This document shows positions 1 through 64,000 of a stretch of DNA of 64,000 nucleotides, piece after piece (within the stretch, counting starts at the first letter, position 1; each line of letters opens with the position of its first letter). The position numbers and the translations under genes are program-made. The stretch comes from Cyanophora paradoxa CCMP329 (lineage: Eukaryota > Plantae > Glaucophyta), in assembly GCA_004431415.1 (NCBI GenBank), contig QPMI01000039.1, positions 310,001 through 374,000 of the forward strand, read 5' to 3'. The notes under the pieces were generated by a model. It had not been told where the DNA came from and ran no database searches. It worked only from the letters and a program-made list of their open reading frames with translations.

Positions 1-306
1 TGCATGCCGCCGATGATGGTCTCTATAATGTGTCAAGGACTCCAGGACCTTGCCGACTTGTGTCGCTGATATTGATATCGATAACAGACGAAGTTGGAGA
101 GCGACAAGCGCGTCGGCGCCATCCGCAACCCCGACAATTCGACCGCCCCAATCGTTTACGTCCCCGGAGCCACGAAGGCGCCGGACGAGGAGTGCGCCCA
201 TTATCGTGTCGTAATTTAAAGCCAGCAGTAGCGTATATCCTTGCTATTTTCTCCTTTAGCTACTTATTTCTATTCATGATCATAACCATGGCGCCGGCAC
301 ATATGC

Positions 307-736
307 ATGCTTATGCTGCTTATGCTGCTCATGCCTCTCGACCTTCGCGGTGAAATCACTCGTAGATCGACCACCACGGAGAACGATCGCGACGATCAAG
401 AAGTAGAGGAGGAGGAAGATCTAGAGGACTTGGAAGATTTTTCAGATGACGTCGGCGGTGGTGATATCGATGAGCTCGAGCCCGCGGCCGCGGCGGTGTA
501 CGAGTCCCACTCGAGCTCGGCGCCGCCGCAAGCTGCATCGATATCGTCACCGCGTACGCGTACGCGTTTGCGTGCCTCGAGGTCGTTTCCCGATGCATCG
601 GCTCCGCCAACTGCGAATTCAGATGAAGTCGACGATGACGTGCCTGTGACCGAGATGAAGCGTAGGCGCCGAATGACAGCGACGCCGCCGCCCCTCAGCT
701 GCGTTTCGCCAATCTCTTCGCCCAAGATGCCGGCGC
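307..736 (+). CDS. Host acidic/low-complexity ORF segment interrupted by the virus (5' part)
   Basis: Open frame runs into the TSD. Joining across the TSD gives in-frame ...KMPAPPSPLASSVDIDDYKHE. The true start is uncertain. Confidence 0.5.
731..736 (+). repeat. Left target-site duplication CGGCGC
   Basis: The same 6-mer directly flanks both termini. A 6-bp TSD is typical of RVE-integrase Polintons. Confidence 0.95.
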
Positions 737-807
737 ACACATAAAGATAAACGTATTTTTAACCCTCGCGTTCCGCTCAGGTTAAAAATACGTTTATCTT
801 TATGTGT
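737..807. repeat. Left terminal hairpin: 28-bp perfect stem, 15-nt loop
   Basis: ACACATAAAGATAAACGTATTTTTAACC (737-764), loop CTCGCGTTCCGCTCA, then GGTTAAAAATACGTTTATCTTTATGTGT (780-807). Confidence 0.95.
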
Positions 808-880
808 GTTAATACATATTTTATATAAATTTAACATGATATTATACATATTTATATGTAATTATCGATGTGAAAATGAT

Positions 881-975
881 AAATTCGATATAACCACGAT
901 TAAGTTTTATGCAAATTCGATATAATCACGATATATTTAATGTAAATCCGATATAATCCCGATTGCGTTTATCGT
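881..975 (+). repeat. Three ~31-32-bp iteron-like tandem repeats in the TIR (AAAT[T/C]CGATATAA[C/T]C[A/C]CGAT...)
   Basis: Units start at 881, 913 and 944; mirrored in the right TIR. Confidence 0.8.
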
Positions 976-1294
976 AAACAACTACAATTTACTGCGTGAT
1001 TCATTTAATGATAAGGTGGGGCGGTGGGGTCTGGTTGGGTCTGTTTTTCGAATTGCTATAAATTTCATGGCGTTCTAAATTTTTCTGAAAAGTGACCCCA
1101 CCACACCCCACCACCCCACCCTATCGATTAATTTATACTTCCACACTTAATTATATGGTAATTTCAATCTAATATATATCAATTTGAATAGTGGAATTGT
1201 TATGTGTTATGGTAATGGTTGGGTGTATGGTGGGGTGTAATCTCTTACGTAATTCAGTGTGGGAATCTCTACGATATAGAAGCGGAAATTAACA

Positions 1295-1361
1295 TGTAAA
1301 TACCGTTAGATCTGTACAGGTTGGGTGTAAATACCGTTAGATCTGTACAATGTGGGTGTAA
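1295..1361 (+). repeat. 31-bp tandem repeat x2 in the TIR (TGTAAATACCGTTAGATCTGTACA...)
   Basis: Units start at 1295 and 1326, with a partial third at 1357. Confidence 0.85.
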
Positions 1362-1904
1362 TCTCTCTCGTATTACAGTGTTAATACTAACATTTTATAT
1401 ATTTATCGATGCGGTGGGGCGGTGGGGTCTGGTGGGGCATGTTTTTGAAATTCATTATTTTTGGGGATCCGCTCAAAATTTTCTTGAAATTTGATCCCAC
1501 CACACCCCACCCTCCCACCCTATCCATTAATTCATACATCACACACTTATTTATATGGTAATTTCAATCTAATATATAGCAATTTGAAAAGTGGGAATGC
1601 TATAAATTATGGTAACGGTGGGGTGTAGGGTGGGGTGTCATTCCTTACTGATTCACGTAAGATTAACTCGGAAACCGCGCTACTCTATGCTTCTCCGCTC
1701 TCTCCAAACCGCTAAACATACACGTTACCCTCTCTTCTATCATCTCCTTTATTACTGATGTCTTACGCTCCGCTTCCGTATTCTTACCATCAATCGTGCG
1801 AAATTCAAAAAGTCCCGTGAGCAACCGAAAATGATTTAAGGAGAACGCGATACATTGGGGTAAGAAGAAAAATATTTTCTCTGTTTCAGATAAGTAAGGA
1901 TCAA

Positions 1905-2516
1905 ATGGCGGTTAATATTAATACGGATCGCATGGCTTACATGTTTAATGACCTCCCGATTTTCGATGAGGGTTTCGAGTCGACGCCGTTTCTTGCGGAA
2001 CTGTTCGATGTCATCTTCTCTATTGATAGTGAGCGAACGCTTTTCTCCTTTATCAACACTTTCTTCAAACCGGAAGACATTATATCTATTGGTTACTTCA
2101 TTGAAGAACCGCATAAGATTGTTATTCGTTCAACTGTTGGGTTTTCCTATGTTAAAATCCATGATTTCTCAATTAAGTATAGCATTGTCGACATTCATCC
2201 CGAAGATGAAGGTGGATATCAACAAATTGTGAATTTCTGGTCTCTTTACCGATGCACTCCGTACTCTCTTAATGATGTTATCAAAACCATAAAGCGTGTA
2301 CAATCTTTCAGACTTCTATATTTTAAGGTTGATCGCAATATGTCCGTTTATAATAAGAAGTTTGAAGAGCATGGCTTGAAGATTACACGTCGTGTTACAC
2401 TGCGGAAATTCTTGAAAGCCAACGGGGCTAAGTGGAGCCGCACCTTTAGAAAGTGGTATATTGAGGAAAACAACCAACTCATCGCTGATATCTTTTCAAT
2501 CGCTCCCCAACGCTAA
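1905..2516 (+). CDS. Viral hypothetical protein with a C-terminal DUF5710-like motif
   Basis: 203 aa; KFLKANGAKWSRTFRKWYI resembles the K.LGA.W...K.WY motif. Confidence 0.6.
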   Translation: MAVNINTDRMAYMFNDLPIFDEGFESTPFLAELFDVIFSIDSERTLFSFINTFFKPEDIISIGYFIEEPHKIVIRSTVGFSYVKIHDFSIKYSIVDIHPEDEGGYQQIVNFWSLYRCTPYSLNDVIKTIKRVQSFRLLYFKVDRNMSVYNKKFEEHGLKITRRVTLRKFLKANGAKWSRTFRKWYIEENNQLIADIFSIAPQR

Positions 2517-3407
2517 AACCTCCAACTGAAACGAATTATCTATACCGTTCATATCAACAAGATCACCGTAATAATCACGAAACTCAACCGTTAACTCACG
2601 AATAATAAGGTCCTTATCTGTTATTTTTACATACTCACTCACTTCTCCCGTGTGATAGATGTATTTCCCGATGTCCTGACTTAATTGTAATCGCAAAATC
2701 GCGCCTTGATTCTGCGGTTGTGATTGTGGGACAATATTATGGTTGGATGCAAACGGTGCAAGTTCTTTGATGTGCATGTATAAATACTGTTCAGCGTTCA
2801 TATCCGCCATCTTTGGACTAACTGCTTTGAACGCCATCGGTGCCGCTACTAATTCTGCTCCTTCAAATGTAACCCCCCATTGTGGGTGATCGGGTGTTAT
2901 TGGCGTTCCTGCATAAAATAAGATGTTTTCCGGAGCATATAAAGACCTGTTACCTTCCAATATTTGTTGCCCGCTAACTAATAGTTGGGTGGTACTGAGA
3001 CCAAGTAATTTTGCGATTCTATTGTTTGCTGCGATGAGTTCAAAAGGGAAATTACAATAAAACTCCAATTTGTATGTAGTTGGGTTATAATAAATCTTAA
3101 ACATTACATTCTCAGTAACGGCATAACTCAAACCGTAATTGTATGGTTGAGTCACTCCGAAATGCCCTTGATTGATATAACCACTCGGTAACGGGAAAAG
3201 TTGCTGATTTAAATAAACGCCATTGACATTATAACTTATGACAATATAATCGGTTCCTATCGAATTATAAATGCTGTTGGGAATCTCTGCATATATGACG
3301 CGACATTCTCGCGGTCTGGTTATTGGTGTTGTGAGTGCAACCTTGTATGAGTTTTCTTTTTGTCCAAATTGTCGATCTCTACTATCGACATTGACAAGTC
3401 GAATCAT
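2496..3407 (-). CDS. Minor capsid (penton, single jelly-roll) protein 1
   Basis: Likely start ATG 3407. N-terminal VNVDSRDR and AEIPNSIYN; C-terminal IRELTVEFRDYYGDLVDMNGIDNSFQLEV, typical of PLV/virophage/NCLDV pentons. Confidence 0.8.
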   Translation of the reverse strand: MIRLVNVDSRDRQFGQKENSYKVALTTPITRPRECRVIYAEIPNSIYNSIGTDYIVISYNVNGVYLNQQLFPLPSGYINQGHFGVTQPYNYGLSYAVTENVMFKIYYNPTTYKLEFYCNFPFELIAANNRIAKLLGLSTTQLLVSGQQILEGNRSLYAPENILFYAGTPITPDHPQWGVTFEGAELVAAPMAFKAVSPKMADMNAEQYLYMHIKELAPFASNHNIVPQSQPQNQGAILRLQLSQDIGKYIYHTGEVSEYVKITDKDLIIRELTVEFRDYYGDLVDMNGIDNSFQLEVLALGSD

Positions 3408-3435
3408 TTTATTATATGAATATAGATTAAAGAAA

Positions 3436-4446
3436 ATGCCCGTGGAATATGTTGAAGTGTCTTCATTCAAACAACTACCTAACCTTGATGCTCCAACATC
3501 GCAATTCATTGCCGATCTCCCTAAAACATTCGATGATGTGAGAGCGGTTCGACTTGTTTCGGCTGAGTTCTATAATTCCATTCCAATCATTAGCGGTGAT
3601 TCGGTCGCTGGTGATGCAACGGTAGAAGATGCCTTCACAATCAATTTCAGTATTGCAAACGCAAACATTAATTCTACAAAAGCACCCGCTCCTGGTTTTG
3701 ATGAGTGGCGAAATATTCGACCCGGTATTGGTCTTGGTCTGAACGTTATTAATACGCATCAAGAACTGGCGGATCGGATTACTGAACTATTCGCTGGAAA
3801 TACACCAAACCCAAATATAGTCTGCAAATGGGACGCTTCTAACAAGAGATTCATATTTCATGCTCCGCATCAATTCTATATTGCATTCGTGACAGATAAA
3901 GACCCAAAGGTATCCGGTGCCGAAGCGGGTAACCGTCGCGCTCGTGTTTTAGGTCTTGATGCCGGACGTAGAGGAAACCGATATATCAAATCGAGTGTTT
4001 ACACTGCTCAAACAGATCCCGTATTTACAGGTGCAAATGTACATGGGATCATTTCAACTTTCCCAACTGAAACGTGTAAGGATAATGTAATATTTGTGAG
4101 AGTAAAAGAACTTGGTGACCTCATCCAATGCGCCGATGGTCTTCTCACTGGATATTTTCATAAGTTGACTGTTCAAGATAAAAATTTCGCTGAACACATA
4201 ATATATAATTCGACGGAAGCAAACCCGCTGTATAAATACTATAATAAGAAAATGTCACTATCGCAACTGTCGGTAGATATAGTGAATTCTCAGAATCAAT
4301 TAATAGATTTCGAAGGTCAGCCTGTGCATCTGACATTCGAGATCCGCTATGGCGATGAACCCGCCGGTGATCCCGTTTATGAATATTTCAAAATGAGAAT
4401 GAGAGAAACCCACCCCTTCTATCCAAATATTGCCGGATTTGCGTAA
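3436..4446 (+). CDS. Minor capsid (penton) protein 2
   Basis: Likely start ATG 3436. LPKTFDDVRAVRLVSAEFYNS and C-terminal LSQLSVDIVNSQNQLIDFEGQPVHLTFEI follow the penton pattern. Confidence 0.78.
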   Translation: MPVEYVEVSSFKQLPNLDAPTSQFIADLPKTFDDVRAVRLVSAEFYNSIPIISGDSVAGDATVEDAFTINFSIANANINSTKAPAPGFDEWRNIRPGIGLGLNVINTHQELADRITELFAGNTPNPNIVCKWDASNKRFIFHAPHQFYIAFVTDKDPKVSGAEAGNRRARVLGLDAGRRGNRYIKSSVYTAQTDPVFTGANVHGIISTFPTETCKDNVIFVRVKELGDLIQCADGLLTGYFHKLTVQDKNFAEHIIYNSTEANPLYKYYNKKMSLSQLSVDIVNSQNQLIDFEGQPVHLTFEIRYGDEPAGDPVYEYFKMRMRETHPFYPNIAGFA

Positions 4447-4498
4447 ATTAAGGATCATTCACAGAATTTTTATATTTCTCTATTGTAAAAGAGAAATC

Positions 4499-5896
4499 AT
4501 GGATGTCACTACAACTCTTCAACGTCTTTCCCTCAAAGAGGCGCTAACCACGCCCGAAGAGGCAAAAGCGTTTTTCCTCGATAACTCGCTCATGCTCGGT
4601 CTGGAAGCGAAGACGAAACCCGTTCTCGTAACCGTTAGTCCATCAACAACCTACGATAACAACGTTGGTCAACGCGTTTCTTTCAAACTTCCCCGCTACA
4701 ATTTCATCGGTAAAATCGAACTCGCTTTTGATCTTCCCGAACTAACCGCTTTCGAAGGCGATACTGACCTTGTGCGAAACGGTTACACTCGCCCCGTCGG
4801 TTCGCTTGTGCAACGCCTTGAAATCTCTTACGGTTCTTACACTTTCCACGTCCCGTCAGATTTCCTGGCGATTTTCCCGCTGGTCTACTATTCAGAGGAT
4901 CAGTTGGCGAAAAAGAAGCGTTCTATGGGAATGCTCCACGGTATTCCCGCTCACGGAACCAACCGTAAAGGTGGCGCTTTCTTTGTTGAGATCCCGGTAC
5001 CGTGGTTAAACAGTTACCTACCACTCGGTGCGCTCTCGGGTGAGATGGTTGTTACTGTTTGGTTCAAAGAAGCTAACAAGGGTTACCTTGAAACTTCTTA
5101 TGGCGGTCGCGCTCTTCCGGTTGTTGGTGCTGCTGCGGATCAAACCGAAAATGATGGTCTCGGCTCAGCTACTGGTGTAACTCTTGCTAATGTTGGTCAA
5201 AACATCACCACTGGTACTATTACTGGGTTCGAAGTTGCTGGAACTATTCCACCAATGACCCATTACATCTCCATTAAGTCTCCTCGCCTTTACATGCATG
5301 CTATCAATGTTTCCGATGAACTGTTCGCTACGGTTATTGAGAAGGTCAAGACTACCGGTATGGCGATTCCATCACTCGACATTGGTTTCGTCGATGTCAC
5401 CGGTCTTGCTGCGAAAGGTAACACTCAACCCAACCGAATTAACCTTAGCCAAATCTCCGGTCTGGTTTATGCTCTTCTTGTCTCTGTCCGTGATGATGGA
5501 GGTATCGATTCTTCTAACGGTTCTCACAGCGTCCTTAAAACGCTTGCGAATGAGAAGGATATCACGATGACTTGTGAGATCAACGGACAGCGTCTTTATT
5601 CCACGGAGCCAATCCCGCTACTCAAAGGTGCGGAACTCATCGCCGATGCCTTCAAATGCTCGAACATGGACAAAGAAGCAAACCGTTACGTTCTTACAGG
5701 TCTACCTTTCTGCGCTGACGGTGAGAAGGCGATTCGCAATATCGCACAGAGTGGATATGTTGACCTTACGAACTCGTCGTCATCGTTCCTAACTCTGTAT
5801 CTCCCTGCCGATCGCACAATTACTGTTAACGTTCGCGCTCTCATGCACAGTTTCATAATTTGTGACCGCGATGGAATTCGTAGAATTAATATGTAA
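4499..5896 (+). CDS. Major capsid protein (double jelly-roll), copy 1
   Basis: 465 aa from ATG 4499. GQRVSFKLPRYNFIGKIELAFDLP, LVQRLEISYG and FVEIPVPWLNSYLPLGAL resemble DJR MCP motifs. Lies between the penton and ATPase genes. Confidence 0.85.
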   Translation: MDVTTTLQRLSLKEALTTPEEAKAFFLDNSLMLGLEAKTKPVLVTVSPSTTYDNNVGQRVSFKLPRYNFIGKIELAFDLPELTAFEGDTDLVRNGYTRPVGSLVQRLEISYGSYTFHVPSDFLAIFPLVYYSEDQLAKKKRSMGMLHGIPAHGTNRKGGAFFVEIPVPWLNSYLPLGALSGEMVVTVWFKEANKGYLETSYGGRALPVVGAAADQTENDGLGSATGVTLANVGQNITTGTITGFEVAGTIPPMTHYISIKSPRLYMHAINVSDELFATVIEKVKTTGMAIPSLDIGFVDVTGLAAKGNTQPNRINLSQISGLVYALLVSVRDDGGIDSSNGSHSVLKTLANEKDITMTCEINGQRLYSTEPIPLLKGAELIADAFKCSNMDKEANRYVLTGLPFCADGEKAIRNIAQSGYVDLTNSSSSFLTLYLPADRTITVNVRALMHSFIICDRDGIRRINM

Positions 5897-5956
5897 ACCA
5901 TTATTAGTAAGATATCGTTATTTTTATCTATCTTTATTAAGAAGATCTACAACACC

Positions 5957-6739
5957 ATGGATGATGTCCCCGAATTTAACGCTGGGGAAATGATAAAACC
6001 ACCTTTTCGCGTCCTCGCAATCGGAAAATCAGCTACGGGCAAGTCAGAAGCGGTAAAGTATTGGTTAAAGCAACTTCACGATGCAAAAAAGATAGATGTG
6101 GTTCTCGTTGTAAGTGGGACATCATTCAATCATTTTTGGAGAGAAGTTGCAACGTTGGAACTCGGTAAATGGGATGCGCCTTACATCGCTAAACTTCTCG
6201 ATGAAAGACAAGAGAAAATAGAGAAAGGAGAACCCGTTAACCAATTGTGTGTAGTTCTCGATGATCTTATAGATAATGAGATAGTCGATCTAACCCGCGA
6301 CAAAATAATTGGCTCTCTTTACAGTCGTGGGCGCCATTCGAAAATTTCGATTATTTGCATAACTCAGAAACTGCGTAAGGTTTCTTCAACCATTCGCGTT
6401 AATTCGGATTATGCGATGTTTCTTAGCGCCGCCAATCGCAAAGAACTGGAAGCGATTGAAGAAGAATACAATATTATGCGGGATAAAGACGCTTTCTATA
6501 AGATGTTTGAGGAGTATGTACATTCCTATCAGTTTCTCATATGGTCATCCGCTGATTATTCGGTAAAGTATTATGTAGATAAAGCGGAACTGGTTAAAAA
6601 CTTTGGATTCCCACGGTTTCATCGGAAGCCCAAAAAGAAAGAAGATGAATTACAACCGCCACAGAAAGAAGAAGCGCCAAAAGAGATTAAAAGCGCTGTT
6701 CATACTAATAAGTTGATGCGATATAAGAGTGGACTTTAA
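5957..6739 (+). CDS. A32-like (FtsK-HerA) genome packaging ATPase, copy 1
   Basis: Walker A GKSATGKS, Walker B VVLDD, and SRGRHSKISIICITQ. Confidence 0.92.
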   Translation: MDDVPEFNAGEMIKPPFRVLAIGKSATGKSEAVKYWLKQLHDAKKIDVVLVVSGTSFNHFWREVATLELGKWDAPYIAKLLDERQEKIEKGEPVNQLCVVLDDLIDNEIVDLTRDKIIGSLYSRGRHSKISIICITQKLRKVSSTIRVNSDYAMFLSAANRKELEAIEEEYNIMRDKDAFYKMFEEYVHSYQFLIWSSADYSVKYYVDKAELVKNFGFPRFHRKPKKKEDELQPPQKEEAPKEIKSAVHTNKLMRYKSGL

Positions 6740-6767
6740 AATTATCTTCATTATTATTAAAGATACA

Positions 6768-7451
6768 ATGCCGCCGAAACGTAGAGGTGTTCCCGCTGGT
6801 GCTATTTCATATTCTGGCGGTGAAAGTTATGGATCTCTCAATACTACACCAATGAAATTTGACGGAGTCAATCAAGTAAAAGCAACTCAACAAGAAGAAG
6901 ACCCTTTAAATGCCGCTTATGAAGAAGCGCCCGGCGATAAAGCGCCTCAAACATCACAAAGTGATCAGTTGAACATCTCCCCCGAAGTCTCGAAGATGAA
7001 GGCGGTCGGTGAAGGTGCGCGTCGGATTATCGGTGCTGCCGATGATCGTGAACTTGGTCTACAAGATCTTGCACTTGTCCGCAAAGGGCAAGGTGTTTCG
7101 AAAGAATCGGACAAAGTTATTCAATCGATGGCGGGTGAAGTAACTTACAAGGTTGCACCAACTCAAAACATCCACCGAATCCCGAAGGCTCAATGGGACG
7201 AAATGACCGCTAAACTAAAAGACCTTGAAGCAAAGTCAAGCGCGCTTGAACAGTATGTAACAGAGAAGAAAGAACGCGCTAAAATTAAGGAGATGCTGCG
7301 TAAAGAAGTTTTCCGAATGGGAATAACTGGTGTTCCCGATAAACAATTCATTGGTAAGAAGGAGACTCAAATTGATGAGCAAGCGGTAGATGAAATGAAG
7401 ACAAAGACACAAAAGGAACCATTGAACCTGGCGCAACCAAAGCGGAAGTAG
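6768..7451 (+). CDS. Viral hypothetical protein, copy 1 (C-terminus shifted by a 1-bp indel relative to copy 2)
   Basis: Starts MPPKRRG; charged, coiled-coil-like C-terminal half. Confidence 0.65.
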   Translation: MPPKRRGVPAGAISYSGGESYGSLNTTPMKFDGVNQVKATQQEEDPLNAAYEEAPGDKAPQTSQSDQLNISPEVSKMKAVGEGARRIIGAADDRELGLQDLALVRKGQGVSKESDKVIQSMAGEVTYKVAPTQNIHRIPKAQWDEMTAKLKDLEAKSSALEQYVTEKKERAKIKEMLRKEVFRMGITGVPDKQFIGKKETQIDEQAVDEMKTKTQKEPLNLAQPKRK

Positions 7452-7524
7452 AGAAAGCCGTAGCACCAACAGTATACAAGCGGAGAGTTTGGTTATAAAT
7501 ATATATCTTTTAAAGAGGAAATCA

Positions 7525-7773
7525 ATGGACTTTTTACAAAAGATCATAGAGATGTTTAATCTCCATGTGGTAAGCAACTGTCACAGTGGATGCTGTGATA
7601 CAACAGTAGAAGTAGGTTTCTCAGATACCGAAGATAATGTGACGGAAGGTAGAGGATCCCGGAGACATTCGGTAGACTCCACCCATTCAGAACCGGCTTC
7701 AAATGGTCGCCGGTTTTCCGTAGATCAAAGCGATGATTTACGAAGACAAGCGTTTGAACATCGCGGTAATTAA
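7525..7773 (+). CDS. Small viral protein with a CHSGCC motif, copy 1
   Basis: 82 aa from ATG 7525 after an AT-rich leader. Confidence 0.55.
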   Translation: MDFLQKIIEMFNLHVVSNCHSGCCDTTVEVGFSDTEDNVTEGRGSRRHSVDSTHSEPASNGRRFSVDQSDDLRRQAFEHRGN

Positions 7774-7975
7774 AATATTTGTAATAAGTATCGAATAATG
7801 CTTGAAGAAGTCTACAATATCATCTTAGCGAAACGTCAGATTTATGCCGTTAAATCTGCAATTGAAGAACGTAGACAGTAGCTTGTCCGGTCGCCAAAAA
7901 TTGACAACCCAAAAAGGATTTAAAGGTACTGCGATATTACACACTGATAAAATATTTTCTCTGCTTAAAATAAGG

Positions 7976-8239
7976 ATGGCTGCGTTTGCCGATGATGTTA
8001 GCGTTGTTGAACTTGAATTTGATAGCGACGAATCCATGGACTCTCCAACTGAGAAAACTAAAACAAGCGCTGACGGTATCAGTTATAGAATCCGTAAGAT
8101 CATTGCTCAACGCAATAGATATAATGAGGATGCGGAATATCGTGAACTGAAAAAGAAGAAGGTATTAGAAGCGTATTACCGACGTAAAGCGGAGGAGGGA
8201 ACCAATATGGGAAAGCGTGGAAGACCGCGCAAGTATTGA
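7976..8239 (+). CDS. Small basic protein with a C-terminal AT-hook, copy 1
   Basis: Ends KRGRPRKY; preceded by the AAAATATTTTCTCTG motif. Confidence 0.65.
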   Translation: MAAFADDVSVVELEFDSDESMDSPTEKTKTSADGISYRIRKIIAQRNRYNEDAEYRELKKKKVLEAYYRRKAEEGTNMGKRGRPRKY

Positions 8240-8452
8240 ATAGAAAACCCCCAATTGCCGCTGGACATCATTTCTTATTTTTCGAGCGGCTTACCGATTA
8301 TATTCGGTAATTCCGTTACCATTTCTCGATTGCCCCGATTTAATCGATTTAATTCCCGATACGGAGGAAAAAGTATTTAAAGACAAGGCGCCAAAAAATG
8401 ACAAGGAAGAAAAATATTTTCTCAACCTATTGTAGAAAAGAGAAAGTTGAAA

Positions 8453-10160
8453 ATGACCCCATCGGACAAGCTCGGCAATCTGCGCAAGTTTACCCCTGGA
8501 AAGGTAACATCTGGTATGTTTCTTAAAAATGTCAAAGCATCTCGAGATGCTGATAATCTCATGGAACTGGATGATGATGTTATTATTGATCGTATCAATA
8601 AGAGTTTGAAAAAACGACTGCATCCGACATGGGCTGAATGGCTCCAACTTGATCAGGTGACACGGGTTTATCTTGATCTCGATCGGTTCGTGGATTTGAA
8701 GCCCAACCTTGAAGACAACTACAAGGAAGCGGAAGAAACCGTTAGAGTATTGCGTGAGAAATTACATGATCTGACCGGCGCTACTATTGCTGTATCTGTT
8801 CGTCATCGTCGTGTTCGCCTTCTAAAAGAAGATGTTGACAAATTCAAGGTCTCTGCCCATTTCGTTTTCACTGATCTATGTTGTCGCCATGAAGATATCC
8901 CAAAACTCTTTACTGAAATGGGTCTTGAGAAAAATGTAGAATTTGACAGTGGAGTTTACGGTTCACCACAGAATCTTGTGTGTCTTGGATGCTGCAAGGG
9001 GGAAAAAGTAGATTTGGAGAACACTCGGGCGCGCGATATTGATAAGAACGTTCTATTTACTAAGTTTGTCGATTGCAAGGATATGCATGATAGTGATTTC
9101 TTCGTTCAATTTACCGATTGCCCCACATTGCTGGTGGACAAGACAAACTTTCACGTCTTCTCAGTGAACAAAACAGAGAAGAAGGAAGCGGAGCCGAAGA
9201 AGGAAGCCGAACCAAAGAAGGAAGCGAAGCCGAAGAAGGAAACCAAGAAAACCACTAAAAACGAAGCTGCGAAAGAAGAGGTTGAAGATGAAGAGAAAGG
9301 TGGAGAAATTACATTTGATCTTATGTACGGAGTTGTAATGGGTCTGAGTGCTGAACGCGCCGATACCTACAAATCCTGGATTGATACAGGTATTGCAATC
9401 ATCAATGCTTGCGAAGACAACAAGATACCACGTAAACAGCAATTTGAGATATTCCATGACTTCTCACAAAAAAGTGAAAAGTTTGATTACGACGAATGCA
9501 ATGACAAGTTCATGAGTCTTTGCAAAGGCAAGAAGATGGTGGAAGGCAAACGGCTAACGTACGGTTCGCTGGTCTATTGGTTGAAAAAGGATGATATCGA
9601 ACTTTATAATGAGTTGTTTCCCACCAAGTATGCATTCTTGCCCGAAGATTCCGACGACATTGATTATAAGACCGCAAAGATCCCACCAATCGTTGAGGAT
9701 TACGCTACGCATCGCCTTTACTTCAATGCGAGAATGCACCACATTGAAATGCTGGGTATTGTGATGCATTGGGATGAACAACAGCTTGCGTGGATCCCGA
9801 AAGATAGCCAAAAACTCGGCTCCAAACACTATCCACACCTGATGCATAAAATCGTTCTGAACAAGGAACCGAGAAGGAAGTTGAGAAATGGATTCCCTCA
9901 TTTCCGGAATGGATCAAAGACCCACAGGCGACACGTTCCATGTACGTGGATTTCCTCCCGCCTCCGGCTAAACTGAGCGCCAAATGCAAATCTGTGTTTA
10001 ATCTGTATCCTGGCTTTAAGATTGATCATGAGGTAGATGAAATCAAGGAATCACTACCGGAAGATGTGACCGAAGATATGATTAAGCCGTTTCTCACACA
10101 TCTTCACCTGATGTCGGGAGAAGACGATAACACATACCAATACCTTCTTAAATGGTTCGC
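8453..10160 (+). pseudogene. Truncated primase-helicase (copy 1), cut before Walker A by the duplication junction
   Basis: Matches 14742..16450 apart from a 1-bp indel near 9865, then switches to penton-2 sequence at 10161. Confidence 0.85.
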
Positions 10161-10789
10161 ATCAATTCTATATTGCATTCGTGACAGATAAAGACCCAAA
10201 GGTATCCGGTGCCGAAGCGGGTAACCGTCGCGCTCGTGTTTTAGGTCTTGATGCCGGACGTAGAGGAAACCGATATATCAAATCGAGTGTTTACACTGCT
10301 CAAACAGATCCCGTATTTACAGGTGCAAATGTACATGGGATCATTTCAACTTTCCCAACTGAAACGTGTAAGGATAATGTAATATTTGTGAGAGTAAAAG
10401 AACTTGGTGACCTCATCCAATGCGCCGATGGTCTTCTCACTGGATATTTTCATAAGTTGACTGTTCAAGATAAAAATTTCGCTGAACACATAATATATAA
10501 TTCGACGGAAGCAAACCCGCTGTATAAATACTATAATAAGAAAATGTCACTATCGCAACTGTCGGTAGATATAGTGAATTCTCAGAATCAATTAATAGAT
10601 TTCGAAGGTCAGCCTGTGCATCTGACATTCGAGATCCGCTATGGCGATGAACCCGCCGGTGATCCCGTTTATGAATATTTCAAAATGAGAATGAGAGAAA
10701 CCCACCCTTCTATCCAAATATTGCCGGATTTGCGTAAATTAAGGATCATTCACAGAATTTTTATATTTCTCTATTGTAAAAGAGAAATC

Positions 10790-12187
10790 ATGGATGTCAC
10801 TACAACTCTTCAACGTCTTTCCCTCAAAGAGGCGCTAACCACGCCCGAAGAGGCAAAAGCGTTTTTCCTCGATAACTCGCTCATGCTCGGTCTGGAAGCG
10901 AAGACGAAACCCGTTCTCGTAACCGTTAGTCCATCAACAACCTACGATAACAACGTTGGTCAACGCGTTTCTTTCAAACTTCCCCGCTACAATTTCATCG
11001 GTAAAATCGAACTCGCTTTTGATCTTCCCGAACTAACCGCTTTCGAAGGCGATACTGACCTTGTGCGAAACGGTTACACTCGCCCCGTCGGTTCGCTTGT
11101 GCAACGCCTTGAAATCTCTTACGGTTCTTACACTTTCCACGTCCCGTCAGATTTCCTGGCGATTTTCCCGCTGGTCTACTATTCAGAGGATCAGTTGGCG
11201 AAAAAGAAGCGTTCTATGGGAATGCTCCACGGTATTCCCGCTCACGGAACCAACCGTAAAGGTGGCGCTTTCTTTGTTGAGATCCCGGTACCGTGGTTAA
11301 ACAGTTACCTACCACTCGGTGCGCTCTCGGGTGAGATGGTTGTTACTGTTTGGTTCAAAGAAGCTAACAAGGGTTACCTTGAAACTTCTTATGGCGGTCG
11401 CGCTCTTCCGGTTGTTGGTGCTGCTGCGGATCAAACCGAAAATGATGGTCTCGGCTCAGCTACTGGTGTAACTCTTGCTAATGTTGGTCAAAACATCACC
11501 ACTGGTACTATTACTGGGTTCGAAGTTGCTGGAACTATTCCACCAATGACCCATTACATCTCCATTAAGTCTCCTCGCCTTTACATGCATGCTATCAATG
11601 TTTCCGATGAACTGTTCGCTACGGTTATTGAGAAGGTCAAGACTACCGGTATGGCGATTCCATCACTCGACATTGGTTTCGTCGATGTCACCGGTCTTGC
11701 TGCGAAAGGTAACACTCAACCCAACCGAATTAACCTTAGCCAAATCTCCGGTCTGGTTTATGCTCTTCTTGTCTCTGTCCGTGATGATGGAGGTATCGAT
11801 TCTTCTAACGGTTCTCACAGCGTCCTTAAAACGCTTGCGAATGAGAAGGATATCACGATGACTTGTGAGATCAACGGACAGCGTCTTTATTCCACGGAGC
11901 CAATCCCGCTACTCAAAGGTGCGGAACTCATCGCCGATGCCTTCAAATGCTCGAACATGGACAAAGAAGCAAACCGTTACGTTCTTACAGGTCTACCTTT
12001 CTGCGCTGACGGTGAGAAGGCGATTCGCAATATCGCACAGAGTGGATATGTTGACCTTACGAACTCGTCGTCATCGTTCCTAACTCTGTATCTCCCTGCC
12101 GATCGCACAATTACTGTTAACGTTCGCGCTCTCATGCACAGTTTCATAATTTGTGACCGCGATGGAATTCGTAGAATTAATATGTAA
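10790..12187 (+). CDS. Major capsid protein, copy 2
   Basis: Same translation as 4499..5896. Confidence 0.85.
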   Translation: MDVTTTLQRLSLKEALTTPEEAKAFFLDNSLMLGLEAKTKPVLVTVSPSTTYDNNVGQRVSFKLPRYNFIGKIELAFDLPELTAFEGDTDLVRNGYTRPVGSLVQRLEISYGSYTFHVPSDFLAIFPLVYYSEDQLAKKKRSMGMLHGIPAHGTNRKGGAFFVEIPVPWLNSYLPLGALSGEMVVTVWFKEANKGYLETSYGGRALPVVGAAADQTENDGLGSATGVTLANVGQNITTGTITGFEVAGTIPPMTHYISIKSPRLYMHAINVSDELFATVIEKVKTTGMAIPSLDIGFVDVTGLAAKGNTQPNRINLSQISGLVYALLVSVRDDGGIDSSNGSHSVLKTLANEKDITMTCEINGQRLYSTEPIPLLKGAELIADAFKCSNMDKEANRYVLTGLPFCADGEKAIRNIAQSGYVDLTNSSSSFLTLYLPADRTITVNVRALMHSFIICDRDGIRRINM

Positions 12188-12247
12188 ACCATTATTAGTA
12201 AGATATCGTTATTTTTATCTATCTTTATTAAGAAGATCTACAACACC

Positions 12248-13029
12248 ATGGATGATGTCCCCGAATTTAACGCTGGGGAAATGATAAAACCACCTTTTCG
12301 CGTCCTCGCAATCGGAAAATCAGCTACGGGCAAGTCAGAAGCGGTAAAGTATTGGTTAAAGCAACTTCACGATGCAAAAAAGATAGATGTGGTTCTCGTT
12401 GTAAGTGGGACATCATTCAATCATTTTGGAGAGAAGTTGCAACGTTGGAACTCGGTAAATGGGATGCGCCTTACATCGCTAAACTTCTCGATGAAAGACA
12501 AGAGAAAATAGAGAAAGGAGAACCCGTTAACCAATTGTGTGTAGTTCTCGATGATCTTATAGATAATGAGATAGTCGATCTAACCCGCGACAAAATAATT
12601 GGCTCTCTTTACAGTCGTGGGCGCCATTCGAAAATTTCGATTATTTGCATAACTCAGAAACTGCGTAAGGTTTCTTCAACCATTCGCGTTAATTCGGATT
12701 ATGCGATGTTTCTTAGCGCCGCCAATCGCAAAGAACTGGAAGCGATTGAAGAAGAATACAATATTATGCGGGATAAAGACGCTTTCTATAAGATGTTTGA
12801 GGAGTATGTACATTCCTATCAGTTTCTCATATGGTCATCCGCTGATTATTCGGTAAAGTATTATGTAGATAAAGCGGAACTGGTTAAAAACTTTGGATTC
12901 CCACGGTTTCATCGGAAGCCCAAAAAGAAAGAAGATGAATTACAACCGCCACAGAAAGAAGAAGCGCCAAAAGAGATTAAAAGCGCTGTTCATACTAATA
13001 AGTTGATGCGATATAAGAGTGGACTTTAA
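12248..13029 (+). CDS. Packaging ATPase, copy 2 (apparent 1-bp frameshift in a T run at ~12424)
   Basis: Split into ORFs 12248..12511 and 12352..13029; CATTTTGG here versus CATTTTTGG in copy 1. Confidence 0.8.
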
Positions 13030-13057
13030 AATTATCTTCATTATTATTAAAGATACA

Positions 13058-13789
13058 ATGCCGCCGAAACGTAGAGGTGTTCCCGCTGGTGCTATTTCAT
13101 ATTCTGGCGGTGAAAGTTATGGATCTCTCAATACTACACCAATGAAATTTGACGGAGTCAATCAAGTAAAAGCAACTCAACAAGAAGAAGACCCTTTAAA
13201 TGCCGCTTATGAAGAAGCGCCCGGCGATAAAGCGCCTCAAACATCACAAAGTGATCAGTTGAACATCTCCCCCGAAGTCTCGAAGATGAAGGCGGTCGGT
13301 GAAGGTGCGCGTCGGATTATCGGTGCTGCCGATGATCGTGAACTTGGTCTACAAGATCTTGCACTTGTCCGCAAAGGGCAAGGTGTTTCGAAAGAATCGG
13401 ACAAAGTTATTCAATCGATGGCGGGTGAAGTAACTTACAAGGTTGCACCAACTCAAAACATCCACCGAATCCCGAAGGCTCAATGGGACGAAATGACCGC
13501 TAAACTAAAAGACCTTGAAGCAAAGTCAAGCGCGCTTGAACAGTATGTAACAGAGAAGAAAGAACGCGCTAAAATTAAGGAGATGCTGCGTAAAGAAGTT
13601 TTCCGAATGGGAATAACTGGTGTTCCCGATAAACAATTCATTGGTAAGAAGGAGACTCAAATTGATGAGCAAGCGGTAGATGAAATGAAGACAAAGACAC
13701 AAAAGGGAACCATTGAACCTGGCGCAACCAAAGCGGAAGTAGAGAAAGCCGTAGCACCAACAGTATACAAGCGGAGAGTTTGGTTATAA
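13058..13789 (+). CDS. Viral hypothetical protein, copy 2
   Basis: Duplicate of the 6768 gene with a longer C-terminus. Confidence 0.65.
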   Translation: MPPKRRGVPAGAISYSGGESYGSLNTTPMKFDGVNQVKATQQEEDPLNAAYEEAPGDKAPQTSQSDQLNISPEVSKMKAVGEGARRIIGAADDRELGLQDLALVRKGQGVSKESDKVIQSMAGEVTYKVAPTQNIHRIPKAQWDEMTAKLKDLEAKSSALEQYVTEKKERAKIKEMLRKEVFRMGITGVPDKQFIGKKETQIDEQAVDEMKTKTQKGTIEPGATKAEVEKAVAPTVYKRRVWL

Positions 13790-13815
13790 ATATATATCTT
13801 TTAAAGAGGAAATCA

Positions 13816-14064
13816 ATGGACTTTTTACAAAAGATCATAGAGATGTTTAATCTCCATGTGGTAAGCAACTGTCACAGTGGATGCTGTGATACAACAGTAG
13901 AAGTAGGTTTCTCAGATACCGAAGATAATGTGACGGAAGGTAGAGGATCCCGGAGACATTCGGTAGACTCCACCCATTCAGAACCGGCTTCAAATGGTCG
14001 CCGGTTTTCCGTAGATCAAAGCGATGATTTACGAAGACAAGCGTTTGAACATCGCGGTAATTAA
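13816..14064 (+). CDS. Small CHSGCC protein, copy 2
   Basis: Duplicate of 7525..7773. Confidence 0.55.
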   Translation: MDFLQKIIEMFNLHVVSNCHSGCCDTTVEVGFSDTEDNVTEGRGSRRHSVDSTHSEPASNGRRFSVDQSDDLRRQAFEHRGN

Positions 14065-14266
14065 AATATTTGTAATAAGTATCGAATAATGCTTGAAGAA
14101 GTCTACAATATCATCTTAGCGAAACGTCAGATTTATGCCGTTAAATCTGCAATTGAAGAACGTAGACAGTAGCTTGTCCGGTCGCCAAAAATTGACAACC
14201 CAAAAAGGATTTAAAGGTACTGCGATATTACACACTGATAAAATATTTTCTCTGCTTAAAATAAGG

Positions 14267-14530
14267 ATGGCTGCGTTTGCCGATGATGTTAGCGTTGTTG
14301 AACTTGAATTTGATAGCGACGAATCCATGGACTCTCCAACTGAGAAAACTAAAACAAGCGCTGACGGTATCAGTTATAGAATCCGTAAGATCATTGCTCA
14401 ACGCAATAGATATAATGAGGATGCGGAATATCGTGAACTGAAAAAGAAGAAGGTATTAGAAGCGTATTACCGACGTAAAGCGGAGGAGGGAACCAATATG
14501 GGAAAGCGTGGAAGACCGCGCAAGTATTGA
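14267..14530 (+). CDS. AT-hook protein, copy 2
   Basis: Duplicate of 7976..8239. Confidence 0.65.
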   Translation: MAAFADDVSVVELEFDSDESMDSPTEKTKTSADGISYRIRKIIAQRNRYNEDAEYRELKKKKVLEAYYRRKAEEGTNMGKRGRPRKY

Positions 14531-14741
14531 ATAGAAAACCCCAATTGCCGCTGGACATCATTTCTTATTTTTCGAGCGGCTTACCGATTATATTCGGTAA
14601 TTCCGTTACCATTTCTCGATTGCCCGATTTAATCGATTTAATTCCCGATACGGAGGAAAAAGTATTTAAAGACAAGGCGCCAAAAAATGACAAGGAAGAA
14701 AAATATTTTCTCAACCTATTGTAGAAAAGAGAAAGTTGAAA

Positions 14742-17387
14742 ATGACCCCATCGGACAAGCTCGGCAATCTGCGCAAGTTTACCCCTGGAAAGGTAACATC
14801 TGGTATGTTTCTTAAAAATGTCAAAGCATCTCGAGATGCTGATAATCTCATGGAACTGGATGATGATGTTATTATTGATCGTATCAATAAGAGTTTGAAA
14901 AAACGACTGCATCCGACATGGGCTGAATGGCTCCAACTTGATCAGGTGACACGGGTTTATCTTGATCTCGATCGGTTCGTGGATTTGAAGCCCAACCTTG
15001 AAGACAACTACAAGGAAGCGGAAGAAACCGTTAGAGTATTGCGTGAGAAATTACATGATCTGACCGGCGCTACTATTGCTGTATCTGTTCGTCATCGTCG
15101 TGTTCGCCTTCTAAAAGAAGATGTTGACAAATTCAAGGTCTCTGCCCATTTCGTTTTCACTGATCTATGTTGTCGCCATGAAGATATCCCAAAACTCTTT
15201 ACTGAAATGGGTCTTGAGAAAAATGTAGAATTTGACAGTGGAGTTTACGGTTCACCACAGAATCTTGTGTGTCTTGGATGCTGCAAGGGGGAAAAAGTAG
15301 ATTTGGAGAACACTCGGGCGCGCGATATTGATAAGAACGTTCTATTTACTAAGTTTGTCGATTGCAAGGATATGCATGATAGTGATTTCTTCGTTCAATT
15401 TACCGATTGCCCCACATTGCTGGTGGACAAGACAAACTTTCACGTCTTCTCAGTGAACAAAACAGAGAAGAAGGAAGCGGAGCCGAAGAAGGAAGCCGAA
15501 CCAAAGAAGGAAGCGAAGCCGAAGAAGGAAACCAAGAAAACCACTAAAAACGAAGCTGCGAAAGAAGAGGTTGAAGATGAAGAGAAAGGTGGAGAAATTA
15601 CATTTGATCTTATGTACGGAGTTGTAATGGGTCTGAGTGCTGAACGCGCCGATACCTACAAATCCTGGATTGATACAGGTATTGCAATCATCAATGCTTG
15701 CGAAGACAACAAGATACCACGTAAACAGCAATTTGAGATATTCCATGACTTCTCACAAAAAAGTGAAAAGTTTGATTACGACGAATGCAATGACAAGTTC
15801 ATGAGTCTTTGCAAAGGCAAGAAGATGGTGGAAGGCAAACGGCTAACGTACGGTTCGCTGGTCTATTGGTTGAAAAAGGATGATATCGAACTTTATAATG
15901 AGTTGTTTCCCACCAAGTATGCATTCTTGCCCGAAGATTCCGACGACATTGATTATAAGACCGCAAAGATCCCACCAATCGTTGAGGATTACGCTACGCA
16001 TCGCCTTTACTTCAATGCGAGAATGCACCACATTGAAATGCTGGGTATTGTGATGCATTGGGATGAACAACAGCTTGCGTGGATCCCGAAAGATAGCCAA
16101 AAACTCGGCTCCAAACACTATCCACACCTGATGCATAAAATCGTTCTGAACAAGGGAACCGAGAAGGAAGTTGAGAAATGGATTCCCTCATTTCCGGAAT
16201 GGATCAAAGACCCACAGGCGACACGTTCCATGTACGTGGATTTCCTCCCGCCTCCGGCTAAACTGAGCGCCAAATGCAAATCTGTGTTTAATCTGTATCC
16301 TGGCTTTAAGATTGATCATGAGGTAGATGAAATCAAGGAATCACTACCGGAAGATGTGACCGAAGATATGATTAAGCCGTTTCTCACACATCTTCACCTG
16401 ATGTCGGGAGAAGACGATAACACATACCAATACCTTCTTAAATGGTTCGCTCACATGATGCAAAAACCTGGTGAACTTAACGGAGTGTCAATTATCCTAA
16501 TTGGTGAACAAGGCACTGGTAAAAACGTGTTGTTTGATCTGTTCGAGAAAAGCATTCTGGGTGATGCTCTTTCATATTCGACCGGCAAACCGAAAGATGA
16601 CCTGTTTGGTCGCTTTGCTCACAATCGCGAAGACAAGATCTTAATAGTTGTTAATGAGGCATCGGGCAAAGACACATTCGAAAATAGCGATATTCTCAAA
16701 GACCTTGTCACTACTAAAAAAATTACTATTGAACACAAGGGAATAGATTCATACGACAAAAAGAATTTCGCGCGTATTGTGTTCACAAGTAACAACAGTG
16801 TCCCTGTGAAGATCGAAGCGGGTGACCGTCGATTTGTTGTAGTAGAAGTGAGTAAGCGATACTGTAAGAATGTGGAGTACTTCACACCTCTTCTGAAATG
16901 GTTGAATGATATTCGGAATATCCGCAACATCACCCACTTCTTGCGCACAAAGGTGGATTGTGATAATATCAACTGGCAGGAGGAGCGCCCCAAGACCAAT
17001 AAGTATTATCTGGTTCAGCAAATCTCCGCACCAATCATTCTGATGTTTGCAAAGTGGTTAATGGATACTGGGGAGATTACCGAAATCAAGTGTAAGTTAA
17101 GCGGTCTCGCTTCTACATGGGAGTTATTCAAGACCTTCATTACGGAAAATAAATATAAGAACGATTACAACAGTAAGCGGTTCTATACGGAGATGCGAGG
17201 CACTTCATACATTCTTGTGAAAACCGCAAATGGTAAACCATACTACCATTTCATCTGGAACGAAATGCTGGCGGAATTCCGTAAGTTGAAGCTAATTGAT
17301 GATGATTCGATTAAGGAAGAACCTAACCCCAAGATTCCCGCCAAGAAAGCTGGGACGAAATTCGAAGATTCCGACGTTGAAGCGTAA
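14742..17387 (+). CDS. AEP primase - PriCT-2 - D5-like SF3 helicase
   Basis: AEP motifs RVYLDLD, KVSAHFVF and FDSGVY; PriCT ERADTYKSWIDTGIAI; helicase GEQGTGKN, VVNE, VFTSN and DRRF; EPKKEA repeat linker. Confidence 0.92.
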   Translation: MTPSDKLGNLRKFTPGKVTSGMFLKNVKASRDADNLMELDDDVIIDRINKSLKKRLHPTWAEWLQLDQVTRVYLDLDRFVDLKPNLEDNYKEAEETVRVLREKLHDLTGATIAVSVRHRRVRLLKEDVDKFKVSAHFVFTDLCCRHEDIPKLFTEMGLEKNVEFDSGVYGSPQNLVCLGCCKGEKVDLENTRARDIDKNVLFTKFVDCKDMHDSDFFVQFTDCPTLLVDKTNFHVFSVNKTEKKEAEPKKEAEPKKEAKPKKETKKTTKNEAAKEEVEDEEKGGEITFDLMYGVVMGLSAERADTYKSWIDTGIAIINACEDNKIPRKQQFEIFHDFSQKSEKFDYDECNDKFMSLCKGKKMVEGKRLTYGSLVYWLKKDDIELYNELFPTKYAFLPEDSDDIDYKTAKIPPIVEDYATHRLYFNARMHHIEMLGIVMHWDEQQLAWIPKDSQKLGSKHYPHLMHKIVLNKGTEKEVEKWIPSFPEWIKDPQATRSMYVDFLPPPAKLSAKCKSVFNLYPGFKIDHEVDEIKESLPEDVTEDMIKPFLTHLHLMSGEDDNTYQYLLKWFAHMMQKPGELNGVSIILIGEQGTGKNVLFDLFEKSILGDALSYSTGKPKDDLFGRFAHNREDKILIVVNEASGKDTFENSDILKDLVTTKKITIEHKGIDSYDKKNFARIVFTSNNSVPVKIEAGDRRFVVVEVSKRYCKNVEYFTPLLKWLNDIRNIRNITHFLRTKVDCDNINWQEERPKTNKYYLVQQISAPIILMFAKWLMDTGEITEIKCKLSGLASTWELFKTFITENKYKNDYNSKRFYTEMRGTSYILVKTANGKPYYHFIWNEMLAEFRKLKLIDDDSIKEEPNPKIPAKKAGTKFEDSDVEA

Positions 17388-17392
17388 CAAAT

Positions 17393-17614
17393 CACACCCC
17401 ACCCTACACCACACCGTTACCATAACCTCCTTGTAATTCCTTATTTTTATAAACTATTTTGTAGATTGAATTGTATGTGAATATAGTAAATAATAGAGAA
17501 GGTGGGAAGGTGGGGTGTGGTGGGGTCAAATTTTAAGAAAAGTTTGGGACGCTTCAAAATTCTAAGGAATTCTAAAAACATGCCCCACCTGACCCCACCC
17601 GCCCACCCTATCGA
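17393..17614 (+). repeat. Internal diverged copy of the ~230-bp TIR C-tract/G-tract module
   Basis: CACCCCACCCTACACC...CGTTACCATAA...GGTGGGGTGTGGTGGGGTCAAATTT...AAAAACATGCCCCACC.GACCCCACC, colinear with 33671-33905 and 34071-34300. Confidence 0.9.
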
Positions 17615-17657
17615 ACGCGTTCAAAATCCAAAATAAAAATGTTCCTTTATAATAAAG

Positions 17658-20600
17658 ATGCCCCGCCAAACCAACAGACTCATTAAAGAAAAGAAGAATG
17701 AAATACTTGGACTGTTAGGAACTCTCTTTGTTACGGGTGAGATCACCGAAGCGGAATTTGATAGAGAAGCCGCCATCTTAGATAGACGACCACGATTAGC
17801 ACAACTCAGAGATATTACAAATGACCTTTACGATCGCATGCAAAGAATGGAGGAGTTTATGGATGAAGGACAGAGATTAGGAGCAATTCAACCGGACATC
17901 GAAGATGGTGAAGCAATGAATCAAGCGTATTCATGGCTAACCTATCGCGCCCGAAACGAAGTAGTGGTTGATGCTATCGAATTCCTTGAAAGAATCGCAC
18001 CAAGTCTACCTCAACGCATTAAAACCCGCTTGGATCAACTGAATGCGGTTAAAGTACGTCTGACATTCGTATGTAAGTTTACCAAAGTAGGAAATCCACG
18101 AATCTACATCACCAAATACATTTACAGCGATTATTTCGTAATTACCCGATCCCGCAACATTAACACAGAAGTTCGCAAAGCGTTACAGAAAATGCAAGAG
18201 GAGATGACACAAGTAGATAGTTACCGCTTGGAACGTATCCAAATTCTAAGAGGTGTTATTATGTCTTATGCACCGGTTGGTGGTTGTTATTTCACAACTC
18301 CCGAATGGATCGCATCCAAAAAGGCAACAGTGAACGTTAAGAATATCGACGGGCAAGACTGTTTTAAGTACGCAATTTTGGCGTACCTACACAGAAAGGA
18401 TATTAACAAACACAAGAGCAACGAACCGAGCCAATATCGCCGATGGTTAAATGAACTCAATTTCGATGGTATTCAGTTTCCCGTTGCATGTGATGCTGAG
18501 GTAATCGATCGATTCGAAGAACTAAACCCCGATTTATCCATTAACATTTACGGAGCTGATAACTCCAAAGAGTGTTTCTTTCCGCTGCATCAATCAAGCA
18601 ACCCAAGGAGAAAGACCAAGATTAACCTTTTACTCATCGAAAACACCGAAGACGATCGGGGACACTACATTACTATCATGTCTTTTAGTCGTCTTCTGAA
18701 AACTACGTTTGATAAAGCATGTGATGGTCGCATTTATTACTGTGAAACCTGCCTGTCGCGTTTCAGAACTCAGGAGAAATTAGACCTACATGTTGAAGCA
18801 AACCGCTGCATTGATTGGAGGGAGAGCAAAGGTAAATGCCCAAAGCCGGGAAGCGTAATTGAATTCGGTCTGCAACATCTACGTAAAAGCGTTTGGCTAC
18901 CTGTAATCTGTTACGTTAAAGTCGAAGATCATTCGGTTGCTATTGATGCTCAGAGGAGTAAAAGAGAGATTAAAGCGGTTTCATTGAGAGTGGTAATGGG
19001 AGAAGAAGTGAGATCATACCAATTTGAGGGAGCTGATCCGCTTGGTTCTCTCTTTGCTGCTCTACAAGATATCAGACCCGAAATAGTTGAAACGCTGTTT
19101 AGAAATATTCCGATGCATCCACTCACAGATGATCAGAAGGCGGAGTACAAGATAACAAAATACTGCTATATTTGCTCTCAGAGATTCACCCATGAAAACT
19201 TCCCGGTTCGGGATCATTGTCACCAATCCGGCGATTTTATCGGAAAGGCATGCCGAAACTGTAACCTCCACAGGCGAATTTCAAAGCAAACCAAAGTAGC
19301 TATTGTGGTAGATCAAATGGATGAATGCGGACATGGAATATTCCGCAAAATCGCCCAACAAGACGATAAACTACGTGTTGAGATTCTGAGCAAGAATTTC
19401 GATCAATACCTATCGCTTCAATGGGGTATGTGGAAGTTCATCGATGCTTCCCATTTTATGGATTTCCAATCTGTGGATGTGGAGGATTTAATGAGGAAAT
19501 TCGAAGCATTCCGCAAATTGGCGTTTTCTCAATACGGATTGGATCCCGCTCATTATGTGAGCGCACCGGGTCTATCTTGGGATGCAATGCTAAAACACAC
19601 GAAGGTAAAGATTGGACTTATTGATGATGTAGAGAAATACGAATTTGTTGAGAGAGCCATTCGCGGTGGATTTGCTACCATGCCCACACGATACGCAAAG
19701 GTAGAGACCCCCGAAGATCATATAGTATTGTTGGACGCAAATAATCTTTATGGGTATGCACTCAGTCAACCACTACCAATCGGAGATTATCGATGGGAAG
19801 ACATCACAGAGGCACTTAAAGAGGTAGAGGGACGAAGCGCATTTATTGAAGTTGACCTTGAATACCCTACAACTCTTGAAGATCATTACGATTTCCCACT
19901 GATTGTGAATAAAGAAGTGATCACCAATGAGATGCTTGGTGATTATCAAAATAAACTATTAGATCTGACGGGCGAAAAGATCAGCAAAGACCCAAAACTT
20001 ACAGCGACATTTACGCCCAAGAATAAATACGTGATTGCCCGACCTCTTCTTAATTACATCGTTAAGAAGGGTGTGATTGTAAAAACAATACATAGAGTTC
20101 TCTCATTTGCTACTTCCCCATTCATGAAATCATATATTGGTCTGAATACTCTACTCCGCCACGAATCTACTAACCATTTCGAAAGCGACTTCTTTAAACT
20201 CATGAACAATGCAATTTATGGTAAATGCTTGGAGTCTTGCAGGGGTCGCTCAACTGTCAAGATCGCTAACAGTGAGAAACTGTGTAAGAAATACGCAGCA
20301 AGCCCACTTATCAAAGCAACCAATGTATTAAACGAAAACGCTGTTGCCTTTGAGATGTATTCGAAGCATGTTAACTTAGATAAACCCGTTGCAATTGGCG
20401 CTTTCGTGTTGGATTTCGCGAAACTACATAATTATGAGTTCTTCTACGATGTGGTAAGAAAGAAGTGGGAAACAGCTAAACTACTGTTTCACGATACCGA
20501 TTCGTTCTGTCTTTTCTTGAAAACGAATAATCTCAATGAAGATATGAAAGAGATAGGTGAGCATCTCGATAGGAGCAATTACGATAAATCCCATCCTCTT

Positions 20601-20939
20601 GTGAGTATCAGGAACCGCATGGTTCCCGGTAAATATAAAAATGAGTTCCCAAACGCAAAGATCGTGGAGTATGTGGGTCTGAGGTCGAAACTCTATGCTT
20701 TCAGAACTGAGACCAACGAAAAAGTGAAGATGTCGGGGACTTCCTCGAAAGAAGTACACTTCGACGATTTTAAGAAATGCCTATTGGAAGGCATCATAAA
20801 AACAGTATCAGTAACAAACAAGCGAAGGCAAGACCACAACTTATATGACTTGGAGAGCAGAAGGGTCGCTCTAAACCAACTCGATAGCAAACGGAAGATA
20901 TCAGCCGACGGCATTCACAGCATTCCATTTGGTCTTTAA
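17658..20939 (+). CDS. Protein-primed family B DNA polymerase (Polinton type) with vOTU-like, Zn-finger and endonuclease-VII-like inserts and a degenerate exonuclease
   Basis: LDANNLYG, KLMNNAIYGK, HDTDS, GLRSKLY, YGLDPAHYVSAPGLSWDAMLK, VRDHCHQSG and NVKNIDGQDCF...GHY. Confidence 0.95.
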   Translation: MPRQTNRLIKEKKNEILGLLGTLFVTGEITEAEFDREAAILDRRPRLAQLRDITNDLYDRMQRMEEFMDEGQRLGAIQPDIEDGEAMNQAYSWLTYRARNEVVVDAIEFLERIAPSLPQRIKTRLDQLNAVKVRLTFVCKFTKVGNPRIYITKYIYSDYFVITRSRNINTEVRKALQKMQEEMTQVDSYRLERIQILRGVIMSYAPVGGCYFTTPEWIASKKATVNVKNIDGQDCFKYAILAYLHRKDINKHKSNEPSQYRRWLNELNFDGIQFPVACDAEVIDRFEELNPDLSINIYGADNSKECFFPLHQSSNPRRKTKINLLLIENTEDDRGHYITIMSFSRLLKTTFDKACDGRIYYCETCLSRFRTQEKLDLHVEANRCIDWRESKGKCPKPGSVIEFGLQHLRKSVWLPVICYVKVEDHSVAIDAQRSKREIKAVSLRVVMGEEVRSYQFEGADPLGSLFAALQDIRPEIVETLFRNIPMHPLTDDQKAEYKITKYCYICSQRFTHENFPVRDHCHQSGDFIGKACRNCNLHRRISKQTKVAIVVDQMDECGHGIFRKIAQQDDKLRVEILSKNFDQYLSLQWGMWKFIDASHFMDFQSVDVEDLMRKFEAFRKLAFSQYGLDPAHYVSAPGLSWDAMLKHTKVKIGLIDDVEKYEFVERAIRGGFATMPTRYAKVETPEDHIVLLDANNLYGYALSQPLPIGDYRWEDITEALKEVEGRSAFIEVDLEYPTTLEDHYDFPLIVNKEVITNEMLGDYQNKLLDLTGEKISKDPKLTATFTPKNKYVIARPLLNYIVKKGVIVKTIHRVLSFATSPFMKSYIGLNTLLRHESTNHFESDFFKLMNNAIYGKCLESCRGRSTVKIANSEKLCKKYAASPLIKATNVLNENAVAFEMYSKHVNLDKPVAIGAFVLDFAKLHNYEFFYDVVRKKWETAKLLFHDTDSFCLFLKTNNLNEDMKEIGEHLDRSNYDKSHPLVSIRNRMVPGKYKNEFPNAKIVEYVGLRSKLYAFRTETNEKVKMSGTSSKEVHFDDFKKCLLEGIIKTVSVTNKRRQDHNLYDLESRRVALNQLDSKRKISADGIHSIPFGL

Positions 20940-21124
20940 TATACTTGTTCAATACTTCTCTTTTTATTTTTGCGATCCCCAAGCAATAATATACCTCGGA
21001 TCAGATGTAACAACCATATGCACTTTAACCCCGGGTCTGTTGGTGCGATCTCAAAGTAGTTTGGTATTGGGTGTTCTGTCCAAACCGGATTATCCATTAT
21101 TAATATATTGAAAATAAAGTAAAG

Positions 21125-22423
21125 ATGCCCTCAGCACAGATTGGTTTAAGACCTACTCCAAAAATTGTAAAGAAAAGTTTAAAAGATGATCAAGGTTATA
21201 CACTACCTATAACCATTCCTGTCGAAGAGAAGAACACACGAATCTTAAAGAAGTCTGAGATGGTTAAAGAACTGATCCCGAAAGCATTACCTACTGAGAC
21301 TGTAACGAAAGAATCAAAGATCGCGAAGAAATTCTATGATCCGCGCACCGGTTATAAAGGTTTTGGTGCAATGAGAAAAGAACTTCCAGAGGAAAACTAC
21401 AAGAAGATGAAAGAATGGTATGATAAACAGGAAGTCGTTCAGATTAACGCGCCAACCCTTTCAAGAAAGAGAGACCCAATGATACCAATTAGGCAACCTC
21501 TCGATACCTACGTAATCGATCTTCTGTTTTTTCCGGCTTATAAGAAACAAAACGACGGTTACGATACATTTATGTCCGCGATGGAATCAACGCTTAGAAC
21601 GGGTTTTATCATTCCAATGAGAGATAAGAGCGCAATTACGGCTCTTTCAGCGTTTCAGCAACTACAACAAAGAGTTCCGCGACCAATTGTACGCGTTCAA
21701 AGCGATAGTGGAAGCGAATTTACAAATACAATGTTTACCTCATACCTTGCTAAAAAGTTCATCGATCATCAGATTAGCGATGTCGCAGATCATCGAAGCC
21801 AAGGTAGAATAGAAGCGTTTAACAAGCAGATCAAACGCCTTATTACGAACTATTGTATAGCAAACAACACCGCGCGATTCTTCGATGTATTGGGTGACAT
21901 AGAGTATAATTATAATCATACTGTCCATTCAGCGACTAAAAGAAAACCCGCAGAAACCACAGATGAGCATTATAGAGAAATTATAGGTTTAGAAGATGAA
22001 AAGTTTAAGAAGTCGATGGCTTACTTAGATGGTATCAAACAGGGTATGTTTGTGAGAGTGAGAATAGAAAAGAATCCGTTCGCTAAACAGGGTGTCAATT
22101 GGTCGCGAATCGTCTATACTGTTGAAGGTCGTGAAGGTTTCAAGTTCAGATTACGAAATCCAAATGGTGAAATTGTCGAAGGGAGGTTTGCTTTCCACGA
22201 ACTGTTACCGATTACAGGTGTTGAATACCACGAAGTACCAACAGTGGATGCACTCAAACAAGCAAAAGAAGAAGCACGGGTTGATTCGGCGATTCGTAAG
22301 GAAGGCATCGAAAAAGCGGATGATGTCCCAGAAGAACCGCTTTTACAAGCAAGATTAAAGAAAAAAAACAAAGTAACAAGAGAATTAAAAAAACTTACAA
22401 TAAATGGAACTGAAAAGCTCTAA
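21125..22423 (+). CDS. Retroviral-like (RVE, DDE) integrase
   Basis: YVIDLL, VQSDSGSEF, GRIEAFNKQIK and YNHTVHSATKRKP. No chromodomain is evident. Confidence 0.93.
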   Translation: MPSAQIGLRPTPKIVKKSLKDDQGYTLPITIPVEEKNTRILKKSEMVKELIPKALPTETVTKESKIAKKFYDPRTGYKGFGAMRKELPEENYKKMKEWYDKQEVVQINAPTLSRKRDPMIPIRQPLDTYVIDLLFFPAYKKQNDGYDTFMSAMESTLRTGFIIPMRDKSAITALSAFQQLQQRVPRPIVRVQSDSGSEFTNTMFTSYLAKKFIDHQISDVADHRSQGRIEAFNKQIKRLITNYCIANNTARFFDVLGDIEYNYNHTVHSATKRKPAETTDEHYREIIGLEDEKFKKSMAYLDGIKQGMFVRVRIEKNPFAKQGVNWSRIVYTVEGREGFKFRLRNPNGEIVEGRFAFHELLPITGVEYHEVPTVDALKQAKEEARVDSAIRKEGIEKADDVPEEPLLQARLKKKNKVTRELKKLTINGTEKL

Positions 22424-23979
22424 TTTCTAATAAATGAACCCGACACATCGACTCTCATAGTTGGAGCATTTATATATACTAATGGATAAATACGAATATA
22501 TTGAATTCTCAAAGAATAACGTATATTAAATACATCGTTAATTATAAGCGGGAAACCCGTAGCATATGATACATCCCCAGAGTTATTAGCATTATTTATA
22601 TTTTCACATACAAAGATTCTATTTACACCATCAGATTTGATGAAGGACCATGTTAAACCATCTTGCGATGTCGCAACATTGAAAGTTTTAATAAACGCAG
22701 TTGTTATACCTGAACCATAAGCAATTATAGAAGCGATTTCATATGTATATGGAAAAGCAATTTGCAAATATTCAGTTGGCGTTTCCCATACTCCGTTTAT
22801 GGCGGATGCGTTCGCTTCCCATCCTGTTAATGATGGGCGGGCTTTAAATGCCTCTTTTCCGAATTTCGCAGACGAAGCAGAAAACGCATTATCTGACAGA
22901 AGATACCAATTAGCGTCAATGGGAGGTATGTTATTAAGAGTGGAAGATATATACGATCTGACAGGGTTATTAATCTCATAATTTGTCACAAGTAAATCAC
23001 AGAGTCTATTTATCATAGCGTCATTTGCAGCAATATACGTTTCAGTGAATGCGAGCATTTCAGGTATCTTAGATGTATCATCAAGTGATCGAACTATATC
23101 ATTTGGAAGCGGAACAGAAAGACGGAAATATCTATTATATCCTTGGTCAAGATTTGGAGGTAGTAATTCTTCCATTTTATCAAGAGCGGATAGTTCGCTT
23201 GCAGCCATTAGCATATTAATTAATGGGCTTCCTTCTGTTGAAGCAATCCATGAAAGAATACCCCAGCTATTCACAGTCTCATAAGCATATCCGAAATATT
23301 CAGATTCTAAATTTGCATCAACCTCACCACAAGATATACTTATAACTATAATTTCATCATCTTCATTATAAATCTTTTTTGCATGACTATAACCGCATAC
23401 ACTTGGGTTATTGTTTCCTGAAATTGCGCCATCAATCAGAGAAGCAATTACGCCATTATTGAAATCTACAATGCTAACAGGTGAAAAGTATGTTGGAGCA
23501 GCAGATGTAGCACGCGCTACTATTTTATTCGGCAAAAAATTGTATTTGTTATCGTTTGTTATAAATATTGGTTTCATATATTGAGTATCAAAAGATGTAA
23601 TCACAATGTCTTTTAGAGAATCTCTTATGAGTGATTCACCAGTTACTGAATAAATCGCACTTTCCAGTGGTGTAGCATCGTATTTTGTATTGAAAAGGGC
23701 ATTTTCAATGATATTTCGCGGATTCGCAAAAATTAACGGTAACTGTGTAAGATAAATATTATGCAAATCGTTAGCTGTTAGTTTTGGTTCATTGGGCATC
23801 TCAGGATGTCTGATATTTAACCCAATCGCAATTATACCACCTGTGGATGTTCCGCTTACAAGATCGACAAGATTTATTATACGTCTTCGAGTTCTATTTT
23901 CAATTTCTGTTAGTAACCTTGTTATGATAATACCACGCGCACCTCCACCAGACAACGCTAAAACAATCTTCTGAGGCAT
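22420..23979 (-). CDS. Patatin-like phospholipase fused to a C-terminal discoidin (F5/8 type C) domain
   Basis: LSGGGARG, GTSTGG, ATSAAPTYF and LIDGA; C-terminal EYLQIAF...SQDGLTW...YIRIYP...MRVDVSG. Likely start 23979. Confidence 0.88.
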   Translation of the reverse strand: MPQKIVLALSGGGARGIIITRLLTEIENRTRRRIINLVDLVSGTSTGGIIAIGLNIRHPEMPNEPKLTANDLHNIYLTQLPLIFANPRNIIENALFNTKYDATPLESAIYSVTGESLIRDSLKDIVITSFDTQYMKPIFITNDNKYNFLPNKIVARATSAAPTYFSPVSIVDFNNGVIASLIDGAISGNNNPSVCGYSHAKKIYNEDDEIIVISISCGEVDANLESEYFGYAYETVNSWGILSWIASTEGSPLINMLMAASELSALDKMEELLPPNLDQGYNRYFRLSVPLPNDIVRSLDDTSKIPEMLAFTETYIAANDAMINRLCDLLVTNYEINNPVRSYISSTLNNIPPIDANWYLLSDNAFSASSAKFGKEAFKARPSLTGWEANASAINGVWETPTEYLQIAFPYTYEIASIIAYGSGITTAFIKTFNVATSQDGLTWSFIKSDGVNRIFVCENINNANNSGDVSYATGFPLIINDVFNIRYSLRIQYIRIYPLVYINAPTMRVDVSGSFIRN

Positions 23980-24028
23980 CTTTACTTTATCGGAATTTAA
24001 TAAATCTCTATATGTAGAGTAACCAGGG

Positions 24029-27000
24029 ATGAGTTTCAATTATCCAGCAAATTTACAAACAATATCAGGAAGTGGTGGTAAAACAAACCCTAAACATGTG
24101 AATTTCGATAATATCACCATCAAAGGATCGGCTTCTATCGATCAGAGCGCCGATAAACCCAGTAAGACGCATTCCAGAATTCATGCTTTATCACTGAATC
24201 AAACGGATCCCGATAAAGAAGATGTTAGCATTGCTTTCAGTTTGGGTAATGTTAAAAAAAACGCGGTTGCGGAAATCAAAGCGACAAGAAGACAACGGAA
24301 ACTTAAAACAAGTCAAACCCATCCCGATATTCCCACACGTTTCGATAGCGGGCGATTAGTTTTTAATGTACAAGATGAGAAAGGTAAACAAAATACAGGT
24401 CTCAGAATTTATAATGAAGGCAGCACACCAATTGTCGAGTCATCAGAAATCTTACAAATAGGTTCTTTTCCTAATGCAAATCAAGTATGTATCACAAATG
24501 ATGTTTACCCAAAAGACATAACTTATGATTTTGCGAAAAATGAACCTTTTGGATTCTTTACTCCGAAAGACGTTCATGAAAAAAAACCATCAATAACCAT
24601 AAATAGTAGTCCCACTCAACCAGTAGCGATTCATCTACATCCCGATCTTGTCGAAATGGATCGACATTTACTACCTTTGTTTTCAAACACAAAAGATCTT
24701 GGTATTAGAACCCGACAGTGGCGAAATATTCACGGTAGCAACGTGTATGCAAATGGCGAGAAACTTGTTAGTGAGAAAACGATAAGAGAAATATTTGAAC
24801 ATTACGGACCTGTTCCAGTTCCATTTCCGTTACCATGGGATCCACCAGATCTTACACCAAAAAAACAACCCGGAAGAGAATACACAGCTGATGAAACGGT
24901 TGCGTTTGGTCAACATTTAGTTAGTTGGGAAAAAGTTTATAATAAACCAGTTTTTAAAGATTACAAACCGCCCGCTGAGGAACTCTTAGCACCAGATATT
25001 AATGTAATCCCTCTCGAACATAAAGAATGTGAAGACGTGGAAGAATTGCCGGATGGATTTGATCCTAACCATATGTTATATGATCGTTACGAACCTTTCG
25101 ATGAACAACTTTTACCAGATGGATTAAATCCACCTAACATAGATTACGAACAACCACATATACCAGATGAAGAGTTATTACCAGACGGATTACAGCCGGG
25201 TTTTTTCGATTTTACCGTAGATTGGAGGGATATTATTAACAAACCCGAAACATTTCCACCAGATCCACACGAACACGAATGGGAAGACATTTTAAACAAA
25301 CCGGAAAGATTTCCGCCCACAGAGCATCGCCACGATTGGGAAGATCTCGATAACATACCGCCAGAGTTTCCACCAGAAGACCATAGGCATAATTGGGACG
25401 AAATCGATGAGCAACCTACTTTCGCATCGGCAGGAAATATATTAACAGATTTCCAACATGGCGTAAGTCTCTACCGAAACATAGAAATCGAAGAAAGATT
25501 ACAATTAAATGACCACTACCTTAATCGCATGGGAATAGAAGCAGGCACAGGAATGGAAGCCGAATTATACATTAGACCACCCAGAAGAGAAGGGATTTTA
25601 CCAATCAATGGTAATTTTGGACTGTATGAGACGAAACCCGGAATTTATTTAACAAACTACTACCCTGAGGATATCGAAATGACAGATGTATTACCTCCGA
25701 TACCATCAATTCCATTAGATCCAAATAGTTGCGATAACAAAGATGCCGCAATCCAAATTAATGTCACTGATGTTAGCGACTTTGACCAATCGAGACCCAA
25801 ATTAGTATTTAGTCGGCAGCGTCTTTTACCAAATACTTTTATAGGAGATCGCGATGATTACAAAAGATGTGAGATAGCATGGATAAAAACGAAATATAAC
25901 GGTGGCGTTGGTGAAGGTTTATTAGAAATCAATCAAAGAGCAAGCGCCAAAAACATACACAATGAAGATATTTCAAGAGTCGTAACAGAAGATTATTTAG
26001 AAGAACAGGGATACATCGATGAAGGAGAACTTACTAATATTCTTTCATTATTCGTGATAAAAAATGATACAAACCTTACAGTCACAAGTAACATTTATAC
26101 AAGTAACATATGGGCAAGTAACATATGGGCAAGTAACATATGGGCAAGTAACATATGGGCAAGTAACCTATGGGCAGATGATATTTACACAAGTAATCTT
26201 ACAGTGTATCGAAATATAACAATTGGAACACAAAATACTATACAAATACTTTATAGACCTTACTATGCTGTTACTACTGTCATTGATCCAGCCCCAATTA
26301 TTCCAAATTGTATATTTGCATGGAAAGCATCAGGTCAACATGGTCAGTTGATATATTATCAAGGTCAGATATATAACAGAGTTACTACACAGATACCATA
26401 TCTAACAAATTATTCGAATTGGGAAACTGTTTATTATTATTTGAATGCAACCCTAAACAATCAAATTTCGATTGGGAAAGAATTAAACATGGCTTATAGG
26501 AATAGTGTTTCAATAGATTGGTCATTAGGTCTTACATTATTCTTTATAGGTAGGATCAATACTACAAATCCTTCTTATATGTTGAGTATAAGGGATAGTT
26601 CTTATCAAAATTGGATTGGATATGGTTGTAAAAATCAAAAGTTTGGTGTTTCACTACAAATTCAAAACGATATAGAAAATGCAACTCCTCCATTATTCGA
26701 TGCATCATATATTTATAATTCGTGGAATTATTGGGATTTCACTGTTTCCTCAGAGCAAATTGTCGTAGGAATGGGTGGTATTGATATTGGAACATCATCG
26801 GGTGATTTTCTTCCACCTTCTAATTTTGCATCATTTGGTTCTTCTGTTGCTAATGGAGATCTTGCCGAAATTATCGTTTTCAATCGTGCGTTATCTATTG
26901 AAGAAAAGAACGCGGTTAGATATTATATACAATTATTGTATGGATTTCCAAATACGCAGCCCATATTGAATAATGAAGATCTTAAAATTAATTCGAGCAA

Positions 27001-29884
27001 TATATTTATTGAAAATCTCACAGTTACCAAAAATGCAACTCTACCACATCATCCAACATCGAATGTTGTTTTAGATTGGTTAGCAAAACAAAAACACACA
27101 AAAGCAGATATTACGGATTTCGCCCATACTCACACAAAAGATCAAATCACAGATTTCGCCCATACACACACCAAAGATCAAATAACAGATTTCGCACAAA
27201 CTCACACAAAAGATCAAATAACAGATTTCGCACATACTCACACAAAAGATCAAATAACAGATTTCGCCCATACTCATTTATGGGAGCATATCACAAATCC
27301 TCCGTTAACCTTCCCACCTGATTCACACACTCATGATTATTCAGAGATTACAAATAGCAACCACAGGCACCCATGGAGCGAAATAGACGAACAGCCAGTT
27401 TTTGCCCAATTGAATGCAATCGGAAACGTTTTTAATGGAGTCACACTTTTCCAATCAATTAATACACCTGAAAGGCTATTTTTGAATGATCATTATGTTA
27501 GTCTCAATGGTTCATTTACAGGTGAAACAGGCACACCGATGGTGGGAACTCTTGCAGTAAGATTACCCAGGGATCCAATCGTAAATGGAGTGTATAGTGG
27601 CGATTTCAATGTAGGAGTAAACGATACTTTCCCCAGTATCTATGTTACGAATTATCACCCAGGAGAAATAGGACAAGTAGCGGATTTTTCAGCAGCTATT
27701 CAAATTAACGTAACAGATCAAAGCGCATATGATGGAGCAAGACCTAAAATAGTATTCACAAGGGAGAAAGTTGTAAACTATCTTCCCGTTGCGGGACAAC
27801 CCACAGATGATCACGGTAAATGTGAGATGGCGTGGATAAAAACAACATCAGGTGGCGCCTTAGAAGTCAATCAGAGAATGGCGGCGAAAAACTTACACAA
27901 TACAACTCTTTCAGGTGTCGTTACAGATGATTACCTAACCAATAAAGGATATCTTACGACCGCGGATTTAAGCAGTTACACAACGGATGCAGAATTAACA
28001 ACGGCTCTTGCGAATTATTTACCTCTTACAGGTGGAACCGTCACCGGAACCGTTAACGCTACCACTTTACAAATTGGCGGAACCACAATACCGAAAGGTT
28101 ACGAATTCGACCAATTAGATACTGTTTCGACAGATAGAAGCGCTAATAATTGGACTGTAACATGGGGAGCGAGAACAGGGCAAACAGGGTGTTTTACTAC
28201 ACCAGTAAATGATGAAGATTGCAGCGGTTGTTGGATGCGTTGGACAATTCCAGAAGGTATGAAATCATTTTATATTCAGCATTTACCGTGGAGTAGTGGG
28301 AGATATTTTGATATCTACGGTCAAACTCTAAATGGGTTTCAGCATTTCTTAAAACGAGTTAATAATTATCAAGCAATAGCAACTACCGGAATTCAAGATG
28401 GAACACATCCGGCTATTCTCTTTATTTCAATAAATTGTGAGTTTTACAAATATATTTATGTTCAAGGTCGAAAAGGTCGCATTCATCTTACGGGGGTTTT
28501 CGGTTGGAGTAGACAAAGAGCAACGGATAATGAGGTTGGTATGATCTCTTGGGATAATATTTTTAGTAAACCATCATTTTATTCAGCCGCAGACCTTCCA
28601 CAAACAGCGACATGGACAACAAATACATGGTTAAAATCAACCGACACTGTTCCGCGAATTTGGTTTGGAAATGGTGATTGCACATATATTCGAGGTTATG
28701 GAAATGGTGATGGTGTTTCAATTGAATTCAGAGACTCAGCAGATGGAGCAATATTAAAGTCTTATAACAATGGTAACTTTTGGGTGAAAAACACTATTAC
28801 AGCACCCACTATTAATGCTACTACCAAACTCCAAATAAATGGTAATGATGTCCCAAAGTTTCACACATCGGATTCATCAAAAGGAGGAATTGAATTTAAT
28901 AGATGTTCTTATAACGATTGGACATGGGCGTGGAGTGCAGCATGGGATCCATATTATAATTATGGTTCATATGTTTATAATAATCAAACGGATGATCAAA
29001 CTTCAACCGCTTGGATAGACTTCGATATTCCAGAAGGATATCTCAAAGGAACAGCGTTTTTAACTTATCTACCTTGGACTAACTCACGAATTTTTGAAAT
29101 TTGGGGAGTGAATCGACAAGGGAATGAGGTTTTTATTACATCAGTGAATAGTTATCAACCATACAGCATAAATCCTGATAGTAACCACAGTGGTTTAAAT
29201 AATGTTCCTATACATCTTGGTAATCGATTTCTCACTATTCGGATTAGACCAAAGATAGGAAGAGTTCATATTATGGGTATAAGTTATATGAAAATTTGGG
29301 TAGGAAATAGTTATGGTGGTCACACCGGCTATATTCATTGGAATAATGTTTATAGTAAACCAAATATCTTAACAGGAACTGTGGGGACTTGGTTTAATTC
29401 CAGTGATGGATACCATCGTATCCATTTCGGTAATAATACTTCTACATATTTGAAAGGAAGGGGAGATTATCCAATTGTATTTCGAAATGAATTAGATTCT
29501 GATATTTGTTGGATCGATCATAACGGGCGGATGTGGATAAACAATTATTTAACACAAGGAAGTGACAGAAGATACAAAACAGATATTAAAAAGATAACCG
29601 GCGCTCTTTCAGCAATCGAAAAATTAGAAGGAGTGAGTTTTAAACGAATTGGGAGTGAAAAAGACGGAACAAAATTAGGTTTAATTGCGCAAGATGTAGA
29701 AAAGGTAATACCAGAAATTGTAAGTGTCACAAAAGAAGATGGTTACCTTTCTCTCGAATACACGGGTTTAATTCCAGTTCTCATAGAAGCCGTTAAAGAG
29801 TTATCTAAGAAATGCAAAGATTTAACACAAACATGTGAAAATCTCCAAAGTCAAATAGATCAAATTAAAAATGTCACAGTATAA
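24029..29884 (+). CDS. Large modular fibre/spike protein with a C-terminal peptidase S74 chaperone
   Basis: HxHxWxDI and HTHTKDQITDFA repeats, SNIWA repeats, LamG-like GDLAEIIVFNRALS, and SDRRYKTDI...GLIAQDVEKVIPEIV...YTGLIPVLIEAVKEL. Confidence 0.88.
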   Translation: MSFNYPANLQTISGSGGKTNPKHVNFDNITIKGSASIDQSADKPSKTHSRIHALSLNQTDPDKEDVSIAFSLGNVKKNAVAEIKATRRQRKLKTSQTHPDIPTRFDSGRLVFNVQDEKGKQNTGLRIYNEGSTPIVESSEILQIGSFPNANQVCITNDVYPKDITYDFAKNEPFGFFTPKDVHEKKPSITINSSPTQPVAIHLHPDLVEMDRHLLPLFSNTKDLGIRTRQWRNIHGSNVYANGEKLVSEKTIREIFEHYGPVPVPFPLPWDPPDLTPKKQPGREYTADETVAFGQHLVSWEKVYNKPVFKDYKPPAEELLAPDINVIPLEHKECEDVEELPDGFDPNHMLYDRYEPFDEQLLPDGLNPPNIDYEQPHIPDEELLPDGLQPGFFDFTVDWRDIINKPETFPPDPHEHEWEDILNKPERFPPTEHRHDWEDLDNIPPEFPPEDHRHNWDEIDEQPTFASAGNILTDFQHGVSLYRNIEIEERLQLNDHYLNRMGIEAGTGMEAELYIRPPRREGILPINGNFGLYETKPGIYLTNYYPEDIEMTDVLPPIPSIPLDPNSCDNKDAAIQINVTDVSDFDQSRPKLVFSRQRLLPNTFIGDRDDYKRCEIAWIKTKYNGGVGEGLLEINQRASAKNIHNEDISRVVTEDYLEEQGYIDEGELTNILSLFVIKNDTNLTVTSNIYTSNIWASNIWASNIWASNIWASNLWADDIYTSNLTVYRNITIGTQNTIQILYRPYYAVTTVIDPAPIIPNCIFAWKASGQHGQLIYYQGQIYNRVTTQIPYLTNYSNWETVYYYLNATLNNQISIGKELNMAYRNSVSIDWSLGLTLFFIGRINTTNPSYMLSIRDSSYQNWIGYGCKNQKFGVSLQIQNDIENATPPLFDASYIYNSWNYWDFTVSSEQIVVGMGGIDIGTSSGDFLPPSNFASFGSSVANGDLAEIIVFNRALSIEEKNAVRYYIQLLYGFPNTQPILNNEDLKINSSNIFIENLTVTKNATLPHHPTSNVVLDWLAKQKHTKADITDFAHTHTKDQITDFAHTHTKDQITDFAQTHTKDQITDFAHTHTKDQITDFAHTHLWEHITNPPLTFPPDSHTHDYSEITNSNHRHPWSEIDEQPVFAQLNAIGNVFNGVTLFQSINTPERLFLNDHYVSLNGSFTGETGTPMVGTLAVRLPRDPIVNGVYSGDFNVGVNDTFPSIYVTNYHPGEIGQVADFSAAIQINVTDQSAYDGARPKIVFTREKVVNYLPVAGQPTDDHGKCEMAWIKTTSGGALEVNQRMAAKNLHNTTLSGVVTDDYLTNKGYLTTADLSSYTTDAELTTALANYLPLTGGTVTGTVNATTLQIGGTTIPKGYEFDQLDTVSTDRSANNWTVTWGARTGQTGCFTTPVNDEDCSGCWMRWTIPEGMKSFYIQHLPWSSGRYFDIYGQTLNGFQHFLKRVNNYQAIATTGIQDGTHPAILFISINCEFYKYIYVQGRKGRIHLTGVFGWSRQRATDNEVGMISWDNIFSKPSFYSAADLPQTATWTTNTWLKSTDTVPRIWFGNGDCTYIRGYGNGDGVSIEFRDSADGAILKSYNNGNFWVKNTITAPTINATTKLQINGNDVPKFHTSDSSKGGIEFNRCSYNDWTWAWSAAWDPYYNYGSYVYNNQTDDQTSTAWIDFDIPEGYLKGTAFLTYLPWTNSRIFEIWGVNRQGNEVFITSVNSYQPYSINPDSNHSGLNNVPIHLGNRFLTIRIRPKIGRVHIMGISYMKIWVGNSYGGHTGYIHWNNVYSKPNILTGTVGTWFNSSDGYHRIHFGNNTSTYLKGRGDYPIVFRNELDSDICWIDHNGRMWINNYLTQGSDRRYKTDIKKITGALSAIEKLEGVSFKRIGSEKDGTKLGLIAQDVEKVIPEIVSVTKEDGYLSLEYTGLIPVLIEAVKELSKKCKDLTQTCENLQSQIDQIKNVTV
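26086..26200 (+). repeat. 15-bp coding tandem repeat (SNIWA)
   Basis: AAGTAACATATGGGC repeated, in frame in the fibre gene. Confidence 0.9.
27094..27280 (+). repeat. 36-bp coding tandem repeat x5 (HTKDQITDFAHT)
   Basis: CACACAAAAGATCAAATAACAGATTTCGC... repeated head to tail with no spacers. Confidence 0.9.
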
Positions 29885-29887
29885 TAA

Positions 29888-30196
29888 ATGGCGACCTATC
29901 CACTTGGTGGATCTCCTTCTACTACTTCTGAGCCTGTTGCTCTTGCATTCGATACTATCAAACTTGTAGCCGCACTACAAAATGTCGAAAAAACAATTCA
30001 GCAAACTAACAAACTGTCCCCAGTTGTTCATGAATATAAAAACCTCTTGGTTAATGTCCTTGCGCAATCGGCTTATGGTGATCCCGTAGCACGTTACGCC
30101 GAATGTGATTCTAACCTTAAAGCGATGACATCAAACCTCCAATGTCTAACAACCGCTTACCAATCTCTTGGATCTAATCTTATCACATTGGCTTAA
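29888..30196 (+). CDS. Viral hypothetical helical protein
   Basis: 102-aa ORF packed 3 bp after the fibre gene. Confidence 0.6.
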   Translation: MATYPLGGSPSTTSEPVALAFDTIKLVAALQNVEKTIQQTNKLSPVVHEYKNLLVNVLAQSAYGDPVARYAECDSNLKAMTSNLQCLTTAYQSLGSNLITLA

Positions 30197-30232
30197 TGGT
30201 TTATTTTTCTTTCCTTCTTAGTAAAAGAAGCA

Positions 30233-31075
30233 ATGGGCGAATATAATCGAGTCCAATTACCAGTTTACGCATTGGGTGCGCCCGCGGTTCACTTTCGACA
30301 ACACGAGGTTGCCGACGAAATTCGCGGTGTGGAATCGACGGAACGCGCTAACTCCGCGAATGCATTTGATAAAAACAGCATGATACGTGTTAAAGAACTA
30401 CGCGCCGACAAGAATTCGGGAGTGGTTAAAACGACTCAACTTCTTGTAACAAATGCGAATTTTAACGCGGGAATCGGGCAACCTGACGCATGGGGTGTGG
30501 ATATTAGAACGTTAGATTTTGACGGAGAACGTGCCGCCGCTGTTGTCCGATCGGGAGGCGCTGTTATTGGCGGTGGTTGTCGTGTGTCGGGTATGCTTGC
30601 ATCCTCCGTTGCTGTTACCGATATTCCCGATACTCTACCTGAACATGCGGACAATCCGCAACGTATCCGTATGTACACTCCATGTGGAGACTATCCTTAC
30701 GTGTTTGGAATGGTCAGAGTTGGGGTAGATAACGTAAATGCAACACAACCCGATGGAATTATGGGAAATTGGTTATTACCAAATATTGCTATTCCTAAAT
30801 CTATTGAGTCTATATGTCGTTCACAAAATGGTATTATCGGACCGGCTTATACTTTCTTTGTTCAGGGAATCGGACGCGGTAGAGGTTGGGTGGAATTCGA
30901 CAACCAGAACCCCGCTACGTTTAATGTTTGGACAACAGAAGTAGGAGGTTACGATATTCTCATTTTCGGAATGCGAACAGATCCAGCCGCTGTGGCGGCT
31001 ACACGTGGTCTCAATCCCGATAACAACCTAAATAACTTCTACGATGATCCGTTCCCAGGTGATCCCACACCATAA
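30233..31075 (+). CDS. Fibre/spike-like protein, paralogue A
   Basis: Shares ESTE.A, KELR.DKN.G.VKTT.LLVTNANFNA and RSGGA.IG.G.RV.G with the next ORF. Confidence 0.65.
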   Translation: MGEYNRVQLPVYALGAPAVHFRQHEVADEIRGVESTERANSANAFDKNSMIRVKELRADKNSGVVKTTQLLVTNANFNAGIGQPDAWGVDIRTLDFDGERAAAVVRSGGAVIGGGCRVSGMLASSVAVTDIPDTLPEHADNPQRIRMYTPCGDYPYVFGMVRVGVDNVNATQPDGIMGNWLLPNIAIPKSIESICRSQNGIIGPAYTFFVQGIGRGRGWVEFDNQNPATFNVWTTEVGGYDILIFGMRTDPAAVAATRGLNPDNNLNNFYDDPFPGDPTP

Positions 31076-31094
31076 TTATGTTTTAATATATTAA

Positions 31095-31940
31095 ATGGCG
31101 GCACCCGCTCCACCCGAGCGTATCTTAACAGCGCAACTTTCATTAGCCGCGCCGGCAAATCACGTATTACAACATGCTGTTATCGATAATGTCGATGGTC
31201 TCGAATCTACCGAACTTGCACCTACTCTTAATACTTTTGGTGATACGCATAAATTGCGACTGAAAGAGTTACGATGTGACAAAAATAACGGAATTGTGAA
31301 AACTACGAAACTTCTTGTTACAAATGCAAACTTTAACGCTTTTTATGGAGATCCCGATAGTTATAATGATGATAACAAGGTTACTAACTTTGCTTATGAA
31401 TCGAGAAACGGAGCAATTAAATGTAGATCGGGTGGCGCTTATATTGGGGACGGACTAAGGGTCGGTGGTATCATCGGAGCGCCTCTAATCGTAAATGACC
31501 AACCAAACCCCGATGATGAAAACACACGTATTAGGACGTATTGCCCAGGTATGAATGAACCTTACCTAATTAAGATTTATACAATCGTTATTAGTTTACA
31601 GACAGCGGTAGCCGATGTTTTAGAACCGTTAGGAAATCATTATAGATATAGAGACACGATACCAGAGGACATTTACGCATTATGTAGAAGAACCGACGGA
31701 GCAAGACCACGCCTAACGATACATATTATCCCCATAGATAATTTCGGTCAAGCGTTTCACTCAATACCTCTTTTAGATACACAAGATAACCAATTTATAA
31801 TAAGAGCTACACAACTTGGAAATTATCGAGTCATTATGTATGCCGAAAGAAACGACGCAATCGCAACAGCTAACCGATTCGGTCAATATCTTAATACCAA
31901 TCTATACAATCCCGTCGGCGGTAGCGATCCACAACCATAA
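31095..31940 (+). CDS. Fibre/spike-like protein, paralogue B
   Basis: Paralogue of 30233..31075 with a diverged C-terminal half ending ...YAERND. Confidence 0.65.
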   Translation: MAAPAPPERILTAQLSLAAPANHVLQHAVIDNVDGLESTELAPTLNTFGDTHKLRLKELRCDKNNGIVKTTKLLVTNANFNAFYGDPDSYNDDNKVTNFAYESRNGAIKCRSGGAYIGDGLRVGGIIGAPLIVNDQPNPDDENTRIRTYCPGMNEPYLIKIYTIVISLQTAVADVLEPLGNHYRYRDTIPEDIYALCRRTDGARPRLTIHIIPIDNFGQAFHSIPLLDTQDNQFIIRATQLGNYRVIMYAERNDAIATANRFGQYLNTNLYNPVGGSDPQP

Positions 31941-31960
31941 ATCTAAGGTATATATAGGGA

Positions 31961-32233
31961 ATGGATGAAAAAACAAGAAAGTTTATAGATACCGCTATGT
32001 CAGTCCATGGTAAGGATAAATTTGATTATAGCGACACTGTTTATAAGAAAGCGCAAGAAAAGGTATCTGTTAGATGCCTACAATGTAATAAAGTCTTTCA
32101 GACGTACGGATTTAATCACATTAAGGGGTCAGGATGTAGACAGTGTTCTAAGAAACACTCACATGCATACAGAAAAAAGACTACATGGGGAATAGTAATA
32201 GAAGAGAAGCCAATTATGTTGTACTTTGATTGA
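31961..32233 (+). CDS. DUF723-like zinc-ribbon protein (no nuclease domain)
   Basis: KFIDTAMSVHGKDKFDYSDTVY...CLQC...NHIKGSGCRQC. Confidence 0.7.
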   Translation: MDEKTRKFIDTAMSVHGKDKFDYSDTVYKKAQEKVSVRCLQCNKVFQTYGFNHIKGSGCRQCSKKHSHAYRKKTTWGIVIEEKPIMLYFD

Positions 32234-33029
32234 TTTCGTAGTTAGTCATAATGAGATGGTTCCTTTTCTTTTTTGATATACCATACACTTTACCATATGT
32301 ATGTCGAATAAAGGGTTTAAATAGCAATTTCATTAATAAAGCATCATTAACAACCATCATAACTTTGCATTTCGCGGTCTTCAATAGATCTTCTAAATCC
32401 AAAAAGAATTTTTCCAAATCGAATTCTACATTTTCGTAAAAGTCATTATTGCTATTAACGTATGGAGGATCAAGAAATATGAATGCATCCTCATCATCTT
32501 TGTATTTCAACACAATATCCCGATAATCCCCAAGAGATAAGTTAACATCTTGTAGGAAATCATCGTAAGGTATCTTCTTTTTAAGAGTTGTATATGCACT
32601 CAACTTCACGTTCCGTTTTTTGAAATCACGGAGGGTTTTAACATTTAAAACGCTGTTTTTAAGAAGATAGAAATGATGGGCTAAGTAATCCATTACATCT
32701 TTACGATCATGTTGTAGAAAACTCTTATAAACTTCTTTATGCTCTTCTATATTGCTTACTGCTTCGAACTGTTGAAGACTATCTAAAAGTTTTACTTTAC
32801 TGTTAGGGTCTTTCATTGTATTCAAAAAAAGTATATGTGTTTCGTCGTTATCATTCATAAAGTAATCAAAACGTTCTTTATGCTTTTCCCAAAGATAGAA
32901 ACTAAATGCACCTGAACCACAAAATGGTTCTATTATTTTATTTATGCCTTCTAAATCGATAAAAGGATTGATTGTATCCATTTCATTGTATTTATTACCG
33001 ACATACTTATGGTAAAAGTGAGTCTTCAT
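32214..33029 (-). CDS. Dam-like (D12 class) DNA N6-adenine methyltransferase
   Basis: YVGNK, motif I IEPFCGSGA, MND, and motif IV FIFLDPPY. Confidence 0.9.
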   Translation of the reverse strand: MKTHFYHKYVGNKYNEMDTINPFIDLEGINKIIEPFCGSGAFSFYLWEKHKERFDYFMNDNDETHILFLNTMKDPNSKVKLLDSLQQFEAVSNIEEHKEVYKSFLQHDRKDVMDYLAHHFYLLKNSVLNVKTLRDFKKRNVKLSAYTTLKKKIPYDDFLQDVNLSLGDYRDIVLKYKDDEDAFIFLDPPYVNSNNDFYENVEFDLEKFFLDLEDLLKTAKCKVMMVVNDALLMKLLFKPFIRHTYGKVYGISKKKRNHLIMTNYEINQSTT

Positions 33030-33248
33030 TTACCATAGATAAAGAAAAACAAATTACATATGGAGACGGGATAAAGAAATTAAGACTTTACCAGTCTTGT
33101 TTCTTGTAATAATGCAAGTATCAAAGCAACTTGGACATGTTTTATGATAATATACCATTATGATATCGACAAGTTCATATGGGAATACTTTTGCTAAGAT
33201 GGTTCGCATCTTACCAATTGTTTTTTAATTTTTCTATATAATTCATAA

Positions 33249-33647
33249 ATGAATCATCGCGGCTTCCATGTAATGTTAGATTACAAGTTCAACCATCCAT
33301 TAATGATAGGATTGGACAACTTAGAGACCACAACGAAGTGGTTAATGCAATTTTTTCAATCTATTATTCAAGAACAAGGTATCAGAGTAGTACACAAGCA
33401 CTGCGAGATTTTCGATGGTGGTCTTTCACCTCCGGGTTTTGCTATGGTTCTTCTCCTTGATGAGAGTCATTTAACCGCTCATTGTTACTCAGATCAGGGA
33501 ATGTTAGCAATCGATATATTCACTTGTGGTACGGAAGCGGAGCGTAAGACATCAGTAATAAAGGAGATGATAGAAGAGAGGGTAACGTGTATGTTTAGCG
33601 GTTTGGAGAGAGCGGAGAAGCATAGAGTAGCGCGGTTTCCGAGTTAA
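33249..33647 (+). CDS. speD: Prokaryotic-type (class 1) pyruvoyl-dependent S-adenosylmethionine decarboxylase proenzyme
   Basis: GFHVMLD...GFAMVLLLDESHLTAHCYSDQGMLAIDIFTCG, with the ES self-cleavage site and the DxFTCG signature. Confidence 0.87.
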   Translation: MNHRGFHVMLDYKFNHPLMIGLDNLETTTKWLMQFFQSIIQEQGIRVVHKHCEIFDGGLSPPGFAMVLLLDESHLTAHCYSDQGMLAIDIFTCGTEAERKTSVIKEMIEERVTCMFSGLERAEKHRVARFPS

Positions 33648-34573
33648 TCTTACGTGAATCAGTAAGGAATGACACCCCACCCTACACCCCACCGTTACCA
33701 TAATTTATAGCATTCCCACTTTTCAAATTGCTATATATTAGATTGAAATTACCATATAAATAAGTGTGTGATGTATGAATTAATGGATAGGGTGGGAGGG
33801 TGGGGTGTGGTGGGGTCAAATTTCAAGAAAATTTTGAGCGGATCCCCAAAAATAATGAATTTCAAAAACATGCCCCACCAGACCCCACCGCCCCACCGCA
33901 TCGATAAATATATAAAATGTTAGTATTAACACTGTAATACGAGAGAGATTACACCCACATTGTACAGATCTAACGGTATTTACACCCAACCTGTACAGAT
34001 CTAACGGTATTTACATGTTAATTTCCGCTTCTATATCGTAGAGATTCCCACACTGAATTACGTAAGAGATTACACCCCACCATACACCCAACCATTACCA
34101 TAACACATAACAATTCCACTATTCAAATTGATATATATTAGATTGAAATTACCATATAATTAAGTGTGGAAGTATAAATTAATCGATAGGGTGGGGTGGT
34201 GGGGTGTGGTGGGGTCACTTTTCAGAAAAATTTAGAACGCCATGAAATTTATAGCAATTCGAAAAACAGACCCAACCAGACCCCACCGCCCCACCTTATC
34301 ATTAAATGAATCACGCAGTAAATTGTAGTTGTTTACGATAAACGCAATCGGGATTATATCGGATTTACATTAAATATATCGTGATTATATCGAATTTGCA
34401 TAAAACTTAATCGTGGTTATATCGAATTTATCATTTTCACATCGATAATTACATATAAATATGTATAATATCATGTTAAATTTATATAAAATATGTATTA
34501 ACACACATAAAGATAAACGTATTTTTAACCTGAGCGGAACGCGAGGGTTAAAAATACGTTTATCTTTATGTGT
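33530..34573 (-). repeat. Right terminal inverted repeat (1,044 bp)
   Basis: Starts TACGGAAGCGGAGCG at 33530 and ends ...TATCTTTATGTGT at 34573. Confidence 0.95.
34503..34573. repeat. Right terminal hairpin: 28-bp perfect stem, 15-nt loop
   Basis: Arms at 34503-34530 and 34546-34573, loop TGAGCGGAACGCGAG. Confidence 0.95.
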
Positions 34574-34579
34574 CGGCGC
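34574..34579 (+). repeat. Right target-site duplication CGGCGC
   Basis: ...TTTATGTGT|CGGCGC matches CGGCGC|ACACATAAA... at the left end. Confidence 0.95.
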
Positions 34580-37500
34580 CGCCTTCGCCGCTGGCCTCAT
34601 CTGTTGATATCGATGATTATAAGCATGAGGTGCCCTCGAGCTCTACGCTGCCCCCATGTTGCAAATCTTTCAAACGCTGTACTGATTAACTGTTATCTTC
34701 CCCATGATCAGCGACCGGCTGCTCCCGCGAGCTCGGCTGCCGCGCCTGCTGCAGCGCCAGCTGTGGCTCCCGATCCAGTGCAAGCTGTACACGTGGCGGT
34801 AGAGCGAGAGAATGCATCGAGCTCCCATTTGACGCCCCAGCTCAAGCAAGCAGCTGCAGAGTTCATGGACTTCAATGAGCCGCTTTTGAAGGTGAGATAT
34901 TGTATCGCCAGCATCGATATCGGTCATCGAATAATTATTTTCGACATAATATTAATCTTCACAATTCGTGCAGGATCATCGTTCTCCTGGGTCCGGAATG
35001 CAGGCGGACAGCAATCTCAACAACGCGCAGCAGCAGCCGCACGTACAGGAATCGGTAACCGCGGGATATCCGCCGGAGCATACATATTGGCTCTCCCATC
35101 GATATCTTGGAAAGGCTGACGCACACGGCAGCGGCGGGCCGGGCCCGTTTTCGTGGGCCCTCGACAGCCGGTGGCGAGGGCTGTATCCACGCCCCTGCCC
35201 TCGCTGGGGAGCCCGTACAGCTGGCCGCGGCAATCGCAGCAGCAGCTGCAGCAGGCGCAGAGTTCAGATTTCGGGCCGCGAACGCAACTGCAGCTGCCGC
35301 CTCGTGCCCCGCCGCCGGCGCCCTGGGAGCAGCAGCGGTCAGCGGCATCAGCTGGCGTCAGCCCATACCTCCAACAGCAGCAAACAGCGAGGACAGCAGC
35401 TCTAGGGTTCAGCGCCGGCCAAGGCCCCCGATCCCCGGGGGGGGCCCTTTCCGGATCCACTGCGCAGGTGCGCGAATTTTCGCTTTGCCATTATTTGATG
35501 AAACCCCGATCGATCGATAGATCTGGCCAGGTTACCGTGATATGAAAATTTATATTAATATATCGCTGCAGGCGCCGGCGCCAGCTACTGTTTCGAAAAC
35601 GACCGGCGCGCGCCAACCGAATCGCGAGCAGAACCCCGCGGACTTGGAATTCGAATTCCAGTGCGAAGTCCTTCGAATTAACTATAAACGCGTACAGCGC
35701 CGTGCGATCCACGTGTTAACGTTCGCCCTTCAGATCGCTGGCGGAGGCTGCCCCGGATGTAGATTTGGATACATATACGGCTGCGGCTGGCGCTGCCCCC
35801 TCGAGCCCGCGATCGCGTCCCGGGTCCCCGACGACCTCTGCCAACACGCCGAAGATGCACGACAACTGGATGGGCGGGCTCAGGGTCCGCACGCGTCCCG
35901 TCCCGCCCGCCACGCTCTCTCCTGTACAGAGGGGTGTCTGACGCGACAGCCTTGTCCCAGTTCTCCGAGGTGGATATCGCACTGCACCAGCCGGGGCCAG
36001 AAAAGAAGCTGACAAAGCTGAAGACGCTGACGGAGGCGCAGCACAGAGAGTCCATCGACGTCACCCTCATGATCAAGTGCGCATGCGGATGCGCACATGC
36101 TGCGCTTCTCTTCGGCCGTGTTGCAATTCGTGAGCTTCGAATTCCAATCGCATGCGCTACGCATACGCAGGAACGCGTGGCCGTTCACGTACTTCGCCGA
36201 CGACGCCCCGTGCGCTGCCCGACAAACTACGGCTGCCCCCTAGGCCTCCGCCCTGACGGCCGGCGCCGACGCGGCAGGCCGCGGGACGTGTTCAGCGTGA
36301 CGAAGGCGATAGACGGCGACGTGGCGCTCCGCAGGCTCGAGGAGCTCGCCGAGGAGCACAAGGTCCCCGCCCCGCCCCGCCGCGCCGCGCCGGGCGCCGC
36401 GGCCGACGGGCGGGGCAGCTACTGGCGGCGTACGGGGTGCGGGAGGCGTTCCCCGCCGACGAGAAGGCCGCCCGCCTCGAGCTCGCCGCCTTCCACGGCT
36501 CCGTCGTCCGCCCCGCCCCCGCCCGCCCCGCCCCACCCGGCCCCGCCTGAGGCGCCGCAGTGCGCCAGCGCCGCGCAGGCGAAGGGCGGCGACGCGGCGC
36601 AGGTGCAGGCGCAGGCCGCCCGCCTCGTCCTCTACGCCCGCGTCCGCCCTGCCCGCCCCGCCCGCCCCGTCCCGCAGCTGCAGTCCGCGGGCTGACGGGC
36701 GGGGTGAGCAGGGGCGGAGCTCGGGAGCGGACACGGCGGCCAAGCCCGATTGCGACCTCCGCTCCTTTCTCATCCCCTCCCGCGCCTTCATAGACTTCGT
36801 AAGCAAGTTTCGCGCAAAATTCGCGAACGTCGACAGGTTGCGAAAATCAATATCGGCGCAGGACACGGCGCTGATCCGGCGACTGGCGGTCCCGCCGCCC
36901 CTCAGCATTTGGGACACCCCCTTCTACCTTGTTTTCGCGCGCGCCACAGACGCGAAAGGCGTAAATGTGAAGGCGCGCACCCCACCCTACGACTCCCGAT
37001 CTCTATGCACTATCGCTTACTTCCAAGGCAAACTTACTGGTAATGACTTATGCCATGTGCAGTACAAACTTACTGGTAATGAGGCACCGGCTTCCGCAGC
37101 CTCGTCCGCATCCGCCGGCCACGGCGCCGCGAGCTCGCGCTCGATTTCGCACTGGGCCGTCCCGCGCGCTCCTGTCGCAACCGCAAGGTCCGGATCCCGG
37201 ATCTACTGCTATTTCCGCGATTCTCCGCCTTTTAGCCCCGTCTCCACCCTAATTATCACGTTAATCCACATTCAACCGCAGCGAGACACCGACCGTCCCT
37301 GTCACGAGCACGCGGCCGGCGCGGCCACCGGCCGCGGCGGACCCGCACCCGGCCTCGAGCTCGCCCGTAGGCGAGCCGGTGGATGCCTCTGCCGGCCCCG
37401 GATCGCCGGCCTCCGCAAGCTCGAGCCCGGGCCCCGCCCCCTTCGAGTTCGACCTCGCGGCCTCGGCTCCGGACCCGGGTCCTTCGCCGCCCCGGCCTGA

Positions 37501-37979
37501 GGCCAACCCGCTCGCCGGCGCCTACGCCCTCGTCTATGCTTCGAGCGCCCCGCGCCTCCCATCCCCGGGGTCGCCCGCTGCCCCCCGCCCCCCGCAAGGG
37601 GCCGCCTCGAGCTCGCCAGCCGCGGGCGCCTGCGGAGGCCGCCCCACCGCCCCCGCCCTCGTTCCCGGCCCCGGGCGCCCGGTTCCTCAAGCGCGCCCCC
37701 GTGCTCGTGCGCGTCTCCGGCGAGCCCCGCGATGGGTCGGCCTCTTCCCGTGCTGGCGTCGGCCCCGACGCCAAGCTCAAGATCAATATTGGCCCCGGAG
37801 AGGTTAACGTTGAGCGGGTGGCGCCCGGCTGCGGCGCTTCCCGCTCGCTGTTGACGTCCGCGATCGCCCAGCTGCAGCCAGGTGCGCATGCGCAGCTCGA
37901 ATTCGCGAAATTTTTAAAACCCCCGGCGGCGCCGGCCTCGAGCTCGACCGACCCGGATGCCCGCGTGCGCAGCTTTTGA
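34580..37979 (+). CDS. Probable 3' exons of the interrupted host gene (low-complexity, Cys-containing); structure only partly resolved
   Basis: Plausible GT-AG introns at 34630-34711 and 34892-34973 keep the frame. Later exon-like segments are GGCPGCRFGY, CACGCAH and CPTNYGC. The end is uncertain. Confidence 0.35.
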
Positions 37980-39128
37980 ACTCGTAGCTGGGGTCGACCG
38001 GAGCTCGCCGCCGGCCGCGGCTTCCGCCGGCGCCCCGCCCCATGGCCAGGCGGCGGACTGCACGCGCAACTGGAGCCCCGTGCCCCCCTCGTACGAGATC
38101 GGCGCGGACCAGCCGCAGATCTAGACCTACGCATGCGTGGTCTCCGCATCCGCCCACTCCCGGCCCGTCCCACGCCGACGCTCTCGCCACTCCCGCCCCC
38201 ACACGTACAGTCCCCTCTGATCATGACAGCGGGACGTCGACGTTAACGTAGGCGATGCCCTCGCGACTTACTTTTGCTCGAGCTCGCATGAATATTAATT
38301 TGAAGCCCGCGTGCACTTTTCGCAACCCAGGGCCTTTCTTTTGCGCACCGGTATCTCGTAATGCATGCTGGGCATGCTTATCGGCCTTGGGGTGAAAGTT
38401 AGAGCAAGTCTGTAAGTCGCACGTGCGAACGAAATATTAGCGTAATTCAACCTCATTCAAATCAATATAAAACGCCCCATTCATCCAACGTTAACAGAGC
38501 CCCACGTGCACGTGCACGAGCTGTTACGCCCCATTCATTCAGACCAAAGTGTTCAACACGACCTAGTTCGCAGCCGGGGCTCTAGATCTGCCCGAATCGC
38601 GATGGCGGGCCATTGGCGGCTACTCCTTGGGGCCAGCGCCGAGTGCTGCTATTGCAATTGCAGGTATTCTTCATTATGACGTCGACCACGTCAGGTACAT
38701 GTTTTTCTTTGCAGCTATTTCGAATTTAGCACTTAAGCTTGTGATCATGAATTTGAGTATACGTACATCGAGACCGATCGCTCAAGCGCATATCTCTAGA
38801 TCTCGTTTACGTGCTGCAACTGGTTGTAACTAGTACCAGTACTAGGCAGCTCGAAAATCCGACTTAGCTTTCCGCAGTAATTAATTTACTCGGACGTCGA
38901 CCGATGACAGATTTATTCGGACCAATGCATCAGCGATTTCAGTATCGTTGACGACGCGATAGCCTCGAATTCTAGCTCGTAATCTAGCTTCAGCGGCTTC
39001 GTAGGCCTTAGCTCCGTGCAAACACAACTCAGAGTCCGGCGGAGAAGCCTTTCATGAAGATTTCACGAAGGGGCTTAAGCGCTGCTGGCACTTACGGCTG
39101 CCGGCGGCCGCCGGCCGGGCGGCTATCG

Positions 39129-42100
39129 CTACTCCTTGGGGCCGGCGCCGCCCTCGCCGCCCTCGCCAGCGCCGCCCTCGCCGGCGCCGCCGAGGCGCAT
39201 GCGGATGCGCCGCCCGACGTCAGCCAGCTCCCGCGCCGTGTGCTTCCTGACGTACCTGCCCGGGCGCTCTTCAGCCGAGGGGGCGTGGTGGTAGGGGGGT
39301 ACGCGGGCTCACTCGAGGAGGGCCTCGATGCCGGGCGAGGGGGGGAGGTCCCCCCTCTCCACCGCCTCGCACAGCGCCCGCTTGATGTCCGCCACCTCCT
39401 GCGGGGGGGTACAGGAATGAGCTCTCGGGGTACATGAGCTGGTGGGGTGGGTGGGTACGCCGCTCGCCTGGCCGGGGAGGAGGTTGAACGTCCTGCAGAG
39501 GCGCGTGACGAAGCCCCGGGGGAGCACCCGCTCCTGTGGGGGGTATCAGGGCCGCGGAGGGAGGGGTACGGCGTTTTGCCCGCGCGCCTCGCCGTCGGAA
39601 TCGTTCCCTCCGTCGGCGCGCTCTGCGTCCCGCTTCCGCTTCCGCTCCTGCGGCGAAAATAAGCGATGCGGTACCCCCAATGGGAGGGATACCCCACACC
39701 TCGCGCTCGATCTTCCACCGATCGTTCTTCTCGCGGAGTTCCTCCAGCTCCTCGGCGGGTAGACTGTTTCGGAAACCGGAGGCGGGGTACGTCGGCGCCG
39801 ATCCCAATGGGGGGTACAGGGGCGGAATCGGGCTCTGGAGGCGCACCGGAACGTGTGCAGGTTCTTCATGAACTGGACACGGAGGCGGGGGTACGCCTCA
39901 GCCGGGGACGAGGGGAAGAGGGTACAGGAACGGGCGGTAGGGGGGGGTACCTGCCGCCAGTACGGCTCCTCGTCGACGAGCCGGGCGACGTGGGGGTAGA
40001 TGACGCTCTCCTGAGAAAAAGGTGAGGGGGAGGGGGAAGAGGCGCGGGGGGGTACGGGCGCCTTGAACGTGACGGCCTCGGCGCGGGAGGCCTCGCTCAT
40101 CTCCGCCGCCTGCTTTCTGCGGGGGGGAAGAAGGGGCCTCGGATTCAGGTCTGATCCCGCCGCCCGCCCGTCTGCGGCCTGCTCGGGGGGGGTGGTACCT
40201 GTTCTTCTCGCGCATGGCGTCCAGCCCGTAGAAGCACTGCCCGAGGGGCGGGGCGGGGCGGGGCGGGGCGGGGCGGAAAAGTGAGCGGCGCGGCGCGGAC
40301 CGCTCCTCGGATAATTCTTCTGGGCCTTGGAGGGCGCACCTGGTCGAGGAGGAGGGAGGAGCCCGGGGCGACGGGGATGCGGACGCGCAGGGGCGCCTTC
40401 AGCGACACCTCGATCGCCCACTCCGGCAGGTACCCCTGCGCGGAGCGGGGAGGGAGCGTGAGACGAGGACGGCGGGGGAAGTGGAGGGGGGGGGGGGGGG
40501 GGAGCGCGGGGGGCACCGTGTAAACAGCGAGCGCCATGCCGGTCATCATGCGGATCTGGGGGGGAGGGGGTAGGGGAGGGGGGGAAGGCGCCTCAGATAG
40601 AAGCGAAGGGGCGCTTGGGTGCGCCCGGATCGAATCTCGCTCTCGCGCCTGGTGGAGGACGAAGGACTGGCCCGAGATGGTCAGCTTGACGACGCGGGCG
40701 CGCCGCCCCTCCCCCACCTTCACGTCGAACGGCTGCGGCGAACGGGGGTCAAGGAAGAGGGGAAGGAGACGAGGGGGGTACAGGGGCGGCGGGCCTCGGA
40801 GCAGCTGAACTCGTAGACGGTGCGGAGGAGCGTCGGGTCCAGCGAGGGGAACTCCTCGCCCCCCTCGGCCTTGCCGCGCGTCAGGAGAGAGAGGGAAACG
40901 GGCGCTAGGAGCGGGGGGAGATGCGAGGCGTACCCCCCTCTTCGAAGCCGCCTCGGCCTCGGCCTCGGCGTCGGCATCGGCGTCGGCGTCGGCGTCGGCT
41001 GCCTCGGGCTCCTTGGGGGCCCCGGGGCCCTCCACCTCGTCCATGGCGCACGCCTCGCCGCCGCCGCCCTCGCCCTCCTCGCCCCCCGCCGCCCCCCCTC
41101 CGCCCCGCCCGCCGCCCCGCCCGCCCCGGTCCCCGCGGCGCTTGCCGCCCCTGCCTCCTGCCCCCGCCTCGCCGCCGCCGCGTCCGACGCGGGAGCGGAC
41201 GTCGCCGCGCGCCAGGCGCTCCCGCTCCTCGTCCATCTTCCGCATCCGCTTCGCGTGGTGCACCGTGTAGTTGTGCATGAAGCCTGGCGCGGGGGCGGCG
41301 TCGGTGACGAGGACGGAGGAGGAGGAGGAGGCCCCGGGCCGGGTCGGGGGCGCACCCGTGCCCTCGAAGCGGGAGAGGACGCGGTTGAAGGCCGCGAGGT
41401 CGAATCCCGGCGGGTCCCTCTCGCTCCACGGGTCGAAGGGCTCCTGTTCGGGCTTCACCTCCGGCGCCGGCTGCCGCGGGGGCTTCTTCGCCCCCGCCTC
41501 CGCCGCCTCCTCTCCGCCCGCCGACGCGGCGGCGGCGGCGGCGGCGGCCGCGAGGCGCTCCTTCTTGGAGGGGCGCGGGTTCAAGACCGCCGGGTCCTCT
41601 TCCGCGCGCCACGTGAGGAGCCCGACGGGGAGGAGGTACTCGTACCTTGGCGCCCAGGGGCGAGTCAGGGGCGGGGCGGGGCGGGGCGGGGCGGGGCGGG
41701 GGCGTGGGGGCGGGGCCCACCGCCGGTAGTTGCAGTCGTGCCGCGCCCCGAACGAGTTCCGCTCGCGCCGGCAGTCGAATATCTGAGGGCGGGGGCGGGG
41801 GGCGGTCGGGCGCGGGGCGAGCGGGCGGTCGGGCCGGGCCGGGGCGGGCGGGCGGGGCCGCCCGCCGACCTTGATATCGTCCGGCAGCTTCGAGTTGATC
41901 CCAGCCACGATCTCCTTGGCGTACTCGGGCCCGATCTGCGTCCCCTCCGAGAGCGCCGACGGGTCCGGCGGCGAGAGGCGCGCCGGGTCCACGAGGAGCT
42001 GCACGCGGCGGTCTCGGCCGCGATTCGAAGAGGGCAAAGACCTCCGATCGCACCTTCATCGAAACGATCAGGCCGACCGAGTGCACCTGCCGCGAGCGCG

Positions 42101-42673
42101 TGCCGCGTTAGCGCGGCGTGACAGGCACGGCGCGCGGCGGCGGACCCCCTTGTCCGTGCGCGAGCTTCGCTGCCAACCGATCTTGCTGACGTTCCCGTGG
42201 TTCGCCTCGGAGATGCCGCCCCACTCGTAGATGGCTTTCTCGAGAGATTCCTCGACCGCTGCGCGCAGCGCGGCTTGACGGGGCGCAGAGGGCGAGCGAA
42301 GGCGGCGCACTGCGGACGCCGGGGATGGTCTGGATCTGACTCCCGCTGTACTTGGTGCCGACGTATCCAACGGACATCGAGACGCGCCGCTTGCATTTCT
42401 TGCCTGCACGCCGTCGCGTTCGGCCCAGCAGCGCTCCAGCCAGCGGCGCCCGCGGCCCCTCGTGATCAACGCACCCTCAGCTTCCTGTGCGTCGGCGGAG
42501 GCCGCGGCTGAGGCGACGTCCATCCTGCGAAGTCTTCGTGCGCTCTCCGGGAAACTCCAGCTGCGCCGGGCTGTTTGGCGCGTGTACGCGAACGCAGGGG
42601 CGACCGCAGCCGACCTAATCAACGGCGATCGGACTGGAACGCTTCTGAGGCCCGCCCCGAGCCTAGCTAGCAT
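39129..42673 (-). CDS. PUS1: tRNA pseudouridine synthase, TruA/Pus1 family, multi-exon, with an organellar-type N-terminus
   Basis: Exons read VGYVGTKYSGSQ, SSRTDKGV-HS, RRYEYLLP, MHNYT, GQSFVLHQ-IRMM and IPVAPGSSLLL. Confidence 0.88.
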
Positions 42674-43236
42674 CCACCGCGCGCGACGACTTGTTCAGTG
42701 GCTAGCGCGCTGTCGCACCCCTGCTTCGTCCCCCCCCCCCCCCTCTGTGCACGTGGCTCCTAGGCCTGCAGCTGGTCAAGGTCGAAGCCGAGGAACTGGA
42801 ATCACCCGGTGGCGCCGGCATGCGCATGGTTTGTTGTCTGATAAAAATCTAGAGCCAGCTGCAGCTGCAGCCGCAGGCGTACGCGTCTCCAGCCCTGGCA
42901 GGCCGTTCGAAGCTGATCGTGTTCCTATTCTCACACCCGCACGGCTTCCTTCTGCTCCTATTCGGAAAACATCGATATCCAGTTTAGACACAGAGACTAT
43001 ACAAGTAAGGAACAACAGGTCCGGGAGGCATCCACGGACTGGGACACGTCTTTGAAGGCGATTTCCGGAGGGACAAGAGTAATAAGACATCGGTGAGAAT
43101 GCGTACAGCGGCTCTTGAAAGAGCCGGAAAAAGAAACAAAGAGAAGCTGCGGCCTGATTCGGGGCACCAACTGACGGGGCTTAAACTGAAATGCTTAGGA
43201 GGCAAGACGGCTCGTTTTCGGCTATCCGCCGCCCGC

Positions 43237-44195
43237 CTAGAATACGATGCAGCCTTCTTTCGGCTTCACGGCAGGCGCCTGCGACTTCTCGATCTCGATG
43301 AGCAGCTGCTTAAAAACGTCCGCTGCGCAGGGAAGGGCTTGATCAGGCGCGAGTCTGACGAGCGCCGCCTGATAGGAGCTTTGCACGGACCGACGTTGAG
43401 GTTGTTCTTGGCGCTGCACTCGATGTACGTGCAGCCAAGCTCGGCCGCGAGCTGACGCCCCATTTCTGACGTAACCACTTCGGGCACACTGCGGAAAGGC
43501 CGCGCGGTCCTTTAGCAGGCGATAACAGATCGCATCCGGCGCATAGCTAAGCGCGGCGGCACGCACTTGTCCGACTGGTCTGTCTTGTTGCCCACAAGGA
43601 CGCGGGGCACCTTCTCCGTGCCCAGCAGATTCAGAAGCTTGTTGTTGATGATTCGGATCATGTCAAAGGACGATTTGCTGGTGACCGAGAACAAGAGCAC
43701 GTAGCCGTGCACGCCCACAGAATAGCCGGTTGGGAAGATCGAGTACTCATCCTGCGAAGCGCGAGCGGGCAGGATGAGCGGCGCAAAGCGTCGCGAAAGC
43801 TGCAGCGAGAGCAGAGGGGCCGCTGACCTGCCCAGCTGTGTCGATGATGTCCTGGGGCAAGAGGAACGTCAGGGCGTACGCAAGCACGCAAGCACGCGCG
43901 CAGTTGGGGGGCTGCTCACTGTAACATACTCGTCGCCCTGTCCGAGAAAGCGAAGCGCGTCAGTGGTGCCAGCAGCGGCGGGGCGGGGCGGCGGGACTCG
44001 CCCTGTACTTGATGACCTTCTGAAACGTGGTCTCGATGGTTGGGCTGTAGTTGTCTACGAAGTGATCTTCCACGTACTGGATCGTCACAGCCGATTTGCC
44101 TGCGAGCCGTGAGCTCCCGCGGCGGCGGTCGGCGGGAAGTTCGTACCGACGGCACGAGCGCCCAAGACGCAGACCTTTCGCGTCTTCGTCACCAT
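43237..44195 (-). CDS. RHEB: Rheb small GTPase, multi-exon
   Basis: VLGARAVGKS (Rheb-type Arg), YSPTIETTF, DTAGQDEYSIF, LVGNKTD, ECSAK and a CAAX box CIVF. Confidence 0.93.
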
Positions 44196-45017
44196 CCTGG
44201 CTAGCGGCGGGACTACGTATACTTCGCCATCCCGGCTGTTGTTGCCTCGAATGTGTACCCCCCCTGGGCGGGTCAATTGTCTCGATCGCGGTCGACGTCG
44301 GACCGCTCAGCCGTTGAGGTACGTTCAAATTCGCGTCGACGTCTTCAACTTCGCCGAGTCGAATTGCGCTCAGCTAGCGCTAGCGCGCGCTGCTGCAGAC
44401 TGCAGCTGCATGCAGCTGCTATAGCGCTGCATCCGATGATCACGAATCGATCGAGGATCGTGCTTAGTTTGAGCTTCGAAGAGCTGCCAGGCTTGCGTGG
44501 TTTTTCCATGAACCACGCAATTGCAAGTCCGCTTACAAAGACTCCGAGGCTCGATCTAGGCCCGAAGGGACCGTCAATCTGGTGTGAAAACTGGCATGGA
44601 CTGAGAAGAAGACCCGAAAGTGAATACGCAGTCCGCGACGTCGAGATCTTTGCTTCAAAGAAAGAATAATTGAAAATATACTGGTGCTGCAAGAGGCTGG
44701 CAGACACATGTACAGATCAAAATACAAATAGAGAAACTCAAACTAGGCTCGCTGGCGGCGCGAACAAAGGCTACTAACCTATCGCATCCAAGCAACTTAG
44801 CAATACTGCAGACATGAGTTTAATCCGCGGGAAAACTTACAAGCGCTCGTATCTGCACTTATTTAAACGGCTGGACATTGAAAAACCACTGGTAGAAATT
44901 ACTTAATATTAGATAGCCTAGTAGGAATCAGTGCGGTGTGCGTACTCCTACTTTTCAAACGTCGTTCCCAGACTTATGATACAACAAGAAGAAAGGGATC
45001 GAGATTCAGAAAGTAAT

Positions 45018-46814
45018 CTACAAGTCGCCGTCGGCGTCGCTGTCCGCGTCGGCGGCGGCGGCGGCGTCGGCGAGGGGCCCCTGGGCCGCCTCGAGACGCC
45101 TCCGGAGGCGCTCGTTCTGCGGGGGCGGGGCGGCGTCAGGGGCGCGGGGCGTCTGCAAATGGAGAATGGAAAGAGGAGACTTTGGGGGGGGGGGGGGGGG
45201 AGCCCCCAGAAAAGGAGGGGAGAATGGGGGGTACGCCCACCTCGGCGGTGAGGTCGGCCATGTGCTTCACGGCGCTGCAGAGGACCTCGGCCTTATTAGA
45301 GCGCTGGCTCGCGATCCGCGGGATCAGCGCCTTCAGCTGCGCGCGGGCGGGCGGGCGAGGCGCGGGTGAGCCGTGTGCGAAGGCGGGCTGGACGGGGGCG
45401 CGCGTGCCTGGGCGATGTAGTCGTTGATGAGGCCGCGGCGCTTGCGCTCGCCCTGGGCGTGCACCCAGGACTGGTCCCGCCCCTCCCGCTCGCTCTCCTC
45501 CTCCTCCTCCTCCTCCTCCCGCTTCCACTTGCGCTTCCCACTCCGCTGCGGCCGCCGCTCCCCTCTCGCCGCCGCCGCCTCTTCCTCCTCCGCCTCCGCC
45601 GCCGGCAGGGGCGAGTTCGAGCGGACCCCGCCCTCAGGGGAGACGGGGTAGGGGCACGCCGCCTCGGCCGGGGCCGCGGCGGCCGCAGGGGCCCCCGTCG
45701 GCGTCGCCCCTCCGCCGCGGCGCGCGCGCATCGAGCGGCGCTGCTGCTGCTGCTGCTGCTCCGGATCGTCCGCGGCGGCCGGGGCCGGCGACACCGCCGC
45801 GCGCGGGCTGCGGCCGGCGGTGCTGATCGCTACGACGCGGTCCCGCGGGCTGCGGCCGTTCACGGAGACTGCGGGCCTGGGCGCGGCGAGCGCCGCCGGC
45901 GCCGGCGCCGCCGGCGGCACGTGGATGTCGGGCAGAGCCACAACGGCCTGAGGCTCCACCTTGATCGAGACCGGCACCTCCAGCTCGGGCCGAGCCGCCG
46001 GCTGTGCGGCCGGCGCGGCCGCTGGTGCCGTCACGGCGGATGAGGGGTTGGGGCTCGCGACTGCCGGCGCATTCAGCTCGGGGAGCAGACGCGCGCGTCG
46101 AGCGGCAGGGCGCTCTCACCTGTCGTGGCGAGGGCCTGCGCGGCCGTGATGAAGGATTGTATGAAAGTTATGTTCGCGGCGAGCGTCGCAGCGCTCCCGC
46201 CGTTCGGCGCCAGAAGCGCCGCCGCCTTCGCCGCCGCCAGGACGGGAACGGCCGGCGCAGCCATCGGAGCCGCCGTCCGCACAGCCGCGGCGGCGGATTG
46301 CCTGGCGAAATGAAAATGTCGAAACGTCAGGCCGGCCGCAGATGCGCGATCGGCCGCGGGCAGAGGGGGGAGGATCGGAGGCGGCGCGGCGCACGGGAGG
46401 AGCTGGGGCCACTCCGACGCCGCGGGGGGGTGAATGGCGTTCAGCCGCGGCGAGTTCGCCGCGCTGAAGTTGGGCGTGCGGATTGCCGACTCCCACTCGC
46501 TCCTGCCGAGGACGCCGTCCATGTCTTCCGGCACATGCGTGGAATCGCCACTGATCACGCTTGGCACGCTGCCGCTCACGGAGGAGATCGAGCAGCGCCG
46601 GCTCTTTGCCCTGGAGCGAAGCGGCGAGGTAAGGGCAACGTGGCAACCGCCGAACAAGGGCCGGGAGCGCAGGAGGAGCACACCGGAGCGCCCCGTACGG
46701 CTCCCAGAAGTCCTCAAGGTTGAGTTCGTTCGCGTGCTGCGCCTCCATCCTGGGCTGCGCGTGGAACGGCGGCGAAGGGTGGTCACTCAAACGAGGCGCA
46801 GGTGGACGATCCAT
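45018..46814 (-). CDS. bHLH-leucine zipper transcription factor, multi-exon
   Basis: HAQGERKRRGLINDYIAQ-LKALIP...SNKAEVLCSAVKHMADLTAE-NERLRRRL. Confidence 0.82.
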
Positions 46815-48179
46815 GCCTAGAAGGCGCTTATGCGGGCTGTTAGTTACCAGCGCACCTAGGCTGCTTGACGACAAGTGAAGTCCCGAAGTGCCGCTGCCGA
46901 AGTGCAGAGTGAAGTCCCGCAGCCGGCCAATCGTTCCGTTGTTTCGCGAGCAGAGCCGCACAAGTTGCTACGGTATGCTGGATCCTGAACTGCCCTGGAA
47001 AGCTCGCGGTAGCAGCGGCTTCTCTGGGAAAACTCTGGGAGCTGGGGGCCTGGGGCCGCTGTCACAGTGTGGGGCGCGAATCGTCGGTAGTCCCGAGTTT
47101 GCTGGGCGCGCGGGCGCGGGGCCGCCGGGGCGGCGGATCCAATGCTGCTGATAGATGTTATACCGTTACGCTTGCTGCTGCTGCTCTGCGCATGCTGGCC
47201 CTGCTGCTGCTCCGATCCGCGCGCGCAAGCTTCCGAAATTCGTACAAAGCTATAGCTAAGTCAGCGAACCGCCGGGTTATCGGCCATGGCGGGTACAGCT
47301 GCTTCCGGTCCGCCTCAATCAAAGTTTTGTTTGGAACACGCCACACACGGGGCGCGAATCGCTCAACCACGTGCACTGACTCACTGCCAGTGAGTGCTAG
47401 TAAATGATGGAATTCGAAGCACATGAATTATGAATCGATGGGGTACCCCAGTTCCCAACAAGCTTAAGCTTATAATTAAGGCCTATTCGCCTGATGGCGG
47501 CGCCTATACCCGTAGCTAATAGTATTGCTATATATGAGCTCTCGAGGTTGCCTTTTCGGGTTTGGCCCATTGTTGGCCCTCGTATATATAGCTATAGCTA
47601 GGCCTAGGGCCCTACTAGGCTAGCTAGGCCCCCCAGCCAGCTGCAGGCCCCCCTTGGCTAGGGGGCCTAGGGGCCTAGGGCTAGCGCTAATATTTGCAAG
47701 GGGGGGTCAGCTGCTCAAACCCCCCTTGCTACCCGTCGGATTGTCTGTCCTTTTGTCCAAGCCGGCCAGTTTGCAAGTCCGTCTTTTTCTCAACGTCGAA
47801 AGTCTTTTTGAGGTACCCATATCGAGCTCGCGCGCGCGTCGCCTCACGAGCGGCCGCCCCCGCGCGTCCGAAGAGGGCCGCTAACGCTGCAATCTCCCGC
47901 CTGCAATCTCGAGGCCGCGACCGTCGCAACGGCCCGAACCGGCCGCGACCGTCGCAGCGCAGCTCCCACTATATCTACTAGGATAGCTCCCATTCGGGCG
48001 CGGCGCGCCATCGCGCGCTCCGCGGCATCACATGGCCGCGCGCGCGCGGCGCAATCGATGCCGCAGCGACGGGCGATGGGCGGTCACAACTGCAAACGGT
48101 GCGCGTGCAGAAGGCCAGGAGGCGCTGCGAGGCGGCCCGCCTGTGGCTCGCCGCCGAGTCGCCGGACGCGGGAATGCGT

Positions 48180-49105
48180 GAGGGGCGGCTGCGCGGCTCG
48201 CTTGATGGGGCGGGGGCGCGCAGCGGGCAGCCGCGTGGCTCGCCGGGCGGGGCAGAGCGCGGTGTGCCGCAGGCGGCTCGCCGAAGGGCGGGGCGCGGGC
48301 AACAATCGGTGCGGAGGCGCGGCGGGCGACGGCACGGCTTGCGGGACGGGGCGGAGGCGCGGCGGGCGGCGGCGTGGCTCTCTGCAGCTGGGCGGGCGCA
48401 AGCGCGGCGGGCGGGCGGCGTGGCTCTCTGGGCGTGACGCAAGCGCGGCGGGCGGCGGTGCGGCTCGCCGGCGGGGCGGCGGCGCGGCGGGCGGCGGCGC
48501 GGCACGCCGGGCGGGGCGGAGGCGCGGCGAGCGACGGCGCGGCTCGCCGGCGGGGGCGGAGGCGCGGCTCGCCGGGCGGGCCGGAGGCGCGGCGGGCGGC
48601 GTCGGGGCTCGTCGGGCGGGGCTGAGGCGCGGCGAGCGACGGCGCGGCTCGCCGGGCGGGGCGGAGGAGCGGCGGGCGGAGGCGCGACGGGCGGCGGCGC
48701 GGCTCGCCGGCAGGGGCGGAGGCGCAGCGGGCGGCTGCGCGGCTCGCGGGACGGGGCGGAGGCGCGGCGGGCGGCTGCGCGGCTCGACGGGCGGGGCGGA
48801 GGAGCGGCGGGCGGCGACGCGGCTCGACGGGCGGGGCGGAGGAGCGGCGGGCGGCGACGCGGCTCGACGGGCGGGGCGGAGGCGCTGTGGGCGGCGGCGC
48901 GGCTCGACGGGCGGGGCGGAGGCGCTGTGGGCGGCGGCGCGGCTCGACGGGCGGGGCGGAGGAGCGGCGGGCGGCGACGCGGCTCGACGGGCGGGGCGGA
49001 GGTGCGGCGGGCGGCTGCGCGGCTCGCGGGACGGGGCGGAGGTGCGGCGGGCGGCGTCGCGGCTCGACGGGCGGGGCGGAGGCGCGGCGGGCGGCGGCGC
49101 GGCGC
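48180..49105. repeat. GC-rich 40-bp minisatellite (GGCTCGACGGGCGGGGCGGAGGNGCGGCGGGCGGCGNCGC)
   Basis: Exact 40-bp period from about 48700 to 49100, degenerating leftwards. Confidence 0.9.
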
Positions 49106-50339
49106 GCAAGGCTTATTTTCTGGTACCATTTTCGATCTAGATCTGTAGCTGGCCCGCGGCCCAGTGGGAACTGTAGCTGCAGATGCTGTATTAAGCTTTG
49201 TTCATTTAGACCCCACCTTGCATTTCCTGAGACGAGCAGGGGGCGGGGGCGAGTCGAAGACCTAGTAATTATAAGGGCCAGCTGCAGGCTGCAGGCCCTG
49301 AGGGGCCAGCCGGGCCCAGCCCGGCCAGCCCTGCCAGCCAGTGCCAGGGGGCCAGCTGCAGTGCATGGCCATGCCATGATGGCCAGCTGCAGGCCCCATG
49401 GCCAGGCCCCCTGCAATTGCAAGCTGGCCGCCCCCGCCGGGCCGGGGCCCACCTATCATCATAGTAGTAGTATAGCTAGGCCTAGGGCGAGCCAAAGCTA
49501 ATAATAATTTAAGTTATCAATGGAATTGCAATTGATATCGATATCATCGATATCGATATCGATTGCAATTGTCCCCCCGGGCTTTTCAAACTTGAAAGCT
49601 TTTCAAACTTGAAAGCTTTAAGCGAGCCTAGCTATAGCTATAGGCTTCGCGCGCGCGCGATCGGAAATCGAAATGAAATTTCGAATTTATATACTACTAT
49701 GATATATGTACATGTACATCATGGCATGTACATGTGCTCCAAATATTTAATCTCCGAGACTCGACGCCGTGACGCGCTCATCATGGCATGATCAGCGCTA
49801 GGCTCGCCGGCGGGGGAGTCGCCGCTATAGCTAGCGGCGCTGGCGGCATGCATGCGCATGAGCTCCGCTAGCGATCGAGGCTGCTGTACATGTATACGTA
49901 CGCGTAGATCTCGCAGCGCGAGCCGGCTTCCGAAGTTCCAATTGCAAGCCTTAAGCTTGAATGCTTTACTTCGAAGGCAGCGGTGGATCCGGAGCTGCCC
50001 TCGAGCTCTCTCTCTTAATATTGGGGAAGGACCCCCTTCCCCTTCCCCCACTTGGGGGTGTTCGGGTGCCCAACCTAGGCCAAAATGAAATGTCCCGACC
50101 TCCCAAAACCCAAGTTTTCTCGCCGGATCCTAGCAAGGAATGCCCCTAGAAGTCCGGAAACATGTTCCGGGAGATCCGGGTCCCGTCGGGTCGATCAGGA
50201 ATGGGCAATACCACATTTTCACAAAATGCGATCTACCGCCTCACCAAGTGGCGGTATATCTGCCGGATCAAGTGCGCCTGCATGCGCGGGATGAGTCCGA
50301 CAATTCATCTCATACATGCCGAGACCGGAGGAGCACAGG

Positions 50340-51815
50340 GTGGCCCGCTAGGCCGCCTCAAGTACCTGTTGTACCGGACGCCGAAAAAAAGCGCTCCTGA
50401 GAGTTTCGGCTTTTGCTGGGTACAACGCCAGCTTCAGCATGGCGCGTCGCGGCGGTAGTGATCTCGGCTCAGCGCGCGGAGTTGAAGAAACCGAGTTCAG
50501 CCTGTGCTCGCAATCTTGCAGCGATCCCCGAGCCAAGCACTTGTATGAGCACGTTCGTCAGTGCAGGAAGAAAGGCGCCCGCGACGCCGCGTGCCGGTGC
50601 GCGCCGCTTGGCCGAGTGTGCCCCGATGGTTCTGACTACCCCGCGCCCCGGCCGCCGCCCGCAGATCCGAGGTCGCGCGCCGCCCTGCAATCGATATCCC
50701 GCGCGCGCTGGACATGCAGAGACGGTCGGGTGCAGATCTCGCCGCATCCGTGCTCTGACCTTCGCGGATGCCATCCGGGCGGCAAACGCACACGCTGCTG
50801 GAAGCACTTCGCGCGCCCGCGTTCCGGTGCGCGCCCGCCTGTGGCCTCTCGAGCTCGGTTTCTGATGGACTCCGGTTCAAGCAGATCTAGACTCCTGCTC
50901 GGCGTTGTCTAGCCCTTCAAGCGCCTCGAGCACGCACGCACGCGCACGCACGCGTGTCTTGACCCGCGCGCGCGCGGCCAGCGACCCGCGCCGTAGCAGA
51001 TGGCCCAGTGGAGGCGGCGTCGCAGTATTCGCAGCTGATCCTAGCACGCCGCGCCGGGCTGGGCTTCGACCCCGCGCCGCGCGCCGCTCTCCAGGGCGCG
51101 CTGACGCCTCGGCTCTGCCGCTCCACCCGCTTCGATCGAATTCCCCGCCCGCCGCCGCCCACTGCAGGTTCGTCGACTCCAGGTTCGCCCCGCCGCTGCT
51201 GCGCATGCTACGCATCTCACCCGGCTGCTGCCGCTGGGCCCCGCCCCCGCGCCGCCGCTGTAGAGCATGTCTGGCGCGAGCTGACGCCTCAGCCTTGCAC
51301 AGGCTATGTGCAGGGCCCGGCGCCACCTGCCGCCCCTCCCGCTTCCTCGCCCGCCGCCCCGCCGGCTACTTCAGCTTCGAATTCGCCGCCCGCCGGATGC
51401 TTCAGCTTCGCCGACTCCAGGCTCGCCCCGCCGCTGCTGCTGCGCACCTGGCCCGGCCGCCCCCGCCAGGCCCCGCCCCCTCACGGCCTCTGTCCGGGGC
51501 GAGCTGACGCCTCGGCTCTGCGTTTGTGCAAGCTATGCGCAGGGCCCGGCGCCACCTGTCTCTCCTCCCGCTGCCGCTTTCCCGCCCGCCGCCGCTGCCG
51601 CCCGCCTCGCCACGTGCACCCCACGTGCACCCGCCCGCATCGCCACCCCGCCCGCCTCGCCCGCCCGCCCGCCTCGCCTTTCTGCCCCCCCCCCCCCCCC
51701 CCCCCCCCCACCCCCACCCCCCCCCCCCCACTCCCACCCCCACCCCCCCCACCCCAGTACCCTGCAATGTGTACAAGTACCCCCCCTTGCACCCGCGGCC
51801 CGCACTTGGCGCACT
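50340..51815 (+). repeat. Diverged direct copy of the 52110-53590 repeat
   Basis: Shares CGCTAGGCCGCCTCAAGTACCTGTTGTACCGG, GGCGGCGTCGCAGTATTCGCAGCTG and CAAGTACCCCCCCTTGCACC. Confidence 0.75.
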
Positions 51816-51818
51816 TAA

Positions 51819-53615
51819 TTGCAAGGGGGGGTACCCCCTCCCTTGCTCCCCTGGTGAATTGGTGCGGCGTACTTTCTGTGTTAGCAATTTTTGTAAGATG
51901 AGATTCTTTGCATGCGCTCTCGTATAGGTGTGATCGCATCGTAGCCGCTGCGAGTGGCGAAAAAAAATGCAAGGGCGGGGCTGCGCAAACATGTCGAGGT
52001 CGCGCCTCACCTACTATCGCTATATGCGCCAAAGCACGTGCTCCTGAATGCTCTCAATGCTCTCTACAAACTATGTCATACACGCCTGGGTGCGAAAAGC
52101 GGCGCGTGGCGCGCTAGGCCGCCTCAAGTACCTGTTGTACCGGGCGCCGGAAAAAAATGCTCCTGCGAGTTTCTGCTTTTGCTGGGTATGCATATGCGGC
52201 TTTGCAGCACTACGTTCTCGCCATGGCGCGCCGGCGCCGGCGCCGAGCGCCGCCGACTCTCGCCGCCGATGTGGATCCGGACAAGGGCGTCGCTTTGACC
52301 GGTCGCAATGGCGCTGAAGTTCTGCTCTGAACATCCGAGGATGCGCTCCTAGCGGAGAGTGTCATTGCGGAGAGCACCGAAAGATGACGAATGACGAAAG
52401 AAGAGCTCGAGAGTGCAGAAAGAAGGCGCCCACGACGCCGCGTTCCGGTGCGCTTCCGGATGCGGCCTCGAGCTCGGGCGCGCGGCGGCGTGTCGCTCGG
52501 CCGCGGACTCCGATTCAAGCAGACTCCAGCTCAGCAGCTCACGACGAGCTGCCATGCCGGTGAGCAAGTACGGCGCGGCCACGCCTCGCGGCGCCGGCCG
52601 CGGGGCGCCACGCACATCTTGACCCCCGGCCAGCGCTCCGGATCCGTAGCAGATGGTGGCGGCGTCGCAGTATTCGCAGCTGCTCCTAGTACGCCGCGCC
52701 GGGCTGGGCCTCGCCCCGCGCCTCCGCTCTTTAGGGCGCGCTGACGCCTCGGCCCTGCGCAGGCTATGCGCAGTGTCCGGCGCCACCTGCCGTTCCGTCT
52801 GCTTCCCCACCCGCCGAGCTGCCCGCTGCCTCGCTTCGTCGACTCCAGGTTCGCCCCGCCTCTAATGCTGCGCACCTAGGCCTAATCCTTCCGCTGCCGC
52901 TGGTCCCCGCACCCGCGCCGCTGCTCTACAGGGCGCGCTGACGCCTCGGCCCTGCGCAGGCTATTCGCAGTGCACGGAGCCACCTGCCGTTCCGTCCGCT
53001 TCCCCACCCGCCGCGCTGCCCGCTGCCTCGCTTCGTCGACTCCAGGTTCGCCCCGCCTCTAATGCTGCGCACCTAGGCCTAATCCTTCCGCTGCCGCTGG
53101 TCCCCGCACCCGCGCCGCTGCTCTACAGGGCGCGCTGACGCCTCGGCCCTGCGCAGGCTGTAGCTATGCGCAGTGCACGGCGCCACCTGCCGTTCCGTCC
53201 GCTTCCCCACCCGCCGCGCTGCCCGCTGCCTCGCTTCGTCCACTCCAGGTTCGCCCCGCCTCTAATGCCTAATCCTTCCGCTGCCGCTGGTCCCCGCACC
53301 CGCGCCGCTGCTCTACAGGGCGCGCTGACGCATCGGCCCTGCGCAGGATATGCGCAGTGCACGGCGCCACCTGCTGTTCCGTCCGCTTCCCCACCCGCCG
53401 CCGCCCTCGCCTGCCCGCTGGCCTGGTGCGCATGCCGCCGCCCGCCTCCCCACCCCACCCGCCCACCTCGACACCCCGCCCGCCTCGCCCGGCCGCCTGC
53501 CTACCCCCCCCCCTCCCCCCCAAGTACCCTGCAATGAGTCAAGTACCCCCCCTTGCACCTCCGCGCGCGGCCCGCACTTGCCGCACTTGCACAGGCCCGG
53601 GCGCGGTCTGCTAGT
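51819..53615 (+). mobile_element. Putative non-autonomous Helentron/Helitron2-like element
   Basis: 5' TGCAAGGGGGGGTAC (51820-51834) has a perfect subterminal inverted copy at 53543-53557, followed by a GC-rich segment and CTAGT. A diverged sibling lies at ~50340-51815. Confidence 0.5.
52734..53400 (+). repeat. ~195-bp tandem repeat, about 3.5 copies
   Basis: GGGCGCGCTGACGCCTCGGCCCTGCGCAGG recurs near 52734, 52930, 53128 and 53318. Confidence 0.85.
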
Positions 53616-54496
53616 TATAAGCTTGCACAGGGCCATGCAGGCGCAGTCTGCTGTGATCCAGGCTCTAATTCGTAATTGTAACCCAAGGTCCTTCCCCTCC
53701 AACAGGGCCACTGCGACAGCAGTGTCCCTGTTCCGTTCATAATTATAAGTATATAAGTATATAAGCTTGGAATTTGAAGCGGCGGGTCTAGATCTGCCTC
53801 AGGGCCTGCGCGGCCGCCGGGCGCCTTCGAATGCATGTACATGTGTCATCATATGCATGATCATATGCGCGTGCATGGCCGCGGGCATCCAAGAAATTCG
53901 GAAGCCTGAAATAATTTCCGCCGGCGCCACGAGGGCTGGCCGGGCCATGGGCCCCCTATTATAACTCTCATGATCAGAGCGAGTCTAGGACTCTAGGCTA
54001 GTGCTCTAGATGTCGCCCCGGGGCCGCGAGCCCAGCCTCGGGCTTCGACGGGGTTTGTTACAATTAGGCGACGTAATAGGCGTACGCGTCGGCCGCGGGC
54101 AGCCCGGGGCAGGGCTTGCCAATTGCAAGTTGCTCCCGGCGGCAGTCGCGATCGGCGGCGCGGCTCAGCGGCCGCCGGGCTCCTCGCGTTCTGAAGTTCG
54201 GCCGCCGGGCCCGTAGACGTCGAGGCATGCACCGTCGAACGTGGCGCCGCGTGCACGAGAAGTGCCCCAGTTTCGAGCTGTACATGTGGACCGCCCAACC
54301 AGTGCCCTCCTGCCGCCCCGCGGCCCCGCGCCGAAGTCGACTCTAGGCCTAGCTCTATACCCGAGTAGGGCCCGACCCTCGCCCCTTTAATTTGCCGCAG
54401 TGCCGCCCGCCCCAACCCCTCCAGCCCCGGCCGTCTTCCCTATAGCTAGGCCTCCCCACGACCCAGCGGGCTCACCTACTCCCGCGGGCTCTCAGA

Positions 54497-54870
54497 TCTC
54501 TTGCGAACTCACTCTCTCTCTCTCTCTCTGCACCTGAGCCGCGATGATATCGATCTACGTATACACGCCGGTAGCAAACGAAGCCGCGCGCAGTGCGCCA
54601 CGTGCACGGCGCACAGCGGGTGGCCCAGTGGTGCGGGGCCAGTGCTGGGGCGCCGTGGCGGCGCGCGCGGCTCACTTGAGGCGGGGGCTCTCTTGCAATT
54701 GCGAACTCTCTCTCTCGAGATGATATCGATCTACGTATACACGCCGGTAGCAAACGAAGCCGCGCGCAGTGCGCCACATGCACGGCGCACAGCGGGTGGC
54801 CCAGTCACTGCGTGGCGCGGGCCGCCGCGGGGCTAGTGCTGGGGCGCCGTGCGCGTGGCGGCGCGCGGGG
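54497..54870 (+). repeat. ~176-bp tandem duplication
   Basis: GATGATATCGATCTACGTATACACGCCGGTAGCAAACGAAGCC... occurs at 54543 and 54719. Confidence 0.85.
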
Positions 54871-55927
54871 CTCATGATCACTTGCCAAGTTTGGGCGGGG
54901 GCGCGTGTGGCTCACTTGGGGCGGGGGCGCGCGCGCAGTACTAGTGCAGTAGCGGGCGGTTGTCTACGCATGCGCACCTCTCGGCGGGCCGGGTGGGGTC
55001 GACGTCGGAGACGGTCGGACCCGGAGGCGCCACGGCGCTCGCCGACGGGCGGCTGCGCCGCAGCTCGGCTGGTGACAGTGGCTAGCCTAGTAGCGCTCGG
55101 CGGACGGGGCGGAGGCCGCGGAGCTCGGGCTGGGTGGGCAGCTGCAGGAGACGCGGCCAGCGGGCGACGGCGCGGCTCGGCGCCGAGTCGGCGGAAGGGG
55201 CGCGCGGCCCGGCGGAGGCACGCGGCCGCACGCCGTGAAGGCGGGCAGCGGGCGCGCGCCGCCAGGAGGGGCGGAGCCTGAGGCGCGGAGCCGCGCCGCG
55301 CCGCCGTCCTCCCGGAGAGTCCGCCGCTCCGCGCCTCCCGGAGTCCGCCCCTCCTGGCGCCGGGCCGCCGGCTGGCGGCGCGCGCCCGCTGCCCGCGCGC
55401 CGGCGCCGTCACTGAGTCACGGGCCTCACGGCGTGCCCGGCGGCCTCCGCGCAGCATGCGCAGGATGACAGTCAAATATTAATTGTGTGTCAATGTCTGT
55501 CATCTAGAAATAAAAGTCTCTCCAAAAAAGGAAACAGAAAAACGCACAAAAAGCGTTCGTGTGCGTTCGTGCACGTGCACGTGTACATGCTTTACATATA
55601 TATACGTTTACCGTAGTACTACGGTACATATATATATATATATGCCCACGATCGTGCGCGCGCGGGCGCGGCGCGCGCCGGCCGCGGCGCCGCGGCGGCG
55701 CGGGCCGCGGCTGACTCAGTGAGGCCGGGCGCCGCGGCGCCGCCCGGCGGGCCGGCGGCGGCGCGGGCCAGCGCGGCAAATTAAATTAAATCGCCGCCGA
55801 TTCGCCGGCAATTCCACTGTTAAAACAATTGCGTCATGATCAATGATCATGCCACGGGCGGCGGGCCATGATGACCACGGGCACTGCCTGGCACTGGCTG
55901 GCACTGGCGCCGGAGGCAGCCGGACTA

Positions 55928-56185
55928 CTGTAGGACGGCTTAAATTGCCGAGGTGAAAAATTGCCGAATTCGCCCAAAACTGAAATTGCCGTGGTGATAA
56001 ATTGACGAAACTCTGGATTTCTTCTATATGGCGCCATACAAAATTAAAGCGGCCGTTTAGCCGGGAAATTAGCCCTACCCCCTGCAAATTGCCGCGGTTC
56101 AACGGTTCTAAATTGCCGAATTCGGCCTCTCGGCAATTTACGGCAATTCAAAACTACGTAAACGGCTAAAAAAGCCGTCCTACAG
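55928..56185. mobile_element. MITE with TA target duplication (Tc1/mariner-like)
   Basis: TA|CTGTAGGACGGCTT...AAGCCGTCCTACAG|TA, with internal AAATTGCCG repeats. Confidence 0.75.
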
Positions 56186-56640
56186 TAGTAGTAGTCTCAG
56201 AGTCTACCGGTAGTACTCCTGAACTTCCGAGGTTCGGAATGGCACTGCAATGTGTGACTGCTTGCGGCAGTGCGGATCCGGATTCCGGAGTGCGGACCGG
56301 ATCATCATCGGCATCGGATCCAGACTTCAGGTCAGTGCCAGTGTGCCACTCACTGAGTCAGTGGACGCCCGGCGGCCCAACGTTAACCGTTAACGTGGCA
56401 ACGTTAACGTGCACCGTGCACGGAGGTGATCCAATCGATTGATGACTCAGTGAATTAGTGCGAAATTTAAATCACTGCGAAATCATTTAATTTAAATCGT
56501 ACCAGTACGTATACCGTATACGGCATTAATGCCGTATACGGTATACGTACTGGTACGGTAGTAGTCTGGTGACTCTGGTACCGTGTGGTACGCCGCGTGC
56601 ACGTGACGGTACGCGTACTACTAGTACTACGGTACTAGTA

Positions 56641-56860
56641 CTGTAGGACGGCTTTTTTAGCCGTAGTTTTAAATTGCCGTAAATTGCCGAGAATCCCGAG
56701 ATGCCGAATTCGGCAATTCTAAACATCGGCAATGTTGCTGGGGGTCACCCGGGTAGCTATAGAGGCTTTCTTAGGCCGCCATAGAGCGAAAGCCTGGCAT
56801 GGATTCGGCAATTTATCGCCACGGCAATTCCGGTTTTGGGCGAAATCGGCAATTTTAATG
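56641..56860 (-). mobile_element. Second, inverted and truncated copy of the same MITE
   Basis: TA|CTGTAGGACGGCTTTTTTAGCCGT... is the reverse complement of the first copy's right end. Confidence 0.7.
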
Positions 56861-57760
56861 CGGAGAAGCGGTACTACCGTAGTACCGTACTACGGTAGTA
56901 CGATCACACACGGCGGTATACCGTATACGTAGATACTACTAGGCTAGCCCTAGTAGTATCATAGTATCATACTGCTGCAGTTACAGTGCAGTATCATAGT
57001 ATGATAGAGCGTTCGCGCTGATCATCATGGCATGAGCGCCCTGAGGCTTGAGCGGCTGAGCGAGCCGCTGATCATGAGGAGCCTGAGGCAACTTGGCAAC
57101 AGGCTGGCAGCTGAATATATATATATATTAATTCGAAGGTCACATGTGCCGCAGGCTGACTACCGGTAGTACGGTACTAGTACCAGTACATGTACAGTAC
57201 TAGTAGTACCGTAGTACTAGTACTCATGACTTATGAGTCATTAGTAGGACTCATTACTCGGCCCGCGCGCGGATGATCATGCCATGATGATGGTCAGTCA
57301 CTGAGTGCACTGTGCACGTGATAGCAGCCTGCCAGGCTGCAGCCGCCGGCGCGGAGGCTCACGTTACGAGTCACGTACCGTACGCGTGCACTGTAGCTTT
57401 GCTAGTACGGCACTGTTCGGGTTTGCCAAGTTGCTCACCGTCCGTGCACGAGCCCGCGGCGCCGGCCGATCGCCGCGTACCGCGCACGTGAACCCCAGCC
57501 TCAAAGAGCGGGTCCGCGGCCGGGAATCCGGGATCCGGCTCCAGCGCAGCGGCTGCAATTGCAAGCTTCAGTTCATGATCAACGGTTTGCTGCGCATGCA
57601 CTGCGAAGCCCCCGCCCGGGCGTGCACGTGGAGACGGGACTGCTGATCTTCTTCGGAAGATCCAAACTTCGAAATTTTCAGCAACTTCGCTCATTAATTA
57701 GCATTGCATTGGCTCAGGCGGCCCGGCGCCGGCGGCGCTTCTATACACCACAGCTGCACA

Positions 57761-60396
57761 ATGCGGTCCGGGATCCGTAGATCCAACTGTGGACTGCCAA
57801 CAGTGTACGCGAGCCGAGCTCGAGCGCGGCCGAGCAACTTGCCTCTCCTTGTGCTGGCAGTCTCCCTCCTGTCCTTGGGGGGCCTCCGCGTCTGCTCCGC
57901 TGCCGGTGCGTCACCAGTCAACGGCTCCGGTCGCGAAGACTCTGAGACGAGAAACTGAACAAACGACTGCAGTTGTGATAGCGAGCGTATCTCCCGTTCG
58001 GGGCTCGGTATTGGGAGGCACGTGGGTGAGTGCGCGCGCCGAAGCGTCGCGTGGCCGCTGCTAACGGCCATTGGTGCTGCAAGGTGACGATCACGGGCAC
58101 GTCATTTTCGCAATACAACGGAAGTCTCGAATCCAAAAACGACGTGTATATCGGGAGGACTCTTGAAAGTCTCCCGGCCGCTCTGACCGACGACATCCTG
58201 CTTCTGCCTTTGACAGCGCCTGTGGTAATTTTTCAAAGCGTGTCCACGTGCATTCCGGTGCGCGGATGGCATAGTCTGCTATGGCTAGCTATAGCGCTTG
58301 TGCCCTTATCGATCCGATCAGAATGAGGATCTGTGCACGACGGAGAGGATTATATGCGAGATGGCAGAGGGTCTTCCGGGGGAGGAAACGACGGTGCGCG
58401 GCCTACTGTGCCTCGCTTCTTTTATATGGCAGAATTCGAAGCATGGTTCGCAATTGCAATTTCTGACGGGAACATACTGCGCAGGGGCTGGACGTAGCAG
58501 TGCGCCGTACTGTTGCAGGCTGGGACCCTATTTACGCAGCCTTTTGATTCGCGTACGCGTTGCCGCAAGGTTCTGGTCGACGGCGCCGACGTGGCAGTCA
58601 AGACGTCGGCGTACTCTTTCATGCTGGGTGAGCATTAATATTAGCCGTCGTCCTTTCTGAGCGTAAGAAGCGGCTCATGGCTCATGGTCTTGTGCCGCAG
58701 TTCAGACGCCTGTGGTGGACGCCTTGAACGCTTCCGCTGTCATAGTGAGAATTCCTCGCTCGCTTCTAGATCTGGAGCTACCGGTACCAGTACCTCGCTT
58801 ACTGTAGCTGCACGCATTCGTGCGCAGTTCGATGACGCGATCAACTTGCGATTCAAGGTCTGGGCAAAACCAGGAGCTTGAGGCTTAAGCGCTAGCGTCG
58901 CTTTTCCTCGATCGCTGCACGCCTTAGTTATTAATTCAAATACTGACGGATGCTTCCGTCGAGCAGAATCCCACAGCAGACGGGCTCGGCTTGAACCACG
59001 ATTACATCTGGGATGACGCGGTTGAGCGAGGCAGGTTCAACTTGACGGCTGGAGACGGGCGCGTCGAGTTCTACGATGCGTGCGTTTCCACGCAGCCGCG
59101 GCATGCACAGCGCGGTGCCTATTTTTAACCGCAATTGCAAGCGCAGCCTGAACAGGAGGGCTTTTGGGGCTGGATGGTCAGTGAAAGCTTGGGGGGGGGG
59201 GGGGGGGGGGGGGGGGATTCGGAGGAGGAGTGCAAGAAAAAGGGGGGCGAGGAGGGCGAGTGGGGGGGCGGGGCGGGGGGGGGGGGGGGGGGGTGGAGGG
59301 AGGTGCGGGGGCGGGGGATTTCCATCCTCTGACGTATTTTGCGTACAGGTCTCTAACCGGTCGAGTTGGACTCATCACTGGAGGAAGCTACAAGCTCCGG
59401 TCACTCTCCAGTCGCTGTTTCTGATCCCCACAAAATCTCTGATCATGAGTACACGGCAGCTTCCGTTACACGTACAACTACGATATCGACGGAGATAGAA
59501 TCGTACGAGGATTCGGATTCGCCAGAGCTGTCGGTGCTTTGAATCGCGTGAATGGTGCCGGCGAACTCTACAACTTCCAGGTCTGCGCTCATAATTATGC
59601 ACGGGCCGGCGCCCGGGTCGAGCGATGTCGTTTCTTTGATCGCCGCATCCTACCGGAAGGTCGCGGCGCTGGTGCAATCAATCTCTGCTAAGAGGTCCTC
59701 TCTGCTCGGCGGCTTGGTCGTCACCATCAACGGCCAGGTGTGGTTTCGAGGCTGCGATGCAGAATTCCGTCTGACACTGACACTTACTGCGTTTCTCATG
59801 ATCAGGGATTTTCGCCGAACTCGGACATCCTCCGGGTGTACGCGGCGGGACAGCCGTGCACCATCCTCTTCTCGAGCTATGAGGTGATCGTCTGCCGCAC
59901 AATGCCGGGAGCGGCCAAGACCGGCACTGCAGCTCACTTCGACGGGCCGCGAGGAATCGTGCGCATGCGTTATGTACACTGGATCTCGATACACCGGAGG
60001 AACGTTTCCTAAGCGTTTCGTGTGCATCGCAGATCTATCAACAATATCTAAGGCCATCAACCGGTTCTTTCTCAAGTCCCGAGCATTACAAGAGTCTCGC
60101 GACATACCCCTCGAAGCCGGACGCAACGTACCTGCTGGTACAGGAGCACTTCATCTCAAACGGGGTGGTCGGGGCGCACAGGTGCGCAAACTGCGCGCCC
60201 CCGGGGCCCGACCAGCGCACTTTTATGCTCAAATTTTGACCCTTGCTAATTGCATGCGTATAACAGAATGACGACCTGGTTTACAGCACCGGAAACGACA
60301 GGCTACACCTTTTACTACTGTGCGCAGTATCGAAGTTGATACACATATATGCATCTAGATCTTGATCTAGAGGGTCGACTTTGGAATTTAAATGCT

Positions 60397-60442
<46 letters not shown>

Positions 60443-63400
60443 CAAGCGTGAGGGGCTTACATTCTTCTTTTTCGACTTTGCGCGCAGCGTCCGACGATTA
60501 CGGGGAGCTCTACATCGCGAGGTCCGCGGTTGATTTAATTTAATTAATTTATAATGTGTCTTTGCGAACTGGCCAACTGCATATAGCTAGTTCCATATAT
60601 ATGCCTGCAGCTGGGTGGGGAGTTGCTCTCATTTCCGCTCGCCTCCGTTCTTAAGCTTGTCTTCTCAGCTCTCCGGAGGAGGCAGCCGGCGCCTCGTCCC
60701 CAACGCTTTTTAACAAGAATTGGGGCGCCAAGGGCGTGTATAAGACCGAAACCAACAATATTCAGGCGCGCCATTGGACGCAACTCGTCGATTTCACTTG
60801 TTCTAAAGCTTGTCGCTGATCATGGAGATTCACGTTGCGATGCCAACTGGCAGGTCTCTAAGAAGTACGAGCTCCAAAAGGGCCAGAAACTGTACCTTCA
60901 AAGTCTTATGACGAGTGATGGAGGTATCTTAAACTCTTCAGGATATCTAAGAAAAACGTTTTTTATGCGGCGTATGTATAAATGCCTCTCCAGGAAATAT
61001 GTTCCAGGAGGTTGCCGTCAAGATGGGCTTCATGCCTTTCAACAAGAAAGACAACCCCAAGGCCGTAGATGAACATCAGGTCCGGCATCTCGGCCTATCG
61101 GGCAGAACACGCTGGCAATGTCGATGCGGAATGTTGACTTCGATTTCGCAGCGATTGACCGTGACTTGGACCCCTCAAGGCGATAGGCAGACGATCGATG
61201 CGTCGAGCGCTTCTGCAGGGGCGACCATGGTTCTCGCGCTCGAGGGCCGGACGGAGTCTGTCTCTGCCGAGGCGACGGCCGACGAAATGAGGGCGGCCGT
61301 CGCCGCGATAGCGATGCCCATCAGTCGCAATAGCGCAGCGTCGTACGGCGAGACCATGCCCTCAAGCAGCTTCCTTTTCATCGACACCATGGAAGGCAAC
61401 GACAGACCCTCGCACCTCAGCGGCGGCGGAAGCACTGCCGTCGACATAACCACGAGTTTCCGGGGGGCGTCTTCGACCAAGTTCGTGTTTGCCAGCGACG
61501 GGTGCGTAATTTGTATCGCGTCGACGTCGATTATGATCATAACGCAAACGCACTACCGTTCATGATCAGCTCACAATACTGATCGCTGTTTCAGCTCTGC
61601 TCAAGTGGTAAATCCGGACAACGGCTGGCGCGCAGCTCTGATGGCCTCCTACAACACGAGCGATTACCCTGTCTGGTGAAACATTATGAAATGCCATTGA
61701 TGTTCTAGCCGTTGCGGTTCTTTAAACTGCGGTGATGCCTCACGCTCCGATTTTCGCAGGTGCATGGCCTACCGACTTGCTCCAGGTTCGAAGGCGAACA
61801 TGATCAGTGCGTTTCGCTTTCTGAAACGATTTCGAGTTCTCAAGCAGTCTACAAATTAAACATTCGGCATGCTGACTACGCCCGTAGTCAAAACGGACAA
61901 GGGTTGGTTCAGCGTACGGCTCAACCTGCCCGTCAACAGGTATGAGACTGCAGACAGCGCGACGTACGCGTAGTTCGCCTTTCTTCTTAAGTTTGAGTTG
62001 CGGTCGAAACAGTGATGCCGCTACCTACAAAGAGGCGGCAAACTGGGGAGCTATCACTGACGATGACCAGTGGCACTACACGTGCATCGATATCGATGCG
62101 CAGGTGATTAAGGCCATACGGATTCGCTTCTTGCAATTGCTTTCCCGCTCAGACAGTCCTCTTTAATTGCTCTGCAGCTGCGCGCAAGCCCCAGAGTTGG
62201 GAGATCCTCCAAGGTCAACGGCATACTGATCCACGCTCCTCTGGATAATTTCAACGTTATGACGGGGACTATGTGGATCGACGATTTCAGCGTCTCCGTC
62301 TATCCGCCCGGCTGGATCCGGGATGTCGCCGTCTCCCTCTCCGGCAGGCAGTACACTGTCACGTTCAGCACATGCGCCCCCGTCCCGCTCCTCTCTGTCA
62401 GCAGCGTCAGCGCGGGGACCGCCACTGTGACAAAAGCCCGCGCTGGGGGTGCGGACGGCAAGATGGCCCTTTCCGCGCCCGGTCGCCTGAGCGCCACTGC
62501 GCCCATCGCCCTCGAGGCTACTGCTGCGGAAGTTGCGGCCGCATTTCTGGGTGTTGGCGCGAATGTGTCCGTATCTCGCACTGGCTACTGCTTCAAGAGT
62601 ACATTTGATGTAAGCTGCTTGCAATTGGCTGATTCTAGATTTAGACCTCGAGCCCGAATTCGAAGATCTGATCGTGATATACGCTTGCAATTTTGCACGT
62701 TTGAACGTGCACAGATAACCTTCATCAACATACCAGGGGACGTTCCTCCCCTGAGCGCGACCATCTCGGACTCTCCTGCGGAGGTCGCGGCCTCGACTTC
62801 CGTGACTGAAATTGCTAGCGGAGGCTTTGTGGACTACATACCTGGAGAATTCCTGTCCACACCCGGCGCGTATATACGTATACAATATACACGCTCGTGT
62901 AACTGTGCGAGGTCGACGTCTGACAGTGCGCTTGCGCTTATATATGAACGTACAGAGGTCTTACCTCAACTCCTCGTGGAAGTGAACGGCCTGCGCGCGG
63001 GCTGCGGGCGGAACGGGAGCCTCGTCGCCTCGTGTGACTTCGACTACTCGGAAGGTGCCGCAGCCGCCTTGCGCTCGCGCTCAAGTACGACGGGCGCCCA
63101 CTGAGACTGCCGGCGCCGCTTCTCAGCTGCCACGCCTGAGCTGTCGGCGACGACACCAGCGTCCGGTGCGATGCTCTCGCCGCTGATTAATATAAAATTC
63201 CGTCTTTTCGAGATGACGGCCATGGCCAGGCCTTGCCGGGACGACAATCACCATCACCGGCGACTTCAAGGATCTTGACGCGGGCGCGACTTGGGACGTG
63301 GACATCCAGCTAAGCATCGACGACGACGCGGACATCGCGGCCGTCCCGGCGCGCCGCCGCCTGCAGGGGCACGATCGCGAGCTCGAGCTCGAGGAAGAGC

Positions 63401-64000
63401 CGCGGGACCCAAGGGAAGTTCACCTTGCGGAGCACCGGCCTGCAGATCCCAAGCCGGAGACCGGGTCTTACCGCAAGTACATGCATATGCAGCCTGCACG
63501 TGCACCGTCACCGCGCAACGCCGCTATGAACCACGGAGACCCGCGCATTTACACGGCTCCTGCAGCGAGCTCGAGGATGCCCTCCACGGTGCCGGAGAAG
63601 CTCACGCGCATGTCTCGCATCGTTCGATCGAATTCCGGCACCATTCCGGGTGCTGAAATTGAGCACCCCGCGGAGGAGAACCCACTGGCGTTTGTCTCCA
63701 AGATCATGAACCCGCAGACGGAGCCGGCGACGGCGCCCGTTTCGGATCCAGCGCAATCTCCATCGATACCGTTCGCTTCTGGAGACGAGTCTGCTCGTGA
63801 GACTTCGACAGGCGTCTCTAGAGGTCGCGAGCTCCAGGCTATCGCACGGCCGGACACGTACCCTAGTGCGCCCTTCACCGCCGACGAGAAATCGAAGATC
63901 ATCGCGTACATCAACGAGCTACGGGATCTACACAGCGCCCCGCCTGTGGTCTGGGATGATACGTTGGCAGGGTGCGCTGTACTGTCATTGCGCTGACGGC
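57761..64000 (+). CDS. Large secreted multi-exon protein with IPT/TIG and PA14-like domains (fibrocystin-L-like), followed by the start of a CAP/SCP domain; runs off the window
   Basis: Signal-like LPLLVLAVSLLSLGG; VTITGTSFS; SSLLGGLVVTINGQ-GFS; ASDDYGELYI; YELQKGQKLYL; WHYTCID; IIAYINELRDLHSAPPVVWDDTLAGCA. The start and exon joins are uncertain. Confidence 0.65.

What the first reader, a model, noticed from the sequence alone, without database searches (positions are those of the whole stretch)
737..34573. Intact, recently integrated Polinton-like virus with an unusual gene set
Seen: near-identical 1,044-bp TIRs, a perfect 6-bp TSD, and at least one intact copy of every core gene. Established: canonical Polintons combine pPolB, RVE integrase, ATPase, capsids and an adenain protease, and end in 5'-AG...CT-3'. 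This element ends AC...GT and has no recognisable adenain. It carries both pPolB and an AEP primase-helicase, two pentons, an MCP with NCLDV-like motifs, and metabolic/epigenetic cargo. Inference: a potentially reactivatable virus from a poorly described lineage, about 27.5 kb without the duplication.
Basis: partly seen in the sequence, partly recalled or inferred. Interest (0 to 1): 0.8.

Follow-up and report, generated by a model that had tools for sequence, protein, structure and literature searches.

The report
Algal provirus with proofreading-dead polymerase
This is a real, nearly intact DNA virus of about 27.5 kb inserted in the genome of what is likely the freshwater alga Cyanophora; its family is already listed in published tables, but its DNA polymerase lacks the proofreading residues and likely relies on the virus's own helicase to copy the genome.

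Summary
The element is real. It has 1,044-bp TIRs with one mismatch, a CGGCGC target duplication, AC...GT ends and 40% GC against a 64% flank. The 6.3-kb duplication is probably an assembly artefact: 4 of 4 short-read contig sets show no junction.

It is a multi-copy polinton-like provirus, likely of Cyanophora paradoxa, and less novel than claimed. Its capsid family is in Bellas 2023 Table S2. Bulzu 2025 Table S6 already tallies the 'unusual' set across 156 glaucophyte elements: no protease, integrase 85, lipase 89, AdoMetDC 66. pPolB plus primase-helicase also occurs in mavirus-like virophages.

New here: the pPolB keeps its terminal-protein domain, a vOTU protease with both catalytic residues and the polymerase motifs, but has lost the exonuclease motifs and about 93 residues. 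One 44%-identical relative shares this; 119 others do not. This likely explains the helicase, as in mavirus. Both ends carry 28-30-bp hairpins, and a TIR-like cassette precedes pPolB.

Pentons, class placement and reactivation are untested. Earlier scan notes describe sibling elements in this genome, one with terminal hairpins.

The parts
731..736 (.). 6-bp target-site duplication CGGCGC (left)
737..1780 (+). Left TIR, 1,044 bp; contains two ~400-bp internal repeats with CCCCACC boxes
737..807 (.). Terminal palindrome adjacent to the TSD (28-30-bp stem hairpin, -29.4 kcal/mol, z -13, 0 of 200 shuffles as stable); mirrored at 34503-34573
1905..2516 (+). 203-aa orphan ORF (one Cys; 6 of 9 family variants synonymous)
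2496..3410 (-). Putative minor capsid (penton) 1, about 304 aa from the second ATG; identity not confirmed
   Evidence: motif recalled
3436..4446 (+). Putative minor capsid (penton) 2, about 336 aa; identity not confirmed; 16 of 24 family variants synonymous
4499..5896 (+). [quoted passage not shown]
5957..6739 (+). A32-like packaging ATPase, 260 aa (second copy frameshifted at 12423)
3866..16450 (+). 6.3-kb tandem duplication (3866-10160 and 10158-16450), 3-nt microhomology at the joint, six homopolymer indels; probably an assembly artefact
13058..13789 (+). 243-aa charged orphan protein without Cys (copy at 6768 frameshifted); 82-aa and 131-aa orphans follow (7525-7773, 7844-8239 and their copies)
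14742..17387 (+). AEP primase - PriCT-2 - SF3 helicase (D5-like), 881 aa, motifs intact; 10 of 11 family variants synonymous
17374..17634 (+). Internal TIR-like cassette (199 of 279 columns identical to 33652-33918; score 232 vs shuffle maximum 49) ending about 25 bp before the pPolB start
17658..20939 (+). pPolB, 1,093 aa: terminal-protein domain (86-206), vOTU (214-345, C235/H336), degraded exonuclease with EndoVII-like insert and ~93-aa deletion, intact palm (D693, K847, D946, D948)
21125..22423 (+). RVE (DDE) integrase, 432 aa
22420..23979 (-). Patatin-like phospholipase with F5/8 C-type domain, 519 aa
24029..29884 (+). 1,951-aa fibre protein with C-terminal Peptidase_S74 chaperone and internal 36-bp repeats
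30233..31940 (+). Two paralogous 280/281-aa proteins (36% identical, E 4e-46), likely fibre-like (recalled resemblance)
31961..32233 (+). 90-aa zinc-finger / homing-endonuclease DNA-binding fragment
32214..33029 (-). D12-class N6-adenine DNA methyltransferase (DPPY motif)
33249..33647 (+). Class 1b AdoMetDC-like pyruvoyl decarboxylase (ESH self-cleavage motif); its 3' end lies inside the right TIR
33530..34573 (-). Right TIR
34574..34579 (.). Target-site duplication CGGCGC (right)

Best explanation
This is an integrase-inserted provirus of a multi-copy polinton-like virus family, likely of the glaucophyte Cyanophora, whose protein-primed polymerase lacks its proofreading residues and likely depends on the co-encoded SF3 helicase to unwind DNA. 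Shown: a DDE integrase and 6-bp TSD; a pPolB with terminal-protein, vOTU and palm residues kept and exonuclease motifs lost; an intact AEP-SF3 helicase gene under purifying selection; capsid and packaging genes. Inferred: after excision (TIR panhandle or terminal hairpins) the linear genome is copied from a terminal-protein primer released by the vOTU. The helicase opens the duplex because the exonuclease domain, which forms part of the strand-displacement tunnel in phi29 polymerase, is truncated. The AEP may prime or restart the displaced strand. Genomes are packaged by the A32 ATPase into a double jelly-roll capsid without a maturation protease and enter cells with the fibres and phospholipase. 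The same pairing (exonuclease-reduced pPolB, SF3 helicase, RVE) in mavirus would then be convergence. The 6.3-kb duplication is likely not in the real genome.
For: TIR, TSD and GC step. Family in several copies: the TIR-start contig is at depth 495/147/150 against flank contigs at 114/17/38 in 3 runs, though depth is not a copy count. 44 of 61 listed coding variants among family contigs are synonymous and none is a stop, including 10 of 11 in the helicase. pPolB: ExoI Asp is replaced (K421) and the ExoII/III residues are absent in the window and P0002. 119 of 119 other hits keep ExoI D/E and ExoIII Y/D, and 118 of 119 keep ExoII D. The exonuclease spacer is 21 aa against 109-163 aa in the 111 hits where it could be measured. 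The AF2 model (pLDDT 85.8) matches phi29 polymerase (Z 19.9, residues 413-1072), little-finger-type terminal-protein folds (Z 8.6-9.2) and OTU domains (11 of 50 rows, best Z 7.4). The two exonuclease-dead enzymes form one long branch (SH-aLRT 100, 49 rows, quick tree). Literature passages: mavirus pPolB lost most of its exonuclease, and Tlr1-like enzymes lack it and carry a helicase (PMC11161782; PMC13215967); low-GC EMALEs encode pPolB plus primase/helicase (PMC8547959); the phi29 exonuclease domain lines the unwinding tunnel (PMC4974454). Host: P0001 is named Cyanophora paradoxa and is row 106 of Bellas 2023 Table S2.
Against: No biochemistry. The model still predicts a folded exonuclease-like core, so the unwinding tunnel may survive, and the model was built from intact relatives. 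Only one relative shares the loss and its genomic context is unknown, so helicase co-occurrence rests on one element. Terminal palindromes are reported to go mainly with non-pPolB replicases (bioRxiv 2026.07.28.741278), which favours hairpin priming by the AEP. The TIR-like cassette between helicase and pPolB could mark a chimera of two elements. In yeast Pol epsilon, removing exonuclease activity enables strand displacement (abstract start, PMC5041465). The variant list covers only the best-supported rows the tool printed. Logan contigs drop rare forms, so a duplication private to this copy is not excluded. Pentons are unconfirmed.
Confidence: 0.55

Rival explanations
1. Replicase turnover caught mid-way: the AEP-SF3 enzyme is the working replicase, priming at the terminal hairpins, and the pPolB-integrase-lipase-fibre block was joined on at the internal TIR-like cassette. 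The two replicases are then redundant and not co-dependent.
For: A TIR-like cassette lies exactly between helicase and pPolB. Hairpins are reported mainly with non-pPolB replicases, and double replicases are read as transient states. Replication modules swap often among PLVs.
Against: pPolB keeps all palm, vOTU and terminal-protein features and 5 of 7 variants are synonymous. The exonuclease loss is shared with a relative only 44% identical, so it is old and tolerated. The cassette sits like a promoter just upstream of pPolB.
Confidence: 0.27
2. The provirus is a helper-dependent, virophage-like element that replicates only in the factory of a giant virus, borrowing proofreading or unwinding from it; its NCLDV-like capsid and AdoMetDC would reflect that association.
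For: Several PLV isolates depend on giant viruses. Class 1b AdoMetDCs occur in Algavirales. Mavirus has the same replication pairing. No transcription genes were found among the 19 ORFs.
Against: No helper is known from these data. A lack of transcription genes fits nuclear replication equally well. This reading is compatible with the best explanation at the enzyme level.
Confidence: 0.3
3. A decaying relic: the exonuclease loss and the frameshifts are neutral damage in a dead insertion.
For: Six frameshifting or intergenic indels and a duplication in the assembly.
Against: The indels are all in homopolymers and are contradicted by short-read contigs at both sites tested. All ORFs outside the duplication are open. 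The TIRs differ at 1 of 1,044 bases. The exonuclease loss is shared with a distant relative. Variants are 72% synonymous.
Confidence: 0.06

Closest known systems
Cyanophora paradoxa EVEs catalogued by Bellas et al. 2023 (PMC10120064, Tables S2, S4) and tallied by Bulzu et al. 2025 (PMC12220804, Table S6)
   Same: Same MCP family: P0001 is Table S2 row 106, and a 465-aa entry (row 107) starts with the same 36 residues as this MCP, compared by eye. 366 MCP hits in two 'new' clusters. Of 156 glaucophyte EVEs: proteases 0, rve 85, lipase 89, AdoMet_dc 66, S74 37, Dam 10, PriCT_2 15, A32 139 (columns matched by me).
   Different: Those papers do not name or describe the lineage in the main text (0 hits for Cyanophora in Bellas 2023; 0 for Glaucocysto and AdoMet in Bulzu 2025). 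In the passages seen they say nothing on the exonuclease loss, hairpins or internal cassette.
Mavirus and low-GC EMALEs (Virophaviricetes)
   Same: Exonuclease-reduced pPolB with TP and vOTU, separate primase/helicase, RVE integrase, TIRs, 5-6-bp TSD, low GC in a high-GC host.
   Different: The pPolB here is closest to adintovirus-type polymerases with an EndoVII insert. There is no maturation protease, the capsid is NCLDV-like rather than virophage-like, and the genome is larger with fibres, lipase, Dam and AdoMetDC.
Maverick-Polintons / adintoviruses (Polintoviricetes)
   Same: TP-vOTU-palm pPolB of the same sequence family (about 30% over the full alignment), RVE, A32 ATPase, TIRs, 6-bp TSD.
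   Different: No adenain, AC...GT ends, degraded exonuclease (conserved in Polinton pPolBs, bioRxiv 2023.08.22.554363), orphan capsid.
NCLDV-related PLVs (Zephyr, Zora, VC134, VC218; Bellas and Sommaruga bioRxiv 2026.06.19.733378) and OmPLV (PMC12721341)
   Same: 20-30 kb, NCLDV-like capsid module, pPolB or primase-SF3 replicases, RVE, large lipase ORFs.
   Different: No Mriya48, HUH or VLTF detected here (not specifically testable). Zephyr has no endogenous examples.
Halocafeteria seosinensis endogenous virophages and PLVs (bioRxiv 2026.07.28.741278)
   Same: [quoted passage not shown]
   Different: There the palindromes go mainly with non-pPolB replicases, and the double-replicase cases are virophages.

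Membership tests
Polintoviricetes (Maverick-Polintons) | Protein-primed PolB with TP and vOTU | tested here: met
   the exonuclease is degraded
Polintoviricetes (Maverick-Polintons) | RVE integrase, TIRs, 6-bp TSD | tested here: met
Polintoviricetes (Maverick-Polintons) | Adenain/Ulp1 maturation protease | tested here: not met
   No hit in Pfam, PHROGs or NCBIfam for 19 ORFs. No orphan ORF has an adenain-type His plus Gln-x-Cys-Gly arrangement; the 243- and 131-aa ORFs have no Cys. The 203-aa ORF (one Cys) was not folded.
Polintoviricetes (Maverick-Polintons) | 5'-AG...CT-3' termini (convention recalled; my search found no paper) | tested here: not met
   ends are AC...GT
Polintoviricetes (Maverick-Polintons) | MCP and ATPase in the Polinton clade | tested here: inconclusive
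   No Polinton MCP among homologues. The published MCP-POL model counts 2 of 156 glaucophyte EVEs. No reference set for a tree.
Polinton-like viruses, broad sense | DJR MCP plus A32 ATPase in a 15-40-kb TIR-flanked genome | tested here: met
   ATPase; MCP through P0001 and its published HHpred hit; own fold search weak (Z 4.7 poxvirus scaffold, 4.1 PBCV-1)
Polinton-like viruses, broad sense | [quoted passage not shown] | tested here: inconclusive
   Two candidates by position and recalled motif; mutual BLAST E 0.027; no family or PDB match
Aquintoviricetes | Reduced morphogenetic module without protease | tested here: met
Aquintoviricetes | MCP/ATPase within TSV, Gezel, Trimcap or related clusters | not testable with these tools
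   Group HMMs lie in closed bioRxiv supplements; only 2 MCP and 1 ATPase homologues were retrieved
NCLDV-related PLVs / Mriyaviricetes | Capsid nearest to Nucleocytoviricota MCPs | tested here: inconclusive
   Published HHpred hits of family members are iridovirus and Pyramimonas virus MCPs, 92-98%. The same paper notes that most PLV MCPs resemble NCLDV capsids structurally, so this does not discriminate.
NCLDV-related PLVs / Mriyaviricetes | Mriya48, HUH endonuclease, VLTF2/3 | tested here: inconclusive
   No HUH or VLTF Pfam hit; no Mriya48 model available; several orphans remain
Virophaviricetes (mavirus-like) | Virophage-type MCP and maturation protease | tested here: not met
   No protease; no virophage MCP among homologues or PDB sequence hits. 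It works like mavirus in its replication module but is not a member.
Any active virus | Expression, excision, virions | not testable with these tools
   No RNA holder listed

The most novel reading that the evidence does not exclude
A glaucophyte-specific virus lineage that fits none of the named PLV groups, the first described in detail for this Archaeplastida branch. It independently evolved an error-prone, helicase-dependent protein-primed polymerase. It uses its own AdoMet decarboxylase, carried by 66 of 156 glaucophyte EVEs, to lower SAM and raise dcSAM and so blunt host methylation silencing of the provirus, as geminiviruses do by stabilising host SAMDC (PMC13761869). It can still be induced from a model alga.
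Probability: 0.2. Interest if true: 0.78.

Novelty: new variant of a known kind. Interest (0 to 1): 0.48.

Why it matters
If the polymerase reading holds, loss of proofreading paired with gain of a helicase has happened in mavirus, in Tlr1-like enzymes and here. That would turn the often-noted 'two replicases' of some polinton-like viruses from a transient state into a functional partnership, and would predict a high mutation rate for a 27-kb DNA virus. The element is an intact, multi-copy provirus in a likely cultured model alga, so induction, virion structure without a maturation protease, and the role of viral AdoMetDC (polyamines versus anti-silencing) can be tested directly. The family's existence and gene inventory are already in published supplements, which caps the surprise.

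Tried and rejected
No whole genome is held for this window, so no genome-wide copy search was possible. 8 of 8 viral-contig scans (MCP, MCP pair, ATPase, ATPase pair, pPolB pair, integrase, penton 1, helicase) found no relative; these scans reach close relatives only. The metagenome scan with the MCP pair found none. The pPolB scan gave 5 loci that match only pPolB; L002, the one locus spanning the whole polymerase, is a broken ordinary pPolB with exonuclease motifs kept. The AF2 model of the MCP was poor (pLDDT 37); Foldseek on it gave nothing at E 0.001 or below and VIA only Z under 5. PDB sequence searches for MCP, penton 1 and ATPase were empty or irrelevant; penton 2 gave a short match to a designed protein that I discount. 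The ESM Atlas gave no result for the MCP or its two homologues. Expression: no RNA holder listed; one guessed RNA run held three short pieces 90-95% alike, which is no evidence either way. The left flank contigs reach only 29-30 bases into the TIR, under the tool's 31-base rule for bridging, so the junction is not formally bridged. The right junction and an empty site were not tested in reads. No CpG depletion in element or host (1.17 and 1.16), so there is no sign of 5mC-driven decay, which gives the anti-silencing idea no support. Pfam found nothing useful in 10 flank ORFs. The paper search for AdoMetDC with polinton gave 0 papers; Cyanophora or glaucophyte with polinton terms gave 5, 1 and 6 papers, and the three I opened do not describe this lineage. 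Rejected: 'no protease at all' (a vOTU is present); 'unusual gene set' (tabulated); 'decaying relic'. Complex prediction was not used because no binding claim is made.

Full report
1. Observation. The inverted repeats run 737-1780 and 33530-34573 (1,044 bp, one mismatch at 1495) and are flanked by CGGCGC on both sides; the ends read AC...GT. The element is 40.0% GC, the left flank 56.4% and the right flank 63.8%. Nineteen ORFs cover about 24.2 of the 27.5 kb single unit. Pfam, PHROGs and NCBIfam identify an A32 ATPase, an AEP-PriCT2-SF3 helicase, an rve integrase, patatin with F5/8, an S74 fibre, a D12 adenine methylase and an AdoMetDC; catalytic motifs are in the sequence. None of the 19 matches adenain or Ulp1.

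2. The duplication. Copies 3866-10160 and 10158-16450 differ inside by six single-base indels, each in a homopolymer run, and meet at a 3-nt microhomology. Laying short-read contigs on 9700-10850 gave, in 4 of 4 runs, loose ends at 10158-10161 that continue as the single-copy sequence and no listed contig across the joint. The base missing at 9864 is carried by all covering depth in 3 runs and most in the fourth; the one at 10704 by part of the depth in all 4. So these two indels are most likely long-read errors, and the duplication is probably an assembly artefact (my odds about 65%). The table left out 219 pieces and such contigs drop rare forms, so a duplication private to this copy remains possible.

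3. A living family. Twenty runs of one organism hold the stretch 16500-24000. Flank contigs identical to 1-765 end 29-30 bases inside the TIR in 3 of 3 DNA-type runs (2012, 2019, 2024). The contig that starts at base 737 is 4 to 9 times deeper than the flank (495/114, 147/17, 150/38), and hundreds of variant contigs cover the element; depth is not a copy count. Of the 61 distinct coding variants that the two tables printed, 44 are synonymous and none is a stop (10 of 11 in the helicase, 5 of 7 in pPolB, 16 of 24 in penton 2). These are the best-supported rows only; 767 further rows were not shown.

4. Host and prior cataloguing. The MCP has one homologue in the word-indexed search (P0001, 57%) and two among 1.84 billion representatives (P0001 60%, P0123 36%). 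P0001 is a Cyanophora paradoxa protein, so the host is likely this glaucophyte; earlier scan notes say the same (unchecked). Bellas et al. 2023 (PMC10120064; passages, section 9 and supplement rows read) list P0001 in Table S2 with an HHpred hit to an iridovirus MCP (98.47%), next to a 465-aa Cyanophora MCP whose first 36 residues match this one by eye. Table S4 gives 366 MCP hits in two clusters marked 'new' (272 and 94); I could not tell which holds this MCP. Bulzu et al. 2025 (PMC12220804; passages and Table S6 read) tally 156 glaucophyte EVEs: all nine protease columns 0, A32 139, rve 85, lipases 89, AdoMet_dc 66, S74 37, DNA_pol_B_2 49, PriCT_2 15, Dam 10 (columns matched by me). The 'unusual gene set' is thus the family's tabulated set. 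Neither main text discusses it. The 2026 PLV framework preprint (parts 1-4 of 5 read) did not come up in searches for Cyanophora or glaucophytes with polinton terms.

5. The polymerase. Its relatives are adintovirus-type pPolBs with an EndoVII insert (1,099 hits; best 120 listed). One, P0002, is 44% identical over the full length. In the alignment of all 120, OTU Cys235 and His336 and palm residues D693, K847, D946 and D948 are kept. ExoI Asp is Lys here and Gln in P0002, and ExoII and ExoIII are unrecognisable in both. 119 of 119 others keep ExoI D/E and ExoIII Y/D, and 118 of 119 keep ExoII D. The stretch holding the KGxYPY motif is 21 residues in both against 109-163 in the 111 others where it could be measured. 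The AF2 model (pLDDT 85.8) matches phi29 polymerase (Foldseek E 5e-18; VIA Z 19.9), Y-family little-finger domains at 86-206 (Z 8.6-9.2) and OTU domains at 214-345 (11 of 50 rows, best Z 7.4, middling alone). This is the TP-vOTU-Exo-Palm plan of Krupovic et al. 2024 (PMC11161782, passages). A quick tree of the palm-onward part (window plus 48 of 120 hits) joins the two exonuclease-dead enzymes on a long branch (SH-aLRT 100; midpoint root only). So a cysteine protease domain is present, though not a capsid-maturation one, and the loss of proofreading is old rather than decay. Exonuclease motifs are reported as conserved across Polinton pPolBs (bioRxiv 2023.08.22.554363, passages). My search for an inactivated exonuclease in Polinton pPolBs led to mavirus and Tlr1-like cases only.

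6. How it likely works. Shown: integrase plus 6-bp TSD, intact capsid-packaging genes, two replication genes under selection, and terminal hairpins (z about -13, 0 of 200 shuffles). Inferred: in phi29 polymerase the exonuclease domain helps form the tunnel that forces strand displacement without a helicase (PMC4974454, passages). A polymerase that has lost about 93 residues of this domain likely needs a helicase, and the neighbouring SF3 enzyme would supply it. Mavirus pairs an exonuclease-reduced pPolB with a primase/helicase and RVE, and Tlr1-like enzymes lack the exonuclease and carry an SF1 helicase, so this would be a further, likely independent, case. Against: the model still folds an exonuclease-like core; the context of P0002 is unknown; Pol epsilon gains strand displacement when its exonuclease is removed (abstract start); and terminal palindromes are reported mainly with non-pPolB replicases (bioRxiv 2026.07.28.741278, passages). 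A 260-bp TIR-like cassette between helicase and pPolB (199 of 279 columns, score 232 against shuffle maximum 49) may be a promoter or the scar of a chimera. I give co-dependence 0.55 and turnover in progress 0.27; helper dependence on a giant virus (0.3) is a separate question.

7. Cargo. The AdoMetDC is class 1b with the ESH motif. Such enzymes are active in two algal giant viruses, but some phage homologues decarboxylate ornithine or arginine instead (PMC9992855, passages), so the substrate is open. dcSAM inhibits DNA methyltransferases and a geminivirus protein exploits this (PMC13761869, passages), so anti-silencing is a testable idea. It has no support here: CpG is not depleted, and the element's own Dam would need SAM.

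8. Classification. It works like a PLV with a mavirus-like replication module. It is not a canonical Polinton (no adenain, AC...GT ends) and not a virophage. Whether it belongs to Aquintoviricetes or the NCLDV-related PLVs could not be tested: too few homologues, poor MCP model (pLDDT 37; best Z 4.7), closed HMM supplements. The pentons remain unconfirmed.

9. Verdict. A real, essentially intact provirus; the family and gene inventory are already catalogued; the exonuclease-dead polymerase, hairpins and internal cassette are additions. New variant of a known kind, interest 0.48.

Noticed in passing
window 33530-33647 and 1663-1780: The TIR has absorbed the last ~39 codons of the AdoMetDC gene, so the left TIR carries an orphan copy of its 3' end; this suggests TIR expansion by end-to-end copying.
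   Followed up: partly
window 17374-17634, 1016-1130, 1415-1530: A bidirectional unit of CCCCACC boxes around an A/T spacer occurs twice in each TIR and once just upstream of pPolB; candidate promoter or origin.
   Followed up: partly
window 307-736 and 34580-34690: The insertion interrupts a possible ~180-codon acidic, proline/serine-rich reading frame in flanks of 56-60% GC, lower than the host DNA further right; the target may itself be a mobile element or small gene. No Pfam hit.
   Followed up: partly
window 1852-2520: Family contigs in 3 runs skip 504 and 90 bases here, so some copies lack or replace the 203-aa ORF region.
   Followed up: no
window 40145-42700 (-): Intron-rich host gene whose fragments look like a tRNA pseudouridine synthase (recalled motifs; Pfam on unspliced frames found nothing).
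   Followed up: partly
window 48300-49200 and 52700-53500: GC-rich 40-bp minisatellite and 197-bp tandem repeats in host DNA.
   Followed up: no
window 55957-56856: 53-bp inverted repeats 794 bp apart, 91% complementary: a probable MITE.
   Followed up: no
PMC12220804 Table S6: AdoMet_dc also occurs in cryptophyte PLVs (10 of 177, 17 of 57, 45 of 706) yet is not discussed in the main text.
   Followed up: no

Follow-up and report, generated by a model that had tools for sequence, protein, structure and literature searches.

An integrated virus in the Cyanophora paradoxa genome

The window we analysed is a 64,000-nucleotide stretch of the Cyanophora paradoxa CCMP329 genome (GCA_004431415.1, QPMI01000039.1:310001-374000), and all positions given here are counted from its first letter. 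It holds an integrated Polinton-like element (737-34573, to which no strand is assigned) of 33.8 kb, which shrinks to about 27.5 kb once an internal tandem duplication is discounted. The boundaries are drawn from terminal inverted repeats (TIRs) of 1044 nt that are 100% identical, from a 6-bp target duplication, CGGCGC, flanking the element on both sides, and from a contrast in GC content, 40% in the element vs 64% in the host flank. With TIRs, target duplication, an rve integrase and an A32 ATPase all present, the element is an intact integrated virus of the Polinton/PLV type.

Its genes include an A32-type packaging ATPase (5957-6739, plus strand; Pox_A32, 1.1e-10), of which a second, frameshifted copy lies at 12352-13029, and an rve-type integrase (21125-22423, plus strand) whose Pfam rve match of 0.0057 is under the curated cut-off and whose PHROG match is to a transposase (1e-11). 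An ORF at 4430-5896, for which Pfam and PHROG searches returned no match, resembles a double jelly-roll major capsid protein and is a candidate for one. There is also a patatin-F5/8 protein, a tail fibre with an S74 chaperone and an adenine methyltransferase; F5/8 domains, some fused to patatin, are reported from glaucophyte PLVs (PMC12220804). Two ORFs of ~280 aa that follow the tail fibre (30233-31075 and 31095-31940) look paralogous and have no Pfam or PHROG match. The methyltransferase (32214-33029) adjoins an S-adenosylmethionine decarboxylase-like ORF (33249-33647; Pfam, 6e-13) that extends into the right TIR. The tandem duplication spans 6.3 kb (3860-10164 and 10152-16453), and its copies, 99.86% identical, differ mostly by one-base indels; it is either an assembly artefact or very recent.

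Both ends of the element carry a 71-nt palindrome with a 28-bp perfect stem and no strand of its own. The left one (737-807) has a z of -13.9 vs shuffles; the right one (34503-34573) has a z of -12.8, and folding back of its 3' end could supply a primer. A different, imperfect palindrome of ~125 nt, G-rich/C-rich, has two copies in each TIR (1003-1256 and 1401-1655; 33655-33909 and 34054-34307) and one between the primase-helicase and polymerase genes (17487-17614), with z of -4 to -8. Its copies are ~80% alike, and it is a possible origin or promoter element.

The two genes on either side of that last copy are the subject of this article. The primase-helicase (14736-17387, plus strand) lies directly upstream of the polymerase gene and combines an AEP-like N-terminus, PriCT-2 and an SF3 helicase (Pfam PriCT_2, 2.6e-12, and DUF5906, 4.3e-21; PHROG DNA primase, 9e-25; PDB 6k9e, 2e-15). 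A homologue search with the N-terminal region gave none at E 0.001, so that the AEP-like label comes from the motifs YLDLD, SAHF and DSGVY only. Another copy of the gene, at 8447-9976 inside the tandem duplication, is truncated.

A protein-primed polymerase with a stripped exonuclease

The polymerase, a protein-primed family B enzyme (pPolB) that we call P0001, is encoded at 17658-20939 on the plus strand in a frame that stays open over 1093 aa. Its domains run in the order terminal protein (TP), vOTU, zinc finger, dead exonuclease, polymerase. We take it to belong to the DHCH-insert subtype 'Polinton-1 / Beta', and we compared it column by column with 141 relatives in one alignment (A2). Its closest companion in what follows is P0002, a 1083-aa protein from Logan that is 46% identical over the full length. 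In both proteins a three-helix extension of ~73 aa (17658-17876 in P0001) precedes the TP domain.

The TP domain (17895-18275, plus strand) was placed by structural match and alignment and has the LF/PAD fold. The vOTU-like protease after it (18276-18692, plus strand) is labelled by position, following PMC11161782. Its Cys and His, each present in 139 of 141 relatives, are both there in P0001 (C235 and H336), along with 18 of the 19 conserved columns of the region. At the other end of the protein, the polymerase domain (19536-20936, plus strand) matches phi29 polymerase structurally and has intact motifs: A (D693), B (K847, N851, G855) and C (D946-T947-D948), starting at 19728, 20196 and 20490, and KxY (K1011, Y1013). 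TPR1 and TPR2 are 47 and 57 aa long, against medians of 48 and 57 in the relatives, and the thumb is of near-normal length. The preliminary description of this DNA had said that the DHCH insert, YGLDPAHY and motifs A/B/C were preserved in an open frame of 1093 aa, and all are where they should be, with RDHCH at 19209 and YGLDPAHY at 19533. Conservation is another matter. P0001 retains 64 of 80 conserved polymerase columns (relatives' median 75), a count as low in only 3 of 141 relatives; judged by these columns the domain is more eroded than usual, which also fits a gene heading for replacement and counts against a replicase of a fully ordinary kind.

Between these parts lies the exonuclease remnant (residues 405-626; 18870-19535, plus strand), in which core strands and helices are kept (model pLDDT ~85-97, and alignments) and which contains the DHCH zinc insert (19110-19292, plus strand). 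The damage falls on the catalytic residues. ExoI reads PVICYVKVE (residues 415-423; 18900-18926, plus strand), with Lys421 (18918-18920) where 140 of 141 relatives have Asp, and with Glu423 kept. In the ExoII remnant (19302-19337, plus strand), which includes VDQMDECG at 19308-19331, the His and Asn are replaced and the catalytic Asp, present in 139 of 141 relatives, falls in a one-residue gap. At the third site, the deletion junction (19437-19490, plus strand; FIDASHFMDFQSVD at 19437-19478), the protein has lost the KGxYPY motif, a helical insert and the ExoIII Tyr and keeps the invariant D596; all 141 relatives have the KGxYPY Lys and Tyr. From FIDxxxF to YGLDP, P0001 has 32 aa, compared with a median of 125 in relatives (range 122-177, n=88) and of 128 among 149 cluster representatives, so the deletion amounts to ~93-96 aa. 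The ExoI and ExoII readings of the preliminary description, and its collapse of about 100 aa, thus stand at the places it gave them. D607 is a possible ExoIII Asp, matched in two alignments and gapped in another; P0002 has Asn there, as does a diverged copy from the same host (read by eye from a loose end at 19469). Altogether P0001 keeps 16 of 39 strongly conserved exonuclease columns. In the relatives the median is 37 and the lowest count 23; none of the 141 is as low.

What remains is nonetheless a folded domain. A model of the pPolB made with a 60-row alignment (pLDDT 89.5, pTM 0.83) shows the strand and helix of ExoII, the zinc insert and a hairpin still in place in the remnant, along with strands one to three and the final helix. 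Among solved structures, phi29 polymerase matches the model best (Z 20.5, rmsd 3.2, 486 aligned), with model residues 413-1074 lying on 4-575; this register of 413 to 4, if gapless, puts Asp12 on K421 and Glu14 on E423. A thumb like that of phi29 closes the model near residue 1074. Residues 87-206 match the LF/PAD of Y-family polymerases (Z 9.8, rmsd 2.5, 106 aligned), the fold assigned to the terminal protein in PMC11161782. A phmmer search of the pPolB against PDB sequences gave 0 matches, and a single-sequence fold of residues 395-681 was discarded at a pLDDT of 42.7.

In phi29 the exonuclease active site contains the Kx2h Lys and the ExoIII Tyr in addition to four carboxylates (PMC4974454, section 12). 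Going by the alignments, P0001 is without two of the phi29-type acids, the Tyr and the Lys, and we infer that it has no exonuclease activity. The preliminary description said that the exonuclease appears destroyed. For the catalytic residues that is largely right, Glu423 being kept; for the structure it is not, as the fold survives in the model. The domain is catalytically stripped, its structure not destroyed.

Shared by other copies and under selection

A lesion seen in one gene copy might be trivial: a decayed single copy, or a product of sequencing or assembly. The one-base indels between the duplication copies, typical of long-read error, are the sort of thing that would encourage such a reading. 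It is refuted by the junction itself, which turns up again in P0002 and, independently, in short-read contigs. In addition, the reading frame is open, the TIRs are 100% identical and synonymous variants are in strong excess. We give it next to no chance. P0002 has the 32-aa junction too, and at the four acid positions it has Q, K, a gap and N, with no carboxylate left.

The gene is present in 20 runs of one organism from 18 studies, possibly of a single strain, and we examined 8. If the runs are perhaps one strain, the copies in them are paralogous and not from independent hosts. Four of the examined runs have 391-618 records each over the pPolB gene, and in the other four (X2, X8, X15 and X20) the 122-144 records over 18860-19600 have no indel and no joint. 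At 19469 the junction is bridged with 0 gaps by records with 8-33 differences, and contigs 80-100% alike do the same in all four runs. One more diverged record has a loose end of 222-254 nt before 19530, and the exonuclease region is unreadable there. The deletion is therefore not unique to one copy, a point on which the first reading of this locus had hung: the same junction is found in P0002 and in diverged copies.

Within the exonuclease region 31 of the 40 best-supported variant sites (163 in all) are synonymous where a proportion of 0.26 is expected (p ~1e-11), giving a crude pN/pS of ~0.10 when every site is counted as one change. For the whole gene, 23 of the 40 best-supported sites (of 625) are synonymous against the same 0.26. 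This synonymous excess among diverged copies is the reason for regarding the remnant as under purifying selection and, as far as such counts can tell, the dead exonuclease domain is being kept. The idea of a maintained polymerase without proofreading has thus fared well: the deletion is shared, P0001 and P0002 have no alternative acid in common, and selection on the remnant is purifying. The lesion is real and belongs to the lineage.

How rare is exonuclease loss?

Our survey took in 149 other representatives of 50% clusters, from the best 150 of 2104 clusters at E 1e-30. By column, 143 of the 149 have D-E-D-D. Several of the rest we set aside: P0131, a sponge gene model with gaps that look like false introns; P0188, an alignment slip with the motif intact; and P0263 and P0259, where the region is missing. 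A lone ExoII change from Asp to Ala was seen in P0253, a single sequence with no deletion and the rest of the domain intact; it is possibly an earlier stage of exonuclease loss.

One other protein is stripped. P0161 (with its Logan cluster mate P0272) reads A, E, E, P across the four acid positions, and its junction of 44 aa has borders unlike those of P0001. In trees built without the exonuclease, P0001 and P0002 are joined at 100 and P0161 lies elsewhere. Forcing the three together gives a p-AU of 0.072 (36 rows, LG+G4) or 0.044 (30 rows, mixture model), so that a separate origin of the P0161 loss is likely but only borderline on these trees. The three exonuclease-dead proteins rank 15, 7 and 11 of 151 in root-to-tip distance, a weak hint toward a mutator. 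We also considered the thumb Lys of the KG motif (column 1026, 20733-20735), which is K in 134 of 141 relatives and Ser, Ser and Gly in the three, as a mark of exonuclease death (cf. PMC1475753). It was rejected: two such columns lie outside the exonuclease, compared with ~1.1 expected by chance.

Searches for further cases returned little. IMG/VR yielded 0 loci with P0161 as the query and, with P0002, 1 locus, whose ExoII and KGxYPY are intact. The primase-helicase as query gave 0 further loci, and the 5 loci from JGI metagenomes were fragments or frameshifted, with no further exonuclease-dead locus having gene context. DNA patterns shaped like the junctions had 1 and 7 matches with no pPolB among them, phage records gave no match, nothing came from the protein atlas for P0001 or P0002, and a profile search with alignment A1 returned 1 protein.

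The priming loop and the terminal hairpins

The exonuclease is not the only part of P0001 to have changed. According to PMC11161782, the Ser or Tyr that links to DNA sits in the alpha2-beta4 loop of the TP domain, next to a Gly or Pro. In the corresponding loop of P0001 (18207-18224, TQVDSY), D187 stands where 125 of 141 relatives have Ser, in the sole TP column conserved at >=85%, and P0002 has Asp there as well. We infer that this column holds the linking residue. The loop is 14 aa long, four shorter than the 18 aa seen in 113 of 144 rows, and has neither Gly nor Pro, at least one of which is found in 129 of 135 relatives. After D187 come Ser188 and Tyr189, common to P0001 and P0002. P0161 keeps its Ser loop despite the loss of its exonuclease.

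It is conceivable, though we lean against it, that protein priming has been abandoned as well, the enzyme extending either the fold-back hairpins at the 3' ends or primers that the AEP-like domain lays down, while the helicase unwinds. Such a scheme agrees with our preferred account about proofreading and differs about priming. Ser replaced by Asp in both P0001 and P0002, and a short loop without Gly or Pro, speak for it. So do the 71-nt palindromes at both ends: the Halocafeteria preprint (bioRxiv 10.64898/2026.07.28.741278) proposes hairpin priming for terminal palindromes, which it finds mainly with non-pPolB replicases. Against this, the link could be made by Ser188 or Tyr189, which P0001 and P0002 have both conserved, the TP fold and the vOTU Cys and His are retained, and P0161 is exonuclease-dead yet keeps its Ser. 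Among 14 loci compared, whose ends are mostly missing, the one palindrome was an internal one in L001, and we give this no weight. Since Ser188/Tyr189 are shared by the two proteins and the vOTU dyad is intact, we regard shifted protein priming as slightly more likely than its close rival of hairpin or primase priming.

A proposed replicase that leaves unwinding to a helicase

The reading we favour, at a probability of roughly 0.6, is that the polymerase of this lineage is an active, non-proofreading replicase in which the exonuclease remnant is kept and for which the primase-helicase is predicted to do the unwinding. Two strands of background bear on it. Mutants in the metal ligands of the phi29 exonuclease are defective in strand displacement, and the exonuclease domain contributes to the template tunnel (PMC6351526). 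Exonuclease loss accompanies helicase gain in mavirus and in pPolB-S1H, for which compensation of fidelity has been suggested (PMC11161782). In our scheme the helicase would have been gained first, relaxing the need for an intact exonuclease site. The SF3 helicase would take over the unwinding that an exonuclease-dead enzyme does poorly, and the site could then degenerate, with the fold retained as a scaffold. The remnant may form one wall of the template tunnel, which in phi29 is made by exonuclease domain, TPR2, palm and fingers, and priming would still go through the terminal protein, by way of the shifted Ser188 or Tyr189. Of eight partial IMG/VR loci, 9-17 kb long and intact in their exonuclease motifs, 0 of 8 had a Pfam match to a primase or SF3 helicase, in a scan of 68 of the 81 ORFs that left out antisense overlaps, one polymerase and L010 (ExoI was not seen in L014); the association with the helicase is thus one locus against eight partial ones and is not significant.

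Could the work be divided differently? The AEP-helicase or a host polymerase might carry out bulk synthesis while the pPolB merely initiates or finishes the ends, or is itself being replaced. The low-tail conservation of the polymerase domain is in keeping with this, as is the view of the Halocafeteria preprint that paired replication genes are transient replacement states. We think it improbable. The arrangement has persisted since P0001 and P0002 split, at 46% identity, with catalytic motifs, TPR2 length and thumb kept; the gene-wide synonymous excess runs the same way; and the priming loop, which an enzyme devoted to initiation should guard, is the very part that has changed. Nor is there support for the suggestion, in the preliminary description, that the enzyme serves chiefly in terminal priming or end repair: TPR1, TPR2 and thumb are near normal length, the whole phi29 fold is kept, and the priming loop itself is altered. 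Much less probable again is a nuclease site rebuilt from acids that still lie near the pocket (E423, D552, D555, E556 and D607), using E423, D552, D555 or E556, and D607, so that some editing survives. These candidates do sit in or near the old motifs, and position 556 is acidic in a diverged copy too (read by eye from a loose end at 19324). P0002, however, is without all four canonical acids and shares none of the candidates of P0001; D607 is replaced by Asn in P0002 and a diverged copy, Lys421 occupies the position of the ExoI Asp, and the KGxYPY Lys and ExoIII Tyr are gone. The argument against a rebuilt metal site is drawn solely from the alignments.

A bolder proposal joins the two altered parts, namely that a protein-primed polymerase is converting to a hairpin- or primase-primed, helicase-dependent, non-proofreading replicase, and that the exonuclease segment has also been cut independently in a second lineage. 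On this view the enzyme would have lost its priming serine along with the editing site, while terminal hairpins and a primase-helicase were gained by the virus. We offer it tentatively, as a combination that the odds do not favour.

Relation to known polymerases

The active non-proofreading replicase we propose has known parallels. Like P0001, the mavirus-type pPolB (in the order TP, vOTU, remnant exonuclease, palm) has lost its exonuclease, kept TP and vOTU, and travels with a separate SF3 helicase (DUF5906) and an rve integrase (PMC11161782 and PMC13215967), and for mavirus, too, it has been proposed that unwinding was handed to the helicase. The likeness does not look like one of descent: the nearest sequences to P0001 are DHCH-insert pPolBs with a full exonuclease, another polymerase lineage, and in a BFVD search of viral folds mavirus ranks 43rd (TMq 0.22). 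P0001 also differs in keeping the exonuclease core fold and both Asp residues of motif C, and its helicase carries PriCT-2 and an AEP-like domain.

With the canonical Polinton/adintovirus DHCH pPolBs, P0001 shares domain order, 28-34% identity, the vOTU dyad, the zinc finger and zinc insert, motifs A/B/C and TPR1/TPR2. It differs from them in that 143 of 149 representatives (among the best 150 of 2104 clusters) keep the four carboxylates and the ~95-aa segment, and most retain the Ser/Gly loop of the TP domain. pPolB-S1H, the Tlr1-like helicases of PLVs and transpovirons, likewise joins a protein-primed palm without a working exonuclease to a helicase. It lacks the exonuclease domain altogether, however, and has an SF1 helicase fused to it (PMC11161782), whereas P0001 has a folded remnant and a separate SF3 helicase; there is no helicase Pfam match within its pPolB and no SF1 helicase after the palm. 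Fusion of a helicase to a polymerase with a complete exonuclease is described in PMC12721341. The Halocafeteria virophages and PLVs resemble our element in their terminal palindromes, inside TIRs and beside the target duplication, and some have a pPolB with a D5 primase-helicase; they differ in that palindromes there go mainly with non-pPolB replicases.

The word exonuclease is absent from the text of PMC8502044, PMC12220804 and the Halocafeteria preprint. Across the literature we covered, exonuclease loss is described for mavirus-like and S1H-fused polymerases only. The pairing of exonuclease loss with a helicase is thus already described, for mavirus and pPolB-S1H (PMC11161782), which the preliminary description does not mention; the case of P0001 looks new and separate, and is an intermediate form of a known evolutionary move.

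What the intermediate may tell us

Mavirus and pPolB-S1H are end states, with little exonuclease domain. P0001 is an intermediate that has lost catalytic residues while its fold is kept and selected. It has some 140 intact relatives nearby, and among the exonuclease-dead proteins there is probably a second, independent case. Two questions become testable. Does the trade-off between exonuclease and helicase concern strand displacement and not fidelity? And can a 27-kb DNA virus persist without proofreading? The altered priming loop, together with the terminal hairpins, makes this element a test case for hairpin priming in polinton-like viruses. Should conversion and an independent cut both prove true, they would mark a repeatable route from phi29-style to mavirus-style replication.

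What the first reader, a model, noticed from the sequence alone, without database searches (positions are those of the whole stretch)
32214..33647. SAM decarboxylase paired divergently with a DNA adenine methyltransferase
Seen: a 132-aa bacterial-type AdoMetDC (ES cleavage site, DIFTCG) lies head-to-head with a Dam-like MTase, 219 bp apart, and no spermidine synthase is present. Established: AdoMetDC turns SAM into decarboxylated SAM, the aminopropyl donor for polyamines and an inhibitor of methyltransferases. Phage T3 SAMase depletes SAM to defeat host defence, and eukaryotes often silence endogenous viruses by methylation. I do not know AdoMetDC as a standard Polinton gene. Inference, three testable options: (a) anti-silencing by SAM depletion, (b) polyamine supply for genome packaging, (c) dcSAM used by the Dam-like enzyme for a non-methyl (aminopropyl) DNA modification.
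Basis: partly seen in the sequence, partly recalled or inferred. Interest (0 to 1): 0.85.

Follow-up and report, generated by a model that had tools for sequence, protein, structure and literature searches.

The report
Likely arginine decarboxylase in Polinton-like virus
A small virus integrated in a eukaryote's genome carries a gene that looks like a SAM decarboxylase but groups with enzymes shown to decarboxylate arginine, so it likely makes agmatine for polyamines, and the DNA methyltransferase beside it is likely an unrelated passenger rather than its partner.

Summary
Both genes are real, intact and 219 bp apart, at the right end of an integrated Polinton-like virus (737-34573; 1044-bp inverted repeats, 6-bp target duplication). 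The name 'SAM decarboxylase' is probably wrong. The 132-aa protein falls, with 100/100 support, on the side of Poseidoniales/planctomycete SpeD homologues that Li et al. 2023 showed to be arginine decarboxylases (SpeDA). Its relatives sit beside or are fused to agmatinase and deoxyhypusine-synthase-like enzymes (80 of 80 archaeal loci), never spermidine synthase (0 of 80). It shows purifying selection among sister copies (22 synonymous, 12 replacement changes). The pairing is not conserved: 0 of 77 loci of this methyltransferase family hold the decarboxylase, 0 of 20 viral decarboxylase contigs hold this methyltransferase, and a sister copy in the same organism appears to skip it. One other small virus has a different methyltransferase next door. 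The methyltransferase keeps ordinary SAM motifs and may methylate adenine or cytosine. What is new: SpeDA-type genes in Polinton-like viruses, virophage-like contigs and giant viruses, gained more than once; I found no report of this. The element also avoids GGCC and CTAG entirely, pointing to restriction pressure.

The parts
731..736 (.). Left target-site duplication CGGCGC
   Evidence: same six bases flank both ends
737..1780 (.). Left terminal inverted repeat, 1044 bp; ends in a 29-bp-arm hairpin; holds a headless copy of the decarboxylase 3' end (1663-1780, minus strand, no start codon in frame)
4499..5896 (+). Likely major capsid protein (465 aa), duplicated at about 10790-12187; identity inferred from size and place beside the packaging ATPase
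   Evidence: no Pfam or PHROG hit
5957..6739 (+). A32-type packaging ATPase
   Evidence: Pfam Pox_A32 E 1e-10
14742..17387 (+). Primase-helicase (PriCT-2, DUF5906)
17658..20939 (+). Likely protein-primed family B DNA polymerase with an endonuclease VII insert (polymerase motifs recognised from recall)
21125..22423 (+). rve-type integrase
   Evidence: Pfam rve E 0.006, below cut-off; fits the 6-bp target duplication
31961..32233 (+). 90-aa zinc-finger domain of the kind found in HNH/homing endonucleases, no nuclease domain; overlaps the methyltransferase stop by 20 bp
32214..33029 (-). Alpha-class (Dam/D12-type) DNA amino-methyltransferase, 271 aa; G11-x-K13, EPFCGSG, D60, DPPY intact; N6-adenine or N4-cytosine not settled; lowest GC of 18 element genes (0.31)
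33030..33248 (.). 219-bp AT-rich intergenic region between the two start codons
33249..33647 (+). Class 1b SpeD-fold pyruvoyl decarboxylase, 132 aa, SpeDA (arginine decarboxylase) type: SPPGF, ES73H, H78, C93, RF end; Ser81 where canonical enzymes have Pro
33530..34573 (.). Right terminal inverted repeat, 1044 bp, one mismatch to the left; begins in codon 94 of the decarboxylase
34574..34579 (.). Right target-site duplication CGGCGC

Best explanation
The 132-aa gene of this integrated Polinton-like virus likely encodes a self-cleaving, pyruvoyl-dependent arginine decarboxylase (SpeDA type) that would turn arginine into agmatine for the polyamine pool when the virus is active, and the neighbouring gene is likely an independent, ordinary SAM-using DNA methyltransferase that would protect the viral DNA from restriction enzymes. 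Shown: the element's borders, both intact ORFs, the fold and catalytic residues, the place in the tree, the neighbours and fusions of relatives, the lack of linkage, selection on the decarboxylase, and avoidance of several short sites. Inferred: self-cleavage at Glu72/Ser73; arginine as substrate (about 0.8); independence of the two genes (about 0.88); use of agmatine by host agmatinase or directly as a polycation during viral DNA replication and packaging (about 0.55); restriction by a co-infecting giant virus as the pressure behind the methyltransferase.
For: Substrate. Best hits are Poseidoniales (MGII) proteins at 40-50% identity, up to 116 bits, against 40-44 tblastn bits for the validated phage AdoMetDCs of S-PM2 and phiYS40. 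All 80 archaeal loci kept have a DHS-like gene, 15 of 80 an agmatinase, 0 of 80 a spermidine synthase within 4 kb; 5 of 5 such genomes hold one SpeD homologue and 0 of 5 a spermidine synthase (incomplete genomes). That is the speB-speDA-speY cluster whose Poseidoniales and MGII/III enzymes failed to complement E. coli speD and decarboxylated only arginine (PMC10407285). Trees put the protein on that side of a 100/100 branch, inside a 14-row subclade at 95/86; grouping with S-PM2 or with speE-adjacent enzymes is rejected (p-AU 4e-6 and 2e-76). Pro at +9 from the cleavage Glu: 24 of 24 canonical, 0 of 79 MGII, Ser here. Of 30 long relatives scanned, 5 are fused to DHS, 1 to agmatinase, 5 to a PQ-loop unit, none to spermidine synthase. 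Function kept: 22 synonymous vs 12 replacement changes among sister copies, pN/pS about 0.13, p 1e-8. No coupling: 0 of 77 loci of this methyltransferase family hold a SpeD homologue; 0 of 20 viral SpeD contigs hold this methyltransferase in the DNA fetched; a contig joining 32231 to 33109 skips the methyltransferase in 3 of 4 runs; other copies have unlike DNA upstream of 33160 and 33224; GC 0.31 vs 0.41. Most PLV genomes carry methyltransferases (10.64898/2026.06.19.733378). Restriction pressure: GGCC 0 vs 18.8, CTAG 0 vs 36.3, TGCCA 1 vs 28.1, CTGAAG 0 vs 12.2 expected from synonymous shuffles.
Against: No enzyme assay; the validated SpeDA sequences themselves (DAC51064, AIF02979 and others) were not among the accessions listed, so the link to them runs through taxon, single copy number and gene cluster. 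Figures 7 and 8 of PMC10407285 could not be seen, so which proline the paper calls diagnostic is my inference; the validated phiYS40 AdoMetDC also lacks the +9 Pro. A tree with the protein just outside the canonical group is not rejected (p-AU 0.104, on the smaller set). Substrate switches recur in this family. 4 of 30 long relatives are fused to an NNMT-type and 1 to a SET methyltransferase domain. One small-virus contig (L219) has its SpeD gene 89 bp from a different, 165-aa DNA methyltransferase, and L275 has a canonical-side SpeD one gene away from the same type. The skipping joint rests on a 30-letter side with unknown filling. Host agmatinase could not be checked (no genome held).
Confidence: 0.68

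Rival explanations
1. Same enzyme, other purpose: the arginine decarboxylase acts as an arginine sink that lowers arginine available to a co-infecting giant virus or to host nitric-oxide signalling, rather than supplying polyamines.
For: The element has no downstream agmatine enzyme; relatives are often fused to a PQ-loop transporter unit, as a transport-and-decarboxylate pair would be; PLVs can lower giant-virus yield (abstract of PMC12220804 in search listing). The arginine need of DNA viruses and the Chlamydia arginine sink are recalled, not from a call.
Against: Giant-virus contigs carry the same enzyme clade (L082, L089-L091, L215, L216), which fits a benefit to viral replication better than an anti-viral role; measured SpeDA turnover is low (kcat/Km 20-2200 per M per s).
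Confidence: 0.15
2. It is a true SAM decarboxylase, used for spermidine supply with the host synthase or to drain SAM and weaken host silencing.
For: Fold and catalytic residues are those of AdoMetDC; giant viruses HaV01 and YLPV2 have validated class 1b AdoMetDCs (PMC9992855); basal placement not rejected; some relatives are fused to SAM-dependent methyltransferase domains.
Against: Tree, motifs, neighbours and fusions; below NCBIfam cut-off; draining SAM would also starve the element's own methyltransferase.
Confidence: 0.09
3. The pair puts an aminopropyl group from decarboxylated SAM on viral DNA.
For: Adjacency here; L219 and L275 show SpeD genes near another DNA methyltransferase; a precedent for cofactor synthase plus retuned methyltransferase exists in phages (CmoA/CmoX, PMC12783734 abstract).
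Against: Needs SAM as substrate; no linkage in 77 + 20 loci; a sister copy appears to lack the methyltransferase; Lys13 and motifs I, II, IV are the same as in 16 of 16 relatives, none of whose family loci has a decarboxylase nearby. That Lys13 holds the SAM carboxylate is recalled from Dam structures; my search for a source found none.
Confidence: 0.04
4. It decarboxylates ornithine (SpeDC) or lysine.
For: Ornithine decarboxylases also arose from SpeD in phages and prokaryotes; putrescine would need no further enzyme.
Against: The ETS-type proteins that resemble the paper's SpeDC domains lie far away in the tree and the window has ESH; the tested members of this clade had no ornithine or lysine activity.
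Confidence: 0.04

Closest known systems
SpeDA pyruvoyl arginine decarboxylases of Ca. Poseidoniales, marine group II/III, Gimesia maris, Solirubrobacter, Nannochloropsis and Tribonema (Li et al. 2023, PMC10407285)
   Same: Class 1b SpeD fold, ES-H-C catalytic set, no spermidine synthase partner; 40-50% identity to Poseidoniales proteins from the same speB/speY clusters; same side of the tree.
   Different: Viral, with no agmatinase or homospermidine synthase beside it; closest to an unnamed subclade with PQ-loop fusions; activity untested.
Virus-encoded SpeD homologues (Li et al. 2023, PMC9992855): true AdoMetDCs of S-PM2, phiYS40, HaV01, YLPV2; arginine decarboxylase of pelagiphage HTVC201P
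   Same: A small SpeD-fold auxiliary metabolic gene in a virus.
   Different: In the parts read, eukaryotic viruses had only true AdoMetDCs, and the words Polinton and virophage do not occur outside one reference; this gene is from another clade.
Chlorovirus PBCV-1 arginine decarboxylase pathway (as described in PMC9992855)
   Same: A eukaryotic DNA virus making agmatine from arginine.
   Different: PBCV-1 uses a PLP enzyme and encodes the whole route to homospermidine; here one pyruvoyl enzyme stands alone in a 27-kb virus.
Alpha-class DNA amino-methyltransferases: M.CbeI (N4-C, GGCC; PDB 7M6B), E. coli Dam, DpnM, T4 Dam; PLV methyltransferases
   Same: Motif order and fold (TM 0.61-0.67); common PLV cargo.
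   Different: 16-22% identity; target base and site unknown; no cognate nuclease, only a zinc-finger remnant.
CmoA/CmoX carboxy-SAM DNA modification of phage S-B43 (PMC12783734)
   Different: There the genes typically occur together and the pocket is retuned; here neither is seen.

Membership tests
Class 1b SpeD-fold pyruvoyl decarboxylase | Fold plus Ser (pyruvoyl), His and Cys equivalent to T. maritima S63, H68, C83 | tested here: met
   S73, H78, C93 invariant in 39 rows; aligned to 1tlu; fold match
Class 1b SpeD-fold pyruvoyl decarboxylase | Self-cleavage into alpha and beta chains | not testable with these tools
   needs protein
True AdoMetDC (SpeD) | Falls among validated or speE-linked AdoMetDCs | tested here: not met
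   100/100 split; nesting rejected; a basal place not rejected
True AdoMetDC (SpeD) | Conserved proline of the central region (taken as the HTWP proline; figure not seen) | tested here: not met
   Ser81; 24 of 24 canonical have Pro, 0 of 79 MGII; phiYS40 is an exception
True AdoMetDC (SpeD) | NCBIfam TIGR03330 cut-off | tested here: not met
   51.2 vs 75.65 bits
SpeDA arginine decarboxylase (Poseidoniales/Gimesia/stramenopile clade) | Member of the clade by tree and motifs | tested here: met
   validated accessions not in hand, linked through taxon and speB/speY cluster
SpeDA arginine decarboxylase (Poseidoniales/Gimesia/stramenopile clade) | Decarboxylates arginine, not SAM, ornithine or lysine | not testable with these tools
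   assay needed
SpeDA arginine decarboxylase (Poseidoniales/Gimesia/stramenopile clade) | A route from agmatine to putrescine in the same genome | tested here: inconclusive
   none in the window; host genome not held
Alpha-class DNA amino-methyltransferase | Motif I near the N-terminus, DPPY after the recognition domain, Dam fold | tested here: met
Dam (N6-adenine, GATC) | Adenine target and GATC site | tested here: inconclusive
   below TIGR00571 cut-off; nearest structure is an N4-cytosine enzyme; GATC neither depleted nor enriched
Polinton-like virus | Terminal inverted repeats, target duplication, integrase, packaging ATPase, replication gene, 15-40 kb | tested here: met
Polinton-like virus | Double-jelly-roll major capsid protein | tested here: inconclusive
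   465-aa candidate has no Pfam, PHROG or IMG/VR match; not folded
Coupled cofactor-synthase/DNA-modification system (CmoA/CmoX-like) | The two genes travel together | tested here: not met
   0 of 77 and 0 of 20 loci; skipped in a sister copy
Coupled cofactor-synthase/DNA-modification system (CmoA/CmoX-like) | Cofactor pocket changed relative to unpaired relatives | tested here: not met
   G11, K13, E34, P35, G38, D60, DPPY identical in 17 of 17 rows; sequence level only

The most novel reading that the evidence does not exclude
Small integrating DNA viruses of eukaryotes have repeatedly captured a one-gene arginine decarboxylase (this element; the L083/L084/L085/L087/L219 group; L213) and use it as a metabolic lever in the host-giant virus-small virus triangle: agmatine as a DNA-condensing polycation for their own virions, or an arginine drain on the helper giant virus. 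This would be the first polyamine-pathway enzyme with a role in Polinton-like viruses. The bolder chemistry, aminopropyl DNA from decarboxylated SAM, is not fully excluded but stands at about 0.04.
Probability: 0.25. Interest if true: 0.72.

Novelty: new member of a known kind. Interest (0 to 1): 0.45.

Why it matters
It corrects a label that would mislead: automatic annotation calls this whole clade SAM decarboxylase, which invites SAM-depletion and DNA-hypermodification stories. Read as an arginine decarboxylase, it extends virus-encoded polyamine metabolism from phages and giant viruses to 15-30 kb Polinton-like viruses, where every gene is costly, and the gene is under selection in a multi-copy endogenous family. 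It is cheap to test. The site avoidance (no GGCC, no CTAG in 34 kb) gives a separate handle on the restriction enzymes of the unknown helper virus.

Tried and rejected
Own genome: not held, so host speE, agmatinase and other copies could not be searched directly. Single-protein scans of IMG/VR with the decarboxylase and the capsid candidate found nothing; the one metagenome scan gave 1 locus. Whole-record searches for the methyltransferase and spermidine synthase ran on only 2 of 5 viral records, both fragments, both empty: no weight given. Expression: no RNA holder listed; two guessed RNA runs laid nothing; not evidence either way. Summed contig depth is higher over the decarboxylase than over the methyltransferase, but the tool says depth is no copy number, so it is not used. 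Methyltransferase variants, 4 synonymous and 6 replacement of 10 listed (p 0.09), are inconclusive. Sigma-70 promoter scan of the intergenic region: 4 sites vs 4.2 in shuffles, and the wrong promoter type. First tree held one wrongly extracted row and long branches; 30 rows were dropped for (bad, long or redundant). The validated accessions were not found in 30 clusters looked up. The ESM Atlas gave no answer. No complex prediction was run: no binding is claimed. Rejected: a pseudogene cut by the terminal repeat (the C-terminus keeps the family's RF end and varies synonymously in sister copies); one shared origin with the other small-virus SpeD genes (p-AU 0.043; separate subclades).

Full report
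Setting. The window holds an AT-rich island (about 40% GC) in GC-rich, apparently intron-bearing eukaryotic DNA (host not identified). The island runs from 737 to 34573, between 1044-bp inverted repeats that differ at one base and are flanked by the duplication CGGCGC. It encodes an A32 ATPase, a primase-helicase, an rve integrase, a likely protein-primed polymerase, a patatin, a long fibre-like protein with an S74 chaperone domain and a capsid candidate without family match. A 6.3-kb block is duplicated in tandem at 99.86% with 7 gap positions, which may be an assembly artefact; without it the element is about 27.5 kb. This is an integrated Polinton-like virus. The stretch is held by 20 listed rows of one organism label, from 17 named studies, none on record as RNA, and the contigs show several diverged copies.

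Observation. Both ORFs are as described and 219 bp apart. The decarboxylase has E72-S73, H78 and C93, matching the residues needed for processing and catalysis in T. maritima AdoMetDC, and folds like it (pLDDT 90.7). Its last 38 codons lie in the right repeat, so a headless copy sits in the left one. The C-terminus ends in the RF motif that is invariant in the 39-row alignment, so it is not a chance read-through. Of the 40 best-supported differences listed (of 96), 34 fall in the gene: 22 synonymous, 12 replacement when scored one at a time, against 20% synonymous sites (pN/pS about 0.13, p 1e-8). The gene is under selection as protein.

Which decarboxylase. The 70 hits are dominated, where named, by Poseidoniales proteins, and the best 80 of 345 genome loci are all of that group by their titles. 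All 80 carry a deoxyhypusine-synthase-like gene, 15 an agmatinase, none a spermidine synthase within 4 kb, whereas 6 of 30 other loci from the same phylum have spermidine synthase beside SpeD. Li et al. 2023 (PMC10407285; read: parts 1-4 of 7 and the supplement text, figures not visible) describe this very cluster and show that the Poseidoniales and marine group II/III proteins do not restore spermidine and, with the Gimesia, Solirubrobacter, Nannochloropsis and Tribonema proteins, act only on arginine and form one clade. In three trees (47, 52 and 60 rows) the window protein lies with Poseidoniales and two proteins of planctomycete type (P0069 has a Pirellulales cluster member) across a 100/100 branch from canonical enzymes, including the validated S-PM2 and phiYS40 proteins. 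Forcing it beside S-PM2 or beside speE-linked enzymes is rejected; placing it just outside the canonical group is not (p 0.104), though with closer relatives added it nests in a subclade at 95/86. The full-library search found 422 proteins at E 0.001; of 130 scored among the best 150, none has the +9 proline. Of 30 long relatives, 5 are fused to DHS, 1 to agmatinase, 5 to a PQ-loop unit, 4 to an NNMT-type and 1 to a SET methyltransferase domain, none to spermidine synthase. I put arginine at about 0.8. Limits: no assay, validated sequences not in hand, and the proline marker fails for phiYS40.

Are the two genes a pair. The methyltransferase family is common in small AT-rich viral contigs, many with a packaging ATPase or helicase like the element's; 0 of 77 loci (1.01 Mb) hold any SpeD homologue. 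Four scans found 20 distinct viral contigs with a SpeD homologue; none holds this methyltransferase family in the DNA fetched (up to 10 kb each side). Six of them look like PLVs or virophages (L083, L084, L085, L087, L213, L219). In the first four the gene sits just upstream of the ATPase-capsid block. One of the six, L219, has an unrelated 165-aa methyltransferase 89 bp downstream. A scan with that enzyme gave 80 loci, of which 2 have SpeD within 3 kb: L219 itself and L275, whose SpeD is on the canonical side. Since most PLVs carry one or more methyltransferases among some 20 genes (10.64898/2026.06.19.733378, section 9 read; PMC6459981 passages), such adjacency is expected now and then. In the host's own runs a contig joins 32231 to 33109, skipping the methyltransferase, in 3 of 4 runs (shorter side 30 letters, filling unknown), and other decarboxylase copies have unlike DNA upstream. 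The two genes also differ in GC (0.31 and 0.41).

The methyltransferase. Motifs and fold are alpha-class. The nearest solved relative is M.CbeI, an N4-cytosine enzyme for GGCC first annotated as D12 adenine type (passages read), ahead of E. coli Dam, so 'adenine' is open. The N-terminal G-x-K and motifs I and IV are unchanged against 16 relatives. Earlier scan notes on phage pairs report loss of the carboxylate contact where a SAM decarboxylase is present (unchecked AI notes); no such loss is seen here at sequence level, with the role of Lys13 recalled from Dam structures. The element lacks GGCC, CTAG and CTGAAG entirely and has one TGCCA, with AGCT and GTAC at about 26-41% of expectation in a synonymous-shuffle control over 24,300 coding bases; the host flank shows no such gaps, and other small-virus contigs avoid their own sets. 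This is what restriction pressure leaves, and it fits a protective role, proposed for PLV methyltransferases; one survey found no methylation in a virophage that lacks such genes (PMC7253447 passages).

Mechanism. When the element is transcribed, the proenzyme would cleave itself at Glu72/Ser73 and decarboxylate arginine. Agmatine would enter host putrescine synthesis or act as a polycation, aiding viral translation, replication or packaging, as proposed for viral polyamine genes generally (PMC9992855; read: parts 1-3 of 7, term searches of text and supplement). Separately, the methyltransferase would mark a site that the element has not purged. An arginine-drain role is the main rival.

Novelty. 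The enzyme class and PLV methyltransferases are known. A SpeDA-clade gene in eukaryotic viruses is not described in what I read, and searches for Polinton-like + decarboxylase (5 papers listed, one opened, on another enzyme), virophage + adenosylmethionine decarboxylase, pyruvoyl arginine decarboxylase + virus since 2023 and Polinton-like + polyamine (0 papers) showed no report; two recent PLV preprints do not contain the word decarboxylase. Gene tables in supplements of PLV surveys, including closed bioRxiv files, were not seen and may list it under the AdoMetDC label. The window's gene and the L083 group come from different subclades, so small viruses gained it at least twice.

Verdict. A modest but new and testable addition to PLV biology: interest 0.45.

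Noticed in passing
window 737-34573: Complete absence of GGCC, CTAG and CTGAAG, one TGCCA, strong depletion of AGCT and GTAC, not seen in the host flank: a likely footprint of a helper virus's restriction enzymes.
   Followed up: partly
window 3860-16450: 6.3-kb tandem duplication of the capsid-ATPase-helicase block at 99.86% identity with indels that break the helicase in the first copy and the ATPase in the second; possibly a long-read assembly artefact.
   Followed up: no
window 737-808 and 34503-34573: Each end of the element is a perfect hairpin with 28-29-bp arms and a 15-nt loop.
   Followed up: no
window 17384-17628: An internal copy (about 78%) of the 400-bp subrepeat of the terminal repeats lies between the helicase and polymerase genes: possible origin or promoter, or the scar of a fusion of two elements.
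   Followed up: no
L174:29-982; P0293, P0304, P0313, P0336, P0416: Fusions of a single PQ-loop (three-helix) transporter unit to a SpeDA-type decarboxylase; they lie in the window protein's subclade where tested. A possible import-and-decarboxylate enzyme.
   Followed up: partly
P0309, P0315, P0343, P0398: Fusions of SpeDA-type decarboxylase with an NNMT/PNMT-type methyltransferase, two also with a DHS domain: a possible route to methylated polyamines.
   Followed up: no
L083:3869-4246, L084, L085, L087, L213, L219; L082, L089-L091, L215, L216: A viral clade of SpeDA-type genes shared by small PLV/virophage-like contigs and giant-virus contigs, suggesting exchange between them; in four small viruses it sits next to the ATPase-capsid block.
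   Followed up: partly
window 30233-31940: Two tandem paralogous genes (280 and 281 aa) of no known family after the fibre-like gene.
   Followed up: no
window 22420-24039: Patatin-like phospholipase fused to an F5/8 type C (discoidin) domain in the element.
   Followed up: no
L062:3932-5239; P0144, P0317, P0319: Poseidoniales-type fusions of the decarboxylase with DHS or with agmatinase.
   Followed up: partly
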